In this document: one piece after another, positions 1-33,961 of the stretch | Layout: every line of letters begins with the position of its first letter | Position numbering within the stretch: the first letter of the stretch is position 1 | Virus record (IMG/VR): IMGVR_UViG_2636415959_000001 | Coordinates: 1 to 33,961 of that record | Direction: 5' to 3' (one strand) | Source of the DNA: a virus | Lineage: Duplodnaviria > Heunggongvirae > Uroviricota > Caudoviricetes | DNA: 33,961 nucleotides | The notes under the pieces: model-generated | What the model was told of the DNA's origin: nothing | Databases searched by the model: none | The model's input: only the letters and a program-made list of their open reading frames with translations | Program-made: the position numbers and the translations under genes

Positions 1-1314
1 TTAACTTACTGATTTTAATAATCCTCTACTGCTAGTTTGTGGTCTATGGGGCATCAATGGGGCAAAATCACCCAGCTTCTGATTCAGCATTGCGATCTGC
101 TCTGCGTTATTGTCTGCCATCCATGCGCCGTACACATTGAAAACCATTTGCGCACTAGCGTGCCCCATCTGACTGGCTATAAAGCTTGGATTGGCGCCAG
201 CGGCCAGTGACCAGCACGCGTAAGTGTGGCGCGACTGGTAAGCTTTTCGATGCCTGATCCCCGCCTTTTTTAACCCTGCGTCCCACGAGTCACCAAACGA
301 ATCAACCTTGTAGATAACCCCCACATCCTTACTTCGACGGACTATCTTAGGGTTAAAGACAAATGTACAGCTGTGCTGCGTTGTTCGACCATATTCACGC
401 AATTGCACGTTGATGTGATACTGCTGCCCGAGTCTAGTCATTTCCATCTGATTCCTTAACGCATCGATGGCTGGCTGAATGAGGTGTATCACTCTATCCG
501 TACTGGCGTCCGTTTTCGGTAGTGTGAACTCGCCCAGTTTTGTATAATTACGGCGAATTGTTATTGTACCCGCTTCAAGGTCTATATCTTCCCATGCCAG
601 GGAAACCAGTTCTCCGTGACGAACACCTGTGTACACCGCCAGTGACCACATGTTTTTCGTCTGCTGATGCCGGCACGCATCTATCAGACGGATGAATTCA
701 TCACGGCTGAGCGGATCTGGCTCCACCCTGGCCCTTTTTAATGGCTTTATTCCATCAAAGGGATTTGCCTTTATGTACCCATTATCGGCGGCGAACTGGA
801 ACATTCCGGCGATAGTCGTCATGTAGTAATTGACGGTGACCGCGCTCCGGCCCTTAACAGGGATCCTGCCCTTTGCCGCGCACTGATAACCCATCAAAAG
901 CTCTTTCCTGATGTACAGCAACTCTTCTTTCTCAATCGCTGTCACCAGTCGGGTAGCCCCGATCAGCGGTACAACAACTGCCACGACCGACTCGTACCGT
1001 TTGTGCGCGTTCGCGCTGATTTCCATCTTTTTCAGATCCAGCCACTTCTCTTCGAGTTCTTTCACTGTGATTTCTTTCTTGCCCAACCCAAAAATTTTAA
1101 GGTTAGGTGAATCTGGAAACCGTTCAGCATAATCAAAGCTTCCCGTGCGGATGGCAAAGCATACCGACACCCGCAGTTCCCCGGCGATCTTCCTGTTCTT
1201 AGCGGTGTCAGGGACACCGAGGTTTTCCCTGACGCGCTTACCTTTAAAATTAAACCAGATGCGCAGACTGCCACCGTGGTTTTCGACGCCTGTTGGATAT
1301 GTGATTTTATCCAT
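1..1314 (-). CDS. int: Tyrosine-type site-specific integrase (phage integrase)
   Basis: 437-aa ORF; C-terminal catalytic region with conserved R (..TGVRHGELVSL..), H-x-x-R (..RHTYACW..) and terminal Tyr region (..VFNVYGAWM..); N-terminal arm-binding-like domain; stop codon at window position 1-3. Confidence 0.9.
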   Translation of the reverse strand: MDKITYPTGVENHGGSLRIWFNFKGKRVRENLGVPDTAKNRKIAGELRVSVCFAIRTGSFDYAERFPDSPNLKIFGLGKKEITVKELEEKWLDLKKMEISANAHKRYESVVAVVVPLIGATRLVTAIEKEELLYIRKELLMGYQCAAKGRIPVKGRSAVTVNYYMTTIAGMFQFAADNGYIKANPFDGIKPLKRARVEPDPLSRDEFIRLIDACRHQQTKNMWSLAVYTGVRHGELVSLAWEDIDLEAGTITIRRNYTKLGEFTLPKTDASTDRVIHLIQPAIDALRNQMEMTRLGQQYHINVQLREYGRTTQHSCTFVFNPKIVRRSKDVGVIYKVDSFGDSWDAGLKKAGIRHRKAYQSRHTYACWSLAAGANPSFIASQMGHASAQMVFNVYGAWMADNNAEQIAMLNQKLGDFAPLMPHRPQTSSRGLLKSVS

Positions 1315-1369
1315 TAATACCTCCAGACGCCCAAGAGCGATACGAGCTTACCTTTTTCATGGCATCAAA

Positions 1370-1606
1370 TCATCCTGGCTGCTTGCTTTTCATTGAAGCG
1401 ACCCAGGCATCTACAGCCTTTCTGTTATACATGCACTCACTGGAAGGTTTTGGATTCCCGTCAGGTGATACGTGGATATACTCCCTCCCAACCATCCAGC
1501 ACTCTTTTCTGGCCCGGAGGATGGTACCGGGCTTGAGCCCGGTAACCGCGATAAGAACGCTTTCACAAACCCAATCGTTAGGAGCTAACTGAATAACATT
1601 GCTCAT
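1370..1606 (-). CDS. Excisionase-like DNA-binding protein
   Basis: 78-aa ORF immediately upstream of int, same strand; motif ..GLKPGTILRARKECWMVGREYIHVSPDG..PKPSSEC.. resembles the putative-excisionase family as I recall it; RBS GAGG upstream. Confidence 0.65.
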   Translation of the reverse strand: MSNVIQLAPNDWVCESVLIAVTGLKPGTILRARKECWMVGREYIHVSPDGNPKPSSECMYNRKAVDAWVASMKSKQPG

Positions 1607-1615
1607 ATACCCGCC

Positions 1616-1762
1616 TCACACCAAGTCAAGGCCACGGCAGTGGCGCCACACATCAAACATCCGCTTTACCACTTCCCTACAGTAAAAACCGTCGCAATCT
1701 CGCGTAAGGTCGTAACGGCTCCCGTACCGTTGGCGCACCCATATTTCAAATGCTTTGTGCAT
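1616..1762 (-). CDS. Small Cys/His-containing hypothetical protein (48 aa), below ORF-track size cutoff
   Basis: Hand translation MHKAFEIWVRQRYGSRYDLTRDCDGFYCREVVKRMFDVWRHCRGLDLV; its ATG overlaps the upstream gene stop (TAATG) and its stop lies just before the xis-like RBS, suggesting translational coupling. Confidence 0.35.
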   Translation of the reverse strand: MHKAFEIWVRQRYGSRYDLTRDCDGFYCREVVKRMFDVWRHCRGLDLV

Positions 1763-2073
1763 TACTTCACCTCTGCAGATAACGTCGTCACAATGACATG
1801 CTGGCGCGCCTTGGGTTTTATCAGAAAAATAGCCTTGTCATGCCTGAGCCCGTATCCACCTTCACGTTCGCAGCGTGCGACTGAGGCGCACAAAGAGCGG
1901 GGAATACCTTTCTTGCTGACATCAAATACCCAGGCGTTTTTGAGATCGAGGATCAGATTTCCTACATCGCCACCAATGCGTTCGATATAGCGTTCAATAG
2001 CGTGAACAGTCACCATGTAGTGGCGAAACTGCACACTTCCTGAGGCGGTCATTATTGGTGTAGTGGTGGTCAT
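1762..2073 (-). CDS. Hypothetical early protein (103 aa)
   Basis: ORF 1762-2109; preferred start MTTTTPIM at 2073 because it overlaps the upstream stop as TGATG. Confidence 0.5.
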   Translation of the reverse strand: MTTTTPIMTASGSVQFRHYMVTVHAIERYIERIGGDVGNLILDLKNAWVFDVSKKGIPRSLCASVARCEREGGYGLRHDKAIFLIKPKARQHVIVTTLSAEVK

Positions 2074-2534
2074 CACTTCACCTCCACGCCGATCCCGGCA
2101 ATGACACAAGCTCGCTCTATAGCTTCTTTCACCCAGCGCTTATAGGTTTCCGGATGGAATACTTCGCTTTTCCCGGTACCGCTCCAGAACGCTTTTGACG
2201 TAATATCTGGCAGGGTGATGGTCAACGGTTTACCAGAAGTGACATCGCTAACCACTCTCTCCCAGCGGTCGCCAGTCTGCGATTCAAGACGCTGAATTAA
2301 CTCCCCAATACTTAAAGGGGCGATCAACTGCTGGCGTAAGCGCTGAATCTCCGCCGCCATGTAGTAACCGGTTTTGCTCCAGGTATCTACATCATCACCG
2401 GCCATATCCGGTTCCATCGTCGCCATCAGAACGGCGTCGTGATAGTCCTGGCTGCCATTGGTGATCGCGACAGCGTAGGTATCACTGTTTTCGCGCTTAT
2501 GGATAAGCACGACAGGGTTAGTGATTTTGCTCAT
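2073..2534 (-). CDS. Hypothetical early protein (153 aa)
   Basis: ORF in the same leftward operon; overlapping stop/start with neighbours. Confidence 0.55.
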   Translation of the reverse strand: MSKITNPVVLIHKRENSDTYAVAITNGSQDYHDAVLMATMEPDMAGDDVDTWSKTGYYMAAEIQRLRQQLIAPLSIGELIQRLESQTGDRWERVVSDVTSGKPLTITLPDITSKAFWSGTGKSEVFHPETYKRWVKEAIERACVIAGIGVEVK

Positions 2535-2743
2535 TCCGCTGTCTCCCGCTCAGCTTCGATGATGGCATCTACAGCCATCACCAGGGTTTTGGCGAGGTCG
2601 TCGTAATCCTGCCATGCATCATTGCTAAAAAAATTCGTGAGCATTACTGGCGCTATCTGCACAACGAGGTGCTGGCGATAGGTCATGCCACGGGGAGTAT
2701 CGATGCGCGGGCATGGGTAAGCTGAATGCTGGCCTTTGCTCAT
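2531..2743 (-). CDS. Hypothetical early protein (70 aa)
   Basis: Small ORF with 4-nt overlaps to both neighbours (operon packing). Confidence 0.45.
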   Translation of the reverse strand: MSKGQHSAYPCPRIDTPRGMTYRQHLVVQIAPVMLTNFFSNDAWQDYDDLAKTLVMAVDAIIEAERETAE

Positions 2744-2964
2744 CGTGTCGCCTCTCGTTGAATTGTCTTGTAGGCTCGCAACATATCGCGAGATTTTCCG
2801 GACAAAACCGTCTTCATGAAGAACATTCCACTACGGTTTGCAACTATTCCTGGTGTGCAGAGCAGCGTGGCGTCTACCACGCGGTTATGTTTACGGAACT
2901 CAAACACAGTGCTGGTGATCACGATGTTCGCTACGGCGCCATAGTCCTGATATTCGATTTTCAT
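2740..2964 (-). CDS. Hypothetical early protein (74 aa)
   Basis: Small ORF with 4-nt overlaps to both neighbours. Confidence 0.45.
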   Translation of the reverse strand: MKIEYQDYGAVANIVITSTVFEFRKHNRVVDATLLCTPGIVANRSGMFFMKTVLSGKSRDMLRAYKTIQREATR

Positions 2965-3527
2965 GCCAGATGCTCCTCAATAATTTTGAAAGCATCATCA
3001 CGGCATGGCATCACGACGAACTCAGGATTACCGTATGCAGTGTTGATCACTGGATCGAACTGAATGCGAACCGCTCCAGCCTCACCGGAAGGGCGTAACT
3101 GGATGGGAATAAACTTCCGCTCGCGACCAAACATCTTTTCCGGATAACTGAGGTATTCAGCCCGGATAACCGGATTGATACTGAAATCCACTTTTTTCGG
3201 GATGACGCGTTCCATATCAGGAAAGCGACCATCAACAAGTTTGATGCCGGTGATCGAAATCCGGCGTTCGAATGCGTCGCGGTGAATGGCAAACGCTTCT
3301 TTGTTAAATACCAGTTCAGTGGTTTCCGCTTTCGCCGGAACCGGCCCTTCAAACTGGACGATGATGTTTTTCTTCGTCCGGATGCCGTGCTCCATGCGCA
3401 GGGCTACATGCCCGTTAGTCGACTCGATATATTTCGGAGTGATGTGCACACCATTCAGGTAGTAACGGACATCATTTTTTGCTGCGCATACCAGAGCTGC
3501 GCGAATAAGTTTCGACTGGAGGATCAT
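2961..3527 (-). CDS. Truncated DNA polymerase III beta sliding clamp (DnaN)-like protein
   Basis: 188 aa; motifs ..NDVRYYLNGVHI.., ..KLVDGRFPDMERVIPKK.. and C-terminal ..FVVMPCR.. parallel E. coli DnaN segments (..HQDVRYYLNGMLF.., ..KLVDGRFPDYRRVLPKN.., ..YVVMPMRL) as I recall them; covers roughly clamp domain II and part of III only. Confidence 0.6.
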   Translation of the reverse strand: MILQSKLIRAALVCAAKNDVRYYLNGVHITPKYIESTNGHVALRMEHGIRTKKNIIVQFEGPVPAKAETTELVFNKEAFAIHRDAFERRISITGIKLVDGRFPDMERVIPKKVDFSINPVIRAEYLSYPEKMFGRERKFIPIQLRPSGEAGAVRIQFDPVINTAYGNPEFVVMPCRDDAFKIIEEHLA

Positions 3528-4360
3528 GCTTCCACCTCCACGAAGATCTCTTTCGGATCCTTACGCAGAACGAAGCCACCAAATTCAGGATGTTGCCAGC
3601 GCTTGCGTTTACCGCTTGGGCGAACGGATTCTTCCAGCAGCACCTGAAATGCGTGAATGAACGATTCATGATGTACGCACAGCCCACGAACTCCCGGCAA
3701 CTGTCTGGAGGGCAGGTTTGCGAACTGAACAAGACGACGGCACGAAGGATCGGACAGACTGGTTTCCCATGACACTTTGTGTACCGGAACGAATTCGGCA
3801 TCGGTATTCACGAATTCAGTCGAACTAATGCGCCGTTGTGGTAGAGAGGAAGATACAGGCGAAGCAGCAACCAGGTTGGCGCCACTCACTTCCATTACTG
3901 CTTTCATCGTCGCTGATGCGGTTGCTTCGGCCACAACGCGGGCCAGTGAAAGAATGTCATGGTTCATGCTGATTTCTTGCTGGTGTGATTTAGCTACTGG
4001 CACTTCTTTGCTGTATGTGCCTGTGGTCATGATGGCAGGGAGTACATCCTCACAAACCCAGTCCTGTACGCGTTCAGCCGATGGAAGCTGGCTTCGCAGG
4101 ATAAGGCGGAACAAGTCGGCCTGACCAGCCAGCTGAGTACCGCGCGGTTTTTCACCAAAACCCAATTCTAACGATTCGTTATAATCAAGTTTAATCAACG
4201 CCTTGCAGTGGTCTTTCAGCGCTTTTGCTGGGTTCGTATAACCGAGGGATTTAGCCAGTTCTACAGCGTCAAAGGCTGGTTTTCCCTCATAAAGAATTCC
4301 GCTCATAGAAAAATTGAGTTCTTCTGAGCTAAAGGCCATAAGTTGGTTTTTCATCATCAT
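3524..4360 (-). CDS. BRO-N (KilA-N/Bro N-terminal) domain protein, antirepressor-like
   Basis: 278 aa; N-terminal ..FDAVELAKSLGYTNPAKALKDHC..LFRLILRSQLPSAERVQDWVCEDVLPAI.. fits the BRO-N pattern; C-terminal half unrecognised. Confidence 0.65.
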   Translation of the reverse strand: MMMKNQLMAFSSEELNFSMSGILYEGKPAFDAVELAKSLGYTNPAKALKDHCKALIKLDYNESLELGFGEKPRGTQLAGQADLFRLILRSQLPSAERVQDWVCEDVLPAIMTTGTYSKEVPVAKSHQQEISMNHDILSLARVVAEATASATMKAVMEVSGANLVAASPVSSSLPQRRISSTEFVNTDAEFVPVHKVSWETSLSDPSCRRLVQFANLPSRQLPGVRGLCVHHESFIHAFQVLLEESVRPSGKRKRWQHPEFGGFVLRKDPKEIFVEVEA

Positions 4361-4365
4361 TTACC

Positions 4366-4869
4366 TCAGTGCAAAATGTGTTGAACGGGTATTGCTTCGC
4401 CGACACGTAACCGAACAGCAAGATCCATAAACATCTCGTCGAGAAAACCGCTGAACCACGAATGACCGTCTTCTTTCAGGCGCTGATCGTTGGCGGAGTA
4501 GAACTGGAAGACAGCCAGATATCGCTCCTGTGGTTTTTGCTCGATCAGTGCGCCTTCTACGTGTTCAATAAGCAGGTTCTCGATAAGCTGCCGCGTTAAG
4601 CCAAAAACAAACTTACCGGTTTTAAACTGATACTCACCGTCACGGAGGCCCCAGCGTTTTTCACATTCAATCAGGTAGGTAAGGGCGACTGTTCCGCGCA
4701 TGTGCTTACAGATGATTTCAGCCCACTCGTGCTGCTCGGCAGCAGTTAGCTCGTGGTCTCCACTGCGTTTTTCATCCATCATCCATGCAGGGAAATTCAT
4801 ACCAGTCCTTTCATGGATATCTTTCAGCCTGGCGACAAGCTGCTTGATGTTTTCGTTATTTCCTGCCAT
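4366..4869 (-). CDS. Hypothetical protein (167 aa)
   Basis: ORF with plausible start; no recognised motif. Confidence 0.5.
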   Translation of the reverse strand: MAGNNENIKQLVARLKDIHERTGMNFPAWMMDEKRSGDHELTAAEQHEWAEIICKHMRGTVALTYLIECEKRWGLRDGEYQFKTGKFVFGLTRQLIENLLIEHVEGALIEQKPQERYLAVFQFYSANDQRLKEDGHSWFSGFLDEMFMDLAVRLRVGEAIPVQHILH

Positions 4870-4964
4870 CAGTTAATTCCTCCGCTGCATGTTTCTTTTT
4901 CACGTAATCAACAACCTCGCTCAGAAGTTCGTCGATAATTAATTTTCCTGAATCCGTCAGGTAT

Positions 4965-5222
4965 TCAGGTGTGTTTATTAATTTCTATGGCATTTTGATA
5001 TGCGTTTTTGATAGTGGAGTCACCCTCATATCTGCTAAGCCCAACCCCAGTTAATCCTTCAAAACGTAATAAAAGCTGATTCATGAAGTGATCATTTACT
5101 TCTACGGTTTCAATTTTGTTATCTGGAAGTTTTATAATCAGTAGGTTTCCACCGGTATTACGCTTGAGTCGCGCTAATGCCGCATTAGCAATCCGGCGTC
5201 GATAGGTATCGATAATATTCAT
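4965..5222 (-). CDS. Hypothetical small protein (85 aa), AT-rich gene
   Basis: ORF in the AT-rich island next to the repressor; basic N-terminus (..YRRRIANAALARLKRN..). Confidence 0.5.
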   Translation of the reverse strand: MNIIDTYRRRIANAALARLKRNTGGNLLIIKLPDNKIETVEVNDHFMNQLLLRFEGLTGVGLSRYEGDSTIKNAYQNAIEINKHT

Positions 5223-5328
5223 AGTTAGTACCCATAAGCTTTCTTAAGATAAAGAAGAGCGATTGCTTCGTAACCGCAGGACGCATAAAGGCATGCTGTT
5301 CTGTATGCCGTTTTATCTTTGATGAAAG

Positions 5329-5715
5329 TCATACGAAGCGCCTCACAGCTAAAGAAGCGACTACCCGACCATGAATTTTGATATCTTTCAGCTCATCGGT
5401 ATTGAGGGTGAAGGTTTCGTAATGATGGTTGTCCGAAATAATTTTCAATGAACCACAAACTAATGGCTCAACTCTCTTAATAAAAAGGCACGGACGGCCA
5501 AATACATCCATCGTATAAACATAAATGCCAGGGGTTAGCGTGCGGCCACCGCAATCAACGAAAGCCACAACCTCACATGGTTCGATGGTCGGCTGCATTG
5601 AGTCTCCCTCCATCATGCAGCTCTTAACACGGTTACCAAAGTCATTAATGTTGTCAGAGCCGAACAGCATTTGAGGTGTTTTAATTGGCTGATTAATTGC
5701 GATAGCGTTTTGCAT
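5329..5715 (-). CDS. Standalone S24 (LexA/CI/UmuD-type) peptidase-domain protein without HTH
   Basis: 128 aa; GDSMQP serine motif and downstream ..LFIKRVE.. lysine motif parallel the C-terminal domain of the adjacent CI (..GNSMEPVI.. / ..GWKRLKI..); no N-terminal DNA-binding domain; RBS GAGGAA 7 nt upstream. Confidence 0.6.
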   Translation of the reverse strand: MQNAIAINQPIKTPQMLFGSDNINDFGNRVKSCMMEGDSMQPTIEPCEVVAFVDCGGRTLTPGIYVYTMDVFGRPCLFIKRVEPLVCGSLKIISDNHHYETFTLNTDELKDIKIHGRVVASLAVRRFV

Positions 5716-5788
5716 TTTAATTTCCTCAGGGTGAGTTTATCCCCACGCAAAAAGGTGTTATTTATGATTAAATGTGTTAATTAGTTAG

Positions 5789-6082
5789 TTAAATAGCAGA
5801 GAACATTTTTTTAATGTCAGGATGGTCATCTATGATTTTTTTAGCATCATCACATGCTTCTTCATATGACTTGAAGAAATCAACCAGAACAAAATAATTA
5901 TCTACACGTTCGTAGATAGCGAATTCCAAACCATCAATAAAAGTGGTGTTAAATTCGTAATCAAAATCATTCTGATGAGGCTGTGCAGCTCGTAAATAAA
6001 TCCAGTGTGAATTTGCTGCTTTAAGCTTGGCGTGGATATCAAATGCCTGGCTCGCTGGGTTTGGTTGGGAGGTTGTATTCAT
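5789..6082 (-). CDS. Hypothetical protein (97 aa), first gene leftward of the repressor
   Basis: ORF in AT-rich context downstream of the cI terminator and the OL-like palindromes. Confidence 0.5.
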   Translation of the reverse strand: MNTTSQPNPASQAFDIHAKLKAANSHWIYLRAAQPHQNDFDYEFNTTFIDGLEFAIYERVDNYFVLVDFFKSYEEACDDAKKIIDDHPDIKKMFSAI

Positions 6083-6109
6083 CTCGTTGGCTCCGTTGTT
6101 TGCCGATGA

Positions 6110-6160
6110 AATGAGAATACTTAAGTATTAATTGAAGGTCAATGGTATTAATACAAAAAG
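6110..6160. promoter_or_regulatory. Putative left operator/promoter (OL/PL-like) with TAATAC/GTATTA palindromes
   Basis: Perfect palindrome AATACTTAAGTATT (6116-6129) and GTATTAATAC (6145-6154); the same half-site recurs in the cI-cro intergenic region. Confidence 0.4.
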
Positions 6161-6203
6161 AATAATAGATTTCTTATGTATTTGTTATTGAAGATTATTT
6201 TAG

Positions 6204-6244
6204 TAATAAAAAAGCCGACACTATGGTCGGCTTGGTGCTTTTTT
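6204..6244 (-). terminator. Intrinsic terminator downstream of cI
   Basis: Stem GCCGAC / GTCGGC (6214-6219 / 6226-6231), 6-nt loop, followed on the minus strand by a T-run. Confidence 0.55.
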
Positions 6245-6253
6245 GGTAGCGGA

Positions 6254-6946
6254 TCAGAAGATTGTTGATACCCAAAACAGCCTTCCTAAAACCTCAAGAC
6301 TATCCATGTCTACTTCTTCGTCAGGGTATTCATCAGAGTTATAGCTTCTGATTGTCACCTTGTCTGGCCCAGATCTGTAGAGGATTTTTAACCTTTTCCA
6401 TCCACCTTGGTTGATGCCGTAAATTTTACCATCAACGATACGCTTGTCATGGCAGTTTATAGCAACAGTAGAGCCATCAGCGATCACTGGCTCCATGCTA
6501 TTCCCGTGTGCAGCAAAGCATAGAACGCCATCACCATCACTATTAGCTCCCACCTTTCGCAATGTTGCTTTGGAAAACCTAAGTTTTTTGCCATTGTAAT
6601 CATCATTAAGAGCGCTGCCATCTCCACATGCGAACTCGATATCCTTCAAGTAAGGCACCTCTACCTCATCATCCTCAAGCGGCGTTTGCTTATCCCATGG
6701 ATCTATACCAAACATCCTTTGTTCTGGAGTTTTTGCGGGCCCCATGGTGCCTTCACCAGTGCTTAACCATATTGGATCTACATCCAACGCTTTGGCTATA
6801 TCCACGATTTTTCCGCTGGACTGGGCTTTTCCTGAGGTTAGTTTTTGTATGGCCCCCTGGCTTACCCCAACCCTATGCGCTAATTGACTTTGTGTAGCCC
6901 CGGCATGAGCCATCGCCAGCCTTAGTCTTTCTGCAAGTGTGTTCAT
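6254..6946 (-). CDS. cI: CI-like phage repressor (HTH + S24 peptidase)
   Basis: 230 aa; N-terminal HTH (..QSQLAHRVGVSQGAIQKLTSGK..); C-terminal autocleavage domain (GNSMEP, KRLK); divergent from the cro-like gene. Confidence 0.9.
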   Translation of the reverse strand: MNTLAERLRLAMAHAGATQSQLAHRVGVSQGAIQKLTSGKAQSSGKIVDIAKALDVDPIWLSTGEGTMGPAKTPEQRMFGIDPWDKQTPLEDDEVEVPYLKDIEFACGDGSALNDDYNGKKLRFSKATLRKVGANSDGDGVLCFAAHGNSMEPVIADGSTVAINCHDKRIVDGKIYGINQGGWKRLKILYRSGPDKVTIRSYNSDEYPDEEVDMDSLEVLGRLFWVSTIF

Positions 6947-7072
6947 CTAAGTATCTCCGATTTCTGTGCATATTTAATACCACAGGATTAACCATGGCAA
7001 GCGGATAATACTTGATTAATTATTCCTTTGGTATTATTTTATATCTTTAATATTAATACTAAGGGCTTTGTT
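6947..7072. promoter_or_regulatory. Immunity switch region (OR / PRM / PR-like) between cI and cro
   Basis: 126-bp AT-rich divergent intergenic region with repeated TAATAC / GTATTA half-sites (e.g. 6975-6980, 7007-7012, 7032-7036, 7054-7059). Confidence 0.5.
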
Positions 7073-7315
7073 ATGACTGATGAGGTTTTTGAATCCCCAA
7101 TGGCGAAAGCCGTGTACGTTGCTGGTGGGCAAAGTTCGCTTGCTAAAAAGGTTGGCGTTACGCAAGGAGCGGTCTGGAAGTGGGTCAGGGGGGTCAAGAA
7201 AGTTTCTCCTGTCCATGCAGTAGCAGTCTCAAACGCAGTTAATGGAGTTGTTAAGCCTCATGAACTGCGTCCTGATTTGCCGACTCTTTTCCCACACCCG
7301 GGCAATGAGGTGTGA
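7073..7315 (+). CDS. cro: Cro-like HTH regulator
   Basis: 80 aa from ATG 7073; HTH ..SSLAKKVGVTQGAVWKWVRG..; divergent from cI. Confidence 0.7.
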   Translation: MTDEVFESPMAKAVYVAGGQSSLAKKVGVTQGAVWKWVRGVKKVSPVHAVAVSNAVNGVVKPHELRPDLPTLFPHPGNEV

Positions 7316-7316
7316 T

Positions 7317-7514
7317 ATGTCGCACTCAATCACTACCGAAAACCAAATTAAGCCATTGGATATCGATTATCGCGATCCGCGCGGTGTGATTGTGCATGTC
7401 ACCGGCTGGAATCGGGATAAGCAGCAGGTGTATTTCACCAGGCAGAATTATCCGCATGAGTGCATGCAACCGGTCTGGAAGTTTCAACAGTATTTCAAGA
7501 GGTTAACATCATGA
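7317..7514 (+). CDS. Hypothetical protein (65 aa) between cro and the replication gene
   Basis: ORF starting MSHSITTENQ at 7317; occupies the cII-equivalent position but shows no obvious HTH. Confidence 0.4.
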   Translation: MSHSITTENQIKPLDIDYRDPRGVIVHVTGWNRDKQQVYFTRQNYPHECMQPVWKFQQYFKRLTS

Positions 7515-8434
7515 GCAGCAAACTACAGGGCTATGTCTGGGATGCCTGCGCTGTTTCTGGTGTCAAGGGGACGCGGCTAATGGTTATGGTACGCCTGGCT
7601 GATTATTCCAGTGATGATGGGAAAAGCTATCCTGGCATAAAAACCATTGCCCGCCAACTTGGCGCGGGGGAGAGCACCATACGAACAGCCATTGCTGAAC
7701 TTGAATCAGAGAAATGGCTTCGACGTGAGAATCGCCGGAATGGTAACCGCAATACATCAAATATGTACTTTTTGAATGTCGAAAAACTTGAAGAAATTGC
7801 ACTTCGGGAGAGATCTGCTATTCGTCTGGATCGACGCAAAAACAACCATTTTGACCCGTCAGATTCTGACGTATCGGATTCTGACAAGTCAGATTTTGAC
7901 GCGTCAGAAATGAGTGACTCAAGTGCACTTGACCCGTCAGATTCTGGCAAAAACAACCATTTTGACCCGTCAGATTCTGGGGGACATGATCCACAAGGTT
8001 TAAAACATGATCCACAAGTAAAAGATCATGAACCACAAGAAGTGCGCGCAAAGCGCCAGAAAAAATCTTCTTTCGACCCTGCATGGCTAAAACCTGAAAA
8101 CGTCAGCGCTGAAATCTGGCTGGACTGGATTAAATTTCGCCGGGAGAAGCGTCAACCGCTGACGGAAACAACCTGCGCATACCAGGCTAAGCAGCTTGCA
8201 GGCCATCAGAATGCCGATGAAGTGATCCGACGCTCAATTGCTGGAGGCTGGCAGGGATTGTTCCCGGATCGTGTGCCCAACAAGCCCGCAATGTCACTAG
8301 CTGAAAACGAAACGCTGACCGCAAGTCAACCGCCAGCTGGGTCATGGTGCACACCATCTGGAGATGGAACAGCGGAGGTATTTATCAACCAGGCCGCTAT
8401 CGAGCGCATGAAGCGCGGGAGTTATCGCCCATGA
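7511..8434 (+). CDS. Replication initiation protein (lambda O-like role) with internal iteron-encoded repeats
   Basis: 307 aa from ATG 7511; N-terminal winged-helix-like region; central low-complexity KNNHFDPSDSD repeats encoded by DNA iterons; conserved C-terminal region. Confidence 0.65.
   Translation: MSSKLQGYVWDACAVSGVKGTRLMVMVRLADYSSDDGKSYPGIKTIARQLGAGESTIRTAIAELESEKWLRRENRRNGNRNTSNMYFLNVEKLEEIALRERSAIRLDRRKNNHFDPSDSDVSDSDKSDFDASEMSDSSALDPSDSGKNNHFDPSDSGGHDPQGLKHDPQVKDHEPQEVRAKRQKKSSFDPAWLKPENVSAEIWLDWIKFRREKRQPLTETTCAYQAKQLAGHQNADEVIRRSIAGGWQGLFPDRVPNKPAMSLAENETLTASQPPAGSWCTPSGDGTAEVFINQAAIERMKRGSYRP
7836..8040. repeat. Iteron array (putative replication origin) inside the replication initiator gene
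   Basis: 33-bp direct repeat GCAAAAACAACCATTTTGACCCGTCAGATTCTG at 7836-7868 and 7947-7979; further ~15-bp GTCAGATTCTGAC-like units; CATGATCCACAAG repeats at 7985-8040. Confidence 0.65.
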
Positions 8435-8540
8435 AATCATTCCTCAAGCGTGTGCTGGTGGCTGGATATAATCACGGCGTTCTGAGCGAGGGATTCGTGA
8501 CATGGTGTTTTGTTAAATTTGATTTACGGAGTGAGTGAGC

Positions 8541-10412
8541 ATGACGCCCGCCGAACTTTCAGAAAAATTATGGGACAACGCCGAAAGGGTTGCAAAGTAC
8601 CTGCTGCCAAAAGGTCACCTGGAAGGCAAAGAATGGTGTGTTGGGAATATCAACGGTGACGCCGGAAAGAGCCTTAAAATTAACATCGGTGGCAAAAAAA
8701 CGTGGGCAGACTTCGCCAGCGGCGACAGTGGTGATCTGCTTGATTTGTGGGTGTTGGTACGCAACTGCCAGCTGCATGATGCGATGCGTGAGGCAAAAGA
8801 ATTTCTCGGTCTGAAAGACGACGATCACCATTTCGAGGCGAAGAAAAAAACATTCTCCAGGCCGACGAAGAAGGGCGTGAAAAAAGCGAGCAATTGTTAC
8901 GGTTATCTGGCTTCGCGTGGTATCACCCGAGAGACAGTGGATCTGTTCCGGGTATCTGATGCGGTGGTCTGGTATCACGATGAAAATCGCGAAGTACCCG
9001 CCGTGGCATTCCCGTACATCCGGAACGGCGAACTGCTTCAAGTAAAACGCATCGGTACTGAACGACCAAACGGCAAAAAGATAATTATGGCTGAGGCGGA
9101 TTGCGAGCCATGTCTCTTTGGTTGGCAGGCCCTGGACAAATCCACGCGTCTGGTCGTTCTGTGCGAAGGCGAGATTGATTGTATGACCTTCACGCAGCTT
9201 GGTTACGACGCACTTTCTGTTCCCTTTGGCGGCGGCAAGGGTGCCAAACAGCAGTGGATTGAATATGAGTACCACAATCTGGATCGCTTTCAGGAGATCT
9301 GGCTTTGCCTGGATAACGACGATGTCGGCCGTGAAGCTGCAAAGGAAATTGCCAGACGACTTGGCGAGCATCGCTGCCGCATGGTTGAACTCCCGCACAA
9401 GGATATCAACGATTGCCTGATGAGCGGCATGGACAGTGAGTCCATCCTGGAGCACATGGAACGCGCTAAATTTTTCGATCCAGATGAACTGTGCTCGGCA
9501 GGTGATTTACTTCAGGAAACCATTGAAGCGTTTGAGCATCGCGATGTTGGCTTGTTCACCAGCCCATGGACCTCGCTGAATTACAATTTCAAATTTCGCG
9601 CCGGAGAACTGACGCTGGTAAATGGCGTGAATGGTCACGGCAAGACCGAACTGGTTGGCCATATCGCAGTTGCTGCTATGAATCAGGGGATTCGGACGTG
9701 CATCGCCTCTCTGGAACTGAAGCCAGGGAAAATGTTGGCCCGCCTGACGCGGCAGACTATCTGTACCGCATCACCGAAACGCGAAGAAATCGTTATGACG
9801 AACGAATGGTTCTCCGATCGTCTGTGGGTGTTCAAACTCACCGGCACCGCGAAAGCTGGCCGTCTGCTGGAAATCTTCGCCTATGCCCGGCGTCGGTATG
9901 GAATCGATCTGTTCGTTATCGACAACCTGGCGAAATGCGGGCTCGATGAGGAGGACTACGGCGGACAGAAAGAATTTATCGACACCCTGTGTGACTTCAA
10001 AAACGAACATAACTGTCACGTCCTTCTGGTGACGCACGCCCGCAAAACCAACGAAGCGGCACCGACCGGGAAAATGGACGTCAAAGGCACCGGCGCATTA
10101 ACCGATATGCCTGATAACGTTATGTCCGTCTGGCGCAACATTCCCCGCGAACTGGCACAACGTAAGGCTGAAAAAATGGGATACGAAAGCCTGGATAAGG
10201 ATGAGCAGGCAGCGCTCCAGATGCCAGCTTCAATGATTCGCCTGCTCAAACAACGCGAAGGTGAGGGGTGGGTTGGTGATATTGGCGCAAATTTTGATAC
10301 CCGTTCACACCAGTTTCTGGAAGGAGAAAAACAACCATTTAACTATCTGGTCGGTAAGCCTCAGAGCGAGGTGGATCTTGAATGGGAAGCAGGCAACGTT
10401 ACGAGGTACTGA
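8541..10412 (+). CDS. Bifunctional DNA primase / DnaB-family (SF4) helicase, T7 gp4-like architecture
   Basis: N-terminal primase-like region and Toprim-like motif (..VVLCEGEIDCMTF..); C-terminal Walker A-like GVNGHGKTE and Walker B-like DLFVIDNL; ATG 8541 preferred over GTG 8535. Confidence 0.8.
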   Translation: MTPAELSEKLWDNAERVAKYLLPKGHLEGKEWCVGNINGDAGKSLKINIGGKKTWADFASGDSGDLLDLWVLVRNCQLHDAMREAKEFLGLKDDDHHFEAKKKTFSRPTKKGVKKASNCYGYLASRGITRETVDLFRVSDAVVWYHDENREVPAVAFPYIRNGELLQVKRIGTERPNGKKIIMAEADCEPCLFGWQALDKSTRLVVLCEGEIDCMTFTQLGYDALSVPFGGGKGAKQQWIEYEYHNLDRFQEIWLCLDNDDVGREAAKEIARRLGEHRCRMVELPHKDINDCLMSGMDSESILEHMERAKFFDPDELCSAGDLLQETIEAFEHRDVGLFTSPWTSLNYNFKFRAGELTLVNGVNGHGKTELVGHIAVAAMNQGIRTCIASLELKPGKMLARLTRQTICTASPKREEIVMTNEWFSDRLWVFKLTGTAKAGRLLEIFAYARRRYGIDLFVIDNLAKCGLDEEDYGGQKEFIDTLCDFKNEHNCHVLLVTHARKTNEAAPTGKMDVKGTGALTDMPDNVMSVWRNIPRELAQRKAEKMGYESLDKDEQAALQMPASMIRLLKQREGEGWVGDIGANFDTRSHQFLEGEKQPFNYLVGKPQSEVDLEWEAGNVTRY

Positions 10413-10414
10413 GC

Positions 10415-10603
10415 ATGACAAACGAAATTTTAAAAGAAGCCATTGAAAACTATCAGCACCTGAAATCGCAGGTTCGCCAGCAGGAAGAAGAAGACGATGG
10501 CATTGAGTATTTCGGTGGGGTTGATACGGATTTATTTGAACGGTTCATGTTTGCCAAAAGTCAGCTTCAGGAGCTGATTAACCCGATGATTATTTTGCGA
10601 TGA
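10415..10603 (+). CDS. Hypothetical small protein (62 aa)
   Basis: ORF from ATG 10415 directly after the primase-helicase stop. Confidence 0.4.
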   Translation: MTNEILKEAIENYQHLKSQVRQQEEEDDGIEYFGGVDTDLFERFMFAKSQLQELINPMIILR

Positions 10604-10737
10604 AGTATAAGGTGTCGCACCTTAACAACGAGATCGGGGCGCTGATACTAGAAAATATCATTCTTAAAAATGAGGTCGCCAGGTTAGGCGGCAATACTGA
10701 TTTTTTGGGTAATGTGGACGTTGAGGGGAAAGCATGA
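10600..10737 (+). CDS. Hypothetical small protein (45 aa), below ORF-track cutoff
   Basis: Hand translation MKYKVSHLNNEIGALILENIILKNEVARLGGNTDFLGNVDVEGKA; start overlaps the previous stop (ATGA) and its stop overlaps the Q start (ATGA). Confidence 0.35.
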   Translation: MKYKVSHLNNEIGALILENIILKNEVARLGGNTDFLGNVDVEGKA

Positions 10738-11357
10738 AACTGGAAGCAGCTCTTAAACATTTCAGTCCTCAGGGAATGCACATCAGCGACGACGTGAAAG
10801 GAACTTCGCCGGATCGTCTCACCGGTACAGATGTAATGGCTGCTATGGGGATGGCGCAATCACAAGCCGGATTCGGTATGGCTGCATTCTGCGGCAAGCA
10901 CGAACTCAGCCAGAATGACAAACAAAAGGCTATCAACTATCTGATGCAATTTGCACACAAGGTATCGGGGAAATACCGTGGTGTGGCAAAGCTTGAAGGA
11001 AATACTAAGGCAAAGGTACTGCAAGTGCTCGCAACATTCGCTTATGCGGATTATTGCCGTAGTGCCGCGACGCCGGGCGCAAGATGCAGAGATTGCCACG
11101 GTACAGGCCGTGCGGTTGATATATCAAAAACAGAGCTGTGGGGGAGAGTTGTTGAGAAAGAATGCGGAAGATGCAAAGGTGTCGGCTATTCAAGAATGCC
11201 AGCAAGCGCCGCATATCGCGCTGTAACGATGCTAATCCCAAACCTTACCCAACCCACCTGGTCACGCACTGTTAAGCCGCTGTATGACGCTCTGGTGGTG
11301 CAATGCCACAAAGAAGAGTCAATCGCAGACAACATATTGAATGCGGTCACACGTTAG
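10734..11357 (+). CDS. Q: Late-gene antiterminator Q (lambda Q-like)
   Basis: 207 aa; C-terminal two thirds (..GTDVMAAMGMAQSQAGFG..CRDCHGTGRAVD..CGRCKGVGY..ADNILNAVTR) matches lambda Q as I recall it; zinc-finger Cys pairs. Confidence 0.8.
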   Translation: MKLEAALKHFSPQGMHISDDVKGTSPDRLTGTDVMAAMGMAQSQAGFGMAAFCGKHELSQNDKQKAINYLMQFAHKVSGKYRGVAKLEGNTKAKVLQVLATFAYADYCRSAATPGARCRDCHGTGRAVDISKTELWGRVVEKECGRCKGVGYSRMPASAAYRAVTMLIPNLTQPTWSRTVKPLYDALVVQCHKEESIADNILNAVTR

Positions 11358-11399
11358 CTGCATGATTGCCACGGATGGCAACATATTAACGGCATGATA

Positions 11400-11428
11400 T
11401 TGACTTATTGAATAAAATTGGGTAAATT
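11400..11428 (+). promoter_or_regulatory. Late promoter PR'-like (Q-modified promoter)
   Basis: TTGACT (11400-11405), 17-bp spacer, TAAATT (11423-11428), followed by TGACTCAACGATGG; matches the lambda PR' region as I recall it. Confidence 0.6.
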
Positions 11429-11463
11429 TGACTCAACGATGGATAAATGCACTCGTTAAATAA

Positions 11464-11492
11464 AGCCCTGAGTTAATAGCTCGGGGCTTTTT
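11464..11492 (+). terminator. Intrinsic terminator shortly downstream of PR' (tR'-like)
   Basis: 9-bp stem AGCCCTGAG / CTCGGGGCT with one G-T pair, 7-nt loop, TTTTT tract. Confidence 0.55.
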
Positions 11493-11635
11493 GCGTTTTA
11501 AGCACGACCTTTCTGAAAGCACATCAAACCAAATACCAGACAGACCAAAATAATCACCTTATCCGCTGTGGCTACGGTGCGGTGTGCTTTGCATAAAAGA
11601 AAACCAGCGCAATGGCTGGCTTCGTGAAAGCGGGT

Positions 11636-11670
11636 GGCAGGAGGTCGCGCTAACAACCTCCTGCCGTTTT
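11636..11670 (+). terminator. Second intrinsic terminator in the Q-S intergenic region
   Basis: Perfect 10-bp stem GGCAGGAGGT / ACCTCCTGCC, 10-nt loop, then GTTTT. Confidence 0.6.
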
Positions 11671-11789
11671 GCCCGTGCATATCGGTCACGAACAAATCTG
11701 ATTACTAAACACAGTAGCCTGGATTTGTTCTATCAGTAATCGACCTTATTCCTAATTAAATAGAGCAAATCCCCTTATTGGGGTAAGAC

Positions 11790-12113
11790 ATGAAGATGCC
11801 TGAAAAACATGACCTGTTAGCCGCCATTCTCGCGGCAAAGGAACAAGGCATCGGGGCAATCCTTGCGTTTGCAATGGCGTACCTTCGCGGCAGATATAAT
11901 GGCGGTGCGTTTACAAAAACAGTAATCGACGCAACGATGTGCGCCATTATCGCCTGGTTCATTCGTGACCTTCTCGACTTCGCCGGACTAAGTAGCAATC
12001 TCGCTTATATAACGAGCGTGTTCATCGGCTACATCGGTACTGACTCGATTGGTTCGCTTATCAAACGCTTCGCTGCTAAAAAAGCCGGAGTAGAAGATGG
12101 TGGAAATCAATAA
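11790..12113 (+). CDS. S: Holin, lambda S family (dual-start MKM)
   Basis: 107 aa, near-identical to lambda S as recalled ([39 protein letters not shown]...); upstream leader also lambda-like. Confidence 0.9.
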
Positions 12114-12573
12114 TCAACGTAAGGCGTTCCTCGATATGCTGGCGTGGTCAGAGGGAACAGATAACGGACGTCAGAAAACCAGAAATCATGGTTATGACGT
12201 CATTGTAGGAGGAGAGCTATTCACTGATTACTCCGATCACCCTCGCAAACTTGTCACGCTAAACCCAAAGCTCAAATCAACAGCCGCCGGACGTTACCAG
12301 CTTCTTTCACGCTGGTGGGATGCTTACCGTAAACAGCTTGGCCTGAAAGATTTTTCTCCAGAAAGCCAGGACGCTGTAGCTCTGCAGCAGATTAAAGAGC
12401 GTGGCGCTTTACCGATGATTGACCGTGGCAATATTCGTCAGGCAATCGACCGTTGCAGCAATATTTGGGCTTCATTGCCCGGTGCTGGCTACGGTCAGTA
12501 TGAACACAAGATCGATAGTCTGATTGCCAAATTCAAAGAAGCTGGCGGGGTGGTTAATGAAACTTCGCTATAA
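12097..12573 (+). CDS. R: Endolysin, lambda R-type lytic transglycosylase
   Basis: 158 aa, [49 protein letters not shown]... closely matches lambda R. Confidence 0.9.
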
Positions 12574-12949
12574 GCTGGTTATTTCTGCTTTCCTCCTGAC
12601 TTTATTCGGTTCTCTCGTCTGGTCAGCTAACCACTACCACAGCAAATACCAGCGCGAAAAGAAACGTGCTGATGAGGCTGTACAAAATGCCGAATCGGCA
12701 ACCGCTATTACCAATAACGTCCTGCAATCACTGCAAATCGTCAATACAGTTCTGGAGGCTAACCAGCATGCAAAACAGCAGATCACACTGGAGTCACAGA
12801 GAACCCAGGAAGATATCAAAGTGGCTGTTGCGGATGATGATTGTGCTTCACGTCCTGTGCCTGCTGCCGCTGCTGACCGGTTGCGGAAGTACGCGAACAG
12901 TTTACGTGCCTATTCCGGCGGTACCGTTGCCAGCAAGCCTGACTACTGA
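12557..12949 (+). CDS. Rz: Spanin inner-membrane subunit (Rz-like i-spanin)
   Basis: 130 aa from ATG 12557; N-terminal TM helix (ISAFLLTLFGSLVW), coiled-coil-like remainder; position after endolysin. Confidence 0.7.
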   Translation: MKLRYKLVISAFLLTLFGSLVWSANHYHSKYQREKKRADEAVQNAESATAITNNVLQSLQIVNTVLEANQHAKQQITLESQRTQEDIKVAVADDDCASRPVPAAAADRLRKYANSLRAYSGGTVASKPDY

Positions 12950-13106
12950 AACTCCCCAGCCAGTTATTCCCGATCCTCTGACCTATGGGGCCAGCCTGGA
13001 TCTGAATGTGAGCCTGCTTTCGGCGTTGGGACAATGCAATATTGACAAAGCGGGGATTAGAAGTATCGAGATGCGCCGTAACGTTTTGCTGGCAGCAGGC
13101 AAATAG
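12834..13106 (+). CDS. Rz1: Spanin outer-membrane lipoprotein subunit (Rz1-like o-spanin), overlapping Rz in another frame
   Basis: Starts MMIVLHVLCLLPLLTGCGS (lipobox LTGC) in the +1 frame within the Rz 3' region; Pro-rich mature part. Confidence 0.6.
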   Translation: MMIVLHVLCLLPLLTGCGSTRTVYVPIPAVPLPASLTTETPQPVIPDPLTYGASLDLNVSLLSALGQCNIDKAGIRSIEMRRNVLLAAGK

Positions 13107-13132
13107 TCTGGACAAAGAACAGGAATATATTT

Positions 13133-13483
13133 ATGCCTCCTCGAACCCCAAAAGCCTGCCGCGTTCGCGGCTGCCCCCATACCACCACTGACTCGTCAGG
13201 CTATTGCGAAAGGCACAAAAGCGAAGGCTGGAAGCAATACAAGCCAGGCCAGTCCCGTCATCAGCGCGGTTATGGTTCGAAGTGGGACAGTATCCGCGCG
13301 CGCGTCCTGAAGCGTGACAAAGGTTTATGTCAGTTATGTCTGCGTGCCGGTGTGGTGCGTGAAGCTAAAACCGTTGACCACATCATCCCTAAAGCGCATG
13401 GCGGCACCGATGCAGACAGTAATCTGCAGAGCCTGTGCTGGCCGTGCCATAAGACGAAGACGGCCCGTGAACGGCTAAAGTGA
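13133..13483 (+). CDS. HNH endonuclease (terminase-associated)
   Basis: 116 aa; Cys-rich zinc motifs (CRVRGCPH..CERH; CQLC..CWPCH) and HNH core ..VDHIIPKAHGGTDADSNLQSLCWPCH..; immediately upstream of terminase genes. Confidence 0.8.
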   Translation: MPPRTPKACRVRGCPHTTTDSSGYCERHKSEGWKQYKPGQSRHQRGYGSKWDSIRARVLKRDKGLCQLCLRAGVVREAKTVDHIIPKAHGGTDADSNLQSLCWPCHKTKTARERLK

Positions 13484-13509
13484 TAATAATTCTCAACTGC
13501 TTGAGGGGA

Positions 13510-13569
13510 GGGGCGGGTCAAATCCCTGTGGCCTGACGTCTTCCGGACTGCCCGCCCCATCGTTTTTTT
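13510..13569 (+). terminator. GC-rich long hairpin with T-tract (terminator-like; possibly cos-related)
   Basis: GGGGCGGG (13510-13517) ... CCCGCCCC (13551-13558) inverted repeat followed by TTTTTTT (13563-13569), between the HNH and terminase small subunit genes. Confidence 0.4.
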
Positions 13570-13608
13570 ATACCCGCGAAAAATGAAATTTAACCAGGAG
13601 TGCCGCAT

Positions 13609-14103
13609 ATGGCTGGAACGGCGGGGCGTTCCGGGCGTCGCCCCAAGCCAACGGCGCGCAAGGCGCTGGCCGGAAACCCCGGCAAGCGAGCCCTGAACAA
13701 AGATGAACCTGTTTTTACGCCCATCAAAGGTGTTGAGCCACCAGAGTGGTTCGCTGAAGAAGATCTCCCTCTCGCCACGATCATGTGGCAACTGACAACC
13801 AAAGAACTCTGCGGTCAGGGCCTGTTGTGCGTGACTGACCTCGCGGTGCTTGAGCGGTGGTGCGTGGCCTATGAGTTCTGGCGACGTGCCGTGAAAAATA
13901 TTGCCATACAGGGCAACACCATCACCGGTGCAATGGGCGGCAGGGTCAAAAATCCGGAGCTGACCGCCAAAAAAGAACAGGAGTCCGAGATGAGCAGCAC
14001 GGGGGCAATGCTCGGACTCGACCCCAGCAGCCGCCAGCGTCTGATTGGCCTGGCGGGGCAGAAGAAAGCCACTAACCCGTTTCTGAAAATCATCGAGTCA
14101 TGA
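13609..14103 (+). CDS. Terminase small subunit (P27-family-like)
   Basis: 164 aa from ATG 13609 (RBS AGGAG 8 nt upstream); Arg/Lys-rich N-terminus; stop overlaps the terL start (ATGA). Confidence 0.75.
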
Positions 14104-15833
14104 GCCGGAAATCTTACCCCAACGTAAATGCTGCCAATCAGTATGCCCGTGATGTTGTGCGCGGAAAGATTGTGGCCTGCCAGTTTGTGATTCAGGCCTG
14201 CCAGCGCCATCTTGATGACCTGATGGCGGAAAAAAGTAAGTCGTTTCGTTACCGCTTCGACAAGGACCTGGCTGAACGGGCCGCGAAATTTATTCAGCTG
14301 TTGCCGCACACCAAGGGGGAGTGGGCATTCAAACGGATGCCCATCACGCTGGAGCCGTGGCAGCTATTTGTGATCTGCTGTGCGTTTGGCTGGGTCAATA
14401 AAGGCACCCGGTTGCGCCGCTTCCGGGAGGTGTACACCGAAATCCCCCGTAAGAACGGCAAATCAGCAATCTCTGCCGGTGTTGCCCTGTATTGTTTTGC
14501 CTGTGATAACGAGTTTGGCGCGGAAGTGTATTCCGGTGCCACGACAGAGAAACAGGCGTGGGAAGTCTTTCGCCCGGCACGACTGATGTGTAAACGCACA
14601 CCCATGCTGACGGAAGCGTTCGGGATTGAGGTTAACGCCTCAAACATGAACCGTCCGGAGGATGGCGCGCGGTTTGAACCGCTGATCGGCAACCCAGGTG
14701 ATGGTTCATCACCCCACTGTGCCGTGGTTGATGAATATCACGAGCATGCCACCGATGCGCTTTATACCACAATGCTTACCGGGATGGGGGCGCGACGTCA
14801 GCCACTGATGTGGGCCATCACCACCGCCGGGTACAACATTGAGGGGCCGTGCTACGACAAGCGGCGGGAAGTCATCGAGATGCTCAACGGCTCGGTGCCT
14901 AACGATGAACTGTTCGGGATCATCTATACCGTTGATGAAGGTGACGACTGGACCGACCCGCAGGTGCTGGAAAAAGCCAATCCAAATATTGGCGTGTCGG
15001 TTTATCGCGAATTTTTGTTAAGTCAGCAGCAGCGTGCGAAAAATAACGCCCGTCTGGCAAACGTCTTTAAAACAAAACACCTCAATATCTGGGTGTCGGC
15101 GCGTTCGGCGTATTTCAACCTGGTGAGCTGGCAGAGCTGCGAGGATAAATCACTGACCCTTGAGCAGTTCGAGGGGCAGCCGTGCATTCTGGCCTTTGAC
15201 CTGGCGCGTAAGCTGGATATGAACAGCATGGCGCGACTTTATACCCGCGAGATTGACGGTAAAACGCATTACTACAGTGTGGCCCCGCGTTTCTGGGTAC
15301 CGTATGACACGGTGTACAGCGTCGAGAAAAATGAAGATCGACGGACAGCCGAACGCTTTCAGAAATGGGTGGAAATGGGCGTTCTGACCGTTACCGATGG
15401 TGCGGAGGTGGATTATCGCTACATCCTCGAGGAGGCCAAAGCGGCGAACAAAATCAGCCCGGTCAGTGAGTCACCCATCGACCCCTTCGGGGCGACCGGG
15501 TTGTCACATGACCTTGCTGATGAAGACCTGAACCCCATCACTATCATTCAGAACTACACCAACATGTCCGACCCGATGAAAGAGCTGGAAGCGGCAATTG
15601 AATCGGGGCGCTTTCATCATGATGGCAATCCCATCATGACCTGGTGTATCGGCAACGTGGTCGGCAAAACCATTCCGGGTAACGATGATGTGGTGAAGCC
15701 CGTCAAAGAGCAGGCGGAAAACAAAATCGATGGTGCAGTTGCGCTGATTATGGCGGTTGGCAGAGCCATGCTGTACGAGAAAGAAGACACGCTGTCTGAC
15801 CACATTGAGTCCTATGGGATCCGCTCGCTTTAA
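14100..15833 (+). CDS. Terminase large subunit
   Basis: 577 aa; ATPase-like N-terminal half and nuclease-like C-terminal half; position between terS and portal. Confidence 0.85.
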
Positions 15834-15844
15834 CTGAGGTAATT

Positions 15845-16027
15845 ATGATCATGCTGATTCTCGCGCCTCTGGTGGGCGTGCTGGGGGCGCTTTTGCTGGC
15901 GTATGGTGCCTGGCTGATTTATCCCCCGGCGGGGTTTGTTGTTGCCGGGGCGTTGTGCCTGTTCTGGTCGTGGCTGGTGGCGCGATATCTTGACCGTACA
16001 CAGTCGTCTGTCGGCGGAGGTAAATAG
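15845..16027 (+). CDS. Small membrane protein (60 aa, two predicted TM helices)
   Basis: [45 protein letters not shown]; RBS GAGGT 4 nt upstream of ATG. Confidence 0.45.
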
Positions 16028-17268
16028 TGTTCTTTTCGGGATTATTTCAACGAAAAAGTGACGCACCGATGACCACGCCAGCAGAGCTGGCGGAGGCTAT
16101 CGGGTTGTCCTACGACACCTATACCGGAAAGCAGATCAGCAGCCAGCGGGCCATGCGACTGACGGCGGTTTTTTCCTGCGTCAGGGTGCTGGCAGAGTCG
16201 GTCGGGATGTTGCCCTGCAATCTGTATCACCTGAACGGCAGCCTGAAACAGAGAGCCACCGGCGAGCGTCTGCATAAGCTGATCTCCACGCATCCCAATG
16301 GCTATATGACGCCGCAGGAGTTCTGGGAGCTGGTGGTCACCTGTCTGTGCCTGCGGGGAAACTTTTACGCCTACAAAGTGAAAGCATTTGGCGAAGTGGC
16401 TGAACTGCTGCCCGTCGATCCCGGCTGTGTGGTACCGAAGCTTAACAGTAGCTGGGAGCCGGTCTATCAGGTCACATTCCCGGATGGCTCCACGGATGTA
16501 CTGAGCCAGGAGGATATCTGGCATGTGCGCACGCTGACGCTGGACGGACTGGTGGGGCTGAATCCCATCGCCTATGCCCGCGAGGCAATATCGCTGGCGG
16601 CAGCGACCGAAGAGCACGGGGCCAGACTGTTCAGCAATGGCGCGGTGACGTCGGGTGTGTTGCGTACAGAGCAGACGCTGTCAGATCAGGCTTATGAGCG
16701 CCTGAAGAAAGATTTTGAGGAGCGTCACACCGGGCTTGGCAATGCTCACCGCCCGATGATCCTTGAGATGGGGCTGGACTGGAAGTCGATGGCGCTGAAC
16801 GCCGAGGACAGCCAGTTCCTGGAAACCCGCAAGTTTCAGCTTGAAGAAATCTGTCGTCTGTTCCGGGTGCCGTTGCACATGGTGCAGAACACCGATCGCG
16901 CCACCTTCAACAATATCGAAGAGCTGGGGCTGGGATTTATCAACTATTCACTGGTGCCGTATCTGACCCGCATCGAACAGCGGATCAACACCGGACTGGT
17001 ACGAAAAAGTAAGCAGGGCGTTTATTACGCCAAATTTAACGCCGGGGCGTTACTGCGCGGGGATATGAAGTCCCGTTTTGAAGCCTACGCCACCGGGATC
17101 AACTGGGGAATTTACTCTCCCAATGACTGCCGCGACCTGGAAGATATGAATCCACGACCCGGTGGTGATGTCTATCTCACACCGATGAACATGACCACGA
17201 AACCCTCCGATGGCAGTAAAGCCGGTAAGCAGAAGGATAACGCCAATGCAGACGAAACAACGTCTTGA
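16027..17268 (+). CDS. Portal protein (HK97 family)
   Basis: 413 aa; position after terL, before prohead protease; alternative start ATG 16069 (MTTPAELAEA). Confidence 0.8.
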   Translation: MFFSGLFQRKSDAPMTTPAELAEAIGLSYDTYTGKQISSQRAMRLTAVFSCVRVLAESVGMLPCNLYHLNGSLKQRATGERLHKLISTHPNGYMTPQEFWELVVTCLCLRGNFYAYKVKAFGEVAELLPVDPGCVVPKLNSSWEPVYQVTFPDGSTDVLSQEDIWHVRTLTLDGLVGLNPIAYAREAISLAAATEEHGARLFSNGAVTSGVLRTEQTLSDQAYERLKKDFEERHTGLGNAHRPMILEMGLDWKSMALNAEDSQFLETRKFQLEEICRLFRVPLHMVQNTDRATFNNIEELGLGFINYSLVPYLTRIEQRINTGLVRKSKQGVYYAKFNAGALLRGDMKSRFEAYATGINWGIYSPNDCRDLEDMNPRPGGDVYLTPMNMTTKPSDGSKAGKQKDNANADETTS

Positions 17269-17896
17269 TGTACCGCTGAGTCTGAAATCTGTCAGTGACT
17301 CCGGTGAGTTTGAAGGGTATGGCTCCGTCTTTGGTGTAAAGGACAGCCACGATGATGTGGTGATGTCCGGGGCATTTGCTGCTTCCCTGCGGGCGTGGAG
17401 TGACAGAAAAGCGTTACCTGCGCTGCTCTGGCAGCACCGCATGGATGAACCCATCGGTGTTTACACTGAAATGAAGGAAGACGATGTCGGGCTTTACGTC
17501 AGGGGACGGTTGCTTATTGATGATGATCCCCTCGCAAAACGCGCACATGCACACATGAAGGCCGGTTCGTTAACCGGCCTTTCTATTGGGTACGTCCTGA
17601 AAGACTGGGAATACGACCGGAGCAAAGAAGCCTTTCTGCTGAAAGAAATCGACCTCTGGGAAGTCAGCCTGGTGACGTTCCCGTCTAACGACGAGGCGCG
17701 GATCAGCGACGTCAAGAACGCACTGGCCCGCGGGGAAATCCCCGAACAGAAAAAAATCGAAAGAGTCCTGCGTGATGTCGGACTCTCCCGTACCCAGGCC
17801 AAAGCATTCATGGCCGGGGGCTATGGCGCACTGTCCCTGCGCGACGCTGAGGATGTGGGCTCTGCACTGAATGCACTGAAAAATCTGAACTTCTAA
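17246..17896 (+). CDS. Prohead protease (HK97 family)
   Basis: 216 aa from ATG 17246; ..SGEFEGYGSVFGVKDSHDDVVMSGAF.. typical of HK97-type prohead protease. Confidence 0.8.
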   Translation: MQTKQRLDVPLSLKSVSDSGEFEGYGSVFGVKDSHDDVVMSGAFAASLRAWSDRKALPALLWQHRMDEPIGVYTEMKEDDVGLYVRGRLLIDDDPLAKRAHAHMKAGSLTGLSIGYVLKDWEYDRSKEAFLLKEIDLWEVSLVTFPSNDEARISDVKNALARGEIPEQKKIERVLRDVGLSRTQAKAFMAGGYGALSLRDAEDVGSALNALKNLNF

Positions 17897-17910
17897 TCAG
17901 GAGAAATACG

Positions 17911-19116
17911 ATGGCGGTTGATATTAAAGATGTGGAACAGGTCGCGCAGGAGCTGCAGCAGAAGTTTGACGACTTCAAAGCAAAGAACGACAAGCGCGTG
18001 GATGCGATTGAGCAGGAAAAAGGCAAGCTTGCCGGGCAGGTGGAAACCCTGAACGGGAAACTCAGCGAGCTGGAAAATCTCAAAAGCGACCTTGAAAAAG
18101 AGCTGCTTGAGCTGAAACGTCCGGCAGGTGGAGCGCAAAATAAACTGGCCACCGAGCATAAAGAGGCGTTTGTGGGCTTCCTGCGTAAAGGCCGTGAAGA
18201 CGGTCTGCGCGATCTGGAGCGTAAGGCATTGCAGGTGGGTACCGATGAAGACGGTGGCTACGCCGTGCCGGAAGAACTGGATCGCAACATTCTTAACCTG
18301 CTGAAAGATGAAGTGGTGATGCGTCAGGAAGCCACGGTGATCACCGTTGGCGGTTCCGACTACAAAAAACTGGTGAATCTGGGCGGTACGGCTTCCGGAT
18401 GGGTGGGGGAAACGGATACGCGAGCCCAGACTGCCACCTCCAGACTGGAGCTGATTGAACCTCTCATGGGGGAAATCTACGGCAACCCGCAGGCTACCCA
18501 GAAAATGCTGGACGATGCCTTCTTCAACGTGGAGGCCTGGATCAACAGCGAGCTGGCAACCGAATTTGCCGAACAGGAAGAAATTGCCTTTACCTCAGGC
18601 GATGGCACCAAGAAGCCGAAAGGGTTCCTGGCGTATGAATCCACTGATGAAACCGACAAGGTCCGGGCGTTCGGCAAACTTCAGCATATTGTATCCGGCG
18701 AAGCGACCGCGGTGACCGCAGACGCCATTATCAAACTGATTTACACGCTGCGTAAGGCACACCGCACTGGCGCGAAGTTCATGATGAACAACAACAGCCT
18801 GTTTGCCATCCGTCTGCTGAAAGACACCGAGGGTAACTATCTGTGGCGTCCGGGGCTGGAACTGGGGCAGCCGTCCTCTCTGGCGGGTTACGGTATCGCT
18901 GAAAACGAACAGATGCCGGATATCGCCGCTGATGCGAAAGCCATTGCATTTGGTAACTTCAAACGGGGTTACACCATCGTTGACCGTATCGGCACCCGCA
19001 TTCTGCGTGACCCGTACACCAATAAACCGTTTGTCGGTTTTTATACCACCAAGCGCACCGGCGGGATGCTGGTCGATTCGCAGGCCATCAAACTGCTGAA
19101 GATTGCAGCGGCGTAA
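17911..19116 (+). CDS. Major capsid protein (HK97 fold) with N-terminal coiled-coil scaffold/delta domain
   Basis: 401 aa; N-terminal ~100 aa coiled coil; position after protease. Confidence 0.85.
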   Translation: MAVDIKDVEQVAQELQQKFDDFKAKNDKRVDAIEQEKGKLAGQVETLNGKLSELENLKSDLEKELLELKRPAGGAQNKLATEHKEAFVGFLRKGREDGLRDLERKALQVGTDEDGGYAVPEELDRNILNLLKDEVVMRQEATVITVGGSDYKKLVNLGGTASGWVGETDTRAQTATSRLELIEPLMGEIYGNPQATQKMLDDAFFNVEAWINSELATEFAEQEEIAFTSGDGTKKPKGFLAYESTDETDKVRAFGKLQHIVSGEATAVTADAIIKLIYTLRKAHRTGAKFMMNNNSLFAIRLLKDTEGNYLWRPGLELGQPSSLAGYGIAENEQMPDIAADAKAIAFGNFKRGYTIVDRIGTRILRDPYTNKPFVGFYTTKRTGGMLVDSQAIKLLKIAAA

Positions 19117-19165
19117 TCACTCAGGGGCGCGGAACCGCGCCCCCTGTTCTGACGGGTGAAGAATC

Positions 19166-19366
19166 ATGATCCTGAAACAAGATCTGAAATGGTCACCGGA
19201 CGGTATGCGTGTTGAGGTCATTCGGGCCGGTGAGTATGACGACGGGGCGCTTCCTGCCCGGGTGCAGGAGATTGCACTTCAGGCCGGGTTAGCAGAGCGC
19301 GGAATCAGTGCAAAAAGCAGTAAAGCGGCAAAAGAGAAAAAAGCCACGACCAGTAAAGAGGGCTGA
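19166..19366 (+). CDS. Hypothetical small head-module protein (66 aa)
   Basis: ORF between capsid and connector genes; Lys-rich C-terminus. Confidence 0.4.
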   Translation: MILKQDLKWSPDGMRVEVIRAGEYDDGALPARVQEIALQAGLAERGISAKSSKAAKEKKATTSKEG

Positions 19367-19368
19367 GT

Positions 19369-19692
19369 ATGCTTCTGACAATGGAAGAGATTAAAGCCCA
19401 ACTCCGGCTGGATGAGGATTTCGATGCTGATGACCGCCATCTGCAACTGCTGGCCTGTGCGGCGCAAAAGCGGACGGAAACGTATCTGAACCGGAAGCTC
19501 TATGCTCCGGATGAAACCATTCCGGACAGCGATCCGGACGGGCTGCACCTGCCGGATGATATTCGTCTGGGGATGCTGATGCTTATCAGCCATTTTTACG
19601 AAAACCGCTCGTCGGTTACGGAAGTGGAGAAACTCGACATGCCGCAGAGTTTTGGCTGGCTTGTCGGCCCGTACAGGTACTTTCCGCAATGA
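19369..19692 (+). CDS. Head-tail connector protein (gp6-like)
   Basis: 107 aa; position and acidic N-terminus typical of head-tail connector / DNA-packaging proteins. Confidence 0.6.
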   Translation: MLLTMEEIKAQLRLDEDFDADDRHLQLLACAAQKRTETYLNRKLYAPDETIPDSDPDGLHLPDDIRLGMLMLISHFYENRSSVTEVEKLDMPQSFGWLVGPYRYFPQ

Positions 19693-20099
19693 AAATTCGT
19701 CAGGCGCAGACCAGCGCAACCTACATTCTGCCGGACCCCGGTGAACTGAATAAACGCGTCCTGATCCGCCAGCGGGTGGATATGCCCGCGGATAACTTTG
19801 GCGTGGATCCTCAATACCCGGTTGCGTTCCGGACATGGGCGAAGGTTGTCCAGACCAGTGCCACCACCTGGCAGGAAACAGCGCAGACCGGGGACGCCAT
19901 CACCCATTACATCACCATTCGTTACCGCCGGGGGATCACCGCTGATTATGAGGTGGTCTGCGGTGACAGTGTGTACCGGGTGAAACGTCAGCGCGATCTG
20001 AACGGGGCGCGGCGCTTTCTGCTGCTGGAGTGTACGGAACTGGGCGAATTTACGCAGAGTCACGGAGGCAGCAATGGCGACTCCCTTTTTTCACGTTGA
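19689..20099 (+). CDS. Head closure / head-tail adaptor protein
   Basis: 136 aa ORF in head-tail joining position; 4-nt overlap with the upstream gene. Confidence 0.55.
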   Translation: MKIRQAQTSATYILPDPGELNKRVLIRQRVDMPADNFGVDPQYPVAFRTWAKVVQTSATTWQETAQTGDAITHYITIRYRRGITADYEVVCGDSVYRVKRQRDLNGARRFLLLECTELGEFTQSHGGSNGDSLFSR

Positions 20100-20580
20100 T
20101 GTTCAGCAGCCCGCGGAGATGCGCTTTAACCGTGCCCGTGTCCGGCGGGCGTTTGTCACGATTGGGCAGCGTCATATGCGTGATGCCCGTCGGCTGGTGA
20201 TGCGCCGTGCGCGGTCGGCACCGGGTGAAAACCCCGGTTATCAGACCGGACGCCTGGCTCGTTCGATTGGTTACATGGTGCCGGGAGCCAGTAAAAAGCG
20301 AGCCGGTTTTATGACACGCATTGCCCCTAACCAGCGCAACGGGAAGGGGAACCGGATGATCTCTGGTGACTTCTATCCGGCGTTTCTGTTTTTTGGTGTC
20401 CGGGGAGGAGCAAAGCGTCGTCGCAGCCATCATCGTGGTGCATCCGGTGGCAGCGGCTGGCGACTGGCTCCACGTAATAACTTTATGGTGGAAACGCTTG
20501 AAAAGAACCGCAGCTGGACACGCTATTTTCTGGCGCGGGAATTACGTAAATCACTGAAGCCGGAGCGACGACACAGATGA
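20074..20580 (+). CDS. HK97 gp10-like neck / tail-completion protein
   Basis: 168 aa, basic; position; start uncertain (alternative internal ATG near 20119). Confidence 0.55.
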   Translation: MATPFFHVDVQQPAEMRFNRARVRRAFVTIGQRHMRDARRLVMRRARSAPGENPGYQTGRLARSIGYMVPGASKKRAGFMTRIAPNQRNGKGNRMISGDFYPAFLFFGVRGGAKRRRSHHRGASGGSGWRLAPRNNFMVETLEKNRSWTRYFLARELRKSLKPERRHR

Positions 20581-21137
20581 AACTGACGCCTGTTATTGCT
20601 GCGCTGCGTGCCCGCTGCCCGTATTTTGAAAACCGGGTGGCAGGCGCGGCACAGTTCAAAAATCTGCCGGAGGTCGGAAAGCTGAGACTCCCGGCGGCAT
20701 ATGTTGTACCGGGTGATGACTATCCGGGAGAAAACAAAAGCCAGACCGACTACTGGCAGGAGCTGAAAGAGGGCTTCTCCGTGGTTATCATACTGAGTAA
20801 CGGGCGTGATGAGCGCGGTCAGTTTGCTTCGTATGATGTGGTGGACGATGTCCGGCAGATGCTCTTTAAGGCCCTGCTGGGCTGGAACCCGGAAGCGTGC
20901 GGTAACCCGATTACCTATGACGGCGGCACGCTGCTGGATCTGAATCGTCATGAGCTGATTTATCAGTTCGATTTTTCGGTCATCAGCGAGCTGACCGAAG
21001 ACGATACCCGCCAGCAGGATGACCTGAACAGTCTGGATGAACTGCGAACGCTGGCGATTGATGTTGATTATCTCGATCCCGGTAACGGGCCTGACGGCGA
21101 TATCGAACATCACACCGAAATAACCCTTCCTTCCTGA
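20577..21137 (+). CDS. Tail-associated structural protein (tail terminator/neck candidate)
   Basis: 186 aa, acidic; immediately upstream of the sheath operon. Confidence 0.5.
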   Translation: MKLTPVIAALRARCPYFENRVAGAAQFKNLPEVGKLRLPAAYVVPGDDYPGENKSQTDYWQELKEGFSVVIILSNGRDERGQFASYDVVDDVRQMLFKALLGWNPEACGNPITYDGGTLLDLNRHELIYQFDFSVISELTEDDTRQQDDLNSLDELRTLAIDVDYLDPGNGPDGDIEHHTEITLPS

Positions 21138-21145
21138 GAATCTTC

Positions 21146-21316
21146 ATGTTTGTGAAACCTGTTAAAGGGCGGTCAGTTCCTGACCCTGCCCGTGGCGACC
21201 TTTTGCCCGCCGAGGGGCGAAATGTTGATGAGAACAACTACTGGCTGCGCCGTGAAGCAGCGGGTGATATCCGGCGCGTGAATAAAAAGGTGAATACCGA
21301 TGACGATAAGCTTTAA
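21146..21316 (+). CDS. Small conserved protein preceding the tail sheath (56 aa), below ORF-track cutoff
   Basis: Hand translation MFVKPVKGRSVPDPARGDLLPAEGRNVDENNYWLRREAAGDIRRVNKKVNTDDDKL; overlaps the sheath start by 17 nt. Confidence 0.4.
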   Translation: MFVKPVKGRSVPDPARGDLLPAEGRNVDENNYWLRREAAGDIRRVNKKVNTDDDKL

Positions 21317-22796
21317 CACCATTCCGTCGAATACGCTGGTTCCGTTGTTTTATGCGGAAATGGATAACCAGGCGGCGAATACTGCACAGGACAGCGGAGC
21401 ATCGCTGCTGATTGGTCATGCCAATAACGGTGCAGAGATTGTTGCCAACAGTCTGGTGCTGATGCCGTCGGCAGACTATGCACGCCAGATTTGTGGTGCG
21501 GGAAGTCAGCTGGCGCGTATGGTTGAGGCTTATCGCCAGACCGACCCGTTTGGTGAGCTGTATGTGATTGCCGTTCCGGAAGCCACAGGCGCGGCGGCAA
21601 CGGTTACGCTGACGGTGACCGGGGAAGCAACCGAAAGCGGCACGGTGAATGTCTATGTGGGACGTACCCGCGTGCAGGCTCCGGTGACCAACGGCGATAA
21701 CGTCACGACGATTGCCAGCAGTATCCAGGATGCCATCAATGCCGTTCCGACTCTGCCGTTTACAGCTTCATCTTCGGCTGGCGTGGTCACACTGACCGCG
21801 CGTCATAAGGGGCTTTGCGGGAATGAAATTCCTGTCAGCCTCAATTACTACGGCTTTGGTGGGGGCGAAGTGCTGCCTGCGGGCGTACAGATTGCCGTGG
21901 CGACGGGGACCGCCGGAACGGGCTCTCCTGTTCTCACCGGCGCGGTGGCTGCAATGGCGGATGAGCCGTTTGATTATATCGGCCTGCCATTCAACGACAC
22001 GGCCTCCGTTAACACGCTGGTGACCGAGATGAACGATACCAGCGGTCGCTGGAGCTATGCGCGTCAGCTGTATGGTCATGTGTATACGGCAAAGATCGGC
22101 ACGCTGTCAGAACTGGTGACCGCAGGTGATCAGTTTAACCAGCAGCACATTACCCTGGCGGGGTACGAAAAAGAGACCCAGACGCCTGCTGACGAGCTGG
22201 CGGCAAGCCGTACCGCCCGCGCAGCGGTGTTTATTCGCAACGATCCGGCACGTCCCACGCAGACCGGTGAGCTGGTGGGTATGCTGCCTGCGCCGAAGGG
22301 GAAACGGTTCACGATGACCGAACAACAGACCCTGCTGTCTCATGGCGTGGCAACGGCGTATGTCGAAAGTGGGGTACTGCGCACTCAGCGTGATGTCACC
22401 ACGTACAGGAAAAACGCTTACGGGGTTGCGGATAACAGCTACCTCGACAGTGAGACACTGCATACCAGCGCGTATGTACTGCGCAAACTGAAATCCGTCA
22501 TTACCAGTAAGTACGGGCGTCACAAGCTTGCCAGCGACGGTACCCGCTTTGGTCCCGGTCAGGCGATTGTCACCCCGGCGGTAATCAAAGGGGAACTGCT
22601 GGCAACCTACCGTCAGCTTGAGCGTGCGGGGATCGTGGAAAACTACGAACTGTTTAAGCAGTACCTGGTTGTGGAGCGTGATGCCAGCGATCCGAACCGC
22701 CTGAACACGCTGTTCCCGCCTGACTATGTTAACCAGTTGCGTGTTTTTGCCGTGGTTAACCAGTTCCGTCTTCAGTATTCAGAGGAGTCTGCATAA
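21300..22796 (+). CDS. Contractile tail sheath protein (Mu L-like)
   Basis: 498 aa; first gene of a sheath-tube-chaperone-tape-measure series. Confidence 0.8.
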   Translation: MTISFNTIPSNTLVPLFYAEMDNQAANTAQDSGASLLIGHANNGAEIVANSLVLMPSADYARQICGAGSQLARMVEAYRQTDPFGELYVIAVPEATGAAATVTLTVTGEATESGTVNVYVGRTRVQAPVTNGDNVTTIASSIQDAINAVPTLPFTASSSAGVVTLTARHKGLCGNEIPVSLNYYGFGGGEVLPAGVQIAVATGTAGTGSPVLTGAVAAMADEPFDYIGLPFNDTASVNTLVTEMNDTSGRWSYARQLYGHVYTAKIGTLSELVTAGDQFNQQHITLAGYEKETQTPADELAASRTARAAVFIRNDPARPTQTGELVGMLPAPKGKRFTMTEQQTLLSHGVATAYVESGVLRTQRDVTTYRKNAYGVADNSYLDSETLHTSAYVLRKLKSVITSKYGRHKLASDGTRFGPGQAIVTPAVIKGELLATYRQLERAGIVENYELFKQYLVVERDASDPNRLNTLFPPDYVNQLRVFAVVNQFRLQYSEESA

Positions 22797-23152
22797 TGGC
22801 CCGTATCGGGGGAACCTGTTATTTCAAAATTGACGGTCAGCAGCTATCGCTGACCGGCGGCATTGAGGTGCCCATGAACAGGACGGTCAATGATGACATC
22901 ATCGGCCTGGACGGTTCAGTGGACCGCAAGGAAACTCACCGTGCGCCTTATGTCAAAGGGACCTTCAAGGTGCCGAAGAATTTTCCGGTGAGCAAAATCA
23001 CCTCGTCTGATGAGATGACCATCACTGCCGAGCTGGCGAACGGTCAGGTCTATGTATTGTCGTCCGCCTGGCTGCACGGAGAAGCGAACCATAATGCCGA
23101 AGAAGGCACGGTTGATCTTGAGTTCCACGGTGAAGAAGGGGATTACCAGTAA
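22796..23152 (+). CDS. Tail tube protein (Mu M-like)
   Basis: 118 aa directly after the sheath with ATGA-type overlap. Confidence 0.75.
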   Translation: MARIGGTCYFKIDGQQLSLTGGIEVPMNRTVNDDIIGLDGSVDRKETHRAPYVKGTFKVPKNFPVSKITSSDEMTITAELANGQVYVLSSAWLHGEANHNAEEGTVDLEFHGEEGDYQ

Positions 23153-23421
23153 TGAAAGAGCTTGAGTTAAAGAAACCGATTATCGCTCATGGTGAGACAC
23201 TCTCCGTACTGGAGTTTGATGAGCCCACCGGGAAAGATGTCCGCGAGCTGGGATATCCCTACCAGATGAATCAGGATGAGTCCGTCAGACTTCTGGCGCA
23301 TGTGGTATCGAAATACATCGTGCGGCTGGCGAAAGTGCCGCAAAGCTCTGTCGACCAGATGTCTCCGGCAGACCTGAATGCAGCGGCGTGGCTTGTGGCC
23401 GGTTTTTTCCTCCAGGCCTGA
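23152..23421 (+). CDS. Tail assembly chaperone (short form)
   Basis: 89 aa directly upstream of the tape measure; contains slippery T_TTT_TTC at its 3' end. Confidence 0.65.
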   Translation: MKELELKKPIIAHGETLSVLEFDEPTGKDVRELGYPYQMNQDESVRLLAHVVSKYIVRLAKVPQSSVDQMSPADLNAAAWLVAGFFLQA

Positions 23422-23570
23422 CGGCTGAATACCTCACTGATCGCTTCTTTGACTGCGCCAGTTACTGGCGCATTAATCCCTTCGAATTGCTGAATATGCC
23501 GATCAGTGAAATTCCCTTGCTGGTCAGTCAGGCAAACAGGATAGAGCAGGAGAAACGCACACATGGCTGA
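23152..23570 (+). CDS. Tail assembly chaperone, predicted -1 frameshift fusion product
   Basis: Slippery heptamer TTTTTTC (23403-23409) in the 0 frame (GGT TTT TTC); a -1 shift enters the overlapping ORF that ends at 23570. Confidence 0.5.
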
Positions 23571-25530
23571 ATTTGAGCTTAAGGCGTTGATCACCGGTGT
23601 CGACAGGCTTTCTCCCGCGCTGTCGAAAATGCAAAAGAAAATCCGGGGATTTAAACGCCAGGCGGAAGAAGCGTCAAAGGGTGGGCTGGCGCTTGGTGGC
23701 GGACTGGCAGCGGGTCTGACGCTTTCCCTGAAATCTTATGCCGATCAGGAAAACGCCGCCACCGGGCTGAAAGTCGCCATGATGGATGCGAATGGCGAGG
23801 TTGGAAAGAGCTTTCAGGACATCAATAAACTGGCTATTGGCCTGGGTAACCAGCTACCCGGTACAACGGCTGATTTCCAGAACATGATGCAGATGCTGGT
23901 GCGTCAGGGGATCCCGGCAGAAAACATTCTTGGCGGTGTGGGTAAAGCGACAGCTTATCTTGCGGTACAACTGAAAAAAACACCGGAAGCGGCTGCTGAG
24001 TTTGCTGCAAAGATGCAGGATGCTACCGGAACGGCGTCAGAAGACATGATGGGGCTGTTCGACACTATCCAGAAGGCGTTTTATCTGGGCGTTGACGATA
24101 CCAACATGTTGTCCTTCTTCACTAAAACCAGTTCTGTTCTGAAGATGGTGAACAAGGACGGTCTTCAGGCTGCACAGAGCCTTGCCCCCATCAGCGTCAT
24201 GATGGATCAGATGGGGATGAACGGGGAGTCGGCAGGTAATGCCCTGCGAAAAGTTATCCAGTCCGGATTAAGCGTTAAGAAAATCAGGGACGTCAATAAA
24301 ATCATGGCCCGCCAGAAACTCGGGGTACAGCTCGATTTTACTGACGGCAAAGGAAGTTTTGGCGGTCTTGATAACATGTTCAGGCAACTGGCAAAGCTGC
24401 GAAAACTGACCGACGTTAAGCGAACAGGCGTACTTAAGGCAATATTTGGTGATGATGCCGAAACCCTTCAGGTGGTCAATGCACTAATCGATAAAGGAAA
24501 GGATGGTTACGATCAGATCCAGCAGAAGATGAATAAACAGGCCAGCCTGAATAAACGTGTTCAGGCACAGCTTGGTACGCTGTCCAACCTGTGGGAGGCA
24601 ATGACGGGGACCGCAACTAACGGCCTTGCGGCTATTGGCGGCGCATTTTCTGGTGACGCCAAAAATATCACGCAATGGCTGGGGGAGTTGGGGGAAAAAT
24701 TCACGAAGTTTGCGGATGAAAATCCCCGGGTTATTCGCGGCGTCGTCGGGCTTGCTGCCGGTCTTGCGATTCTGAAACTGGGATTGATGGGCGTGGGCAG
24801 TGCCATCAGTATCGTCAGCAGGATCATGTCGATGACGCCGATTGGCATGATTGCGACGGCGATTGCCTTGGCTGCGGGATTAATTATCACTAACTGGGAT
24901 GTTGTTGGACCTTATTTCAAGAAGCTCTGGGAAACCATTGGTCCTTATTTTGAGGCTGGCTGGGAACTTCTGAAGAAGGTTTTTGCCTGGTCGCCGCTGG
25001 GGATGGTAATCAATAACTGGGGACCGGTTGTTAAGTGGTTTCAGGATATGTGGGACAAGCTGAAGCCAATTATTGAGTGGTTTACCGACAGTTCCGGTGA
25101 CACGGTCGATGCCATTAACTCGGCGCAGTGGGGCGCGGGTGCTTATGATGCTTATGGGACGGGAATACCGGCGCGGGGATACACACCTTATCCGGCGGTA
25201 GATCCGGCTCAGTCAAACAACGCCTCCGGTGACACGGTCGATGCCATTAACTCGGCGCAGTGGGGCGCGGGTGCTTATGATGCTTATGGGACGGGAATAC
25301 CGGCGCGGGGATACACACCTTATCCGGCGGTAGATCCGGCTCAGTCAAACAACGCCTCCGATGCTACAGGCCCGAATCCCTTCATGATTAACAAAGCTTC
25401 TGCGCCAAAAGTTGACGGTGAGATCAAGGTCTCTTTTGTGAATTCGCCTCCGGGTATGCGGGTTATGGAAACGCGATCCAGCGGTTTTGATATAAATCAC
25501 GATGTTGGCTATACGCATATTGGCAGATGA
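23563..25530 (+). CDS. Tail tape measure protein
   Basis: 655 aa; helical/Gly-Ala-rich membrane-like segments; contains a perfect in-frame 132-bp tandem duplication. Confidence 0.85.
   Translation: MAEFELKALITGVDRLSPALSKMQKKIRGFKRQAEEASKGGLALGGGLAAGLTLSLKSYADQENAATGLKVAMMDANGEVGKSFQDINKLAIGLGNQLPGTTADFQNMMQMLVRQGIPAENILGGVGKATAYLAVQLKKTPEAAAEFAAKMQDATGTASEDMMGLFDTIQKAFYLGVDDTNMLSFFTKTSSVLKMVNKDGLQAAQSLAPISVMMDQMGMNGESAGNALRKVIQSGLSVKKIRDVNKIMARQKLGVQLDFTDGKGSFGGLDNMFRQLAKLRKLTDVKRTGVLKAIFGDDAETLQVVNALIDKGKDGYDQIQQKMNKQASLNKRVQAQLGTLSNLWEAMTGTATNGLAAIGGAFSGDAKNITQWLGELGEKFTKFADENPRVIRGVVGLAAGLAILKLGLMGVGSAISIVSRIMSMTPIGMIATAIALAAGLIITNWDVVGPYFKKLWETIGPYFEAGWELLKKVFAWSPLGMVINNWGPVVKWFQDMWDKLKPIIEWFTDSSGDTVDAINSAQWGAGAYDAYGTGIPARGYTPYPAVDPAQSNNASGDTVDAINSAQWGAGAYDAYGTGIPARGYTPYPAVDPAQSNNASDATGPNPFMINKASAPKVDGEIKVSFVNSPPGMRVMETRSSGFDINHDVGYTHIGR
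25093..25356. repeat. Perfect tandem duplication (2 x 132 bp) inside the tape measure gene
   Basis: 25093-25224 and 25225-25356 read identical by eye (TCCGGTGACACGGTCGATGCC...CAAACAACGCC), encoding two copies of a 44-aa unit. Confidence 0.9.
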
Positions 25531-25546
25531 CGGAACCAGATATAAT
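25520..25546 (+). promoter_or_regulatory. Putative sigma70 promoter of the moron gene
   Basis: TTGGCA (25520-25525), 15-bp spacer (short), consensus TATAAT (25541-25546); overlaps the tape measure stop. Confidence 0.4.
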
Positions 25547-25582
25547 TTGTCTTTAAGTTTGTTATCAACTGAAGGGAAATCT

Positions 25583-25960
25583 ATGGGTCTGTTACATGCC
25601 ATTATAGGTAATGCCGGTGAAATTAATGCATCAGATGCACAACAGGAATTAGGGGCTGTTTTAGGTGAGGGAGAAAATGTCGAACTTGCCTATAAACTCA
25701 TTCGTGACCAAATTATTCTGACTAACAGAAGGTTAATTTTTATTGATAAGCAGGGTGTCACAGGGAAAAAAGTAGAGTATCGTTCGATTCCTTATAAATC
25801 TGTGACAAACTTTTCTATTGAAACCGCCGGGCATCTTGATCTTGATGCTGAAATGAAGATATGGATTTCTGGTATTGCAGAACCGATAAAAAAACAGTTC
25901 AGTAAAGGAGCAAACATTTATAAATTGCAGGCTCATCTGGCTCAAAAAATAGCAGGGTAA
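25583..25960 (+). CDS. AT-rich moron gene: hypothetical 125-aa protein, possibly a bacterial PH-like fold
   Basis: ATG 25583 with RBS GAAGGGA; codon usage markedly AT-richer than flanking tail genes; own promoter-like element and terminator; ..ILTNRRLIFIDKQGVTGKKVEYRSIPYKSVTNFSIE.. (fold assignment is a tentative recollection). Confidence 0.6.
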   Translation: MGLLHAIIGNAGEINASDAQQELGAVLGEGENVELAYKLIRDQIILTNRRLIFIDKQGVTGKKVEYRSIPYKSVTNFSIETAGHLDLDAEMKIWISGIAEPIKKQFSKGANIYKLQAHLAQKIAG

Positions 25961-25986
25961 ACCTTACATTAATTTATGTCTTTCAT

Positions 25987-26008
25987 GCCCACTTCGGTGG
26001 GCTTTTTT
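25987..26008 (+). terminator. Intrinsic terminator after the moron gene
   Basis: GCCCAC-TTCG-GTGGGC hairpin followed by TTTTTT. Confidence 0.65.
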
Positions 26009-26023
26009 ATATCCGGAGTTTAT

Positions 26024-27352
26024 ATGACGTGGAAAGACAGGCTTCAGGACGCGTCATTTCGCGGTGTGCCGTTTAAGGTTGAAGAAGAAAGTGCGGGAAC
26101 AGGTCGCCGTGTGGAAACACACGAATATCCGAACCGCGACAAACCCTATACCGAAGATCTGGGAAAAGTCACTTTCCGCCCGTCCATCACGGCTTATGTG
26201 GTGGGCGATGACTGCTTTGACCAGCGCGATCGCCTGATTGACGCGCTGAATAAACCCGGTCCCGGCACGCTTGTCCACCCGACTTACGGTGAGCTGAAAG
26301 TCTGTGTTGACGGAGAGGTTCGGGTCAGCACATCGAAAAGTGAAGGGCGTATTGTCCGCTTTGACCTGAAGTTTGTCGAAGCGGGAGAACTCTCTTACCC
26401 CACATCAGGTGCGGCGACGGCGCAGACGCTGATGTCATCCTGTTCTGCACTGGATGACTGCATCAGTGACAGCTTCAGCGGTTTCAGTATCGATGGTGTG
26501 GCGGATTTCGTGCAGAACGACGTTATCGGTAATGCCAGCATAATGCTGGGGTATGTTTCTGATGCGATGAAAGTGGTGGATTCTGCCGTATCGGATGCCG
26601 CCAGGCTGTTGCAGGGGGATATCTCGGTACTTCTGCCGCCGCCATCGTCAGGCAAAAATTTCGTTGAGCAGGTGCAGAAAATGTGGCGTACCGGGAAACG
26701 CCTTTATGGTAACGCCAGCGACCTGGTCACCATGATCAAAACGCTTTCCGGTGTCAGCCTCGGCAGCGATCTGCAACCGCGCGGCGTCTGGAAAACGGAC
26801 AGTAAAACCACCGCCACGGCGACGCAGCAGCGTAACGTGGTTGCCAGTACCCTTCGTACGACCGCAATCAGCGAAGCGGCGTATGCCGTCACCCAATTGC
26901 CTGCGCCAACAACTTCCGCGGTGATGCAGAATTCCTCAGTGGGGCAGGCTACAACACCTGCGCAGAGCACTGGCTGGCCTTCCGTCACGCATCCGGCACT
27001 GAACAATGCACCGGCGGTGAAAAACACGGTTGACCTGCCGACGTGGGAAGAACTGACTGACATTCGCGACACACTGAATACGGCAATTGATAAGGAGTTG
27101 TCCCGTACAACCAGTGATGCGCTGTTTCTGGCGCTGCGCCGGGTGAAAGCAGATCTGAATGCGGATATCAACACGCGCCTTGAACAGTCTGCACGGATCA
27201 TTCAGCGCACACCGGATGAGGTTTTACCCGCGCTGGTGCTGGCGGCGACCTGGTTTGATAACGCGGCGCGTGACGCGGACATTATCCGGCGTAATGCCAT
27301 TACGCATCCCGGCTTTGTGCCGGTGATCCCTCTGAAGGTGCCAGTGCAATGA
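26024..27352 (+). CDS. DNA circularization protein (Mu N-like)
   Basis: 442 aa from ATG 26024 (RBS GGAG); N-terminal MTWKDRLQDASFRGVPFKVEEE.. typical of Mu N-like proteins as recalled; position after tape measure. Confidence 0.7.
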   Translation: MTWKDRLQDASFRGVPFKVEEESAGTGRRVETHEYPNRDKPYTEDLGKVTFRPSITAYVVGDDCFDQRDRLIDALNKPGPGTLVHPTYGELKVCVDGEVRVSTSKSEGRIVRFDLKFVEAGELSYPTSGAATAQTLMSSCSALDDCISDSFSGFSIDGVADFVQNDVIGNASIMLGYVSDAMKVVDSAVSDAARLLQGDISVLLPPPSSGKNFVEQVQKMWRTGKRLYGNASDLVTMIKTLSGVSLGSDLQPRGVWKTDSKTTATATQQRNVVASTLRTTAISEAAYAVTQLPAPTTSAVMQNSSVGQATTPAQSTGWPSVTHPALNNAPAVKNTVDLPTWEELTDIRDTLNTAIDKELSRTTSDALFLALRRVKADLNADINTRLEQSARIIQRTPDEVLPALVLAATWFDNAARDADIIRRNAITHPGFVPVIPLKVPVQ

Positions 27353-28428
27353 ACGACAATGTCACGCTACGGGTAAATGGCCGGGAGTGGAATGGCTGGA
27401 CATCGGTGCGCATCGGTGCCGGTATTGAACGGCTGGCGCGGGATTTCAGTGTGGAGATCACCCGCCAGTGGCCGGGAGATGAGGGTATTACCACGCTTCA
27501 GTCGCGCATTAAAAACGGTTCAAAAGTGGAGGTGCTGATTGGTGATGAGCTGGTGATCACCGGCTGGGTGGAGGCGACGCCCGTTCGTTACGATGCCCGT
27601 TCGGTCAGCACCGGTATTGCCGGACGCAGTCTGACCGCTGACCTGATTGACTGTGCAGCCGAACCGACACAGTTTAACGGACGATCGCTGGTACAGATTG
27701 CGCAGGCGCTTGCTGCGCCTTTCGGCATTGAGGTGGTGAACAGCGGTGCGCCGTCGGGTGTTATTCCTGATGTTCAGCCTGATCACGGTGAAACGGTGAT
27801 TGAGGTAATCAACAAAATACTCGGTCAGCAGCAGGCACTGGCTTACGACGACCCGCACGGCAGGCTGGTGATTGGCGGTATTGGCTCAACGCGGGCACAT
27901 ACTGCGCTGGTACTCGGGGAAAACATCCTTTCCTGCGATACGGAGAAGAGTATCCGGGAGCGATTTTCTGTTTACCAGGTGGCGGGGCAGCGTGCCGGAA
28001 ACGACGATGATTTCGGTGAGGCCACCACCACCGCGCTGCGGGCCCGCACAGAGGACGCATTTATTGCCCGTTACCGTCCGATGTATATCAGGCAGACAGG
28101 GCAGGCTACGGGGGCAGGCTGTATTGCGCGTGCTGACTTTGAAGCCCGGCAACGGGCGGCGCGGACGGATGAAACCACCTATGTGGTGCAGGGCTGGCGA
28201 CAGGGTAACGGTACGCTGTGGCAGCCCAACCAGCGGGTGATTGTCTTTGATCCGGTCTGTGGTTTCGACAATACCGAACTGCTTGTTTCGGAAGTCACGT
28301 TTACTCAGGACCAGAACGGCACCCTGACGGAAATCCGTGTCGGCCCGCCTGATGCTTATCTGCCTGAACCCGAAGCCCCCGGCGCGCGGAAAAAGAAAAA
28401 AGCCAGAGTACAGGAGGACCCGTTCTGA
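27349..28428 (+). CDS. Baseplate hub / tail protein (Mu P/gp44-like)
   Basis: 359 aa; position in the Mu-type baseplate series; 4-nt overlap with the upstream gene. Confidence 0.7.
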   Translation: MNDNVTLRVNGREWNGWTSVRIGAGIERLARDFSVEITRQWPGDEGITTLQSRIKNGSKVEVLIGDELVITGWVEATPVRYDARSVSTGIAGRSLTADLIDCAAEPTQFNGRSLVQIAQALAAPFGIEVVNSGAPSGVIPDVQPDHGETVIEVINKILGQQQALAYDDPHGRLVIGGIGSTRAHTALVLGENILSCDTEKSIRERFSVYQVAGQRAGNDDDFGEATTTALRARTEDAFIARYRPMYIRQTGQATGAGCIARADFEARQRAARTDETTYVVQGWRQGNGTLWQPNQRVIVFDPVCGFDNTELLVSEVTFTQDQNGTLTEIRVGPPDAYLPEPEAPGARKKKKARVQEDPF

Positions 28429-28976
28429 TGAGGACGATTGAAGCCATGCAGCGACAACTCCTCGGCCTGATTGGGCGGGCAGTGGTGAAAAGCATCAGTG
28501 CCGCCACGAAATGTCAGACCGTGGATGTGTCCCTGATTGCCGGTGAACCCAAAGCCGGGATTGAACATCTTGAGCCCTACGGTTTTACCGCAAGGGCAAA
28601 CAGCGGTGCGGAAGCGGTGGTGTTGTTTCCGGATGGCGACCGTTCTCATGCGGTGGTTGTTACGGTGTCGGACCGGCGCTACCGCCTGAAAGGGCTGCAG
28701 ACGGGTGAGGTGGCTGTCTATGACGATCAGGGGCAGTCTGTGACGCTGACCCGGGAGGGGATCGTGGTGGACGGTGCAGGTAAAACGATCACGTTTCGCA
28801 ATGCGCCTAAGGCACGTTTTGAAATGGACCTGGAAGTGACAGGACAGGTGAAAGACCTGTGCGACTCCGGCGGCACCACCATGTCAGCGATGCGGCTTGC
28901 CTATAACGGGCATCGTCACAGAGAGAACGGTCAGGGCAGTAACACCGACAAACCGGATAAAGCGATGGAGGCATGA
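28428..28976 (+). CDS. Baseplate assembly/spike protein (Mu gp45-like, V-type)
   Basis: 182 aa; position and size. Confidence 0.65.
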   Translation: MRTIEAMQRQLLGLIGRAVVKSISAATKCQTVDVSLIAGEPKAGIEHLEPYGFTARANSGAEAVVLFPDGDRSHAVVVTVSDRRYRLKGLQTGEVAVYDDQGQSVTLTREGIVVDGAGKTITFRNAPKARFEMDLEVTGQVKDLCDSGGTTMSAMRLAYNGHRHRENGQGSNTDKPDKAMEA

Positions 28977-29401
28977 TGGAACTGTGGCTGACGGTGAACG
29001 GTAAACGCACCTGCGCCAGCGCACCGCTGGATCCGCTGACCCGCGCTGTGGTGATTTCCCTGTTTACCTGGCGGCGGGCGGAGCCTGATGACAACGCCGA
29101 CGTCCCGATGGGATGGTGGGGGGATACCTGGCCTGCGGTACAGAATGACCGTTACGGCTCCCGACTGTGGCTGCTTCAGCGCAGCAAACTGACCAATCAG
29201 CTGGTGCAGACGGTAAGGGGGTATATCCGCGAATGCCTGCAATGGATGATTGATGACGGCGTGGTGTCCCGTATTGATCTGGATATCCGCCGTACCGGGA
29301 TTAATGAACTGGGTAACAGTATCACTCTCTGGCGTCGTGACGGACCGGTAATGATTTCTTTTGATGATCTGTGGAGTGCGATAACGCATGGCGGACAGTG
29401 A
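28973..29401 (+). CDS. Baseplate protein (Mu gp46-like, W/gp25 family)
   Basis: 142 aa; position. Confidence 0.6.
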   Translation: MMELWLTVNGKRTCASAPLDPLTRAVVISLFTWRRAEPDDNADVPMGWWGDTWPAVQNDRYGSRLWLLQRSKLTNQLVQTVRGYIRECLQWMIDDGVVSRIDLDIRRTGINELGNSITLWRRDGPVMISFDDLWSAITHGGQ

Positions 29402-30446
29402 ATTTCAGCGCCCGACGCTGGCAGAAAATATCAGTATGCTCCGTAACGATTTATTCGCCAGGCTGGACGTCAGCGACACGCTCCGGCGCATGGATGAAGA
29501 CGTGCGGGCAAAGGTGTATGCGGCGGCGCTGCATACGGTCTACGGTTACATCGATTATCTGGCAATGAACATGCTGCCTGACCTGTGCGATGAGTCCTGG
29601 CTGGCGCGACATGCTGCGATGAAACGGTGTCCGCGCAAGGGGGCCACGGCTGCCAGCGGGTATATGCGCTGGGAAGGTGTCAGCGATGGCCTGAAGGTGA
29701 CCGCCGGGAGTGTTATTCAGCGCGATGACCTGGTGCAGTACACGGCAACTGCCGATGCAACCAGCTCCGGTGGTGTCCTGCGCGTGCCGATCGCCTGCTC
29801 AAGTGCAGGCGCGGTCGGTAACGCTGACGACGGTACGTCATTAATCCTGGTCACGCCGGTGAATGGTCTGCCGTCTTCCGGCGTGGCAGATACACTGACA
29901 GGTGGATTTGATACTGAAGAGCTGGAAACGTGGCGCGCCCGCGTCATTGAGCGGTATTACTGGACGCCGCAGGGCGGGGCTGACGGGGACTATGTCGTCT
30001 GGGCTAAAGAAGTGCCCGGCATTACCCGCGCATGGACATACCGACACTGGATGGGAACGGGGACTGTCGGTGTGATGATTGCCAGCAGCGACCTGATTAA
30101 TCCCATTCCGGAAGAATCAACGGAAACGGCGGCAAGGCTGCATATCGAGCCACTGGCCCCGGTGGCAGGCTCTGATTTGTATGTGTTCAGGCCGGTGGCA
30201 CATACGGTGGATTTTCATATCCGTGTGACGCCGGACACACCGGAAATACGGGCTGCCATCACCGCGGAGTTGCGTTCGTTCCTGCTGCGTGATGGTTATC
30301 CGCAGGGAGAACTGAAGGTGTCACGTATCAGTGAAGCGATTTCCGGTGCGAACGGGGAATACAGCCATCAGTTGCTTGCACCGGCGGACAATATCTCCAT
30401 TGCAAAAAATGAACTGGCGGTACTGGGGACGATTTCATGGACGTGA
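29388..30446 (+). CDS. Baseplate J-like protein (Mu gp47-like)
   Basis: 352 aa; position and size. Confidence 0.75.
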
Positions 30447-31021
30447 CAAACGATGATTACATCCGTCTGTTGTCGGCACTGCTGCCGCCCGGTCCGGCGT
30501 GGTCAGCCAGAGATCCGGCGATTGCCGGTACGGCACCGTCATTAACCCGTGTTCATCAGCGTGCGGATGCCCTGATGCGGGAGCTGGATCCGCGCACCAC
30601 CACCGAACTGATAAACCGCTGGGAGCGTCTGTGCGGCCTGCCGGATGAATGTATTCCTACAGGGACACAGACCCTTCGCCAGCGCCAGCAACGGCTGGAT
30701 GCGAAGGTTAACCTGTCGGGTGGCATCAACGAGGATTTTTATCTTGCACAGCTTGCTGCCCTGGGCAGACCAGATGCCACCATCACGCGATACGACAAAA
30801 GCACGTTCACCTGCTCATCGGCCTGTACTGACGCGGTGAATGCGCCGGAATGGCGGTATTACTGGCAGGTCAACATGCCAGCCGCCACCAACACCACCTG
30901 GATGACATGTGGCGATCCCTGTGATTCCGCACTGCGTATCTGGGGCGACACCGTTGTCGAGTGTGTGCTTAACAAACTCTGCCCGTCGCATACCTACGTA
31001 ATTTTTAAATATCCGGAGTAA
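30437..31021 (+). CDS. Tail protein (Mu gp48-like)
   Basis: 194 aa; position before the tail fibre gene. Confidence 0.6.
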
Positions 31022-31024
31022 TCC

Positions 31025-31825
31025 ATGCATCGTATAGACACGAAAACCGCGCAGAAGGATAAGTTCGGCGCGGGTAAGAACGGTTTTACCCGTGGTAATC
31101 CCCAGACTGGTACGCCTGCCACCGATCTGGATGATGACTACTTTGACATGTTGCAGGAGGAGCTTTGCAGCGTTGTGGAGGCATCCGGTGCCAGCCTGGA
31201 GAAGGGGCGGCATGACCAGTTGCTTACCGCACTTCGCGCACTGCTGTTAAGCCGCAATAATCCGTTTGGTGATATCAAATCGGACGGCACTGTGCAAACG
31301 GCTCTCGAAAACCTTGGTTTGGGAGAAGGTTCAGCATTACCGGTTGGTGTGCCTGTTCCGTGGCCTTCAGCTACACCACCGACAGGCTGGTTGAAATGCA
31401 ATGGTGCAGCTTTTTCTGCTGAAGAATACCCGGAACTGGCAAAGGCTTACCCGACAAATAAATTGCCTGATTTACGCGGTGAGTTTATTCGTGGCTGGGA
31501 TGATGGACGCGGTGTGGATACGGGGAGGGCAATATTATCATCTCAGGGCGATGCCATACGTAATATCTATGGTGAGTTCAAGACTGTAAACGCCGAAAAT
31601 TATTCAATATGGGAATCAGTAGACTCTTTTAAGGGGGCAGTGGTGCCTTTGAACCCCTCAACGGACAATAGTTATTTCTCCATAATCAATAGTATGTTGA
31701 CACAAAGAACAGATGGCTCTGTTTACCCAACAGTGATTGGCCTTGATGCTTCAAGAATTGTTCCAACTGCAAACGAAAACCGTCCACGAAATATTGCATT
31801 TAACTTTATCGTGAGGGCTGCATAA
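31025..31825 (+). CDS. Tail fibre protein with tail-collar domain
   Basis: 266 aa; ..[49 protein letters not shown].. fits the phage tail-collar motif; C-terminal part AT-rich. Confidence 0.75.
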
Positions 31826-32427
31826 TGGATAACGCTGTATTAAATAGCGAGCTTATTGCCACGAAGGCGGGGAATATTACCGTCTATAGCTATGATGGTG
31901 AAACTCGGGAATATATTTCCACTTCAAATGAATATCTTGCCGTTGGCGTCGGTATCCCGGCATGTTCTTGTTTAGATGCACCAGTTACACATAAAGCTGG
32001 TTATGCAATCTGCCGTTCTGCAGATTTTAACTCATGGGAATATGTGCCAGACCATCGCGGTGAAATCATCTATAGCACCGAAACAGGAGAATCGAAAGAA
32101 ATCACAGCTCTGGGTGATTACCCTGAAAATACAACCACTATCGCCCCGTTAATGCCATATGATAAATGGGATGGTGAGAAATGGGTGACAGATACTGAGG
32201 CACAGCATAGTGCCGCAGTAGACGCGGCAGAAGCACAGCGCCAGTCACTGATTGATGCAGCAATGGCTTCCATTAGTCTGATTCAGCTGAAATTACAGGC
32301 CGGACGTAAACTGACGCAGGCAGAAACAACCAGACTTAACGCCGTGCTGGATTACATTGACGCGGTGACGGCAACAGATACCAGCACCGCGCCGGATGTC
32401 ATCTGGCCTGAACTGCCGGAGGCGTAG
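31825..32427 (+). CDS. Tail fibre assembly protein (Tfa)
   Basis: 200 aa directly after the tail fibre (ATGA overlap); typical Tfa composition. Confidence 0.7.
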   Translation: MDNAVLNSELIATKAGNITVYSYDGETREYISTSNEYLAVGVGIPACSCLDAPVTHKAGYAICRSADFNSWEYVPDHRGEIIYSTETGESKEITALGDYPENTTTIAPLMPYDKWDGEKWVTDTEAQHSAAVDAAEAQRQSLIDAAMASISLIQLKLQAGRKLTQAETTRLNAVLDYIDAVTATDTSTAPDVIWPELPEA

Positions 32428-32818
32428 GCCATTCAATATCGAGTGCTGTTGAAGTATTAATACGCATCAATAGCACTCGATATTCTTTCCATGCCAGTAA
32501 CAGTTTCGTTTCATCATCTGTTGCCATACCTAAATCAACCGCATCCTGAAGCGGAGCTATTACATTCGTTGCCTCTGCTATCAGTGCAGATTTCTTTTCA
32601 TCATTTATTAAGGCTAATTGTTCTGGTGTTGGAGAAGGACGGTCAACAATGACAGGATGACCGTTCTCACCACAGGTAATCATTTTTGTTACACTCTGTG
32701 CATTAATCAGTGTTTTCCACTCTGATTCCGAGATTTCCACTGCATCATCAGGAATATTGGTGCCGTGAAATTCAGTCGAATAAAATCCGTTTGTCGATGC
32801 AGAATAAAAATATGACAT
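32399..32818 (-). CDS. Tail fibre assembly protein, second copy in inverted orientation
   Basis: 139 aa from ATG 32818 (MSYFYSASTNGFYSTEF.., a typical Tfa N-terminus); convergent with the plus-strand Tfa. Confidence 0.65.
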   Translation of the reverse strand: MSYFYSASTNGFYSTEFHGTNIPDDAVEISESEWKTLINAQSVTKMITCGENGHPVIVDRPSPTPEQLALINDEKKSALIAEATNVIAPLQDAVDLGMATDDETKLLLAWKEYRVLLMRINTSTALDIEWPTPPAVQAR

Positions 32819-32822
32819 TTCG

Positions 32823-33221
32823 TTAATATCCCATTGCAATGTAATACGCATCAGCAGATGAACCATATCCTGAACCGGGCGACACTGTAATATTAAATCC
32901 AGTGTTCTGGACATTTGTCGCCGATACAGTCGGCTGCCCTGACGCGCCAGTAACGTTCAATGTAACTGTGACAGCAAGGACTCTTGAGAATGTCATCGGG
33001 AACCTTATCTCGTATGTTGAAGAAACATTCGGGGAGCCATTCAACTGACCGCACTGTAAAATTAAACCAGACGGAAATTTTTGCGCAGCAGCCGTTGCGG
33101 TATTACTTGACGCGAACAGGCTCATATCAGGTATCTGATTCGCCCCTGTACCTACATTCCTTTTAGCTGCTTCTCCCAAACCAACGTTTACGAAAATAAA
33201 AATCCGCCACAGCGTAATCAA
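32823..33221 (-). other. Inverted tail-fibre C-terminal (receptor-binding-like) coding segment lacking its own N-terminal part
   Basis: Minus-strand ORF ending 4 nt before the inverted Tfa; track start is a non-ATG codon inside the dinI terminator; first in-frame ATG at 33125 has no clear RBS. Confidence 0.45.
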
Positions 33222-33240
33222 AACGTAACAGTGGCGGATA
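33191..33240 (-). terminator. Intrinsic terminator downstream of the dinI-like gene
   Basis: ATCCGCCAC / GTGGCGGAT stem (33202-33210 / 33231-33239), large loop, followed on the minus strand by TTTTTATTTT. Confidence 0.5.
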
Positions 33241-33250
33241 TTGAAAAACT

Positions 33251-33493
33251 TTACTCACTCACTAACCAAAATTCAGCCTCTTCAAACATTTCCTGGACTA
33301 CTGCACTGATCCGTTCCTTCTCGTGCTTGCTGGCGTCAGTGTTGATCGCCGGTAGTGTCATCATCGGTTTAACCCGAACATCAGCGTCAGGGAAAATCCG
33401 GTGAACCCTCTTGGTCAATTCGCCCAGAATGATATCTTTTGCACCGGGAAGACCATCAAAATTCCTTTTGTCATAAACGAGTTCCACGAACAT
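33251..33493 (-). CDS. dinI: DinI-family protein
   Basis: 80 aa; ..FPDADVRV.. and acidic C-terminus ..EEAEFWLVSE parallel E. coli DinI (..DDWFVSE) as recalled; LexA box in its promoter. Confidence 0.8.
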   Translation of the reverse strand: MFVELVYDKRNFDGLPGAKDIILGELTKRVHRIFPDADVRVKPMMTLPAINTDASKHEKERISAVVQEMFEEAEFWLVSE

Positions 33494-33508
33494 TGCTCAT
33501 TGCCTCTT

Positions 33509-33528
33509 TGCTGGATGGATATACAGTA
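33509..33528. promoter_or_regulatory. LexA (SOS) box in the divergent dinI-like / umuD'-like promoter region
   Basis: Minus-strand reading TACTGTATATCCATCCAGCA (CTGT-N8-CCAG), very close to the E. coli dinI box as I recall it; lies between -35 TTGCTG and -10 TATACT (plus strand) and directly downstream of -10 TATAAA (minus strand). Confidence 0.6.
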
Positions 33529-33571
33529 TTTATACTGTGTTTTTATCCGGTATTCAAGAGAGGGCGTAAAC

Positions 33572-33961
33572 ATGGGCTTTCCTTCACCTGCTGCAGATTA
33601 TGTTGAAACACGAATCTCCCTCGATCAGCAGTTAATCAGCCAGCCCGCAGCGACTTATTTCATGCGTGCATCGCGTTCACATTTCAGGGAAGGGATAATT
33701 CAGGGGGCGCTGCTTGTTGTTGATGCCTCACTTTCAGCCTGTGATGGCTCGCTGCTGATCTGCGCGATAGACGGAGAATTTAGGATCAAGCGATATCGGA
33801 CACATCCTCAACCCCACCTCGTTAATCTGGAGAACGGGAGAAAGGAGGCGCTGCCAGTAGATGATGGCGGTTACAGTTCTGCACCCGCTGTATTTGGGGT
33901 GCTTACTTACATCATCAATGACGCCAGGAATGCAGAGTTTGATGATTGCCCGGTGATGTGA
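33572..33961 (+). CDS. UmuD'-like protein (S24-family fold, N-terminally pre-truncated, catalytic Ser not conserved)
   Basis: 129 aa from ATG 33572 (RBS GAGAGGG); starts MGFPSPAADYVE.., aligning to E. coli UmuD from Gly25 (..CGFPSPAADYVEQ..); GDSM position reads RSHF; Lys of ..EFRIKR.. retained; stop is the last codon of the window. Confidence 0.75.
   Translation: MGFPSPAADYVETRISLDQQLISQPAATYFMRASRSHFREGIIQGALLVVDASLSACDGSLLICAIDGEFRIKRYRTHPQPHLVNLENGRKEALPVDDGGYSSAPAVFGVLTYIINDARNAEFDDCPVM

Follow-up and report, generated by a model that had tools for sequence, protein, structure and literature searches.

An apparently complete temperate myovirus prophage in yecE of Escherichia coli, with attachment cores just beyond the ends of the analyzed window

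The DNA analyzed here (hereafter designated the window, that is, the whole stretch of 33,961 nucleotides) begins with a gene for a 437-aa tyrosine integrase (int; positions 1–1314, minus strand), in which the domains Arm-DNA-bind_2 (PF12167, 82.6 bits) and Phage_integrase (PF00589, 61.2 bits) were found, followed by a gene for a 78-aa excisionase of the DUF1233 family (xis; 1370–1606, minus strand; Pfam PF06806, 111.6 bits). A CI-type repressor of 230 aa is encoded at 6254–6946 (minus strand), its HTH_3 and Peptidase_S24 domains being assigned by Pfam on the identical gene at 920–1612 of a public contig, L022. On the plus strand are located a replication module with an HTH_36 initiator-like protein and a Toprim/AAA_25 primase-helicase (7460–10412; Pfam), a Q-type antiterminator (10734–11357; Pfam Antiterm, 192.6 bits; phrog_127), and a lysis cassette (11790–13106) comprising a holin (Pfam Phage_holin_3_1) and an endolysin and Rz/Rz1-like spanins (PHROGs). 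The same strand encodes an HNH endonuclease, the small and large terminase subunits, portal, head protease, major capsid protein, and head-tail connectors (13133–21137; Pfam and PHROGs), and then a contractile tail with sheath, tube, chaperone, tape measure, DNA-circulation protein, and a Mu gp44–48-like baseplate (21300–31021), identified by Pfam on a second public contig, L019, and by similarity to the phages SfII and SfV. With the fibre genes described below, the set of modules (int, xis, cI, replication, Q, lysis, packaging, head, tail, and fibres) is complete; of the window genes that were scanned, none was recognized as stx. Among complete E. coli genomes, none contained the whole left end, the best matches being 97.6% identical over 74% of the query and 87.5% identical over 97%. 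Exact-protein look-up showed that the integrase and a 103-aa protein are widespread; a tail-fibre protein was unique and led to L019, and proteins of 167 aa and 85 aa led to L022. Apart from L022, the 85-aa protein, which is specific to the window, occurs on only one contig, >1 Mb in length, which presumably has the same gene neighbourhood and is presumably the source contig.

The tail-fibre genes (31025–33221, with no single strand assigned) have the layout of an invertible segment, as judged from an inverted repeat, the ORFs, and Pfam matches to Collar and Caudo_TAP. Two crossover-like sites, forming a 24-nt inverted repeat with 92% complementarity, are located at 31305–31328 and 33170–33193, and between them lie two opposed tail-fibre-assembly genes (Caudo_TAP) and an alternative fibre C-end. 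Inverted crossover sites around opposed fibre and assembly genes are a trait of the Din family (Gin/Cin/Pin); the serine invertase or resolvase gene that also belongs to this family is absent between 33193 and the right attachment site. A serine invertase gene does occur in relatives at another locus. Where the top matches listed are to e14-type fibre regions of E. coli genomes, the homology ends at window positions 33187–33203.

The right end is occupied by a dinI-like gene of 80 aa (33251–33493, minus strand; Pfam DinI, 67.1 bits) and a gene for a 129-aa protein of the HumD family, that is, a pre-processed UmuD'-like protein (33572–33961, plus strand; NF051876.1 and Peptidase_S24). The latter product matched the HumD equivalog model NF051876.1 (NCBIfam) with 219.6 bits, against a cut-off of 120, over residues 1–129 of 129, and is 72.1% identical in amino acids to P1 HumD over 129/129 residues. 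Its residue 2 is aligned with residue 1 of UmuD' (1UMU), equivalent to residue 25 of full-length UmuD (8GMT), and the cleavable N-terminal tail of UmuD is absent; with its start at the Gly25 position of UmuD, the protein needs no cleavage. Counting along the UmuD alignment places His at the position of Ser60 and shows that Lys97 is retained. The designation umuD'-like is accurate because Peptidase_S24, NF051876, and the UmuD' alignment agree. The 129-aa start was preferred over the 148-aa upstream start given by some annotations because of the end-to-end fit to the HumD model. In our own reading, a GAGG-type ribosome site precedes the 129-aa start and none precedes the upstream ATG.

The upstream neighbour of humD is dinI on the opposite strand, and no umuC (Y-family polymerase) gene adjoins humD to form a umuDC-type polymerase V operon; this HumD-family gene is solo, like that of phage P1. 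HumD, an analogue of UmuD' in pre-cleaved form, works with the host UmuC, so that no umuC gene belongs to the element. Within the 78-nt divergent dinI/humD intergenic region lies a LexA-box-like sequence, TACTGTATATCCATCCAGCA (33509–33528, minus strand), which agrees at 16/20 positions with what we take to be the E. coli LexA consensus and includes a CTG-N10-CAG match at 33511–33526, a motif that is not rare in the window (16 matches versus 8 expected). A scan of the prophage right end for promoters and terminators gave none. The cargo at this end is a divergent dinI-like/humD-like pair that may be controlled by LexA.

According to the initial annotation, the integrase stop codon occupies positions 1–3 and the right edge coincides with the stop of the umuD'-like gene, and the ORFs bear out both statements: the ORF at 1–1314 on the minus strand ends with TTA (the reverse complement of TAA) at 1–3, and that at 33572–33961 runs from ATG at 33572 to TGA at 33959–33961, the final three bases of the window. 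Since a stop codon falls exactly at each end, gene coordinates evidently defined the window, and any attachment site beyond the terminal genes is excluded by such a cut. The flanks were taken from public contigs identical (100%) to parts of the window, namely L019 (GCA_000768425.1), which corresponds to 21025–33961, and L022, which corresponds to 1–7865; the left flank thus comes from a 10.9-kb contig of another sample than the assembly with L019. In L022, an 11-bp attL core, CACGCAGTTAA, lies 29–19 nt to the left of base 1, separated from the int stop by 18 nt, and in L019 the same sequence recurs as the attR core at window-equivalent 34464–34474, that is, 503–513 nt beyond the last base. The two cores are identical at 11/11 positions and form a direct repeat of the kind for which the initial annotation had recommended a search of the flanks; att repeats within the window, which it had named as the contrary outcome, were also sought, and none was found, the core having zero copies in the whole window on either strand. 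Its claims that the prophage boundaries lie outside the window and that the element is longer than the window are therefore upheld, the excess being very small: with the 11-bp cores included, the element extends 29 nt past the left edge and 513 nt past the right. With both cores the whole element measures 34,503 bp, and the phage genome 34,492 bp. Absent from the window are 18 nt of phage DNA and one core on the left, and on the right one core and 502 nt that hold a ynaM-like mini-gene and the P arm.

The right flank in L019 contains, in order, a ynaM-like ORF of 38 codons (window-equivalent 34009–34125, minus strand, outside the window), attR, a 36-codon yecE stub, yecD, aspS, nudB, yebC, ruvC, and ruvAB. 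When the host flanks were joined at one core, an intact yecE–yecD region was obtained, and this reconstructed attB was found in one piece, with 100% coverage and 99.9% identity in the best E. coli genomes, over annotated yecE and yecD; it was matched over at least 80% of its length in 4901 of 5426 genomes. In empty-site genomes (19 of the 25 rows among the matches listed), the match to the right junction begins at query position 1241, equivalent to L019 13440, which is the first base of the core. Furthermore, in 23 int-bearing prophage loci with at least three distinct flanks on the host side, the sequence on that side is variable up to the core, and the phage side is near-constant beyond it. 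The target is thus codons 29–32, near the 5' end of yecE, and not a tRNA or the 3' end of a host gene as had been expected; SOS cargo was correctly placed just inside the prophage end, the humD stop being 502 nt from the attR core. A tRNA-linked att site was rejected, since ARAGORN found no tRNA genes in the window and the flanks contain yecE.

These flanks also bear on the supposition that the element reaches far past the window, with a umuC partner and further cargo on the right or a tRNA-linked att site further to the left. UmuD homologues are usually found in umuDC-type operons and tRNA genes are the target of many prophages, which would favour such an extension. However, the 7.8 kb on the right hold only the 38-codon ynaM-like ORF before attR, followed by the yecE stub and host genes, and a umuC-like gene, for which the initial annotation had advised a search, is absent from this flank. 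Moreover, host homology in the listed empty-site genomes starts at the core, 503 nt beyond the right edge of the window, yecE sequence begins 19 nt to the left of the window, and P1 HumD and its N15, phiKO2, and HK639 homologues are annotated without umuC under the match. An element extending so far is extremely improbable and already refuted by the flanks: outside the window there is no umuC, no further cargo, and nothing important.

Virtually no credence can be given to the converse arrangement, with att repeats or the true prophage ends inside the window and terminal genes belonging to the host or to another element. Its one point of support, a 15-nt direct word common to 1245–1259 and 33057–33071, is the longest that the terminal 2 kb on either side have in common, but it has no extension, for which it was rejected as an att repeat; even when only 2 kb and 1.5 kb are compared, its E value is 0.01, and it sits in the int coding region and in an alternative fibre ORF. 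The window contains no copy of the true core, and deletion between the outer cores restores yecE exactly.

The initial annotation had further stated that the attachment site next to int is not in view, which holds for the cores but probably not for the candidate arm sites within the 3' coding end of int. Two direct TGGGGCA(T/A) repeats (44–66, plus strand), with TGGGGCA at 47–53 and 58–64 and a spacing of 11 nt, constitute a candidate P' arm, and phiP27 keeps them at the same positions (76 and 87 of its record, equivalent to 47 and 58 of the window), as does phage CharmingMan, with diverged spacers in both phages. A candidate P arm with five TGGGRCA repeats is located outside the window at window-equivalent 34288–34346 (L019), four of the five copies being conserved in relatives. 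The reconstructed attP, consisting of P arm, core, P' arm, and int stop, is contiguous in the CharmingMan genome, where the arm repeats are kept. Hence two candidate arm-type Int sites lie inside the int 3' end, and a part of the functional attachment site is probably in view. Int would probably bind arm-type TGGGRCAW repeats, with five candidates in the P arm and two in the P' arm.

It was also considered whether the prophage is a decayed, non-excisable remnant, whose boundaries are historical scars, as might be suspected from an invertible tail-fibre segment without an invertase gene. Both cores are nevertheless intact, the int and xis ORFs run their full length and give domain scores over the threshold, no module is missing and no broken ORFs were noticed, and the structural genes, among them those at 13133–21137, are ~97% identical in nucleotides to those of the sequenced Shigella phages SfII, SfI, and SfV. 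We therefore judge a remnant to be unlikely, and the prophage may well be competent for excision. Presumably, the phiP27-type tyrosine integrase inserts the phage into yecE at codons 29–32, through recombination inside the 11-bp core common to phage attP and host attB, which would leave the prophage bracketed by direct copies of the core. Collectively, it may be concluded with high confidence that the locus holds one apparently complete temperate myovirus prophage of Escherichia coli, integrated in yecE by a phiP27-type integrase, and the window very probably covers ~98.5% of this ordinary 34.5-kb prophage. Windows drawn on gene coordinates trim att sites, which were placed here to the base with the aid of public flanks and the phiP27 record.

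The humD–attR end was also encountered elsewhere. In at least eight E. coli contigs, an identical block of humD, the 502 nt, the attR core, and the 36-codon yecE stub is located at another chromosomal locus, by yciI–tonB. There only the last 78 codons of yecD remain, and downstream of the block the tail-fibre crossover-site region recurs as a second copy, together with a serine invertase gene; in contigs that carry the dinI side too (L014 and L015), the first copy of the crossover-site region is on the other side of the block. We only tentatively propose that the dinI–humD–ynaM–attR block is a mobile prophage end that carried host DNA along, a doubtful idea under which the yciI–tonB block would be the fossil of a yecE junction displaced through recombination at invertase sites or by aberrant excision.

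The element is of an already known, ordinary kind, in which an SfV/SfII-like myovirus body is combined with a phiP27-type int/att module. The annotated attL (1–11) and attR (42565–42575) of the Stx2e phage phiP27 (NC_003356/AJ298298) are the same 11 bases, 18 nt lie between the attL core and the int stop, and int (437 aa) precedes a DUF1233 xis, all as here; the TGGGRCA repeat positions are shared in both att arms. Consistent with a phiP27-type yecE-integrating phage, the present prophage has the Int domains with the DUF1233 xis, the core at both junctions, and a yecE that is restored on joining the flanks; yecE is given as a Stx-phage insertion site in passages of PMC8065619, citing Recktenwald & Schmidt 2002, and of PMC9751135. 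However, int–xis of phiP27 is only ~78% identical in nucleotides, phiP27 is absent from the top megablast matches for the rest of the window, and its right end carries tail-fibre genes and a small hypothetical ORF in place of dinI and humD. Conversely, the Shigella/Escherichia myoviruses SfII, SfI, SfIV, SfV, and vB_EcoM-689R6 share the packaging, head, and contractile-tail genes (97–98% in nucleotides over 56–79% of window 10000–33961), which are collinear with agreeing Pfam and PHROG calls, but show no match to the early region of the window or to int.

The P1 gene for HumD, likewise solo and without umuC, lies next to phd–doc on a plasmid-prophage, whereas the SfV-like prophage studied here is integrated and carries humD at its attR end, divergent from a dinI-like gene; P1 humD is described as LexA-regulated in a passage of PMC9603915. 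The present element extends the list of prophages inserted in yecE and of those that end in a solo HumD/DinI SOS module. Finally, the attachment site resembles a lambda-type attP in the arm-binding N-terminal domain of Int, in the clustered direct repeats of both arms, and in a short core between imperfect inverted repeats (GCCCGCGTCA and TGACGGGCGT), but differs from lambda attP in the sequence and number of the repeats (here 4–5 candidate sites in the P arm and 2 in the P' arm) and in the P' arm, which here overlaps the int coding end.

Both ends of the window fall exactly on stop codons, and the window was therefore evidently cut on gene coordinates, so that att sites beyond the terminal genes are necessarily missing from it. 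At the left end, the TTA at positions 1–3, which reads TAA on the complementary strand, is the stop codon of a 437-residue minus-strand ORF (1–1314) for an integrase (Int) with Arm-DNA-bind_2 and Phage_integrase domains, next to an excisionase gene, xis (1370–1606, minus strand; DUF1233). At the right end, a plus-strand ORF with a Peptidase_S24 match runs from the ATG at 33572 to the TGA that forms the last three bases (33959–33961) and encodes a HumD-like protein of 129 residues. The initial annotation had thus placed both terminal stops, those of int and of a umuD′-like gene, correctly, and its inference that the prophage extends beyond the window on both sides is supported by the att cores, placed to the base in the flanks as follows.

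The window is absent from the complete-genome E. coli set, and flanking contigs were found through exact-protein look-ups among public contigs. The tail-fibre protein (31025–31825) occurs on one contig, JPKI01000002.1 of GCA_000768425.1 (L019), which matches window positions 21025–33961 at 100% and runs 7.8 kb further to the right. A window-specific protein of 85 residues occurs on two contigs, L022 (10.9 kb, from another sample), which matches positions 1–7865 at 100% and runs 3 kb further to the left, and one of more than 1 Mb, taken to share its gene neighbours and assumed to be the source contig; the true left flank was read by proxy from L022. Extending the sequence on both sides, the check proposed in the initial annotation, revealed the 11-bp direct repeat CACGCAGTTAA at both junctions, the left flank reading ...GTGTTGCCCTC CACGCAGTTAA CATGACGGGCGTTAGGGG up to window base 1 and the right flank ...AAAATGCCCGCGT CACGCAGTTAA AGTGGCGGGCATACTC... 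The left core spans bases 29 to 19 to the left of window base 1, so that only 18 nt of phage DNA separate it from the int stop; the right core lies at window-equivalent 34464–34474 (503–513 nt past the window end), after 502 nt of phage DNA containing a ynaM-like ORF of 38 codons (34009–34125, minus strand). The core was not found on either strand of the window.

Four independent lines of evidence support the identification of these repeats as attL and attR. First, in GenBank the Stx2e phage phiP27 has exactly these 11 bases annotated as attL (1–11) and attR (42565–42575), and its int stop likewise lies 18 nt from attL. Second, the host flanks joined at one core give a 1000-nt sequence that is one contiguous piece in the best E. 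coli genomes (100% coverage, 99.9% identity), over the yecE and yecD annotations, and is matched over at least 80% of its length in 4901 of 5426 complete E. coli genomes; this 99.9% identity of the flanks also identifies the host as E. coli. Third, in a search of E. coli genomes with the right junction, the empty-site genomes (19 of the 25 matches listed) match from query base 1241 onwards, exactly where the core begins (L019 position 13440). Fourth, 23 prophage loci with this integrase show at least three different host-side sequences up to the core, and the phage side after it (catgacgggcgttaggggttaacttactg) is almost constant. The remaining 525 complete genomes (~10%) have no contiguous yecE–yecD match across the core, suggesting frequent occupation or rearrangement of the site. 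In 22 E. coli genomes, the dinI-humD-ynaM-attR-yecD right junction is the same as here.

With both cores counted, the prophage thus measures 34,503 bp (phage genome, 34,492 bp), and the window covers about 98.5% of it. It is inserted in codons 29–32 (F-N-C-V) of yecE, a published insertion site of Stx phages (PMC8065619, PMC9751135). At attR, a 36-codon yecE stub adjoins yecD, followed on L019 by aspS, nudB, yebC, ruvC, and ruvAB. The remainder of yecE lies at attL, where the phage side (L022 7866–7900 and window 1–22) mimics codons 27–31, reading N-A-R-H-V-N-C-V versus the native Y-A-R-H-F-N-C-V. This phage side offers no canonical in-frame start upstream of the codon 32 GTG, and the annotations of yecE therefore differ; gene callers give 241 residues from that GTG or 257 residues from a non-canonical start, the latter sharing 22 nt with the 3′ end of int. 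In at least eight other E. coli contigs (L011–L018, about 10000–11420; core at 10893 in L011), an identical humD and the same 502 nt are joined to the attR core and the 36-codon yecE stub at a different locus, adjoining yciI-tonB-yciABC-ompW-trp; of yecD, no more than the final 78 codons are present there. Beyond this block come a second copy of the sequence homologous to window 33123–33189 (the crossover site) and then a gene for a 182-residue resolvase/invertase; the arrangement looks like a fossil yecE junction that moved together with a prophage end.

In attP, an imperfect inverted repeat, GCCCGCGTCA ... TGACGGGCGT, brackets the core, and the halves of this repeat are candidate core-type sites. 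The P′ arm, at the int 3′ end, has two TGGGGCA repeats (window 47–53 and 58–64), and the P arm, beyond the right end, five direct repeats TGGGRCA(T/A) at window-equivalent 34288, 34299, 34319, 34329, and 34340. The motif has 17 matches in 44.8 kb, of which these two clusters account for 7, all oriented the same way; both P′ repeats and four of the five P-arm repeats keep sequence and position in phiP27 and the phage CharmingMan, while the spacers diverge. Together with the arm-binding domain of Int, this pattern suggests a lambda-like intasome with putative Int binding at the arm repeats. The attachment site had been described as out of view; this holds for the core, whereas part of attL, the P′ arm, would lie in view within the int 3′ end.

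The 129-residue protein matches the NCBIfam equivalog "HumD family" over all 129 positions (219.6 bits; cut-off 120); when it is aligned with the UmuD′ crystal structure, its residue 2 falls on the first residue there, which is residue 25 in full-length UmuD. In this alignment, with residues counted by hand, the catalytic Ser60 of UmuD is replaced by His (residue ~36) and Lys97 is kept (~73); the replacement would fit a pre-processed protein no longer needing self-cleavage. The gene diverges across a 78-nt spacer from a dinI-like gene (33251–33493, minus strand; PF06183), and the spacer carries on its minus strand a LexA-box-like 20-mer, TACTGTATATCCATCCAGCA (33509–33528), agreeing at 16 of 20 positions with the LexA consensus. 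The 20-mer overlaps an alternative upstream ATG (33515), the start of a 148-residue S24 protein in some annotations. P1 humD has been described as LexA-regulated (PMC9603915). P1 HumD is 72.1% identical to the present protein over its full length, and N15, phiKO2, and HK639 have solo humD homologues. The P1 protein was reported to be a functional UmuD′ homologue by McLenigan et al. in 1999 (title cited in PMC4713147). Given this and the solo homologues, and since HumD works with the host UmuC, a partner umuC is not expected; the umuC-like gene proposed as a further check is absent from the 7.8 kb of L019 beyond the window, between humD and the ruvAB region.

The gene set is that of a complete temperate phage, with int, xis, a CI-type repressor, an HTH initiator-like protein, a Toprim/AAA primase-helicase, a Q antiterminator, lysis genes (holin, endolysin, and spanins), packaging and head genes (HNH endonuclease, TerS, TerL, portal, protease, and capsid), and tail genes (sheath, tube, tape measure, Mu-like baseplate, and tail fibres). 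An early-region ORF of 128 residues (5329–5715, minus strand) has a weak Peptidase_S24 match in the precomputed annotation of identical or related copies (contigs L010, L020–L022, and L027) and would encode, in addition to the CI repressor and HumD, a second small protein of S24-like type. The tail-fibre region (31305–33193) is laid out as in an invertible segment of the Gin/Cin/Pin type, a 24-nt inverted repeat, TCGAAAACCTTGGTTTGGGAGAAG (31305–31328 and 33170–33193; 92% complementary), enclosing two opposed tail-fibre-assembly genes and an ORF for an alternative fibre C-terminal end (32823–33221, minus strand). The prophage contains no invertase gene, with dinI and humD taking the place, after the fibre segment, of pin in e14 or cin in P1; among the best e14-type fibre matches listed in E. 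coli genomes, homology ends at window 33187–33203, at or near the right-hand site.

The element is of an already known kind, combining an SfV-like body with a phiP27-type int/att module. The int-xis region shares 78% identity with its phiP27 counterpart, and the reconstructed attP, comprising the P arm, core, P′ arm, and int stop, is contiguous in the genome record of CharmingMan at 78% identity, with 10 of the 11 core bases. With the Shigella phages SfII, SfI, SfIV, and SfV, the prophage shares packaging, head, and tail genes at 97–98% identity. The early region of the prophage is a different mosaic.

Follow-up and report, generated by a model that had tools for sequence, protein, structure and literature searches.

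The question raised by this locus is what a phage could do with only a part of the bacterial sliding clamp. In bacteria, replication, repair and the control of initiation converge on the single peptide-binding pocket of the beta clamp, which serves as their hub and is also an antibiotic target. In the window, which here means the whole stretch of phage DNA that was analysed (33,961 nucleotides), a gene for a protein of 188 amino acids had been described in the initial annotation as a truncated homologue of this clamp (DnaN), which might bind either the host clamp or the proteins that bind to the clamp. A literature search found no functional study of the phage mini beta-clamp family to which this protein (the mini-clamp) belongs. 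The existence of the family is visible in database annotations; its pocket-only architecture, and the implication of that architecture, appear to be undescribed.

The mini-clamp gene and its place in the prophage

The three DnaN-like motifs that had led to the identification of the gene were all located in its product, with DVRYYLNG at aa 19–26, KLVDGRFPD at aa 96–104 and VVMP at aa 171–174. The reading frame is equipped with an ATG start codon and a Shine–Dalgarno element (Table 1). In RefSeq, the product name of the identical protein from E. coli G3/10, WP_047400044.1, is 'hypothetical protein'.

Table 1. Position of the mini-clamp gene, its parts and its neighbouring elements in the window. 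The parts of the protein are given with the equivalent segments of E. coli beta.
Feature	Position	Strand	Evidence or remark
Mini beta-clamp coding sequence, complete, 188 aa	2961..3527	minus	ATG start; identical to WP_047400044.1 (E. coli G3/10)
Shine–Dalgarno element GGAGG, 7 nt 5' of the ATG	3535..3539	minus	Direct reading; CCTCC on the plus strand
BRO-N/Ant-like gene, 278 aa, upstream	3524..4360	minus	Pfam Bro-N (5e-15); PHROG anti-repressor Ant families
74-aa gene, phrog_1001, unknown function, downstream	2740..2964	minus	ORF list; PHROG
Domain II equivalent (beta ~132–237), aa 1–98	3234..3527	minus	HMM alignments; DSSP of two models
Interdomain linker DGRFPDMERVIPKK (beta 238–254), aa 99–118	3174..3233	minus	Alignments; P103, R107, V108 = P242, R246, V247
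Beta-alpha-beta-beta-beta unit, aa 119–177 (beta 314–366, second half of domain III)	2997..3173	minus	Construct test; HMM
C-terminal helix DAFKIIEEHLA, aa 178–188, with stop codon	2961..2996	minus	Family alignment; AF2 model
Promoter-like site TTGACC-17-TATTCT	6114..6142	minus	Consensus scan only; just downstream of the cI-like gene and the hairpin
Terminator-like hairpin	6212–6233		Directly after the cI-like repressor gene

At either end, the mini-clamp gene shares 4 nt with a neighbour: its start with the stop of the BRO-N gene upstream, and its stop with the start of the 74-aa gene downstream. The three genes are translationally coupled through these overlaps. Altogether, five leftward genes, the mini-clamp gene among them, are chained in this way (4360 to 2073), with successive starts and stops sharing 4 nt.

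The 2-kb stretch around the mini-clamp gene shows 100% identity with E. coli G3/10. In that genome, the gene order is int, xis, several small genes, the mini-clamp gene, the BRO-N/Ant-like gene, a cI-like repressor gene and a divergent cro-like gene, followed by genes for an HTH replication protein, a toprim-domain protein, an antiterminator, lysis and terminase. The window is a lambdoid prophage, and the mini-clamp gene lies in its early-left operon, as it is placed between int-xis and the cI/cro genes. The promoter-like site downstream of the cI-like gene may be a PL-type promoter from which the leftward early operon, with the mini-clamp gene in it, is transcribed. There is no annotated polymerase in the window.

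Architecture of the mini-clamp and its putative peptide-binding pocket

Searches with the single mini-clamp sequence give only a marginal signal. Pfam PF02767 (DNA_pol3_beta_2) matches it with E = 0.0019 and 18.9 bits, below the cut-off of 27 bits, and TIGR00663 with E = 1.5e-5 and 24.2 bits, short of the threshold of 137.65. A phmmer search against the PDB yielded a value of about 1e-4 (7e-5 to 2e-4), with aa 5–116 aligned on beta 136–255. However, a profile of 36 family sequences searched against the PDB retrieved E. coli beta at E = 1.7e-23, and the similarity to DnaN, proposed at first from motifs, lies far above chance in a formal HMM alignment.

The predicted structures agree with this assignment. 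The AlphaFold2 (AF2) model of the mini-clamp (pLDDT 93.2, pTM 0.88) and a second AF2 model, calculated for a family member with just 28% identity to it (pLDDT 94.0), have the same order of secondary-structure elements. The monomer models are compact and confident (pTM 0.88–0.89), and the beta-alpha-beta-beta-beta units of the clamp fold are present in the mini-clamp. A Foldseek search of the PDB with the mini-clamp model returned, at E<=1e-3, beta clamps exclusively.

The protein had been thought to correspond to roughly the middle domain and part of the C-terminal domain of beta, an assignment that could be sharpened by a construct test in which the family HMM was scored against artificial pieces of E. 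coli beta. These pieces were cut from what we take to be the 366-aa sequence of E. coli beta, with which spot-checks at R152, G157, H175, P242, I272-L273 and M362 agree. The construct joining beta 130–254 to beta 314–366 scored 101.8 bits in a single colinear alignment, compared with 81.1 bits for beta 130–294 + 355–366, 73.3 bits for beta 130–300 and 68.5 bits for domain II alone. A first HMM alignment had assigned the C-terminal part of the mini-clamp to the first half of domain III; the construct test prefers the second half by about 28 bits, and the second HMM piece aligns mini-clamp 119–180 on beta 314–366. The mini-clamp is thus made up of domain II and the linker between the domains, followed by only the second half of domain III (beta ~132–254 + 314–366).

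The domain II part carries both DVRYYLNG (R21 and L24, equivalent to beta R152 and L155) and TNGH (T37, G39 and H40, equivalent to T172, G174 and H175). A short loop at aa 60–68 replaces the second channel-lining helix of domain II, and DSSP assigns only one long helix to this part in the two independent models. The unit at aa 119–177 includes Y125 (Y323 in beta) and ends in VVMPCR (V360–R365). In DnaN, as in most members of the family, the chain stops at MPxR(L). The additional helix of aa 178–188 is specific to the enterobacterial prophage subfamily, with a gap fraction of 0.6–0.9 at these columns of the 158-sequence alignment, and it is predicted at aa 179–187 with a lower pLDDT (73–83).

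The construct test revealed no counterpart in the mini-clamp for beta 1–129 or beta 255–313. The second of these lost segments includes I272/L273 and forms, together with domain I, the head-to-tail dimer interface of beta. Only two long helices are found in the mini-clamp models, in comparison with four for two full domains and six for a whole protomer. In beta, the parts removed here serve to close the ring and to line the DNA channel. Since both halves of the dimer interface are missing, the mini-clamp would be unable to close a ring in the way that beta does, as the initial annotation had anticipated for a partial clamp. In beta itself, the I272A/L273A substitutions produce a monomer whose affinity for delta exceeds that of the dimer about 50-fold and which is still able to bind DNA, without supporting processive synthesis (PMC11139829).

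The pocket of beta that accepts clamp-binding motifs (CBMs) comprises subsites I and II, for which 18 residues have been listed (PMC11139829). These residues were mapped by hmmalign of a beta construct to 158 family sequences, and all 18 fall in match columns. The mean conservation is 0.73 in the 18 pocket columns vs 0.37 in the other 144 (Mann–Whitney p = 1e-6; 158 sequences), and the mean identity to the E. coli beta residue is 0.71 vs 0.20 (p = 1e-7), values to which fold constraints may contribute, as the pocket residues belong to the conserved core of all DnaN proteins and anchor the alignment. Half of the 22 most conserved family columns (11) are pocket residues. Ten of the 18 (R152, L155, T172, G174, H175, P242, Y323, M362, P363 and R365) are retained in 84–100% of the family. 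In the mini-clamp of the window, 13 of the 18 are identical to beta, and the differences are R176V, L177A, N320R, V344A and M364C. Y22/Y23, the equivalents of beta Y153/Y154, are also strongly conserved in the family.

Judged from the alignment, this conservation shows selection on the pocket residues rather than binding of peptides. The hydrophobic CBM pocket between domains II and III is retained at the sequence level. The C-terminal helix of the enterobacterial subfamily, located right behind the MPxR element, could change subsite II.

Size, naming and neighbourhood of the family

Run against 1.84 billion cluster representatives, the profile matched 21,433 proteins at E<=1e-3, a total that likely takes in ordinary DnaN proteins, which are also matched by the profile; the cluster representatives at E<=1e-30 number 146. 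The best 150 of the 21,433 are mostly stand-alone proteins of 170–215 aa with near-full profile coverage, and the ORFs that flank the mini-clamp in the window have no clamp similarity, so that the gene is not a part of a larger interrupted one. Frameshifted or fused database members (P0052, P0042, P0060 and P0009) are a small minority. By tblastn, the family is found in at least 250 phage records, with phage hosts that include Salmonella, Escherichia, Klebsiella, Vibrio, Acinetobacter, Proteus, Burkholderia and others. The identified hosts are mostly Gamma- and Betaproteobacteria, and the same holds for the 26 loci detected by a profile scan of genome contigs. A search of BFVD retrieved many viral models of 163–250 aa, with TM values of 0.7–0.8 to the query (ranks 1–15).

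The median dN/dS of the mini-clamp against 24 ungapped prophage homologues is 0.06. This value contradicts a pseudogene and indicates a real gene under strong purifying selection. The label 'truncated', given at first to the protein, is slightly misleading, as the shortening is not recent and the family is old and large, has an architecture of its own and is strongly constrained. The isoelectric point (pI) of the window protein is 9.2, whereas that of DnaN is 5.25; the family has a median of 8.2 and extends from about 5.6 to 9.2, with a tenth of its members below 5.6.

Different names are in use for these proteins in the records: 'DNA polymerase III beta subunit', processivity factor, 'beta clamp domain protein', 'RusA-like Holliday junction resolvase' and 'hypothetical'. 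The resolvase label comes with the match to phrog_3007 (8.6e-64) and is an annotation error, since no Pfam RusA match was obtained at E<=10 and the fold is that of a beta clamp. Neither should 'DNA polymerase III subunit beta' be used as a name: the protein is homologous to DnaN, but it has neither three domains nor the dimer interface, and it scores below the curated thresholds. Both labels are widely spread mis-annotations, to be corrected in records that stem from at least 250 phage genomes with a member of the family.

The genomic neighbourhood was studied by clustering the neighbours of 228 loci from 48 lineages (50% identity), together with a Pfam survey of 125 neighbours. In 79 of the examined loci, which come from three lineages, a member of the BRO-N cluster is found at position -1; a member of the 74-aa cluster occupies position +1 in 75 loci, within three related lineages only. 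The association with these two genes is near-constant in the enterobacterial prophage lineages and absent from the other 45 of the 48. No conserved phage partner was found across the 48 lineages, and no neighbour family is common to more than nine of them. The recurrent neighbours, of early-region type, are DEAD/SNF2 helicases, RepB-primase/DUF5906, DUF3987 and D5_N primase-helicases, and DNA pol A; DNA pol A, primase or helicase genes adjoin the mini-clamp gene in some environmental lineages. Further recurrent neighbours are ParB-HTH proteins, Dam and MT-A70 methylases, ArdA/ArdC-like proteins and DUF7249. No clamp-loader gene was found near the mini-clamp gene in any lineage surveyed, and PADLOC gave no matches to defence-system components.

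In the Dhillonvirus 'rolling', the mini-clamp gene and an Nmad5 gene form a two-gene cassette between the head and tail genes. This phage has its own polymerase and helicase-primase, both encoded far from the cassette. In the Salmonella phage Akira, the mini-clamp gene is preceded by EaC and a gene for a ParB-HTH protein.

CBM-like motifs were also sought in the proteins of the window, where four matches were obtained vs about five expected, which is the chance level. One of them, QADLF, is part of the folded BRO-N motif of the BRO-N protein. Another, QLLLRF, belongs to an early protein of 85 aa, and its Q is not kept in the homologue compared.

Relation to known clamps and possible roles

In comparison with E. 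coli beta (PDB 1MMI/2POL; PF00712/PF02767/PF02768; TIGR00663), the mini-clamp has in common domain II and the linker as well as the ~53 residues at the C-terminal end, and it keeps most of the pocket. It is without domain I, the first half of domain III (I272/L273) and one channel helix of domain II. E. coli beta is an acidic protein of 366 aa, whereas the mini-clamp is basic, 188 aa long and below the curated cut-offs. Furthermore, its gene is phage-borne and, unlike dnaN, is not located beside dnaA/recF.

The nearest known analogue in design is E. coli beta*. This UV-inducible 26-kDa product, which comprises domains II and III, reportedly arises from an internal start in dnaN, at about Met135 (Skaliter, Paz-Elizur and Livneh, J Biol Chem 1996, are said to have described it), and has been reported as a trimeric ring that supports Pol III. 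Both beta* and the mini-clamp start at the same domain I/II boundary (aa 5 of the mini-clamp corresponds to beta K136), lack domain I and keep the pocket. However, beta* has a complete domain III, while the mini-clamp is additionally devoid of beta 255–313 and a domain II helix. Moreover, beta* is an alternative product of dnaN, whereas the mini-clamp represents a separate gene family. Full-length clamps of 340–460 aa, which are phage-borne DnaN homologues too, occur in Gordonia, Arthrobacter, Caulobacter and Nodularia phages (BFVD ranks 17–44). These proteins have three domains and presumably form rings, in contrast to the mini-clamp family, which constitutes a separate length class of 163–250 aa.

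The clamp-fold factors of herpesviruses (the HSV-1 UL42 monomer, the C-shaped HCMV UL44 dimer, KSHV PF-8 and EBV BMRF1) also lack a closed ring, and they bind polymerase via a cleft equivalent to the peptide-binding site of the clamp. The mini-clamp has the clamp fold without the ring interface, and its pI is 9.2 in a family that ranges from about 5.6 to 9.2; a basic surface for DNA and the binding of a polymerase tail in the cleft, as in the UL42 class, would be possible. However, the herpesvirus factors consist of two complete domains, with a basic face for which DNA binding is documented, and they have no detectable sequence relationship to the mini-clamp. They serve a viral polymerase, whereas this prophage encodes none in the window.

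We favour, with slightly less than even confidence, the reading that the mini-clamp is a pocket-only module without a beta-type ring, which binds the CBMs of host replication and repair proteins as a competitor or decoy. Upon prophage induction, the mini-clamp would be made from the early-left operon and would present a free, off-DNA copy of the beta pocket. Host proteins that normally attach to the clamp by their QL(x)LF-type motifs could dock in this pocket; the candidate clients comprise Pol III alpha and epsilon, the delta wrench of the clamp loader, Hda, Pol II/IV/V and MutS/MutL. The SOS polymerases, which crowd the clamp during prophage induction, are possible clients. The likeliest outcome would be competition with host beta, with a decoy or sponge that disturbs or re-routes clamp-dependent host transactions. 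A decoy is favoured because any protein bearing QL(x)LF should dock in such a pocket, and because beta binds delta so much more tightly as a monomer. The lack of a conserved phage partner, combined with a pocket that stays identical to that of the host, points to a conserved host ligand. In addition, the gene seems to hold an accessory rather than a core replisome position, lying early-left beside the Ant/BRO-N gene here and in a remote cassette in 'rolling', and the ArdA/ArdC-like and methylase neighbours of other lineages were counted toward such a position.

With regard to the two targets considered in the initial annotation, the option of clamp-binding proteins gains ground, indirectly, from the mapping of the 18 pocket residues, the best conserved of the family, whereas binding to the host clamp gains no support, with domain I and the I272/L273 region missing. 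Against a decoy weigh the five pocket residues that differ in the window protein, the C-terminal helix that could affect subsite II, and the possible share of fold constraints in the pocket conservation, which is itself indirect evidence. Lambdoid phages generally use the host Pol III holoenzyme for replication, so an indiscriminate block of clamp loading would harm the prophage's own replication. Furthermore, the basic pI and the pol A, primase and helicase neighbours fit a DNA-bound tether at least equally well.

Such a ring-less tether or adaptor, the main rival, though one that we consider rather unlikely, would hold in its pocket a CBM-bearing polymerase, either the Pol III core of the host or, in lytic relatives, a polymerase of the phage, and use another surface to bind DNA or a phage replication or recombination protein, providing loader-independent recruitment or processivity in the manner of UL42. 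The conserved pocket residues are consistent with it, as are the DNA pol A, RepB-primase/DUF5906, DUF3987/D5_N primase-helicase and DEAD/SNF2 helicase neighbours in several lineages and the neutral to basic pI of the family (median 8.2, 9.2 in the window vs 5.25 in DnaN), although pI is a crude proxy and a tenth of the family lies below 5.6. Monomeric beta I272A/L273A keeps DNA binding, but processive tethering of Pol III is beyond it (PMC11139829), and the mini-clamp has lost one domain II channel helix and half of domain III. It is also encoded outside the replication module, both in this prophage and in Dhillonvirus, and no conserved phage partner was found across the 48 lineages. It is improbable, in turn, that the pocket has been kept for a non-canonical ligand, whether a phage protein (the 74-aa or BRO-N protein), a pocket-targeting toxin or defence effector that would be neutralised, or single-stranded DNA, which is reported to occupy the beta pocket in a clamp–DNA crystal structure. 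The 4-nt coupling to the 74-aa and BRO-N genes, in the 75–79 related prophage loci examined, and the high conservation of Y22/Y23 would suit a ligand of this kind. A precedent is offered by griselimycin producers, in which extra DnaN copies serve as drug-resistance decoys. However, the neighbour association is confined to three related lineages and absent in the other 45, the CBM-like motifs of the window proteins are at chance level, PADLOC is without matches, and a pocket identical to that of host beta across very divergent members argues for the universal CBM and against partners specific to a lineage.

Still less probable is a genuine sliding clamp with a new type of oligomer, for instance four copies of three half-domain units (12 in all) encircling phage DNA. 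Clamp rings of 2x3 and 3x2 domains exist, and with about three beta-alpha-beta-beta-beta units per protein the 4x3 = 12 arrangement is arithmetically possible; many depositors have named the family 'DNA polymerase III beta subunit' or processivity factor, but these names are homology transfers. Both natural ring-closing elements are absent, two long helices are left where four would line the channel, no clamp-loader gene lies nearby in the lineages surveyed, and the monomer model is already compact and confident (pTM 0.88–0.89). Lastly, a decaying gene fragment or a RusA-like Holliday-junction resolvase can practically be discarded: the phrog_3007 label (8.6e-64) and the frameshifted or fused members P0052, P0042, P0060 and P0009 would speak for them, against a dN/dS of 0.06, a mostly conserved length, 146 representatives at E<=1e-30 and the erroneous nature of the RusA label.

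A broader form of the decoy reading is held more tentatively. Phages of many lineages might use a pocket-only fragment of the hub as a sponge, or as a loader-independent dock, for all host CBM proteins, which could switch host replication, RIDA, translesion synthesis and mismatch repair off or redirect them to phage DNA. To our knowledge, host takeover via mimicry of a hub's docking site has not been described for the beta clamp and, if true, it would constitute a novel way for phages to manipulate the host replisome. As a natural minimal pocket that probably forms no ring, the mini-clamp could also provide a small, ring-free scaffold (~180 aa) on which ligands of the pocket can be studied or screened. 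Other phages target the same network by manipulating beta-clamp interactions, as is the case for Gp168 of Twort (PDB 7EVP) and MuC of Mu (PMC12867686). However, Gp168 and MuC are ligands of the clamp, whereas the mini-clamp is a copy of the docking site and would act on the clients of the clamp.

Operon structure and presumed dependence on the host polymerase

The mini-clamp, a 188-aa DnaN derivative that lacks the ring-closing parts, belongs to a run of five successive genes on the minus strand (window 2073–4360, encoding 278, 188, 74, 70 and 153 aa). Their start and stop codons overlap by 4 nt each, which suggests translational coupling in this part of the early-left operon. The last gene, intact in the window, appears in RefSeq only as a partial 'ATPase' pseudogene (2073–2243), and 48 related loci have a homologue of it on the downstream side of the mini-clamp. 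The operon also encodes an S24 (LexA/CI-type) peptidase domain alone, with no HTH detected in this protein, besides a full-length cI-like repressor (6254–6946).

The phage carries a replication module. The annotation, which covers part of the prophage, lists no DNA polymerase, and none was identified among the other window ORFs, which were not domain-scanned. To replicate, the phage therefore presumably needs the Pol III of its host together with the host clamp, and this presumed dependence constrains models in which the mini-clamp acts as a decoy, competing with the host clamp for its binding partners.

Coordinates of the features discussed
Feature	Location	Strand	Remarks
HTH-domain protein and 625-aa toprim-domain protein	window 7460–10412	+	replication module
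153-aa ORF	window 2073–2534	-	intact
128-aa S24 peptidase-domain protein	window 5329–5715	-	early-left operon
Helix DAFKIIEEHLA	mini-clamp aa 178–188, window 2961–2996	-	extra C-terminal helix, enterobacterial prophage subfamily
QADLF	aa 80 of BRO-N protein, window 3524–4360		clamp-binding-motif-like
QLLLRF	aa 49 of 85-aa protein, window 4965–5222		clamp-binding-motif-like
Fels-1 partial copy	NC_010391.1 2523–2864		matches mini-clamp aa 75–188 only; split across three 'hypothetical' CDS
Mini-clamp and Nmad5-domain protein genes	L002 6153–7489 = MN850575.1 25381–26717		two-gene cassette, Escherichia phage rolling

The pocket and candidate clamp-binding strings

DnaN and most members of the mini-clamp family terminate at the MPxR element, which is part of subsite II of the motif-binding pocket, whereas the enterobacterial prophage subfamily adds, immediately after it, a helix that could either block this pocket or modulate it.

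Strings resembling clamp-binding motifs occur across the window at chance level (four observed vs about five expected). Two of them, QADLF and QLLLRF, are in early-left proteins. The one in the Ant-like BRO-N protein, QADLF, resembles the Pol III alpha motif QADMF and lies within the folded BRO-N motif.

Damaged copies and the Dhillonvirus cassette

Frameshifted or fused copies exist among the public family members (P0052, P0042, P0060 and P0009). In some, the frameshift leads into an alternative frame that is also seen as a window ORF (3047–3352, minus strand), while others are fused with the downstream gene. Together with the Fels-1 copy, they are occasional decay or assembly errors in an otherwise conserved family.

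In Dhillonvirus (Escherichia phage rolling), the cassette of mini-clamp and Nmad5 genes lies with head genes on one side and tail genes on the other. Dhillonviruses with Nmad5 point mutations escape the Tmn defence system, and cloning of the Nmad5 gene failed, with toxicity as the apparent cause (PMC11846954).

Follow-up and report, generated by a model that had tools for sequence, protein, structure and literature searches.

We found that a 128-aa open reading frame (ORF) in the window (the whole stretch of 33,961 nucleotides of prophage DNA analyzed here) is a real, conserved, and functional gene that evolves under strong purifying selection and encodes an S24 peptidase domain on its own (hence, the S24-only gene and protein). 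An S24 domain with intact catalytic residues, and with neither a substrate strand nor a DNA-binding domain, appears to have been selected, fixed in the first transcript made upon induction, and exchanged among at least 10 immunity types. We tentatively propose that the S24/RecA regulatory axis is where the protein acts, in trans; the favored form of this reading is a trans-acting S24 protease (probability, roughly 0.35), and induction is plausibly modulated through the LexA/RecA/CI axis. The features on which the argument draws are collected in Table 1.

Table 1. Features of the window discussed in the text and positions of the variable slot in selected loci
Feature	Coordinates	Strand	Remarks
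Bro-N/Ant-type putative antirepressor	3524-4360	-	In the CI-repressed early-left operon
phrog_1737 gene	4965..5222	-	Directly downstream of the S24-only gene; frameshifted here
S24-only gene, 128 aa	5329..5715	-	S24 peptidase domain with Ser39 and Lys80, without HTH, without cleavage site
Ribosome-binding site GAGGA	5723..5727	-	7 nt 5' of the S24-only ATG; read from sequence
ORF97	5789..6082	-	First gene past the PL-like promoter; conserved protein, variable slot
PL-like sigma-70 promoter, TTGACC-17-TATTCT	6114..6142	-	Predicted from sequence
Operator OL1, TAATACTTAAGTATT on minus strand	6116..6130	.	Overlaps -10 hexamer of the PL-like promoter
Operator OL2, TAATACAAAAAGAAT	6149..6163	.	Immediately upstream of -35 hexamer
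Intrinsic terminator 3' of cI	6203..6233	-	8-bp stem (6233-6212), 5 GC pairs, then T run
cI repressor, 230 aa, XRE HTH + S24	6254..6946	-	Putative cleavage site FAC107/G108DG; Ser150, Lys184
OR region	6975..7036	.	Lies between cI and the cro-like gene; operators at 6975-6989, 7006-7020, and 7022-7036
HumD-family (pre-truncated UmuD'-like) gene	33572..33961	+	Third S24-type domain; outside the early-left module
Slot between PL and the S24-only gene, examples	Window 5789-6082; L002, L010, L017 3503-3940; L014, L015 3436-3940

A conserved gene for a stand-alone S24 domain

A search of 5.8 billion proteins recovered homologs of the S24-only protein in 148 clusters, nearly all of them exactly 128 aa long. 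The length holds steady at 128 to 131 aa in Enterobacter, Citrobacter, Salmonella, E. coli, Kosakonia, and Cronobacter, and the hosts represented in the 148 clusters also include Kluyvera and Lelliottia. Within E. coli the gene is rare, being found in 9 of 5,426 complete genomes. For comparative analysis we assembled 95 loci from phage records, GTDB genomes, and IMG/VR. An earlier note on this DNA, made from the sequence, had recognized a stand-alone S24 domain with the Ser and Lys motifs preserved and had asked whether the dyad might prove unconserved or the ORF a remnant that is frameshifted in relatives. Ser39 (within GDSMQP) and Lys80 (within FIKRVE) turned out to be positionally conserved and invariant, 92 of the 95 loci carry an uninterrupted copy, and pairwise Nei-Gojobori comparisons across ten loci gave dN/dS ratios of 0.04 to 0.2 with dS reaching ~2. 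The note's description of the protein is likewise borne out in that only 38 residues precede Ser39 and no HTH family was recovered from Pfam or NCBIfam, and so is its count of three S24-type domains in the prophage, the other two being those of cI and of the HumD-family gene at the right end. The three disrupted copies comprise a nonsense codon in each of two IMG/VR contigs (L134 and L147) and a frameshift that splits the gene in Escherichia phage CharmingMan (L005, 3995-4389), an isolated plaque-forming phage. Because it is disrupted in this phage, as well as in the two contigs, the S24-only gene is dispensable for lytic growth.

The protein is a full-length match to phrog_6201 (E = 4.4e-38; residues 1 to 127 on positions 3 to 120 of the 121-position profile). 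That family is named "CI-like repressor," and NCBI labels its members "S24 family peptidase" or, sometimes, "helix-turn-helix transcriptional regulator." Since the family has no DNA-binding domain and the names were inherited from full-length repressors, "repressor" and "HTH regulator" are misnomers for phrog_6201, and these database annotations should be corrected. PADLOC defense-system models matched neither the S24-only protein nor the products of its neighbors, and literature searches on HTH-less S24 phage proteins, on phages Fostie and LMessi, and on trans-cleavage returned no paper on the S24-only family.

Catalytic residues, fold, and the missing cleavage site

The Pfam S24 model (PF00717; MEROPS S24) matched residues 29 to 119 with 28.6 bits against a gathering cutoff of 23.3, and no DNA-binding domain was detected. 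The family alignment shows no variation at S39, M40, P42, F78, K80, and R81 and next to none at G37; Ser39, in its G-x-S-M motif, and Lys80 are 41 residues apart, within the S24 norm of ~37 to 45. When full-length phage repressors were aligned with the family, the only invariant columns were G37, S39, M40, Y65, K80, and G116. Every column shared by the self-cleaving relatives, including the dyad, is thus present, and the S24-only protein retains all that they retain. As the members of the family are at least 44% identical to each other, conservation of the dyad is only moderate evidence of catalysis.

Searches against PDB sequences recovered no direct match for the family. An AlphaFold2 model of moderate quality (pLDDT, 73.8), in which residues 1 to 17 are disordered, predicts a LexA-like beta fold; its best structural matches are all S24 domains, and Foldseek aligned it with LexA C-terminal domains (prob 1.0; TM 0.48). 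A profile-profile comparison with hhalign against a joint alignment of UmuD', the C-terminal domains of LexA and lambda CI, and the HumD-like protein of the window was colinear though weak (E = 0.09), with GDSM placed on GDSM and FIKR on FTVKK. In the same weak alignment, Ser39 and Lys80 are colinear with Ser60 and Lys97 of UmuD, and residue 10 falls opposite residue 13 of UmuD'.

A cleavage site would be expected ~35 to 42 residues before the Ser, and a search of residues 1 to 38 for Ala-Gly or Cys-Gly found none; the glycines that do occur in this N-terminal region, G19 and G27, are not constant across the family. Alignments differ in whether they put Met1 at the scissile-bond position or ~15 residues past it. 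With its N terminus at or just after that position, the S24-only protein resembles a ready-made cleaved C-terminal fragment whose active-site cleft would be without a strand of its own. Two candidate relics of a cleavage region were considered and rejected. BLASTP paired the tail PIKTPQMLFGSD with the linker of CI (PAKTPEQRMFGID), but at a place that breaks colinearity with the remainder of the match, and we treat this resemblance as chance. A vestigial site at LFG in the tail, which MAFFT places opposite the SAG site of full-length repressors, was discarded because its Gly varies in the family. We also observed that Cys33 and Cys55 persist down to the most divergent members of the family and that Cys76 and His115 are found in most, all four being absent from the full-length relatives; these residues could bind a metal or have a redox role in the stand-alone family.

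Descent from CI-type repressors

An exhaustive hidden Markov model search of 1.84 billion representatives recovered a tiny core family (P0121, P0123, P0125, and fragments), with the next matches being proteins of 200 to 260 aa that carry the S24 domain at the C terminus. The next-nearest genomic loci all encode HTH+S24 repressors of 211 to 366 aa with canonical A-G-x-G cleavage sites. The NCBIfam models for UmuD (NF007621), HumD (NF051876), and LexA gave no match to the S24-only protein at E ≤ 1; the right-end HumD-family protein scores 218 bits with the HumD model and 88.5 bits with the UmuD model. Given the absence of a UmuD, HumD, or LexA match and the HTH+S24 repressors as nearest relatives, we place the S24-only protein as an offshoot of the COG2932/CI lineage and not of UmuD. 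At the level of sequence homology, these searches establish that the domain descends from the C-terminal domain of COG2932/CI-type repressors, with loss of the HTH and of the Ala/Cys-Gly region. The HumD-like protein of the prophage, which is pre-truncated and has no need of cleavage, reads SRSHF in place of the GDSM of UmuD, and HMMER puts His at the nucleophile position where MAFFT puts a Ser; the apparent contrast between a HumD-like protein that lost its Ser and an S24-only protein that kept it hinges on gap placement and is soft.

A wider class of HTH-less S24 families of 100 to 140 aa was also considered. The case that was traced, P0166 (122 aa; metagenome scaffolds L089 and L090), corresponds to the C-terminal half of an ordinary cI gene broken by a run of N in the scaffold. 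As the sole hit traced was a scaffold-gap artifact, we make no claim for the wider class; short "S24-only" entries in metagenome catalogs can arise in this way.

An early-left operon under CI control

As read from the predicted promoter and operators, the S24-only gene is the second gene of a CI-repressed early-left operon with a PL/OL arrangement. Exactly five copies of the 15-nt operator motif TAATACNWNANKAWT are present in the 34-kb window (0.04 expected), three at OR and two at OL; because the motif was derived from these same sites, its value lies in its absence elsewhere in the window. The cI terminator parts the cI transcript from the operon, the gene order of which is ORF97, the S24-only gene, the phrog_1737 gene, ORF167, the Bro-N/Ant-type putative antirepressor, and a beta-clamp-like ORF. 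The position characteristic of the immunity locus, divergent from cro, is held by cI and not by the S24-only gene. From this layout we infer that the S24-only gene is silent in the lysogen and that its product is made at once upon derepression or infection. No LexA box was found near the gene, the sole credible SOS box in the window being that at 33511-33526. Among the regulatory proteins of the window, the motif [AS][AC]G.G occurs in CI only.

Several observations concern the neighbors themselves. The predicted structure of ORF97 is poor (pLDDT, 61). In the phrog_1737 gene, which spans window positions 4870-5222 when its downstream part is included, ORF85 ends in ...INKHT and the conserved C-terminal helix (EYLTDSGKLIIDELL...) resumes in the +1 frame, a frameshift that stems either from a 1-nt insertion or from faulty sequencing. 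An arginine-rich N terminus of the form TYRRRIxxAALxRxxRKTG is typical of the family. The beta-clamp-like ORF (188 aa; 2961-3527, minus strand) shows a weak but consistent likeness to the beta clamp of DNA polymerase III, in the central domain of the latter (TIGR00663, E = 1.5e-5; PF02767), and PGAP names its E. coli homologs "beta clamp domain-containing protein." Together with the Bro-N/Ant-type gene, the S24-only gene may give the early-left operon two different repressor-antagonizing functions. At the other end of the prophage, a DinI-like gene (33493..33251, minus strand) and the HumD-family gene diverge from the LexA-box-like sequence CTGGATGGATATACAG at 33511-33526 and look like an SOS-regulated moron pair.

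Uncoupling from the neighboring genes

The large ORF upstream of the S24-only gene (221 to 308 aa) contains a G-x-S-M motif in 89 of the 90 loci in which it was identified. Clustering at 60% identity divides these ORFs into 11 groups, ten of which are cI types, lambda-CI-like and COG2932-like ones among them; the eleventh is a single 308-aa ORF that has no G-x-S-M motif. Of the 95 loci, 53 have ORF97 in the slot between PL and the S24-only gene, 37 have a 143-aa XRE/Phage_CI_repr HTH protein (HTH143), and 4 have small ORFs, the remaining locus (L013) being too short to reveal its slot. This third cassette consists of two ORFs of ~72 aa, and the three cassettes are mutually unrelated. HTH143 has a Cys-Gly (NEQCGEF) right behind its HTH, and next to the S24-only gene it looks like one half of a split HTH+S24 repressor. 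The phrog_1737 gene lies downstream in all 95 loci.

The S24-only protein does not follow any of these neighbors in its divergence. The version in phage Fostie, with ORF97 in the slot, is 94% identical to that of the window beside a CI that is only 22% identical. In LMessi, the S24-only protein is 93 to 95% identical beside a CI of 28% identity, with HTH143 replacing ORF97 and a phrog_1737 protein that is 40% identical; overall, ~95% identity of the S24-only protein can go with either 86% or only 40% identity of the phrog_1737 protein. The converse is seen in Aeromonas phage AsXd-1 (L004), where CI is 100%, ORF97 98%, and the S24-only protein 58% identical to their counterparts in the window. 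Its cI-ORF97 segment has 97.7% DNA identity to the window, and the match stops at window position 5711, at the S24-only start codon; this joint is a sharp mosaic boundary between genes. It is an oddity that a phage assigned to Aeromonas has a CI identical to that of an enterobacterial prophage. The S24-only protein and the C-terminal domain of its own CI share a fold and 20 to 29% identity.

The S24-only gene is thus uncoupled from cI in evolution and appears to be self-contained and mobile, a module that works with any of these partners. The proposal of the earlier note that the protein might form a heterodimer with the CI of its own prophage is weakened by the reciprocal mismatches in Fostie and AsXd-1 and by the ten cI clusters found upstream. 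The lack of covariation with the neighbors disfavors both a CI-specific heterodimer and a dedicated substrate encoded next door. Covariation being absent for cI, the slot, and the downstream gene alike, the target is likely to be either conserved in the host (LexA or RecA) or common to all S24 repressors, as is the V-x-(A/C)-G strand, and not one particular phage protein.

Proposed function and its alternatives

We favor a trans-acting S24 protease because the catalytic motif is strictly kept, because the protein has no internal site, and because UmuD offers a precedent for intermolecular cleavage, its S24 domain being able to cut the cleavage-site strand of a partner (PMC9926225 and its references 30 and 31). 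Under this scheme, failure of CI repression would allow the S24-only protein to be made from the early-left operon. It would then cut or bind the V-x-(A/C)-G strand that forms the cleavage site of S24 repressors in general, with the CI of the phage itself, of any immunity type, and possibly the LexA of the host as targets. The removal of CI and/or LexA would lock in lytic development. As CI represses the S24-only gene and the S24-only protein would inactivate CI, positive feedback at the post-translational level would result and commit the cell to lytic growth. A more specific version, which we offer as a minority possibility, is that the protein is a trans S24 protease, independent of RecA, that recognizes the generic V-x-(A/C)-G strand in CI-type repressors and perhaps also in LexA. 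Repressed by CI and destroying CI in turn, it would close a post-translational double-negative loop and would represent a new class of antirepressor, catalytic and portable between immunity types. As a counterpoint, a single enzyme would need to accept the cleavage-site strands of very different CI families, and the natural S24 trans-cleavage that we know of takes place within dimers and not between unrelated proteins. A second function that inactivates CI is also not obviously needed, since the operon already encodes the Bro-N/Ant-type putative antirepressor.

The main rival, possible though on balance rather doubtful, is that the free S24 domain binds in the groove of activated RecA, where it would compete with LexA, UmuD, and lambda CI and so modulate the coprotease or recombination activity of RecA early in lytic growth or infection, with catalysis being nonessential; such a decoy could, for example, damp the SOS response or protect newly made CI. 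The groove elements of activated RecA are bound by the catalytic domain of all S24 proteins (PMC9926225), and a target conserved in the host fits the absence of covariation with phage neighbors. The DinI-like and HumD-like genes indicate that this prophage invests in modulators of RecA and SOS, and phage 434 Hex offers a precedent, as it modulates RecA-stimulated repressor cleavage (PMC3564112). Such binding nevertheless leaves the invariance of Ser39, Lys80, and the whole GDSMxPT motif unexplained. The acidic residues with which UmuD contacts RecA, D91 and E93, correspond in our reading of the sequence to Arg74 and Cys76, but the full-length COG2932 relatives are also without them, so that this difference speaks neither way.

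It is unlikely that the protein is instead a protease dedicated to a phage or host substrate other than a repressor, such as ORF97, HTH143, or the phrog_1737 protein, whose stability or maturation it would govern. The preserved catalytic residues and the missing internal site would suit such an enzyme, as would the unfailing presence of the phrog_1737 gene downstream and the 37 loci in which HTH143 lies immediately upstream in what resembles a split repressor. Against it, the S24-only protein stays ~95% identical whether the slot holds ORF97 or HTH143 and however far the phrog_1737 protein has diverged, and ORF97 has no Ala/Cys-Gly site that could be cut.

We regard as quite improbable the idea of a dominant-negative partner, in which the free domain would pair with the C-terminal domain of its own CI, poison the dimer or oligomer, and lower repression without any catalysis. 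The two do have their fold in common, and a protein produced only when CI repression drops would in this way give positive feedback; however, their sequence identity is low, S24-only proteins that are 94 to 95% identical accompany CIs of 22 to 28% identity whereas an identical CI accompanies one of 58%, and a specific dimer interface cannot hold with all ten cI clusters.

A UmuD'-like accessory role in translesion synthesis or a replication checkpoint, in line with the UmuD-like factor that the earlier note had suggested, is more improbable still. Besides the failure of the UmuD and HumD models on a protein whose relatives are repressors, no Y-family polymerase gene adjoins the S24-only gene, and a scan of the early-left and regulatory ORFs revealed no umuC-like gene. 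Control appears to lie with CI and not with LexA, there being no LexA box upstream, and the prophage already has a HumD. Finally, that the gene is only what decay has left of a full-length repressor gene, devoid of function, as its descent from the repressor lineage and the 3 disrupted copies among 95 might suggest, is effectively refuted by its dN/dS ratio, constant length, own ribosome-binding site, and fixed operon position in 95 loci.

Significance and comparison with known systems

Should repressors, LexA, or RecA indeed be cleaved or sequestered in trans, the S24-only protein would bring a new level into the lysis-lysogeny switch of a group of prophages common in Enterobacteriaceae, and it could link the induction of one prophage with the SOS state or with other prophages resident in the cell. 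The family as such is already cataloged as phrog_6201 and within the S24 family of NCBI. What appears to be new is the combination of a stand-alone domain and a missing cleavage site with conserved catalytic residues, a fixed immediate-early position under CI control, and independence from immunity type.

To our knowledge, S24 domains have been described almost exclusively in two forms, the self-cleaving module joined to a DNA-binding domain, as in LexA and CI, and UmuD. The closest parallel within the former is the C-terminal domain of CI/COG2932 repressors and LexA after RecA-stimulated self-cleavage. In contrast to such a cleavage product, the S24-only protein is encoded by a separate gene and lacks the HTH, the linker, and the Ala/Cys-Gly strand; it also has a 4-residue insertion before the catalytic Lys and the family-wide C33 and C55, and its gene would be transcribed from the CI-repressed early-left promoter and not from the maintenance promoter. 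With UmuD' and the HumD of phage P1, which is said (in work by McLenigan et al. from 1999, as cited in PMC11541004) to be a pre-truncated UmuD' homolog, it shares the form of a stand-alone S24 domain of ~115 to 130 aa without the N-terminal piece that is normally removed, and HumD, too, is phage encoded. Unlike them, it belongs to another clade, has no polymerase partner and no SOS box, and keeps an intact GDSM where the HumD-like protein of the prophage has SRSHF. As for P22/Gifsy Ant, 186 Tum, Bro-N, and 434 Hex, we know of none, whether antirepressor or Hex, that acts catalytically on a repressor. None of them is an S24 domain, and their folds are unrelated to that of the S24-only protein; the analogy is functional only, in that they are small, repressor-controlled phage proteins that alter the fate or cleavage of CI-type repressors.

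Follow-up and report, generated by a model that had tools for sequence, protein, structure and literature searches.

The TAATAC/GTATTA hexamers that recur on both sides of a repressor gene in this viral DNA are very probably the operator half-sites of a lambda-like CI/Cro immunity switch, with a predicted core AATAC-N4-GTATT and two strong sites on each side of cI. The preliminary description had suggested that half-sites of the AATAC/GTATT type build operators both to the left of cI and between cI and cro, and this suggestion is supported by the geometry of the putative sites, their overlap with one scanned and two putative promoters, their conservation among relatives and the co-variation of the half-sites with the recognition helices of the repressor and Cro. 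Below, the window denotes the whole stretch of DNA analysed (33,961 nt).

The immunity region and its recurrent hexamers

The product of the gene at 6254-6946 (minus strand) is 230 aa long and combines a 434-like helix-turn-helix (HTH) domain at its N terminus with an S24 self-cleavage domain at its C terminus. It matched HTH_3 and Peptidase_S24 in Pfam and the transcriptional repressor family PHROG 4, and in a PDB sequence comparison residues 1-65 matched the structures of 434 Cro (E 1.9e-7) and 434 repressor (8e-5). By these signatures it is a CI-type repressor, and its recognition helix reads VSQGAIQKL. Divergently transcribed from cI, across a 126-bp gap that contains a control region, is a cro-type gene (7073-7315, plus strand) for an 80-aa YdaS/P22-Cro-like HTH protein (YdaS_toxin, 5.5e-18, and a weak P22_Cro match in Pfam; PHROG 35), the recognition helix of which, VTQGAVWKW, begins like that of CI, with Q-G-A. 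The assignments of cI and cro made in the preliminary description thus hold.

Rightward of cro lie genes for a DUF4222 protein and then an O-like replication initiator. Leftward of cI follow a two-way intrinsic terminator, a leftward promoter, a 97-aa ORF, genes for an S24-only protein (5329-5715) and an Ant-like protein (3524-4360) in the leftward operon, and an integrase gene. The terminator (6212-6233, both strands), found by a terminator scan between the cI stop codon and the region of the leftward promoter, has a stem that is preserved by compensating changes among relatives. The 97-aa ORF (5789-6082, minus strand), which is the first gene of the leftward promoter, gave no family match in Pfam or PHROG and was not recognised as an N homologue, and in the same two collections the S24-only protein showed no DNA-binding domain.

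The immunity region belongs to a lambda-like (HK97-type, mosaic) prophage, the late region of which is ~96% identical to those of coliphages HK106 and HK544. The closest deposited phage is Aeromonas phage AsXd-1 (MH178096), which is 97.7% identical across the immunity region and in whose record all genes of that region are annotated as hypothetical. A search of the immunity region against 5426 complete Escherichia coli genomes returned just one short match, at the cro-distal end, and an Rfam scan of the whole window returned no match.

The repetition of the TAATAC/GTATTA hexamer is real and far above chance. The whole window contains 17 copies, compared with 8.3 ± 2.9 in shuffled sequences, and 7 of the 17 fall within the 297 bp of the two control regions (171 bp and 126 bp), where 5000 dinucleotide-preserving shuffles of both regions gave 0.44 ± 0.65 copies and a maximum of 4. 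It is the commonest hexamer of the control regions, tied with the overlapping TATTAA/TTAATA. The four copies reported earlier in the cI-cro gap are present at 6975, 7006, 7031 (minus strand) and 7054, as are the two perfect palindromes reported on the left of cI, AATACTTAAGTATT (14 bp, 6116-6129) and GTATTAATAC (10 bp, 6145-6154). Both control regions have a GC content of ~30%. Equal frequency of the motif in other AT-rich DNA, which would have spoken against operators, was not found: other AT-rich stretches of the window (~1.8 kb, 34-38% GC) hold 2 matches, compared with 7 in 425 bp.

Dyad geometry and promoter overlap

The unit underlying the hexamers is an imperfect 18-bp dyad, TTAATAC-N4-GTATTAA, with the 14-bp core AATAC-N4-GTATT. 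Allowing up to 3 mismatches, the pattern TTAATACNNNNGTATTAA has 5 matches in 34 kb against 0.74 expected, 4 of the 5 lying in the control regions; the pattern was derived from the same sequence, so that this count is partly circular, a limitation that does not affect the comparisons with relatives below. When all 18-mers from both regions were compared with one another without bias, the best cross-region pair was 6149-6166 and the reverse complement of 7019-7036 (16/18 identical), followed by the pair 6974-6991 and the reverse complement of 7020-7037 (15/18). Repeat finding likewise returned 6975-6991 and 7020-7036 as inverted copies, 88% identical, of one 17-nt sequence. Four 18-bp sites, two in each region, share 13-16 of 18 positions.

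On the left side, a PL-like promoter (6114-6142, minus strand; TTGACC at 6142-6137, 17 nt, TATTCT at 6119-6114) scored 9/12 in the promoter scan and reads into the ORF at 5789-6082; both its hexamers are nearly invariant among relatives. The first putative operator, OL1 (6114-6131, minus strand; TTAATAC-TTAA-GTATTCT), covers the spacer and the -10 hexamer of this promoter, has two mismatches to TTAATACNNNNGTATTAA and contains the palindrome AATACTTAAGTATT, which is the 14-bp core of this dyad. The second, OL2 (6148-6165, plus strand; TTAATAC-AAAA-AGAATAA), lies 6 bp upstream of the PL -35 hexamer and has three mismatches to the dyad pattern. An alternative register of OL2 over the PL -35 hexamer, TTAATAC-CATT-GACCTTC, has 5 mismatches in 14 positions (3 in the relative L037) compared with 3 for 6148-6165; it appears disfavoured, because 6148-6165 resembles the OR site at 16/18 positions and improves in the relatives L002 and L037.

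The two palindromes named as putative operators in the preliminary description fare differently. Although AATACTTAAGTATT is a dyad core, in GTATTAATAC two half-sites adjoin back to back, an arrangement that does not suit an operator of the predicted kind: the right half of this palindrome is the AATAC half of OL2, and this half alone would be part of a strong site, while the best partner of its GTATT half is a poor one, AGGTC, across the PL -35 hexamer. A third copy of GTATTAATAC, at 32454-32463, was considered as a distant operator and rejected; it has no partner half-site at N4, and it falls in the loop of a strong hairpin adjacent to the tail genes. A match to the dyad pattern at 31826-31843, inside a coding region and with 3 mismatches, was set aside as a chance occurrence.

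In the cI-cro gap, the promoter scan returned nothing above its threshold, and the positions of PR and PRM were inferred from hexamers identified by eye, which are weak (8-9/12), and from positional homology with relatives. The putative PRM (6972-7000, minus strand) consists of TTGCCA (7000-6995), 17 nt and TTAAAT (6977-6972), followed by the cI ribosome-binding site GGAG; its -35 hexamer is conserved, and Klebsiella phage ST101-KPC2phi6.1 has TTGCCG at the equivalent position. The putative PR (7012-7040, plus strand) consists of TTGATT (7012-7017), 17 nt and TATTTT (7035-7040) and is conserved in L037; an extended -10 element, TGgTATTAT (7029-7037), is an alternative for this promoter. The spacer and -10 hexamer of each candidate promoter are covered by a dyad. 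The site adjoining cI (6974-6991, plus strand; TTAATAC-CACA-GGATTAA) has one mismatch and lies over PRM, and the site adjoining cro (7020-7037, minus strand; ATAATAC-CAAA-GGAATAA) has three mismatches and lies over PR. Centre to centre, the strong sites are 34 bp apart in OL and 46 bp apart in OR. Each region thus has two strong sites rather than three adjacent sites at about two helical turns, the arrangement in which neighbouring dimers could bind cooperatively in pairs.

Conservation of the sites and co-variation with the recognition helix

Relatives of the repressor were compared at 44 loci, comprising 4 genome contigs (1 of them from Kosakonia cowanii) and 40 viral contigs, which are part of ~600 viral-contig relatives. 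The recognition helix VSQGAIQKLTSGK is unchanged in L002, L035, L036 and L037 (87-95% CI identity), the most divergent aligned relatives of the same type, and the four sites hold their positions relative to cI in these loci as well as in L044 and L081, all of which have the helix SQGAIQK. In L081 the four sites are present even though the N-terminal domain is 67% identical. Three further loci, L003, L041 and L042 (60-66% CI identity), have another operator class and served as a comparison set, not for footprinting. In Yersinia phage YP3 (PV092592), which has the same helix at ~60% identity, two sites are present: TTAATCC-GATC-GTATTAA immediately precedes cI, and TTAATAC-TATA-GTATTGA is joined directly to the PL -35 hexamer.

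Among 28 distinct haplotypes, variation affects 5 of the 56 columns in half-sites, 9 of the 16 in centres and 80 of the 159 elsewhere in the intergenic DNA, with 0.12, 1.0 and 1.38 variant cells per column, respectively; these counts are descriptive, as many relatives are near-identical and do not represent independent events. The centres found among relatives include CACA, CATG, CGTG, CATA, GATC and CTTG, and the changes within sites affect the central four bases, turn AATAC into AATCC or bring a weak half nearer to the consensus. OL1 is kept in all relatives, reading TTAATCC-TAAA-GTATTCT in L037. OL2 is nearer to the ideal dyad in L002 (TTAATCT-TTTT-GTATTAA) and in L037 (TTAATAT-TATT-GTATTAA) than in the window. 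The site at 6974-6991 varies only in its central bases, position 8 and last base, and that at 7020-7037 is kept in all relatives, with changes that are either central or towards the consensus. Conserved half-sites around variable centres are the signature of dimer binding and not that of a promoter.

The remaining hexamers behave differently from the four strong sites. The preliminary description had placed all four cI-cro hexamers in putative operators; those at 6975 and 7031 lie in the strong, conserved sites, but those at 7006 and 7054 are weak or poorly conserved. The hexamer at 7006 belongs to a candidate weak middle site (7005-7022, plus strand; ATAATAC-TTGA-TTAATTA; core 7007-7020), which has 2 mismatches among the 10 specified core positions and overlaps both the putative PR -35 hexamer and, by 3 bp, the site at 7020-7037. 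The region is nearly invariant, yet in L002 and L037, which diverge most among the aligned relatives, its TAATAC reads TATTAC. At 7054-7059 (plus strand), between the putative PR -10 hexamer and the cro ribosome-binding site, lies an orphan half-site with no partner half at N4 (AATACTAAGGGCTT, 2 mismatches, with a poor right half); it reads TAATCG in L037 and is probably not an essential operator. A weak candidate for a third left site (OL3; 6169-6182, plus strand; ATTTC-TTAT-GTATT; 2 of 10 positions mismatched) has lost its good half in L035 and L036 and lies in a region that is unalignable in L037, so that it, too, is probably not essential. Together with this candidate, 7039-7056 and 7053-7070 were considered and found to be weak and unconserved.

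If, on a literal reading of the preliminary description, every TAATAC/GTATTA, including those of GTATTAATAC, marked a separate operator, there would be six or more sites, or a lambda-like triplet on each side. We consider this unlikely, although it accounts for several observations: AATACNNNNGTATT is matched at 7007-7020 and at 7055-7068, with 2 mismatches in each case, the region 7005-7022 is almost invariant, copies of GTATTAATA(C/T) occur in each control region, with a duplication in L081, and a middle site would be expected by analogy, ST101-KPC2phi6.1 having three dyads 23-24 bp apart. However, GTATTAATAC lacks the spacer of the 5-N4-5 layout that characterises all other sites and those of the homologues, the hexamers at 7006 and 7054 change in relatives despite an unchanged helix, the middle site would overlap its neighbour at a distance of just 15 bp centre to centre, and 7054-7059 has no partner half-site. 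The reading with two strong dyads per side is the one followed below.

The strongest indirect support for assigning the putative dyads to CI and Cro comes from co-variation between recognition helix and half-site, as seen when more than 40 distinct homologues were scanned automatically, upstream of cI, for their best 5-N4-5 dyad. Wherever the helix SQPAIQK was found (PA28, SH2026Stx1, HK639 and viral contigs), the dyad was ATAAC-N4-GTTAT, and wherever the helix was SQAAIQK (UPF_BP1, PSTCR7lys, ST101-KPC2phi6.1 and viral contigs), it was ACAAC-N4-GTTGT; the layout and positions of these dyads correspond to those of the sites in the window. For six close members of the window's own group, AATAC-N4-GTATT was the best dyad. 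In L002, L037, L081 and YP3, which share the window's helix, the automated search gave other pentamers, and their AATAC-type sites were located by visual inspection and a scan with the fixed pattern. Cro helices vary in step with those of CI, being GVTQGAVWKW in the window, GVSQPAVHKW in the Pro class and GVSQ(A/Q/S)AV(Q/Y/F)KW in the Ala class. Thus, the layout is common to the family, the sequence of the half-site follows that of the recognition helix, and the two proteins of one phage begin this helix alike, as in 434.

We regard as possible, if on balance doubtful, that a natural specificity switch is formed by the helix position that follows the invariant Ser-Gln; in CI this position is occupied by Gly (Gly31 in the window), Ala or Pro, and the Cro of the same phage, a protein of unrelated length, mirrors it. 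Under such a code, Gly may specify AATAC, Ala (Gln or Ser in Cro) may specify ACAAC, and Pro may specify ATAAC. If so, the Gly class represented by the window would be the one with the fewest members, and coordinated one-residue changes in CI and Cro, accompanied by changes at two bases per half-site, could give rise to new types of immunity. The co-variation of CI and Cro helices with the half-sites could provide a natural series for studying the evolution of repressor specificity.

These comparisons also bear on two other explanations of the hexamers. That their excess is a by-product of promoter or AT-rich sequence, such as -10-like hexamers and UP-like tracts, would fit with the low GC content of both regions and with the overlap of GTATTA with the -10-like sequences TATTCT of PL and TATTAT of the candidate PR. 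It is nevertheless very improbable, given that dinucleotide-preserving shuffles gave 0.44 copies against the 7 observed, that the motif is scarce in the other AT-rich DNA of the window, that 18-bp dyads recur at 15-16/18 identity with the conserved half-sites and variable centres of dimer binding, and that, in relatives, a different repressor helix goes with a different half-site but an unchanged promoter layout. Binding of the dyads by another regulator, namely Cro alone, a host factor, or the Ant-like or S24-only product, is likewise scarcely credible: the link between CI and the sites is indirect and Cro, with its Q-G-A helix start, could be their main reader, but the half-site class co-varies with the CI helix in the more than 40 distinct relatives, the sites lie over PL and the putative PR, where CI must act for immunity, and the S24-only protein has no DNA-binding domain.

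Predicted regulation and comparison with known systems

With the four strong dyads taken as CI/Cro operators, CI dimers, and Cro, would recognise the imperfect dyad, the HTH of each monomer reading one half-site as in 434. In the lysogen, CI at 6114-6131 and 7020-7037 would occlude PL and PR and keep early lytic transcription off, with a second CI dimer at PL bound to 6148-6165. The site at 6974-6991 would be filled by excess CI, or by Cro after induction, shutting off transcription of cI from PRM, as OR3 does in lambda. Repression would be lifted by RecA-stimulated self-cleavage of the S24 domain, a step suggested by the domain itself. Of the four sites, the one over the putative PRM comes nearest to the ideal dyad; similarity to the palindrome is thus not a simple predictor of the order of filling. 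Koudelka, Harrison and Ptashne reportedly found that 434 repressor binds better to sites with A/T-rich centres; by analogy, one may speculate that the TTAA, AAAA and CAAA centres are stronger for CI than the CACA centre of the PRM site, and a weaker CI site over PRM would fit an OR3-like role.

The operator model, TTAATAC-N4-GTATTAA at four mapped sites, could aid the annotation of prophages, the prediction of homo-immunity and the design of induction and reporter experiments. Besides phage AsXd-1, one Kosakonia genome and some 40 viral contigs carry this type of immunity.

The operators of phage 434 are 14-bp dyads in which the outer bases are contacted and the centre is free (PDB 2OR1, 1RPE, 1PER, 3CRO), and its CI and Cro share the recognition-helix residues Q-Q-S-I. 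The system described here resembles 434 in its homologous N-terminal domain, in the 14-bp dyad core (with 4-5 contacted bases per half in 434), in the placement of sites over PL and the putative PR and PRM, and, as predicted, in a CI and a Cro that share a helix start and read the same sites. By contrast, the 434 specificity (ACAA-N6-TTGT, helix Q-Q-S-I) is replaced by AATA(C)-N4-(G)TATT and S-Q-G-A-I, with the half-site AATA(C) in place of ACAA and Gly in place of Gln at helix position 2. Moreover, conserved TT/AA flanks extend the dyads here to 18 bp, the strong sites number two per region at 34 and 46 bp as opposed to three at ~20-22 bp, and Cro belongs to the YdaS/P22-Cro family. The same layout combined with a different specificity implies that the phage would be heteroimmune to 434.

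With lambda, the region shares divergent cI and cro genes, an S24 domain in cI, putative operators in the gap, one by cI over the candidate PRM and one by cro over the candidate PR, a further cluster of putative operators where a leftward promoter lies on the far side of cI, and a terminator after cI. The site at 6974-6991 occupies the position of OR3 in lambda and that at 7020-7037 the position of OR1. In the classic arrangement, three sites lie ~20-24 bp apart; here, there is no clear equivalent of OR2 abutting the PRM -35 hexamer. Unlike in lambda, OL is just ~0.86 kb from OR, no N homologue was recognised, and both the DNA-binding domain of the lambda repressor and its 17-bp operator are unrelated in sequence to those described here.

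Further parallels exist with homologues predicted to be heteroimmune, namely Salmonella phage UPF_BP1, Providencia phage PSTCR7lys and Klebsiella phage ST101-KPC2phi6.1 (ACAAC) and Escherichia phages PA28, SH2026Stx1 and HK639 (ATAAC). They have CI N-terminal domains 55-70% identical to that of the window, the 5-N4-5 layout, a homologous Cro and the same placement of dyads relative to PL and to the -35 and -10 hexamers of the putative PRM; in ST101-KPC2phi6.1 the PRM spacer is occupied by the dyad nearest to cI, and 47 bp separate the outer two dyads, as against 46 bp between the strong OR sites of the window. They differ in the half-site, in one recognition-helix residue (A or P instead of G) and in having three or four clean OR dyads, whereas the window has two strong and one or two weak ones. 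Phage AsXd-1 carries the same immunity region, and YP3 has the same recognition helix and AATAC/AATCC dyads but a different gene opposite cI, a gap of only 48 bp and a 25-bp spacing at PL. In the literature on AsXd-1, on lambdoid operators and recognition helices and on the literal site sequences, we found no description of these operators or of the binding of this repressor. Most likely, the region is an ordinary lambdoid switch, if with an operator sequence for which we found no description, which involves no new principle and works like the switches of lambda and 434.

Recognition helix and operator half-site

A comparison of over 40 distinct immunity regions that are homologous to one another, among them those of the window (6737-6946, minus strand, in the gene of the predicted repressor CI, and 7073-7315, plus strand, encoding the HTH protein Cro) and of loci L046-L053 and L081-L117, showed that the operator half-site tracks the residue following Ser-Gln in the CI recognition helix. 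Glycine, alanine and proline at this position are paired with the half-sites AATAC, ACAAC and ATAAC, respectively, and each phage has the matching residue in the helix of its own Cro as well.

In the record of Salmonella phage UPF_BP1 (L046 1384-1494), the repressor coding sequence is annotated from position 1384 and overlaps cro, whereas by homology translation would begin at the ATG at 1492. Thus, the annotated N-terminus of this repressor probably takes in the entire operator region.

PL leader and proteins of the leftward operon

The leftward promoter PL is followed by a short leader, CTCATTTCATCGGCAAACAACGGAGCCAnnGAGATG (6083-6113, minus strand), which is kept in phages with different operators, namely Yersinia phage YP3 and LMessi, and also in the related loci L035, L036 and L037, despite their wholly different first PL gene; the positions of the conserved leader include L047 2320-2353 and, in L053, the stretch after cI. 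This conservation suggests a translation-initiation or recombination junction.

A 128-aa protein of the leftward early operon (5329-5715, minus strand; PHROG 6201, 4e-38) consists of an S24 peptidase or CI C-terminal-type domain alone, and domain and family searches identified no DNA-binding domain in it. Its similarity to the C-terminal domain of the resident CI is faint (29% over 56 aa, E 0.015), and the protein could be UmuD-like or repressor-interfering. The same operon, flanked by the immunity region on one side and the integrase on the other, also encodes an Ant/BRO-type anti-repressor-like protein (3524-4360, minus strand; PHROG 130, 2e-34).

Hairpin in the tail region

The third copy of GTATTAATAC in the window (32454-32463) is located within the loop of a strong hairpin (32435-32485; 18-bp stem, -29 kcal/mol, z = -7.3). 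No dyad partner was found for this copy, which is thus probably unconnected with the operators. The hairpin lies directly 3' of the stop codon of tail-region ORF 31825-32427 and inside ORF 32399-32914, which is convergent, at its 3' end; it may be a two-way terminator.

Related phages and host attribution

Aeromonas phage AsXd-1 (L001) is the only deposited phage carrying the immunity region of the window (5711-7322; 97.7% identity). Whereas AsXd-1 is named for Aeromonas, everything else that matches the window comes from enterobacterial phages or contigs (Kosakonia, Escherichia, Salmonella). It may therefore be worth re-examining which hosts this phage group infects, or to which hosts it has been attributed.

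Follow-up and report, generated by a model that had tools for sequence, protein, structure and literature searches.

The origin of phage lambda comprises four 18-bp iterons and an AT-rich tract, where the 'O-some' forms. Origins inside initiator genes are reportedly also covered in the 2006 review by Weigel and Seitz, for P22 (gene 18), SPP1 (oriL in gene 38), and lactococcal and streptococcal phages. These initiators belong to families other than the one studied here, and the common rule is that the origin lies in or beside the gene of its binding protein. In E. coli oriC (13-mers GATCTnTTnTTTT) and P1 oriR (GATC heptamers, Dam-dependent), repeats carrying GATC are found in the unwinding regions. 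The lambda origin lies within the middle of gene O, and the Stx phages have six iterons against the four of lambda, which adds 13 amino acids to the protein (PMC7466680). Effective toxin production is reported to need phage replication (PMC7466680). Some Shiga-toxin phages with non-lambda replication regions carry HTH_36 proteins, and the replication proteins of these phages have been called uncharacterised, with nothing known about them (PMC8951638).

We analysed a window, i.e., the whole stretch of 33,961 nucleotides of phage DNA, in which repeats inside a putative initiator gene had been predicted to form a lambda-like origin. Our main reading, to which we give a probability of about 75%, is that positions 7830–8095 are the replication origin (ori) of the phage, situated within the gene for its own initiator, in the central part that codes for the linker. 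The predicted likeness to lambda is upheld by the positions within the genes: the lambda iterons occupy nucleotides 349–433 of the 900 of O, and the array occupies nucleotides 338–471 of 924 here. The units show internal dyad symmetry in both, the tract that comes after them is richer in A/T (here only moderately so) and asymmetric between strands, and in both proteins the iteron-coding part is a flexible linker. The two differ in the sequence and spacing of the units (here 15 and 33 bp, with a CAGAWTCTG core), in the proposed unwinding side, which unlike that of lambda has conserved GATC-bearing 21-bp repeats, and in the partner, which is presumably a phage Toprim/DnaB-like primase-helicase here and is P with host DnaB in lambda. 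Homology to lambda O was not found: the Pfam family Phage_rep_O is absent from the initiator, and the hhalign comparison of the N-terminal profile with O gives a probability of 1.2%. The locus resembles oriC and P1 oriR in having short direct GATC repeats in a flank predicted to melt easily, beside the putative initiator sites; its sequence is unlike theirs, at 40% GC, and a link to Dam and SeqA is here hypothetical. The biology is what a lambda specialist would predict, and the layout is familiar; in the HTH_36 family, it was previously unremarked. Literature searches by motif, phage name, and Pfam identifier returned no description of these repeats.

The putative initiator gene and its neighbourhood

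The window phage is a temperate, enterobacterial, lambdoid prophage. It carries an integrase, and the genes of its early region follow the order cI, cro-like (7028–7315), DUF4222 (7242–7514, + strand), initiator (7511–8434, + strand, 307 aa), and primase-helicase (8535–10412, + strand). The stop codon of the DUF4222 gene overlaps the start codon of the initiator gene (ATGA), which places both in one operon, read rightward after the cro-like gene; the same gene pair is found in phage EKP1. The primase-helicase (PHROG 239) has Toprim and DnaB-like/AAA_25 domains, adjoins the initiator in all 21 loci of the window clade, and is presumably the partner loaded at the origin.

The identification of the gene as a replication initiator, part of the original prediction, agrees with its place between the cro-like and primase-helicase genes and with its annotations. 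The protein matches Pfam HTH_36 (PF13730) above threshold (37.1 bits, cutoff 25), with a match to HTH_29 and weak ones to DnaD_N and GntR, and it matches phrog_11896 (E = 2.3e-54), phrog_391 (1.5e-33), and phrog_678 (2.6e-33). These PHROG families are named 'primosomal' or 'replication initiation O-like', names that, like HTH_36, are annotations. The first family search gathered 1,418 homologous proteins. Most genes of the family are labelled just 'helix-turn-helix domain-containing protein'.

The protein has three parts: a winged helix-turn-helix domain at the N-terminus, a linker predicted to be disordered, whose codons contain the repeats, and a C-terminal domain made of helices. The N-terminal domain (aa 1–102, encoded by 7511–7816 on the + strand) is presumed to bind the iterons and is 58–84% identical between all clades. 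Its profile matched, among PDB sequences, only MarR/GntR-type winged helix-turn-helix domains, which is a generic result, and a plain search of PDB sequences with the initiator returned nothing. Likewise, there was no Pfam or NCBIfam match and no PDB sequence match to plasmid Rep initiators (Rep_3, RepA, pi, TrfA). The AlphaFold2 model, built from a 15-sequence alignment, is poor (mean pLDDT 48.6) and was thus used just for the disorder of the linker (residues 111–185) and for the helices at 190–244 (pLDDT 80–89). A Foldseek search of the PDB with this model gave no match at E ≤ 0.001, with a MarR-like trend only.

Repeats in the gene and selection on their DNA

The repeats are real. As predicted, a 33-bp sequence, GCAAAAACAACCATTTTGACCCGTCAGATTCTG, occurs in two exact direct copies, at 7836–7868 (where the left part of iteron 1 comes after a phased A5/T4 tract) and, 111 bp further on, at 7947–7979; a third copy, at 64%, lies at 7914–7946. 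The shorter units, of which at least four had been expected, amount to five 13-mers, at 7858, 7873, 7888, 7936, and 7969 (0–2 mismatches), that resemble the 6-1-6 palindrome GTCAGATTCTGAC; an orphan GTCAGA half-site lies at 7903–7908, after iteron 3. In all, the gene contains five or six units of the palindrome GTCAGA-W-TCTGAC, at intervals of 15, 15, 48, and 33 bp. Iteron 1 (7850–7870) reads TTTGACCC-GTCAGA-T-TCTGAC, with a core that is invariant among close relatives; iterons 2 and 3 (7873–7900) read ATCGGATTCTGAC and GTCAGATTTTGAC in a 15-bp register; iteron 4 (7928–7948) reads CTTGACCC-GTCAGA-T-TCTGGC; and iteron 5 (7961–7981), 33 bp from iteron 4, reads TTTGACCC-GTCAGA-T-TCTGGG and abuts the second set of repeats. 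The 15-bp spacing of units is tight for independent dimers. The 34-kb window has a single further site for the 13-mer outside the array at up to two mismatches. The core CAGAWTCTG has three exact copies in the whole window, every one inside the array, and five of its 11 one-mismatch matches fall within 120 bp.

The predicted second set was recovered by Tandem Repeats Finder at 7984–8039, with a period of 21 bp and 2.7 copies. It consists of three A-rich repeats, CATGATCCACAAG at 7985 and 8006 and CATGAACCACAAG at 8027, with GATC at 7988, 8009, and 8024; we propose that they are a candidate unwinding region or auxiliary binding site. They are followed at 8040–8095 by a right tail of constrained DNA, with GCGCGCAAAGCGC and an A6 tract. 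All the repeats lie inside the initiator reading frame, in agreement with the prediction, and the array is translated into a low-complexity linker, KNNHFDPSDSDVSDSDKSDFDAS...KNNHFDPSDSGGHDPQGLKHDPQVKDHEPQ. The units could be recoded with the protein unchanged, for example TCAGATTCTGAC to AGCGACAGCGAT. No other repeat array was found in the early region (4800–12000). A promoter at 7962–7990 was discarded as an explanation, with one weak match and a count not above chance in the promoter and terminator scan.

An AT-rich element had been expected just downstream of the iterons. The segment 7984–8040 has an A-rich top strand (AT skew of +0.44 to +0.53) and is a local minimum of duplex stability, among the least stable 2.5–3% of 40-bp windows. 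It is not extreme, being only moderately AT-rich (40% GC), and a second minimum, just as unstable (30% GC), lies left of the array at 7740–7800. This stretch, however, lacks conservation at synonymous sites and is therefore an accessory feature at most. Curvature, which was also to be checked, peaks at 7830–7860 (99.8th percentile), and predicted bends flank the strong units, both in a wedge model.

We measured selection mainly on 18 distinct relatives with 76–99% nucleotide identity, where synonymous differences are those among codons for the same amino acid. The diversity for the tests came from viral contigs, and the scan of genome contigs yielded five loci. For the N-terminal domain, synonymous differences are ~0.42, and for the C-terminal one ~0.34; the linker has 0.089, and the 21-bp repeats, the least variable stretch of the gene, only 0.016. 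Non-synonymous differences show no reduction in the linker (0.185 versus 0.108 in the N-terminal domain). Fisher tests on seven close pairs gave synonymous odds ratios of 0.04–0.20 (p between 4e-5 and 7e-9) and no effect on non-synonymous differences, and those on nine cross-clade pairs gave synonymous odds ratios of 0.13–0.51 (p < 0.02 in eight of nine). The synonymous dip occurs independently in four clades, that of the window and three others. For lambda O, considered as a positive control, the 80 loci in viral contigs are 99–100% identical, and the matches in the phage collection are at least 92% identical or mosaic. In this gene, the iteron-bearing half (nucleotides 54–471) and the C-terminal half (nucleotides 434–897) match different phages, as is expected if they are exchanged separately.

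Codon positions tell a similar story. The N-terminal domain evolves like normal coding sequence, with a diversity of 0.42 at third and 0.036 at second positions. At third positions, the C-terminal domain has a diversity of 0.41 and the spacers have 0.27, against 0.165 for the iteron cores and 0.015 for the 21-bp repeats. Second positions are five times as diverse in the spacers as in the N-terminal domain, an indication of weak constraint on the protein. The conservation spans ~7830 to ~8095 and so exceeds the predicted extent of 7836–8040: synonymous difference is 0.04–0.15 across 8040–8095 and 0.27–0.35 further on. Within this span, conservation is patchy, with invariant cores and variable spacers, which would not be expected had the entire segment been transferred recently; this and the unreduced amino-acid replacement led us to rule out recent mosaic transfer. 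In a Klebsiella clade, several units changed in concert and non-synonymously (TCA GAT to CCA GAA), and the CAGA-W-TCTG symmetry was kept throughout. The codon of the Asp preceding Pro is GAC in the iteron units (128:3) and GAT in the second repeat (167:28), a choice that creates GATC, which is kept in 76 of 79 genes. Far from being unconserved in relatives, the repeats are thus conserved well beyond what the protein needs, and these comparisons indicate that they are kept at the level of the DNA and not for the peptide they encode. A comparison of the recognition helix with the bases beside the iterons for covariation was uninformative: the T/C flank varies within single genes. A dip of synonymous variation together with an erased codon-position pattern is a reusable means of finding origins hidden in genes.

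Modules and length variants among relatives

The family takes in proteins of phiP27 (L17), the Shigella phages SfII and SfIV (gp41), and a Stx2a-converting phage, which are 45–55% identical to the initiator over the N-terminal domain and linker. The spacing of 15, 15, 48, and 33 bp and the consensus unit TyTgACCCnT-CAGAWTCTG-Rc are common to clades with proteins at this level of identity. The array of phiP27 has TGACCCGTCAGATTCTGA units at 15, 15, 33, and 32 bp, with AAAACATGATCCGCAAG present twice, and SfIV has the same kind of array. These four relatives have other C-terminal domains and downstream replication genes than the window phage; L17, deposited with the note 'unknown', is followed by the DnaC-like L18 and the DnaB-like L19. 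The literature searched names no origin or iterons for the genes of phiP27, SfII, SfIV, and the Stx2a phage. Our results provide a concrete candidate origin, with coordinates, consensus unit, and spacing rule, for replication modules that are widespread in enterobacterial temperate phages.

Across the family, the N-terminal domain and the repeats are found together with no fewer than four different C-terminal domains and five arrangements of the genes that follow. The tblastn matches of other clades end at amino acids 161–175 of the query, placing the breakpoint within 8040–8095. These patterns indicate that the N-terminal domain and the repeat linker are inherited as one module, as the likeness to lambda would suggest, with C-termini and downstream partners being exchanged. 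Protein lengths fall into classes of 270, 307, and 344 aa, and a 111-bp duplication is visible in one locus (L014); unequal crossing-over between the 33-bp copies, 111 bp apart, accounts for these variants. Rare variants of 270 and 277 aa retain just one strong unit.

Competing explanations and possible mode of action

An array under constraint at the DNA level and made of palindromes must be read by something, which does not in itself imply that replication starts there. The site could be bound by the initiator or another winged-helix protein and act as an autoregulatory roadblock, a centromere-like site, or a silencing site. Palindromic arrays are indeed typical of partition sites, and all 21 loci of the MSVKLS clade encode, downstream of the initiator, a protein with a ParB-type helix-turn-helix domain. 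We nevertheless consider such a role unlikely, because the window phage has an integrase, none of the ten other window ORFs scanned matches partition families, and the array, which has the position of the lambda ori, always comes with an initiator-annotated domain beside helicase, loader, or primase genes; the neighbouring A-rich GATC repeats also suit an unwinding element. If the constraint acted on the mRNA instead, hairpins formed by the inverted repeats would govern translation, stability, or coupling to the helicase gene. The region 7826–8060 folds at −75 kcal/mol (z = −5.05 versus shuffled sequences); hairpins of GUCAG-AUU-CUGAC could form, and the TCTGG variants would be accommodated by G-U pairs. 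However, the number of units varies from 2 to 7 among relatives, with 111-bp deletions and duplications, so that no fixed fold is kept; the core is invariant rather than covarying over clades with 45% identity; the 21-bp repeats, which are the most constrained, lie outside the strong helices; and no Rfam family matched in the window. This makes an RNA function very unlikely.

Even less probable is that the repeats are mere low-complexity filling of an acidic Ser/Asp/Pro linker that grows by slippage, the DNA being functionless. Disorder is predicted, SD and DP motifs abound, and length changes by recombination between repeats, all as one would then expect; yet synonymous sites of the linker are ~10 times more conserved than elsewhere while replacement is unreduced, and the fast second positions of the spacers and the motif-dependent Asp codon are also at odds with it. 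An overlapping gene could in principle conserve synonymous sites, e.g., the 88-aa ORF on the minus strand at 7818–8084. ORFs are listed there, and in the close clade one antisense frame is free of stops over all or nearly all of the linker. That frame is broken in loci L004, L003, and L026, and another in L026 and L043, and palindromic repeats tend to leave both strands open without any gene; we rejected the antisense ORF because no alternative frame is open in all clades with constraint, and we find this the least credible of the alternatives. A further proposal concerns the second repeat set only: TGATCCACA, found twice, and TGAACCACA might be DnaA boxes (consensus TTATCCACA), with host DnaA helping to open the DNA. 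The first two sites match eight of the nine positions of the consensus and lie in direct orientation at a distance of 21 bp; neither varies within the window clade or in L003 and L004. None of the sites fits the relaxed TTWTNCACA, whose sole match in the window is at 4657, and single box matches occur across the window at chance frequency. The repeats of the Providencia, MSTKLQ, and MSVKLS clades read GATCC(A/G)TCAGTAAAT, three positions off the box, and the part common to the whole family is GATCCA...GTAAA, not a box. We therefore regard help from DnaA as rather unlikely; as a family-wide box, TGATCCACA was rejected, being replaced by GATCC(A/G)TCAG in three clades.

Returning to the origin reading, we infer from the sequence that the repeats are where the initiator binds, the DNA melts, and replication starts. 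Upon induction, rightward transcription from the promoter on the cro side would produce the DUF4222 protein, the initiator, and the primase-helicase, and would also cross the origin itself. Dimers of the N-terminal winged helix-turn-helix domain may then bind the palindromic units and form a complex like the lambda 'O-some', which would strain the neighbouring A-rich region of 60 bp, where the three 21-bp repeats with GATC lie, until it melts. The C-terminal domain would recruit the phage Toprim/DnaB-like primase-helicase or, in relatives, a DnaC-like loader with a DnaB-like helicase, or host proteins.

The GATC-bearing repeats, of 21 or 24 bp, which are the least variable DNA in the entire gene family, might sense methylation and act as a switch instead of melting passively, although we think this rather improbable. 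After firing, hemimethylated GATCs would be sequestered by SeqA or read by the initiator, and origin firing would be coupled to Dam methylation. It is possible, and compatible with such a switch, that the iterons encode, in their acidic SD/ESGG peptide, a DNA mimic that gates the winged-helix domain of the initiator. If true, the switch would explain why codon choice keeps GATC in four clades with different helicase systems, and also the presence of a Dam gene beside the initiator, which is seen in one clade only (20 of 23 loci).

Gene neighbourhood and repeat array

The window corresponds to a compact temperate phage or prophage of lambdoid type. Its gene order runs from an integrase (1-1314, minus strand) and a CI-like S24 repressor (6254-6946, minus strand) through a YdaS/Cro-like gene (7028-7315) and a DUF4222 gene (7242-7514) to a 307-aa HTH_36 protein (7511-8434) and a Toprim plus DnaB-like primase-helicase (8535-10412), after which come a Q antiterminator, genes for lysis, the terminase and structural genes. 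The HTH_36 protein, hereafter the initiator, has PHROG matches to the families 'primosomal protein' and 'replication initiation O-like' (E-values from 2e-54 to 3e-33). Identical or near-identical copies occur in Salmonella, Citrobacter, E. coli and Enterobacter, and relatives with 76-88% identity in Klebsiella. The end of the DUF4222 gene overlaps the initiator start codon (ATGA, 7511-7514), which suggests translational coupling. The same pair is found in phage EKP1 (OM284015), whose order of cI, cro, DUF4222, initiator and Toprim-helicase resembles that of the window, and whose replication module has 78% DNA identity to the Enterobacteriaceae prophage type of the window. The recorded host of this 'Elizabethkingia phage', a Bacteroidota genus, looks doubtful. 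Elsewhere, a 128-aa ORF upstream of the CI-like repressor gene (5329-5715, minus strand) encodes only a Peptidase_S24 domain, and a large ORF (23563-25530) in the region downstream of the terminase gene contains a perfect 132-bp tandem duplication (25093-25360; 2.0 copies, 100% match).

The original prediction placed lambda-like origin iterons within the initiator ORF, and every element it described was found. An exact 33-bp repeat is present in two copies (7836-7868 and 7947-7979). The 13-mer GTCAGATTCTGAC, a 6-1-6 palindrome, occurs with 0-2 mismatches at 7858, 7873, 7888, 7936 and 7969, and a half-site lacking its partner lies at 7903; in the 34 kb scanned, a single further site with at most two mismatches lies outside the array. 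The core CAGAWTCTG has exactly three copies window-wide, all within the array. TYTGAC and GTCAGA half-sites alternate in a 15-bp register, and the start-to-start distances of the iteron cores are 15, 15, 48 and 33 bp. Directly downstream are three 21-bp repeats (7984-8039; CATGATCCACAAG twice, then CATGAACCACAAG), each with a GATC. No further repeat arrays were found between 4800 and 12000.

Constraint on DNA and on protein

The key question, whether the array is more than a repetitive protein linker, was addressed by comparing codons in the genes extracted from 86 related loci. We defined the synonymous difference as the proportion of codon pairs for one and the same amino acid in which the two codons are not identical. 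Among 18 distinct sequences of the window clade, i.e., its close relatives (76-99% nucleotide identity), this was 0.42 in the N-terminal domain, 0.34 in the C-terminal domain, 0.089 in the linker (aa 109-177) and 0.016 in the part with the 21-bp repeats (7982-8041). The non-synonymous fraction is not reduced in the linker (0.185 vs 0.108 in the N-terminal domain). Seven sequence pairs gave odds ratios of 0.04-0.20 for synonymous differences (p from 4e-5 to 7e-9), with no effect for amino-acid differences in the same pairs. Third-position diversity is 0.42 and 0.41 in the N- and C-terminal domains; it drops to 0.27 for the spacers, to 0.165 for the iteron cores and to 0.015 for the 21-bp repeats, where the usual coding pattern by codon position is erased. 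In the spacers, second-position diversity is fivefold the N-terminal value. Together, these figures show a linker under weak constraint as protein and strong constraint as DNA. The synonymous-site data contradict the idea that the repeats are purely a protein linker.

The synonymous dip was also observed independently in three other clades and in cross-clade comparisons, and the repeats are thus kept in relatives with homologous initiators, as the lambda-like reading had anticipated. Conservation is patchy across the array, with invariant iteron cores and free spacers, which argues against a recent transfer of the whole segment. In the Klebsiella clade, several units were altered in concert by non-synonymous changes (TCA GAT to CCA GAA) that retain the CAGA-W-TCTG symmetry. 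Codon choice tracks the motif: Asp before Pro is GAC in the iteron units (128 vs 3), giving TTGACCC, and GAT in the second repeat (167 vs 28), giving GATCC.

Other sources of this constraint were considered. The fold z-score of -5.05 suggests an mRNA structure, but the number and layout of units vary, the core is conserved without covariation, and there is no Rfam match. An antisense ORF overlapping the array is not kept across clades. The TGATCCACA sites resemble DnaA boxes, agreeing at 8/9 positions, yet they do not fit the relaxed consensus, and three clades have GATCC(A/G)TCAG in their place; the family-wide common element of the second repeat set is GATCCA...GTAAA. A non-origin binding array with an autoregulatory or partition-like role is a less probable alternative, which fits the context less well than an origin does.

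Family architecture and module swapping

We compared the architecture across clades whose proteins are only 45-63% identical. They have in common the winged-helix domain at the N-terminus, consecutive 15-bp units encoding S-x-S-D-x, two 'strong' units (consensus TyTgACCCnT-CAGAWTCTG-Rc) at +48 and +33 bp, and two to three A-rich repeats, 21 or 24 bp long, that start with GATCCA. Homology between clades ends right after the second repeat set (query aa 161-175). Past this point the C-terminal domains are of at least four unrelated kinds, among them Pfam Phg_2220_C, and the downstream genes come in five arrangements: a Toprim-helicase (21/21 window-clade loci), a DnaC-like gene alone, DnaC-like and DnaB-like genes, a Dam methylase without a helicase gene, and a protein containing an HTH domain of ParB type. 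This last protein, of 446 aa, directly follows the initiator at 21/21 loci of the MSVKLS clade, another clade of the family, whose initiator flanks yielded neither a helicase nor a loader gene. In one clade, a gene for a Dam-type adenine methylase lies no more than 2.5 kb from the initiator at 20 of 23 loci; two to three GATC sites are retained in the second repeat set of all clades. The C-terminal domain encoded at 8066-8431, for which Pfam and PDB gave no match, is also present at four other loci, including phiP27; the next genes are the Toprim/DnaB-like primase-helicase in the window clade and DnaC-like plus DnaB-like genes in other clades.

Some initiators differ in repeat number. Proteins of 270, 307 and 344 aa (five related proteins and one further locus) differ in steps of exactly 37 aa. 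The corresponding 111 bp equal the spacing of the two 33-bp repeats, which points to unequal crossing-over between these repeats as a probable cause of changes in iteron number. The 270- and 277-aa forms retain one strong unit and the 21-bp repeats. In two viral contigs, the initiator gene (456 nt in L041, 405 nt in L044) is cut off inside the array. The array therefore seems to be a place where frameshifts or stop codons readily arise, and some of the prophages are probably no longer viable.

A probable lambda-like origin in an HTH_36 gene

In lambda, ori lies within gene O, and the window array mirrors this functional layout, copy-number polymorphism included (PMC7466680). The lambda iterons span nt 349-433 of the 900-nt O gene (lambda record annotation), and the array nt 338-471 of the 924-nt initiator gene. 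BLAST searches with lambda O revealed phages sharing only nt 54-471 (N-terminal part and ori) and others sharing only nt 434-897, which fits the module swapping in the window family. Lambda O belongs to a distinct protein family: the window initiator is assigned to HTH_36 by Pfam, and its hhalign probability against lambda O is 1.2%. As far as sequence analysis reaches, the reading of the array as a lambda-like origin is supported.

We infer initiator binding, melting and origin firing at the array. Rightward transcription would express the initiator and also run through the array, the palindromic units would be occupied by dimers of the N-terminal winged-helix domain, the A-rich GATC-bearing repeats beside them would then melt, and the C-terminal domain would bring in the phage primase-helicase. 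The A-rich repeats have 40% GC and an AT skew of +0.44 to +0.53, and are within the least stable 2.5-3% of 40-bp windows. A first-order wedge model predicts intrinsic bends (99.8th-99.9th percentile) within the A5/T4 stretch of both 33-bp repeats; they are weak evidence, as this stretch is not conserved in all relatives. A low-confidence AlphaFold2 model shows a disordered linker (aa 111-185) and a confidently predicted helical C-terminal domain (aa 190-244).

The arrangement itself is well known, and the initiator family carrying it is uncharacterised; specialists would find the array useful rather than surprising. The searchable part of the literature yielded no description of these repeats, or of an origin for the initiator genes of this family. 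A study from 2022 on the replication regions of Shiga-toxin phages, part of which code for HTH_36 proteins, states that for the non-lambda types nothing is known of the replication proteins (PMC8951638). Named phages with the window-type module are phiP27 (L17, deposited as 'unknown'), the phages SfII and SfIV (gp41 in the latter), and a Stx2a phage. The HTH_36 module is in 'Enterobacteria phage phiP27' (NC_003356) and a lambda-type O gene in 'Stx converting phage vB_EcoS_P27' (KU238067), similar names that are easily mixed up in the literature.

Follow-up and report, generated by a model that had tools for sequence, protein, structure and literature searches.

The stretch of DNA analyzed here (33,961 nucleotides; the window) encodes at positions 8541-10412 of the plus strand a 623-amino acid (aa) protein that, judged by its sequence, is homologous to T7 gp4 and to mitochondrial Twinkle. 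It belongs with ES18 gp61 to a family found widely among Enterobacterales prophages of the lambdoid and P22-like kinds. The gene adjoins a small ORF and an O-like initiator gene that carries putative origin iterons. In the reading we favor, to which we assign a probability of about 80%, the initiator would bind its internal iterons, open the adjacent stretch and recruit the phage gp4-type ring, which would both unwind and prime, with host DNA polymerase III (Pol III) performing extension. A fused primase-helicase beside an O-like initiator is an already known, ordinary module, since it has been annotated in ES18 and many relatives since 2005.

The 623-aa open reading frame (ORF) of the original prediction is real. 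Two start codons are available, ATG 8541 and the alternative GTG 8535, at a distance of 9 and 3 nt, respectively, from a GGAG (8528-8531). ATG 8541 is the better start by Shine-Dalgarno spacing, because GTG 8535 lies only 3 nt from the GGAG; the latter codon, which overlaps the stop of the upstream 35-aa ORF, was set aside as less likely. Note that the annotated start of the ES18 primase/helicase overlaps the stop of the 35-aa ORF in the same way as GTG 8535 would. Pfam detected Toprim_2 at aa 206-293 (9.4e-13) and AAA_25 at aa 352-504 (5.8e-11), both above cutoff, and DnaB_C at aa 352-592 under cutoff (23.3 vs 27 bits). PHROG 239, 'DNA primase/helicase', matched aa 5-598 (9e-142). A phmmer search against PDB returned T7 gp4 (5ikn, 6n7i) with E=2e-27, in a single alignment of query residues 115-535 with gp4 residues 73-507 that covers primase, linker and helicase; the linker itself is aligned (FFDPDELCSA vs WIPDGVVSA in gp4). 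Twinkle was a further PDB match (4.5e-15). The HMM domain check did not refute the predicted combination of primase and helicase in one polypeptide; with Toprim_2, AAA_25, PHROG 239 and the gp4 match, it is confirmed at the sequence level, far beyond chance.

We generated an AlphaFold2 model of the primase-helicase from a 36-sequence alignment (mean pLDDT 78.4). Foldseek ranked human Twinkle and T7 gp4 first for this model (E about 4e-23), and Aquifex DnaG (ZBD plus RPD) also matched, over 391 columns. The three-domain architecture of gp4 and Twinkle is supported by sequence and by the predicted structure, comprising a DnaG-type zinc-binding-domain (ZBD) fold without a Cys4 or Cys3His set (aa 1-90; 8541..8810, plus strand), a DnaG/gp4-type TOPRIM RNA-polymerase primase domain with an intact acidic metal-binding set (aa about 115-300; 8883..9440, plus strand), and an SF4 (gp4/Twinkle/DnaB-type) RecA-fold hexameric helicase domain (aa about 346-600; 9576..10340, plus strand). 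ZBD-fold, TOPRIM primase, linker and SF4 helicase follow one another in T7 gp4 (PDB 1q57, 5ikn, 6n7i) as in the window protein.

The identity with T7 gp4 is about 26%, and the mapped catalytic residues are all conserved. MAFFT aligned the gp4 primase residues R84, K122, K128 and E157 with R126, K169, K179 and E209 of the window protein, and D161, D207, D209 and D237 with D213, D258, D260 and D288. The helicase residues K318, E343, D424, H465 and R504 of gp4 correspond to K368, E392, D461, H499 and R532. All of these positions are invariant among the 36 homologues, down to 60% identity. The acidic metal-binding residues of the TOPRIM domain (gp4 E157, D207, D209, D237) are present, as are the SF4 motifs H1 (Walker A), H1a (catalytic Glu), H2 (Walker B), H3 (His) and H4/arginine finger. 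The arginine finger R522 of gp4 most likely corresponds to the arginine of the invariant KQR572, an assignment that is weaker than the others; it was made by eye, automatic alignment being thrown off by a 30-aa insertion (aa 535-565). The MAFFT placement of R522 on Ala558 was rejected, as the alignment had derailed at this insertion. Besides the insertion, which gp4 lacks, the window protein differs from gp4 in its C-terminal tail and in the absence of a Cys4 zinc site. A gp4-like acidic tail with a terminal aromatic residue (window ...NVTRY) was considered and dropped, the final residue not being conserved in the family.

The identity of the N-terminal domain was found by fold comparison only, in which the predicted structure has the ZBD fold; a profile of aa 1-112 searched against PDB sequences and Pfam (E<=10) gave only noise. 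The domain contains no zinc-ligand set (Cys4 or Cys3His). C76 and H79 alone are conserved, both of them within a helix; C33 varies, and the positions of gp4 C17, C20, C36 and C39 are occupied by other residues. Relatives with 40-46% identity (Legionella, Coxiellaceae) have two vestigial cysteines, in EWCxG and VWCDF. The absence of a Cys4 zinc site puts the primase function in doubt. In T7 gp4, template-directed priming depends on the ZBD cysteines. The zinc finger of plant Twinkle directs recognition of the template (PMC10557236), and acquired mutations have abolished primase activity in metazoan Twinkle (PMC9860392). The membership of the window protein in the gp4/Twinkle family stands, because metazoan Twinkle is equally zinc-less.

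These features are compatible with the main alternative to our favored reading, a protein that works like Twinkle, as a replicative helicase whose primase part is inactive or binds DNA only, with host DnaG laying down the primers. The missing ligand set, the mere two vestigial cysteines retained by distant relatives and the rank of Twinkle as the top structural match of the predicted model all point in this direction, and human Twinkle combines the same architecture with a lost primase activity (PMC9860392). However, homologues down to about 60% identity show no variation at any of the acidic TOPRIM positions or at the basic ones that align with gp4 R84, K122 and K128, a pattern that argues for selection for catalysis and is difficult to account for otherwise. 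In contrast to mitochondrial Twinkle (PDB 7t8b/c, 8e2l), which in metazoans has lost its primase according to that source, the window protein retains all TOPRIM catalytic residues. The ZBD fold is also strongly conserved, with 43 of 112 N-terminal columns invariant in the family. We consider a helicase with a silent primase rather improbable, and primase activity of the window protein likely, as judged from its residues.

The replication genes lie in a lambdoid regulatory context, as had been proposed, with CI, Cro-like and Q proteins identified by Pfam and PHROG. A CI-type repressor gene (HTH_3 + Peptidase_S24; 6254..6946, minus strand; Peptidase_S24 7.4e-15, HTH_3 1.3e-8, PHROG 4 'transcriptional repressor' 7e-50) diverges from the early-right operon. 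The operon opens with the gene for a Cro-like small HTH regulator of the YdaS/P22_Cro type (7073..7315, plus strand; YdaS_toxin 5.5e-18, a weak P22_Cro match, PHROG 35 7.6e-23), followed in the CII position by that of a DUF4222 protein (7317..7514, plus strand; Pfam 3.7e-12, PHROG 1343 1e-26). The start of the latter was placed from the PHROG 1343 alignment, which covers aa 36-89 of a 90-aa ORF, and its stop overlaps the initiator start (ATGA). Directly 3' of the primase-helicase gene are a 62-aa ORF (10415..10603, plus strand) and a 45-aa ORF (10600..10737, plus strand) that has ATGA overlaps with both of its neighbors; neither gave a Pfam or PHROG match. The gene for a Q-type late antiterminator follows (10734..11357, plus strand; Pfam Antiterm 1.1e-57, PHROG 127 1e-81), with 98% nucleotide identity to Q genes of E. 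coli prophages. There is no nin region between the replication genes and Q, and lysis genes lie downstream.

A tblastn search of the whole window found no lambda P homologue (best E=4.8), in agreement with the absence of a P-type loader noted originally. The left arm encodes an integrase, an Ant-like protein and a few unassigned ORFs; no polymerase, SSB or second helicase was found among the left-arm ORFs scanned, and the window has no alternative set of replication genes. Its virion genes share 97-98% identity with those of Shigella phage SfII. When the segment 6200-11400 was compared by megablast with 5,426 complete E. coli genomes, the Q gene alone matched (11% coverage).

The putative initiator (307 aa; 7511..8434, plus strand) matched HTH_36 (2.8e-9) and PHROGs 11896, 678 and 391 (1e-33 to 3e-54), which are labeled 'primosomal protein' and 'replication initiation O-like'. 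It consists of an N-terminal winged-helix HTH_36 domain, a central low-complexity linker encoded by the iterons, and a C-terminal domain with a tail. The proposed pairing of an O-like initiator with the primase-helicase holds with regard to the adjacency of the genes and the matches to 'replication initiation O-like' PHROGs (at 1e-33), but no pairwise similarity to lambda O was found; the protein is O-like at the level of profile and architecture only.

Within the initiator gene, at 7848..7990, are putative origin iterons, five direct copies of the near-palindromic core GTCAGATTCTG(AC). The cores lie at 7858, 7873 and 7888 (15 bp apart) and at 7936 and 7969, and span 7858-7979. The pattern occurs 9 times, with 0.79 matches expected, and none of 100 shuffles reached 9. 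We infer a role as replication origin by analogy with lambda, in which ori lies inside O, and with the rep_origin annotation of ES18. Adjoining the iterons is a candidate unwinding region (7984..8040) with two to three copies of the 21-bp repeat ACATGATCCACAAG. Its A+T content is a modest 68% over 40 bp, and three GATC sites fall within 37 bp (7988, 8009, 8024), compared to 3.9 GATC per kb across the window. This region may be where the duplex is opened. The layout of the whole region inside the initiator gene is that of lambda ori. In P22 and L (PMC8022706) the initiator gene likewise carries its own iterons, as it does in lambda and in the window.

Initiators encoded upstream of gp61-type helicases fall into at least 8 unrelated N-terminal clusters. 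A single C-terminal cluster, C1, is nevertheless common to 60 of 66 sequences (65 initiators plus lambda O), with lambda O outside C1. The similarity of ES18 gp59 to lambda O (93.5% identity) is confined to the N-terminal domain, and the initiator of Stx2a_F403 joins a window-like N-terminus to an ES18-like C-terminus. The window initiator ends in the tail motif AEVFINQ, located at the extreme C-terminus. AEVFINQ...R tails pair with helicases that are 79-99% identical to that of the window, and GYVFFDR tails with helicases of the group at roughly 59-63%, so that tail subtype splits exactly with helicase subtype. The C-terminal domain of lambda O is the part that binds lambda P. By sequence, the shared tail suggests a docking motif for the helicase. 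Note that the co-variation of tail and helicase is confounded by physical linkage, the tail coding region being only ~110 nt from the helicase gene.

Between these two genes lies an ORF for a 35-aa microprotein (8431..8538, plus strand; PHROG 21848, 2.5e-11), the equivalent of ES18 gp60. The start codon shares an ATGA with the stop of the initiator gene, and 2 nt separate the end of the ORF from the primase-helicase ATG. A simple test detected the ORF in 76 of the 83 loci, and a search by pattern in 83. It is conserved as a coding sequence, with a median dN/dS of 0.27 (48 unique DNA sequences in the 83 loci), and every phage record with a match to the peptide (44/44) has the ORF immediately 5' of the primase-helicase gene. 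This ORF is frequently left unannotated.

The 35-aa protein, which has no assigned role, occupies the position of lambda P. Together with the sub-threshold score of DnaB_C, this would fit a lambda-like hijack, in which host DnaB would be loaded by the initiator, perhaps via the 35-aa protein, leaving the gp4-like protein a role as primase or accessory factor only. We regard such a scheme as very unlikely. The SF4 helicase shows no variation in Walker A, Walker B, the catalytic glutamate, His499 or either arginine; the 35-aa peptide does not resemble loaders of the P, DnaC or DnaT type; and relatives with 40-46% identity lack the peptide altogether yet have the initiator gene directly beside that of the primase-helicase.

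Comparison with related replication modules, which the original prediction had proposed as a check, showed the same trio of initiator, 35-aa ORF and gp4-like protein in ES18 and many relatives. In the GenBank annotation of ES18 (AY736146), on which our comparison rests, gp59 is 'similar to phage lambda gpO' and carries a rep_origin, gp60 has 35 aa, and gp61 is a 'putative primase/helicase; similar to phage T7 gene 4'. The same order of genes is seen in the window: CI, Cro and a CII-position gene are followed by an initiator with internal origin, the 35-aa ORF and a primase/helicase of ~625 aa. ES18 gp61 shares 58.9% identity with the window protein over aa 1-623, and gp60 about 58% with its 35-aa counterpart. 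In contrast, the initiator N-terminal domain of ES18 is of the lambda O type and that of the window of the unrelated HTH_36 type, the initiator tails differ (GYVFFDR in ES18, AEVFINQ... in the window), and in the window, unlike ES18, Q is not preceded by a nin region. The window's virion genes are of an SfII/SfV-like myovirus type, whereas ES18 is a siphovirus. The ES18-type module is also present in epsilon34, g341c, SEN22, mEp043, Sf101 and the Anderson typing phages STMP5/17, as well as in Stx2 phages and in hundreds of prophages of Enterobacterales.

The closest relatives are SaltyDalty, CharmingMan, LMessi, Fraca and IMG/VR UViG_2924948657_000009, with primase-helicases of 89-99% protein identity to that of the window (89-93% for the four coliphages). 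SaltyDalty has the order of the window (CI, Cro, hypothetical protein, O-like initiator, 35-aa ORF, 'DNA primase/helicase', Q) and the same initiator tail. However, the initiator N-terminal domains differ from that of the window both in SaltyDalty (cluster N3) and in the 99% relative L005 (cluster N4; 409-aa initiator). Because these domains differ between close relatives, a mosaic joint lies inside the initiator gene.

Among Stx phages, those with an HTH_36 protein and a 'primase' have been classed as Eru5, represented by Stx2a_F403 (AP012529); according to the authors, nothing is known about the replication proteins of such 'Eru' phages (PMC8951638). In F403 the two genes lie downstream of cI and cro, as in the window. 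The initiator N-terminus is 35% identical to that of the window, and the two halves of the primase-helicase 62% and 54%. The F403 primase-helicase has 968 aa, owing to a Hint plus LAGLIDADG intein that splits the Walker A loop, whereas the window copy is intein-free. Unlike the window, F403 carries the ES18-type C-terminal domain on its initiator. The window is not an Stx phage.

Full-length homologues of the primase-helicase were found in 91 phage records, including epsilon34, g341c, SEN22, mEp043, Sf101 and several Stx2 phages. At least 532 stretches in IMG/VR are related, including one with 99% identity, and a protein database search gave 1,950 matches across Enterobacterales. The family extends to Legionella and Coxiellaceae; the nearest GTDB species representative is Enterobacter intestinihominis (89%). 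A replication module of this type was explicitly described in 2023 (PMC10307801). We found no biochemical study of any member of the gp61-type subfamily in the searchable literature.

The module differs from the replication systems to which its parts are related. T7 replication initiates from RNA-polymerase promoters, and gp4 is paired with T7's own polymerase, gp5. The window module, in contrast, is a temperate replicon with an initiator and iterons, and no phage DNA polymerase was found among the ORFs scanned. The lambda O/P and P22 gp18/gp12 modules resemble that of the window in their place in the early-right operon and in relying on an initiator with two domains. They differ in the initiator's partner: P is a loader of host DnaB in lambda, gp12 of P22 is a helicase of the DnaB type that lacks a primase (PMC8022706), and the window has a gp4-type helicase to which a primase is fused. 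The window initiator falls into a C-terminal cluster distinct from that of lambda O, and no P gene is present.

In the mechanism that we favor, based on a phage-encoded gp4-type ring, loss of CI would lead to expression of the early-right operon as one translationally coupled unit (Cro-like protein, DUF4222 protein, initiator, 35-aa protein and primase-helicase). The HTH_36 N-terminal domain of the initiator would bind the five GTCAGATTCTG iterons within its own gene, and the bound initiator would destabilize the adjoining A+T/GATC-rich stretch. Its C-terminal tail, possibly together with the 35-aa protein, would then recruit the primase-helicase directly, replacing the lambda O-P-DnaB route. 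The hexameric SF4 ring would unwind DNA 5'->3' and its TOPRIM domain synthesize RNA primers. These would be extended by host DNA polymerase III, since the ORFs scanned include no phage polymerase. Replication independent of the host helicase can reasonably be inferred from the gene content, and the scheme would make the phage independent of host DnaB, DnaC and DnaG. More tentatively, it is possible that the Enterobacterales branch has a recruitment system of its own, in which the tail of otherwise unrelated initiators ((A/G)(E/Y)VF(I/F)...) and the obligatorily linked 35-aa microprotein (MKxxIKxLLvAGYNHGxLxxxFVxxWF...LR) load the gp4-like ring at an iteron origin, with priming by a zinc-free ZBD. 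Some defense systems do have TOPRIM and AAA fusions, but a non-replicative role, with the primase-helicase carried as a moron for defense, anti-defense or in a satellite-type function, is extremely improbable: in about 80 related loci the gene has a fixed, translationally coupled position, with an iteron-bearing initiator on one side and Q on the other, and the window lacks other replication genes.

In conclusion, this prophage encodes a replicative helicase of its own and probably a primase as well, a point useful for annotation. Possession of its own helicase predicts replication that dispenses with host DnaB, with DnaC and with any P-type loader. Members of the family are frequent among phages of Salmonella and E. 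coli/Shigella and among Stx phages. The residual value of the module lies in the zinc-less primase, the 35-aa partner and the initiator tail as a possible docking site.

Between the initiator and primase-helicase genes lies a translationally coupled ORF for a 35-aa microprotein, MKSFLKRVLVAGYNHGVLSEGFVTWCFVKFDLRSE (window 8431-8538, + strand). This ORF, which is frequently missing from annotations, is under purifying selection, with a median dN/dS of 0.27 across 48 distinct sequences. Among phage records, the peptide occurs exclusively beside this primase-helicase family (44 of 44 records in the collection). The same enterobacterial module, at 90% protein identity and with the 35-aa peptide at 88%, was also observed in record OM284015.1, 'Elizabethkingia phage EKP1', which is odd for a Bacteroidota host. 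The presence of an enterobacterial module at this level of identity suggests that the host of this record is misattributed or that the record contains a contaminant.

In two IMG/VR relatives, L072 (4510-5004) and L075 (4480-5004), a free-standing homing-endonuclease gene with NUMOD4 and HNH_3 domains is located between the initiator and primase-helicase genes. Some primase-helicase homologues reach ~968 aa because a Hint + LAGLIDADG intein is inserted within the Walker A loop, directly after GVNGHGK, a site that is a classic DnaB intein hot spot. These include L104 (Stx2a_F403 AP012529, 3001-5907), the homologues designated P0009 and P0101, and those of phages 24B and Min27. The primase-helicase of the window contains no intein.

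Downstream, only two tiny ORFs of 62 and 45 aa, both without family matches, separate the replication genes from Q (window 10412-10737). Unlike ES18, lambda and P22, the window has no nin region at this position. To the left of the replication genes, a 128-aa protein (5329-5715, - strand; PHROG 6201, Pfam S24 1.3e-6) lacks an HTH and has a Peptidase_S24/CI-like C-terminal domain alone. Located just to the left of full-length CI, its gene appears to be a second repressor-like gene in truncated form. Further left, a 188-aa protein (2961-3527, - strand) matches PHROG 3007, labelled 'RusA-like Holliday junction resolvase'. This label is doubtful, as Pfam returned no match for the protein. Its N-terminus shows weak matches to PHROGs labelled polymerase or processivity factor.

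Next to the iterons, a 21-bp repeat contains a cluster of three GATC sites in 37 bp (window 7984-8040), compared to 3.9 GATC per kb window-wide. This layout recalls, by analogy, the Dam-methylated unwinding elements of oriC. The initiator itself differs between close relatives. The primase-helicase of L005 (IMGVR_UViG_2924948657_000009) is 99% identical to that of the window, whereas its 409-aa initiator belongs to an N-terminal cluster other than that of the window initiator (7511-8434). It follows from this combination that the initiator gene must contain a recombination joint of very recent date, located upstream of the common C-terminal tail.

Follow-up and report, generated by a model that had tools for sequence, protein, structure and literature searches.

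The stretch of DNA analysed here, referred to as the window, is the whole 33,961-nucleotide IMG/VR virus record IMGVR_UViG_2636415959_000001, from a virus of the Caudoviricetes. Between the antiterminator gene Q and the holin gene S of this phage, at 11358–11789, lie a late promoter, an intrinsic terminator placed very close to the predicted start of transcription, and a leader with several conserved structures. The features of the region and of the genes that flank it are as follows.

10734–11357, plus strand: Q antiterminator gene, 207 aa (PF03589, E = 1.1e-57; PDB 7UBM chain Q, E = 1e-125)
11400–11428, plus strand: PR' late promoter, TTGACT-17 bp-TAAATT (promoter scan and identity with lambda PR')
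11435–11440, plus strand: predicted +1 (A11435) and sigma-dependent pause element AACGAT, +1 to +6 (lambda identity and transfer of the P22 annotation)
11435–11457, plus strand: 5' stem-loop of the PR' transcript, AACGA pairing with TCGTT (minimum-energy fold)
11462–11496, plus strand: tR' intrinsic terminator, stem 11462–11490 and U tract (terminator scan, fold, and P22 and Emek annotation)
11493–11520, plus strand: leader block with the highest conservation, GCGTTTTAAGCACGACCTTTCTGAAAGC (columns without variation in 44 representative sequences)
11515–11564, plus strand: C-rich, G-poor stretch, candidate rut site (30% C and 8% G here)
11516–11590, plus strand: long-range helix H2, AAAGCACATC (11516–11525) with GGTGTGCTTT (11581–11590) (co-variation)
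11595–11623, minus strand: hairpin H3, CCAGC (11604–11608) with GCTGG (11615–11619), preceded on the plus strand by AAAAGAAAA (minus-strand terminator call)
11621–11692, plus strand: extended interrupted hairpin H4, 72 nt (RNAalifold consensus of 32 sequences including lambda)
11690–11783, plus strand: distal leader (32-sequence alignment)
11790–12113, plus strand: holin S, the first late gene, which has the two start codons Met1 and Met3 (PF05106, E = 2e-30)
12097–12573, plus strand: endolysin R of the lambda transglycosylase type (148 of 158 residues identical to lambda R)

Downstream of the lysis genes the terminase-to-tail genes follow on the plus strand. From 12600 to 33961 the structural genes are 97–98% identical to those of SfII, SfI, SfIV and SfV. 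The annotations of this group and of related phages list an HK97-like head set together with Mu-type (Mup) tail proteins, in agreement with the HK97-type head and Mu-type tail of the original prediction. SfII and the closest relative, vB_EcoM-689R6, have different Q and lysis modules. The tRNA scan found no tRNA genes, and no Rfam family was matched at the gathering score anywhere in the window; the statement that this slot holds no toxin or tRNA cargo stands.

The PR' promoter is comprised of a -35 hexamer, TTGACT (11400–11405), and a -10 hexamer, TAAATT (11423–11428), separated by 17 bp. In the promoter scan such hexamers alone occur at chance frequency (2 found, 2.1 expected), and the promoter was therefore called on its identity to lambda PR' and not on the hexamers. 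The sequence from 11400 to 11428 is base-for-base that of lambda PR', including the 17-bp spacer with its Q-binding element, so that the description of this block as a lambda-type late region is borne out. Immediately 3' of TAAATT is TGACTCAACGATGG; TGACTC comes first there and AACGATGG follows it. The start site transferred from the P22 record would be A11435, 35 nt past the first base of the -35 hexamer, and the same base is reached from its offset to the Q stop codon in lambda. The AACGAT element that begins there has no difference from lambda in the alignment. The role of such sigma-dependent pause elements has been described (PMC9388147), and the element probably causes pausing in the present phage as well. 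Four bases of the initial transcribed region are unlike lambda (+9, +11, +15 and +17), and the same changes are found in HK97, HK022 and P22. Overall, 95 of the 101 bases from the Q stop codon to 11458 are those of lambda. The BLAST homology with lambda stops exactly at 11457 (+23), the 3' end of the 5' stem-loop. In one class of promoters, type D, this stem-loop pairs AATGA with TCATT, which is a single compensatory change from C-G to U-A.

The gene directly upstream of the promoter encodes a Q of the PF03589 family whose matches include the lambda Q chains in 7UBM and 7UBN, which are structures of the loading complex. It is identical to lambda Q at 187 of 207 residues, but the identity is not evenly distributed. 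Residues 32–207, which make up the DNA-binding body and the zinc ribbon, differ at only one position (175/176), while just 12 of the first 31 residues are shared. These first residues are of the Fels-1/LMessi type, with a 79–97% match to Q proteins of that type. When the region and the three genes were aligned to the lambda reference, a check called for by the original prediction, the lambda identity proposed for the region, for S (106 of 107 residues), for R and for the body of Q proved right, whereas residues 1–31 of Q did not fit it. In lambda, Q residues 1–44 form with NusA the exit-channel torus that narrows the RNA exit channel (PMC9388147). The present Q has Ala at position 6; in lambda Q the substitution V6A is defective. 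Because the first 31 residues come from another Q subtype, the full activity of this chimeric Q is an assumption. P22 gp23 and lambda Q have been reported to be interchangeable (PMC8022706).

The terminator lies just beyond the point where the lambda homology ends. Its stem has 13 pairs, 6 of them G-C, and is followed by TTTTTGCGTTTT; the tail reported by the terminator scan is TTGCGTTTTA. Counted from A11435 the stem occupies +28 to +56, and the predicted terminated RNA would be about 58–62 nt long. The predicted fold of the 63-nt RNA 11435–11497 consists of the 5' stem-loop and the terminator and has an energy of -23.3 kcal/mol (z = -5.3), and none of 200 shuffles was as good. The original prediction had called this an extra terminator. 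It is not extra, since its position corresponds to that of lambda tR' and since the homologous hairpin is named "t late or t R'; antiterminated by gene 23 protein" in the P22 record. The same hairpin is annotated as a rho-independent terminator in the record of Emek, and the other promoter classes keep the tR' stem despite different arm sequences.

How does the region between the terminator and the holin compare with that of lambda? Q and S are 432 bp apart here, against 676 bp in lambda. BLAST against lambda (NC_001416) gives 96.7% identity over 10822–11457 and 94.8% over 11620–12548, and 170 of 171 positions are shared in the last 170 bp before S, where the original prediction had put the lambda-like stretch at about 150 bp. 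Divergence had been expected in between, and it is complete: no similarity was detected between the middle segment (about 11458–11619) and its lambda counterpart, the local alignment scoring 15 against a shuffle mean of 17. As the alignment is no better than shuffles, the segment is a replacement and not the result of divergence; a distant homology to the 6S/LPR2 segment of lambda was considered and rejected on the same score. In lambda this place is taken by a 405-bp segment with the 6S RNA body, orf-64 and the LPR2 region, and here by a dissimilar segment of 161 bp. The lambda tR' itself and most of the 6S body are in the segment that is missing here. Tandem terminators in the lambda late operon are reportedly the subject of a 1983 paper. 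The target of LPR2 probe P844 (lambda 44816–44850) is found exactly in lambda and is absent from the window even when as many as 3 mismatches are allowed. Conversely, helix H2, hairpin H3 and the C-rich stretch are lacking in lambda. What the two phages share is PR', the Q-binding element, the pause element, Q residues 32–207, S and the 170 bp before S. The RNA is thus not a lambda 6S RNA, its homology ending at +23 with the rest no better than shuffles, and the expectation that the unantiterminated transcript would be far shorter than 6S agrees with the predicted lengths, about 60 nt here and 194 nt in lambda. The PreS/LPR1 RNA of lambda was also considered, on account of its name, and rejected, as it maps to the early left operon.

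Set against lambda alone, the region has two sharp junctions (11457/11458 and 11619/11620) around unrelated DNA. Is this the mark of a recent and unusual recombination that made a new short-leader version of the lambda switch in the present prophage? This is hardly credible, as the arrangement is identical in HK544, HK140, HK022, HK97, the mEp phages, Sf101, Emek and P22. At 94–98% identity and 100% coverage, 11360–11789 is found in HK544, HK140, ECP1, HK106, mEp234, mEp213, mEp043, HK542, Sf101, mEpX1, HK022, mEpX2 and HK97, and the P22-like phage Emek has 97.6% over the same positions. With HK140, HK022 and HK97, 10822–12548 forms a single unbroken BLAST block of about 95% that spans both of the lambda "junctions". 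The mosaic junction that had been proposed therefore exists relative to lambda only. The same arrangement is present in 68 phage records at at least 80% coverage. Of 5426 complete E. coli genomes, 333 contain the middle segment, 261 of these at at least 80% coverage. These counts and the unbroken HK-type match refute a new recombinant. The lambda-type segment is found at full length in 21 phage records, nearly all of them lambda or laboratory derivatives. A view of lambda as a rare outlier had to be softened, however, for its long segment is present in 216 complete E. coli genomes at at least 80% coverage.

BLAST places the real junctions of the lambda/HK-type module near 10822, which is within Q, and, at the 3' end of R, near 12548. 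The mosaicism of this module is ordinary lambdoid mosaicism, and nine complete E. coli genomes carry Q body, leader, S, R, Rz and HNH in the same combination at at least 80% coverage. The late regions of the HK, mEp and Sf101 phages are collinear with the present one from codon 30 of Q as far as the end of R, and the HK140 and mEp records annotate PR' and qut. These phages differ from the present one in having lambda-type Q N-termini and HK97- or lambda-like siphovirus heads and tails in place of the SfV type. P22 (BK000583) is more distant, with about 82% identity over 11395–11640 and 87% over 10822–12099. Its hexamers, spacing, pause element and +1 offset are nevertheless the same, its tR' is at +31 to +59 (here +28 to +56), and its record annotates "P late or P R'", qut, the 5' nucleotide of late RNA and tR'. 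The P22 leader is homologous down to the holin start, but it belongs to another sequence lineage, with compensatory changes in H2 and H4. P22 has the gene 13 and 19 lysis genes and a P22-type virion, unlike the present phage. In ES18, SE1 and Fels-1-type phages, Q is also of PF03589 but is larger, with an extra zinc-ribbon region inserted. Their late regions have the same leader cassette from the terminator 3' arm on, and their promoter and Q-binding sequences differ.

We are confident that this is a Q-lambda-family cassette for late-gene antitermination, complete and of the short-leader subtype of HK97, HK022, HK140, the mEp phages and P22. By sequence it has each of the parts of such a cassette: the family Q directly upstream, a promoter with an internal Q-binding element, a pause element, an intrinsic terminator and late genes downstream. 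The assignment to the subtype comes from the collinear homology between PR' and the holin and from the position of tR' about 30–60 nt after +1. The sequence identity, the hairpin with its conservation, and the gene content are observed; the start site, the pause, the loading of Q and Q-dependent readthrough would follow by analogy with lambda biochemistry and the P22 annotation.

A scheme for the lambda switch has been described that includes the PR' start, the pause of sigma region 2 on a -10-like element, Q loading and the Q nozzle (PMC9388147). In the present phage, RNA polymerase with σ70 would initiate constitutively at PR' with A11435 as +1, and would pause near +16/+17 when sigma binds again to the -10-like AACGAT at +1 to +6. 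Without Q, the polymerase would stop at tR' and release a two-hairpin RNA of about 60 nt. Q made from the early rightward transcript would bind the Q-binding element in the promoter spacer, load onto the paused polymerase and close the RNA exit channel, which would prevent the tR' hairpin from forming. The Q-modified polymerase would then pass through tR' and the structured leader of 290 nt into S, R and the SfV-type structural genes. A terminator so near to +1 fits this mechanism because the paused RNA would be only about 16 nt long and the stem starts at +28, so that Q could be loaded before the hairpin emerges.

The same hairpin might instead serve mainly to end the early rightward transcript after Q, or as a two-way insulator between Q and the lysis genes. 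It is 105 nt past the Q stop codon, the A-rich run 5' of it means that the minus strand also has a hairpin followed by a T-rich tail, and a second terminator-like hairpin is present on the minus strand at 11623–11600. We consider this improbable as its main role. The hairpin is downstream of PR' and its start and would be met first by any PR' transcript, P22 annotates its homologue as tR', and every promoter class keeps a terminator at a short distance. The two roles are also mutually compatible. We return, then, to tR' as the function of this hairpin.

Could the RNA of about 60 nt released at tR' have a function of its own? The late promoters of P22, 21, phi80 and 82 are already on record, through work cited in PMC7547250, as giving rise to short RNAs under antitermination control. 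In Stx phages, termination at tR' gives StxS, which binds Hfq and regulates rpoS and stx1 (PMC7547250), and lambda's 6S RNA and its neighbour, the LPR2 RNA, are both Hfq-bound (bioRxiv 10.1101/2024.10.31.621285). The predicted RNA resembles StxS in being a short, constitutive product of the late promoter that would end at tR' in lysogens. It also has a terminator hairpin with a U tail at its end and an A/U-rich linker. However, the 74-nt form of StxS arises when RNase E cuts down a longer precursor, and Hfq binding and targets of StxS have been demonstrated (PMC7547250), whereas the present RNA is a predicted one. Nearly all of it is paired in the two hairpins, which leaves only about 12 unpaired nt as a possible seed, and its 5' half is constrained by the pause element at the DNA level. 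It has no Rfam match, since a search of 11300–11850 at E up to 10 gave only sub-threshold matches driven by terminator shape, and it has neither similarity to 6S past +23 nor, anywhere in the window, the LPR2 probe sequence. A Salmonella prophage transcriptome paper makes no mention of short late transcripts. An Hfq-dependent role in trans in the lysogen, like that of StxS, is therefore unlikely for this RNA.

Beyond tR' the most conserved part of the leader is the block at 11493–11520, which is the boundary common to all promoter and Q classes. A pattern scan of IMG/VR with GCGTTTTAAGNACGNCNTTTCTGAAAGC, which covers these positions, found at least 119 contigs. Among 117 sequences, made up of IMG/VR sequences and the window, the upstream types were lambda/P22 PR' in 83, ES18/SE1-type in 21, two further types in 6 and 5, and other in 2. 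In each promoter class the terminator stem is rebuilt with a different 5' arm. The terminator 3' arm and the leader are thus a shared cassette, joined to at least four or five different promoter/Q modules.

The leader is also structured. The 361-nt RNA from +1 to the start of S has a fold z of -4.4 against shuffles. For 31 diverse leaders analysed with RNAalifold, 96.5% of cells were paired, compared with 33–47% in controls in which the pairing partners were slid by 1–3 columns, and 14 pairs were changed on both sides, compared with 0–2 in the controls; the leaders make up about four lineages with few independent compensatory events, and the alignment used for these counts is also the one that yielded the structure. 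The arms of helix H2 occur in four versions that are always complementary (pairs 73-77/133-143 of alignment A4, with 1–11 sequences changed on both sides). Hairpin H3 is conserved in alignments A3 and A4 and reads as an intrinsic terminator of the minus strand, which is also called at the homologous site of P22. No minus-strand promoter that could feed it was found in the promoter scan or by eye.

Hairpin H4 is common to lambda and to the present phage. Its outer helix pairs TTCGTGA (11621–11627) with TCACGAA (11686–11692), its middle helix pairs GCGGGT (11630–11635) with GCCCGT (11671–11676) and co-varies, and its inner helix pairs GGCAGGAGGT (11636–11645) with ACCTCCTGCC (11656–11665). Pairs 24/69 and 38/49 were each changed on both sides in 11 sequences, and the loop is found in both orientations among relatives. 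The inner helix had been proposed as a second, lambda-like terminator. This part of the original prediction is not supported: the scan, with its T-tract criterion, did not accept the tail GTTTTG, and in all relatives the helix is inside a longer conserved and co-varying hairpin. In P22-type relatives the tail is TGATCTG or TGATTTG, and the GTTTT is an internal loop of the larger conserved helix.

In the distal leader, GAACAAATC (11690–11698) and GAGCAAATCC (11763–11772) are each complementary to GGATTTGTTC (11721–11730), and the last of these is invariant in 32 of 32 sequences. A hairpin just before S pairs CCCC (11771–11774) with GGGG (11780–11783), two of its pairs being changed on both sides in 11 and 13 sequences. 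We take this hairpin (11771–11783) to be the counterpart of the 'sdi' structure of lambda S. Three open reading frames were considered as genes and rejected: one of 51 aa on the plus strand, hypothetical in HK140, one of 65 aa on the minus strand, and a P22-type frame through the terminator. Neither frame nor length is conserved across types.

These properties raise the question of whether the leader from 11493 to 11789 is itself a cis-regulatory RNA. Its C-rich stretch would act in Rho-dependent termination as a back-up against polymerases that slip past tR' in the absence of Q, and its long hairpins in RNase III processing or 5' stabilisation of the late mRNA. Such a role would add to the antitermination cassette rather than replace it. 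Across the 117 sequences the promoter/Q modules to which this one leader is attached are of at least four or five unrelated kinds, its fold, paired cells and two-sided changes are well above the shuffled or slid controls, and none of its small open reading frames is conserved across types. The C-rich stretch at 11515–11564 keeps 28–39% C and 8–12% G in every sequence type despite divergence, a composition that would be expected of a Rho loading site. A 1988 paper listed in PMC7547250 has RNase III processing sites in the Q-dependent late transcript of lambda in its title. Against this, the lineages are few and their structure comes from the alignment on which it is judged, lambda does without the first 125 nt of the leader, and the conservation could in part reflect the use of the block as a recombination boundary. 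On balance a cis-regulatory role is plausible, though we would put it at rather less than even. More doubtful, and offered only tentatively, is the proposal that the leader of about 290 nt between tR' and the holin is an undescribed cis-regulatory module, as a Rho back-up attenuator and/or through RNase III or stability, or else that the RNA of about 60 nt has an Hfq-dependent role in trans like that of StxS.

The preferred reading remains that of the short-leader antitermination cassette. As a feature it is already known, the subtype having been sequenced and annotated in HK97, HK022 and P22, and the present finding re-identifies a textbook cassette, of a subtype often carried by prophages of E. 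coli and Salmonella. It is of use for annotation: tR' can be only about 30 nt past the start, and the long 6S RNA of lambda is one of two common forms. The widely shared structured leader with its C-rich stretch and the Q with its swapped N-terminus may bear on how tightly lysogens keep the holin off.

Judged by its sequence, the Q antiterminator gene of the window is a naturally occurring chimera of two types of Q from the Q-lambda family. The replaced segment is the start of the gene:

10734-10830, codons 1-31 of Q, the Fels-1/LMessi-type part.

Across residues 1-31 only 12/31 positions agree with lambda Q, whereas across residues 32-207 the agreement is 175/176. The first 31 residues instead match, at 79-97%, the Q proteins of Fels-1, LMessi, ENT39118 and Klebsiella prophages, and the crossover lies near 10822, at a conserved TGTDVMAA motif. 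The RNA-exit-channel torus of lambda Q is built from residues 1-44, and the V6A substitution makes lambda Q defective (PMC9388147). The window Q has Ala at position 6.

The DNA upstream of Q has a similar affinity. The nin region is absent (8535-10737), and directly before Q there are a 625-aa primase/helicase-like ORF and two small ORFs, the same layout that is found in LMessi and Fostie. The primase/helicase gene, like the start of Q, resembles the LMessi/Fels-1 arrangement. For positions 10380-10821, neither the phage collection nor the complete E. coli genomes hold more than a trace of matching sequence, so the prophage may come from a host other than E. coli.

Two minus-strand features bear on antisense control of Q:

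11021-11034, minus strand, TTGC-N6-TTGC inside Q, at the position of the P22 a23 C1 site.
10694-10676, minus strand, a terminator-like hairpin in place of the P22 a23 terminator position.

The first sits where the P22 record places C1 binding at a23, an antisense promoter equivalent to lambda paQ, so CII-type antisense control of Q has probably been kept in the window prophage. The position of the P22 a23 terminator falls within the replaced N-terminal part of Q.

The leader, between the terminator tR' and the holin gene S, contains further sequences that could pair:

11595-11623, minus strand, hairpin H3, CCAGC with GCTGG.
11690-11698, 11721-11730 and 11763-11772, complementary leader segments.

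Hairpin H3 has an A run at its plus-strand 5' side and can therefore be read, in the leftward direction, as an intrinsic terminator. P22 has kept this hairpin, and lambda is without it. A leftward promoter or gene served by H3 was looked for and none was found. The plus-strand AAAAGAAAA run at H3 also resembles the Hfq (ARN)n motif.

The loop of the GGCAGGAGGT hairpin, the inner stem of the adjacent hairpin H4, occupies 11646-11655 and is present in both orientations among relatives (L085, L025, L042, L083 and L125), as CGCTAA versus TTAGCG and CGTCAA versus TTGACG, with the GGCAGGAGGT stem retained. The pattern resembles the outcome of small inversions of the DNA between the two arms, suggesting that the GGCAGGAGGT hairpin arises at the DNA level or while the DNA is replicated.

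Nearer to S, an invariant GGATTTGTTC lies between GAACAAATC and GAGCAAATCC and is complementary to each, so that two mutually exclusive pairings are possible. These alternatives adjoin the hairpin 5' of the two S start codons, and could be a switch acting on S translation or a DNA-level repeat.

Some relatives retain PR', tR' and the beginning of the leader and then carry other DNA ahead of the lysis genes. In HK633 (L011, 1164-2187) the gap between Q and the holin is ~1 kb, and in the others (L022/L082 and L019/L038/L090 in leader alignment A3) the sequence is unrelated and ORF-like. By this comparison, the leader thus serves other phages as an insertion site for cargo too.

Follow-up and report, generated by a model that had tools for sequence, protein, structure and literature searches.

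The window analysed here is the whole of a 33,961-nucleotide stretch, corresponding to positions 1 to 33,961 of the IMG/VR virus record IMGVR_UViG_2636415959_000001 (Caudoviricetes). It hosts a small ORF of 60 codons, lodged between the genes encoding the large terminase (TerL) and an HK97-type portal protein. The terminase stop codon lies at 15831-15833, and the small ORF begins 11 nt downstream. The portal start at 16027 is backed by relatives, which have an ATG at the homologous position and share a conserved MFF N-terminus. The features of the region are collected in Table 1. Upstream of the packaging genes (window 11790-12949) is a lysis cassette of the holin-endolysin-Rz type, in which an ORF in an alternative frame is embedded. 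The interval 13133-14103 encodes an HNH endonuclease (13133-13483) and then the small terminase, TerS (13600-14103). The order HNH-TerS-TerL-portal-protease-capsid is typical of cos-type HK97-like modules.

Table 1. Features of the TerL-portal interval (window coordinates)
Feature	Position	Strand	Remarks
Large terminase gene	14100..15833	+	Upstream neighbour; Pfam TerL_ATPase E=8.5e-26, TerL_nuclease E=5.3e-34
GAGG Shine-Dalgarno of the small ORF	15836..15839	+	5 nt 5' of the ATG; read off the sequence
ymfR-type CDS, 60 aa	15845..16027	+	ATG 15845, TAG 16025-16027; YmfR identity, PHROG 502 match, dN/dS
First hydrophobic helix, codons 2-25	15848..15919	+	Gly/Ala/Leu-rich; G11, G14 and G21 invariant
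Small RNA hairpin, 6 bp, 7-nt loop	15862..15880 (ORF nt 18-36)	+	Covariation at synonymous sites
Signature turn motif, codons 20-31 (12 residues)	15902..15937	+	From 100 family representatives
Second hydrophobic helix, codons 29-46	15929..15982	+	A basic tail (codons 47-60) forms the C-terminus beyond it
GGAGG Shine-Dalgarno of the portal gene	16016..16020	+	In the Gly-Gly codons conserved at the C-terminus of the small ORF
TAGTG stop/start overlap	16025..16029	+	G16027 common to the small ORF stop and the portal GTG
HK97-type portal gene	16027..17268	+	PF04860 E=4.4e-108; putative partner of the ORF, from linkage

The feature itself is already known, as YmfR and as PHROG 502. The encoded product is identical at 60 out of 60 positions to YmfR of the E. 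coli K-12 prophage e14 (WP_000605606.1), and judging from this 100% identity the ORF had been recognised before as ymfR. Residues 1-55 match PHROG 502, a family described as "membrane protein" (E=2.5e-28) and filed in the category "moron, auxiliary metabolic gene and host takeover". The stretch is present in 1372 of 5426 complete E. coli genomes, in which RefSeq names the gene ymfR and its product "protein YmfR". The ORF was sought in close relatives, in which absence or disruption would have spoken against a functional gene; it is intact in SfI, SfII, ST64B, phiP27 and further phages, and the stretch is found at a coverage of at least 80% in 1361 of the 5426 E. coli genomes. K-12 YmfR, SfII_03, ST64B Sb3 and phiP27 L37 are the same gene. 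The terminase and portal genes flanking it are full-length in the window, whereas those of e14 are pseudogenes. Orthologues are denominated "putative integral membrane protein" in the phage records (SfII_03, phiP27 L37, ST64B Sb3), and "head-tail joining protein W" in ON470584, ON470603 and PQ793804. The ORF is present yet unannotated in the Yersinia phage PY54 (AJ564013.1, 2382-2468) and in SfIV (KC814930.1, 2382-2483). No family covering the small protein or the region was found in Pfam, NCBIfam, PADLOC or Rfam, and the PADLOC defence models matched neither the window protein nor two distant members. Literature searches on the function of ymfR retrieved only deletion lists, a list of membrane-protein clones and expression tables; no report was found of a small membrane protein upstream of the portal gene, or of a linkage to it. 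The present analysis adds to this how large the family is, the motif that marks it, and the finding that its members are almost invariably coupled in translation to HK97-type portal genes.

In the e14 prophage of K-12 (locus L208, 1397-3134) ymfR is intact, and is located between a 5'-truncated terminase and a 3'-truncated portal pseudogene, in the gene order aaaE-ymfR-beeE (PMC12956098). Its survival in a defective prophage could be due to chance, or could hint at a benefit independent of the portal. Exposure of K-12 to an SOS-inducing drug raises the expression of ymfR (log2FC 4.5) alongside that of other e14 genes (PMC10012262). Late or lytic expression of ymfR is thus shown by the co-induction with the e14 lytic genes and by the lack of promoter-like sites upstream of the ORF.

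The length of the ORF is by itself uninformative, because the DNA is GC-rich and as many as 86 ORFs of at least 30 aa are found in 8 kb; conservation decides. Protein searches identified 167 homologues, nearly all of exactly 60 aa, in Escherichia, Shigella, Salmonella, Citrobacter, Klebsiella, Enterobacter, Yersinia, Hafnia and Buttiauxella, and the length is fixed at 60 aa across about 100 enterobacterial clusters. In divergent relatives the forward frame is open throughout (64-67 codons), and an antisense ORF of 78 aa falls to pieces of 22-39 aa. Pairwise dN/dS values range from 0.09 to 0.42 for the small ORF and from 0.01 to 0.10 for TerL and portal; purifying selection is therefore weaker on the former, in which replacements are mostly confined to the C-terminal tail. 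The small ORF is a real gene under purifying selection.

A profile search against 1.84 billion representatives expanded the family to 381 clusters (50% identity) at E<=1e-3, nearly all made of proteins of 45-90 aa. The conserved core is found at the turn between the two helices and fits the motif (S/A)(Y/F)GAW(L/M)(I/V)YPPAG(F/Y)I. The consensus drawn from 100 motif-anchored representatives is (R)D-L-x-G-x-x-G-x-x-L-(V/I)-(S/A)-(Y/F)-G-A-W-L-(I/V)-Y-P-P-A-G-(F/Y)-I-x-x-G-x-L-L ... A-(R/K). In these 100 sequences, preselected by a pattern that fixed the G and the second P, the residues of the turn are conserved at 96% (W), 82% (Y), 82% (A) and 91% (G). Proteobacterial and Ruminococcaceae proteins of the family retain the turn motif. 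YPPAG is missing from a second subfamily, which has diverged further and features the motif G.(Y/R)L(Q/R)FG...AL; it includes the proteins of SfV, Ralstonia phage YO158_1 and Synechococcus phage Ssp-JY37. Three sequences carry labels pointing to Gram-positive or alphaproteobacterial sources, namely OR844959.1 ('Enterococcus phage Efm 3-10', 1764 bp), L005 (a 'Bacillota bacterium' MAG contig) and L015 (a 'Martelella alba' contig). Two of them host this enterobacterial phage module at 96-100% identity, and the L015 portal is 78% identical; the labels probably reflect contamination or mis-binning.

Both hydrophobic stretches of the window protein exceed the classical Kyte-Doolittle threshold of 1.6, the 19-residue maxima being 2.67 (residues 1-19) and 1.81 (residues 28-46). 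The AlphaFold2 model, built on 18 homologues, predicts helices at residues 2-25 and 27-57 with a mean pLDDT of 76. The sequence-only reading of the locus had described a hydrophobic 60-aa protein with two helices, preceded by a ribosome binding site and an ATG and set between terminase and portal, and the GAGG tract, the ATG at 15845, the hydropathy profile and the modelled helices all agree with that description. In typical family members the two helices span about 18 and 16 residues, have glycines at regular intervals, and are joined by an aromatic turn containing prolines. Lysine and arginine residues are concentrated at the ends (means over the 100 representatives: N tail 1.64, C tail 1.21, turn 0.19). 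By the positive-inside rule, the basic tails suggest that both ends are cytoplasmic. Hydropathy, charge distribution and model together suggest that YmfR sits in the inner membrane in an N-in/C-in orientation; as the helices are short in most members (16-18 residues), a re-entrant topology is conceivable instead. Four members of 102-122 aa (P0151, P0162, P0182, P0259) are tandem double hairpins, which suggests self-association, with hairpins acting as dimers or oligomers. A fold search of the model against PDB and BFVD retrieved nothing at E<=0.001, the hits being generic helical hairpins and uncharacterised small phage proteins.

The sequence-only reading also held that the GC content of the ORF matched that of its neighbours, and that the gene was probably native rather than a moron. 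The match holds for GC3 (68.9% in the ORF, 64.9% in TerL, 68.8% in portal). The overall GC content is instead slightly higher in the ORF (60.1%, versus 54.2% in TerL and 56.2% in portal), because the protein is rich in Gly, Ala, Leu and Pro. Scanning revealed no promoter-like site upstream of the ORF, which has neither promoter nor terminator of its own. Morons are marked by such signals, by a deviating composition and by a patchy presence; here GC3 equals that of the portal gene, and the position is fixed across phyla. Since GC3 is like that of the neighbours, promoter-like sites are missing and synteny is extremely conserved, the earlier assignment is upheld: the small ORF is a native late gene, translationally coupled to the portal gene.

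The coupling is evident from two independent pattern scans, one run on one genome per bacterial species (38 loci), the other on IMG/VR viral contigs with a distant family member as lead sequence (80 loci). Neighbouring genes were classified by iterated HMMs derived from the TerL, portal, protease and capsid proteins of the window. The ORF is found immediately 5' of an HK97-type portal gene in essentially all the loci of both scans. Among 92 non-identical locus sequences including both genes, 76 feature a 1-nt overlap of stop and start codons (TGATG, TAATG or TAGTG), four a 4-nt overlap, and eight a spacing of 0 to +3 nt, so that 88 junctions fall within -4 to +3 nt. Hosts of these loci include Enterobacterales, Reyranella, Shinella, Rhodoferax, Lysobacterales, Geobacter and Ruminococcaceae MAGs. 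The ORF still adjoins the portal gene when identity to the window drops to 28-39% for the portal and to 21-27% for TerL. The hairpin architecture and the near-invariant adjacency to the portal gene, with overlapping stop and start codons, are thus shared by very distant phages. The invariant GG(K/E/D) C-terminus coincides with a G-rich Shine-Dalgarno sequence at the same site in enterobacterial relatives, and is accounted for by the portal ribosome binding site being encoded there. A fusion of hairpin and portal in one polypeptide was sought as Rosetta-stone evidence and not found, the longest protein among the best 150 representatives being of 122 aa.

The distance from TerL varies instead from overlapping or near-abutting genes to more than 2 kb of inserted cargo. 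In a Reyranella MAG (locus L035, 2815-4868, minus strand) two reverse-strand cargo genes, one for a 359-aa product in which the Fic motif HPFQDGNGR occurs and one for a USP-like product of 293 aa, separate TerL from the hairpin ORF, and nothing separates the latter from the portal gene. Insertions of 386-1400 bp were also noted at the same TerL-ORF site in other Reyranella-type loci. The homology of SfV to the window stops at about 15752, in the last 80 nt of TerL, and that of phi467 and 606R7 starts at about 15815, 30 nt 5' of the ORF. An ORF inserted between hairpin gene and portal gene was found in one locus only (L139), besides a few degraded copies. Because insertions and homology breaks fall 5' of the ORF, the unit of inheritance and translation is made of hairpin gene and portal gene, not of terminase and hairpin gene. 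Correlations over 28 loci gave rho 0.53 for ORF identity against portal identity and rho 0.67 against TerL identity, and did not discriminate between the two partners; local identities of a 60-aa hydrophobic query are unreliable, and the conclusion is based on homology breaks and insertion sites. Placement of the ORF in the packaging module, as originally described, is correct as to its position between terminase and portal; the ORF is however tied to the portal, and not to the packaging module as a whole.

SfV was considered as a natural deletion, since its TerL is 97% identical, its portal is only 28% identical, and a 100-bp gap is annotated between the two. This was rejected on finding in the interval a match to the family HMM (E=1.8e-5). 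The match corresponds to an unannotated two-helix ORF of 53 aa (L002, U82619.2, 2289-2450), MKSLIADVIGLAGFGLLTCGVYLQFGMAPALILSGALLLVGALAMARRGTRAA. The portal gene of SfV was probably annotated with a start (2392) that lies too far 5'; translation from a GTG near 2438 gives V-LLDALFRSKS, which matches the conserved portal N-terminus.

HK97-type portal homologues were found in 2059 phage records, 15 of which were inspected in detail. The hairpin ORF precedes the portal gene in five (SfV, Vibrio K330, Pseudomonas SC_9, Ralstonia YO158_1 and Synechococcus Ssp-JY37). It was not found in the other ten, which are mEpX2, Pseudomonas phi2, BR52a, VarioGold (Variovorax), Kp4885-3 (Klebsiella), Bacillus WBeta, Streptococcus Javan55, Moraxella Mcat4 and two gut Firmicutes phages. 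In mEpX2, a member of the subfamily Hendrixvirinae that stands here for the HK97 lineage, the stop of TerL and the start of the portal gene overlap. As ten of the 15 sampled phages lack it, the hairpin ORF is not generally required for an HK97-type portal. The conservation across HK97-like relatives that the sequence-only reading had proposed as a check is therefore partial: the ORF accompanies one set of HK97-type portal genes, and is missing from HK97 itself as represented by mEpX2.

The coding region also hosts a small RNA hairpin (Table 1). ORF nt 21 and 33, two synonymous third-codon positions (Ala/Thr7, Gly11), make up the pair at its centre, which covaries in 15 enterobacterial sequences (GC in eight, UA in four, CG in two, UG in one). 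Cells of the hairpin are paired in 95.6% of the cases, against 29-53% in slid registers, and the observed score was reached in none of 500 shuffles. No Rfam family matches this ORF-internal hairpin.

The features described may be reconciled in the following scheme. YmfR, the product of a native late gene of the head module, is a hairpin of about 60 aa, in which two short hydrophobic helices rich in Gly and Ala are joined by the aromatic YPPAG turn. Ribosomes ending at the TAG (16025-16027) would restart at the overlapping portal GTG (16027), helped by the GGAGG tract in the last codons of the ORF, and YmfR would be produced in a fixed ratio to the portal. It could then recruit or nucleate the portal ring, or the polysome translating the portal, at the inner membrane, where prohead assembly would begin. 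Translational coupling normally serves proteins made in fixed proportion; hence a joint action of hairpin and portal is the simplest interpretation. An action of YmfR on the portal, by recruiting or nucleating ring or polysome at the membrane for prohead initiation, is proposed tentatively, by analogy, and with confidence somewhat short of even. Adjacency and coupling could serve expression only, and the intact ymfR of e14, set among truncated terminase and portal genes, could point to a role independent of the portal.

Other roles may be envisaged. YmfR could be a late membrane effector unrelated to capsid assembly, either influencing the timing of lysis like holins or antiholins, or depolarising the membrane, or involved in superinfection exclusion. 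Class II holins, pinholins and T4 Imm-type proteins are likewise phage-encoded, have about 60-80 aa and two hydrophobic helices, and the size and layout of YmfR resemble those of class II holins and other small phage membrane proteins. The category assigned to PHROG 502, the persistence of ymfR in the defective e14 next to truncated terminase and portal genes, and the many HK97-type phages that do without the ORF all fit such a role. Yet the window has a lysis cassette of its own, and unlike the genes for those proteins the ORF is not located beside an endolysin gene and is found in a late, rather than early or lysogenic, context. No match to Pfam holins (E<=1) or to PADLOC models and no similarity to T4 Imm were detected. 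Accessory genes are moreover normally mobile, while the 1-nt overlap with the portal gene is kept in 76 of 92 non-identical locus sequences across phyla; genuine cargo enters upstream of the ORF, and at L035 never the gap between ORF and portal, and the ORF lacks promoter and terminator of its own. An effector of this kind is accordingly regarded as rather unlikely. Less probable still is that the ORF is essentially a cis-acting translational device, which delivers ribosomes to the portal start and keeps the portal at a low, fixed level, the peptide itself being of minor importance; dragging the polycistronic mRNA to the membrane would perhaps be an added role. Overlapping stop and start codons are indeed the most conserved feature, the portal Shine-Dalgarno resides in the last codons of the ORF in enterobacterial members, and a covarying RNA hairpin is found 17 nt into the ORF. 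Many alphaproteobacterial junctions, such as AACCGCGCGGCCGGTTGATGG, feature no obvious Shine-Dalgarno, so that translation of the portal is there probably ensured by reinitiation. A spacer ORF, however, would not retain a 12-residue motif (GAW.IYPPAGF) and a two-helix layout, and the motif is kept while identity falls to 28-39% for the portal and to 21-27% for TerL. The dN/dS values below 1, and the length fixed at 60 aa in about 100 enterobacterial clusters, similarly argue for a functional peptide.

That the hairpin is a component of the virion, which would carry it at its portal or neck and release it upon infection to assist the passage of DNA through the inner membrane, appears very improbable. 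Synthesis coupled to that of the portal would suit this role, and the Gly-rich hairpins and their tandem doubles suggest that rings or channels are built from several copies; a very hydrophobic protein of 60 aa would however be hard to keep soluble in a capsid, no structural match to solved virion proteins was obtained, and literature searches found no virion proteome reporting YmfR. Two annotations found in databases have next to nothing to recommend them, namely that the ORF encodes a head-tail joining protein of the lambda gpW type, or that the segment is no gene and corresponds to a rho-independent terminator. The former label is found in the three GenBank records mentioned above. Lambda gpW is small (68 aa) and its gene, called W, is located between those for large terminase (A) and portal (B), overlapping both; this similarity in size and gene position accounts for the "W" labels in some annotations. 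But gpW acts in head completion and is soluble, unlike the hydrophobic hairpin YmfR, and the two share no sequence similarity: gpW identity was ruled out by a BLASTP comparison with lambda W, which gave no alignment at E<=100, and by the lack of Pfam gpW matches. As to the terminator, one is annotated in the SfII record at the equivalent of window 15853-15902, overlapping the small RNA hairpin, and scanning detected a terminator-like hairpin at 15863-15890. This reading was also discarded, as relatives do not preserve the long hairpin, no more than four U residues come after it, and coding conservation of the ORF is strong; a real terminator at this site would besides cut off expression of portal, protease and capsid genes.

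The action on the portal proposed for YmfR finds a conceptual parallel in phage T4. The sequence-only reading had seen no obvious role in head assembly for a membrane protein, a statement which leaves T4 out of account. In that phage the portal initiator, made of gp20, is built on the inner membrane with the help of the viral protein gp40, on which it depends, and of host YidC, to which it can be cross-linked (PMC9958956). The T4 record describes gp40 as "membrane-associated initiator of head vertex assembly". Both gp40 and, putatively, YmfR are phage-encoded factors tied to the portal and involved in its assembly at the inner membrane. The two proteins differ markedly, as gp40 (114 aa) is acidic and hydrophilic and lacks hydrophobic helices, whereas YmfR is hydrophobic. 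The gp40 gene is located far from gene 20, and the T4 portal is also of a different type. Comparison of gp40 with the YmfR family revealed no profile similarity (hhalign probability 0.1%). Since gp40 is hydrophilic and acidic and is not similar to the YmfR family, the parallel is one of concept only.

Nucleation of the portal ring and its placement at a single vertex are, to our knowledge, poorly understood outside a few model phages, and we know of a documented membrane step in portal assembly essentially for T4 only. In hundreds of divergent HK97-type phages a hairpin gene is firmly linked to that of the portal, which provides a testable hypothesis on membrane-associated prohead initiation. 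Carriers include common prophages of E. coli, Shigella and Salmonella (e14, SfI, SfII, SfIV, ST64B, phiP27), and the orphan K-12 gene ymfR gains a context. Several annotations are corrected in accordance, namely the unannotated ORFs of SfV, SfIV and PY54, the over-extended start of the SfV portal gene, and the "gpW" and "terminator" labels. Should the protein prove dispensable, the ORF would be an unusually conserved leader for translational coupling. It is conceivable, although doubtful at present, that YmfR-type hairpins are an overlooked head-assembly factor, forming a membrane oligomer that templates or anchors the dodecameric ring of HK97-type portals. If so, the inner membrane would be the site where many temperate phages of Gram-negative bacteria begin to assemble their proheads, as in T4 but by means of an unrelated protein.
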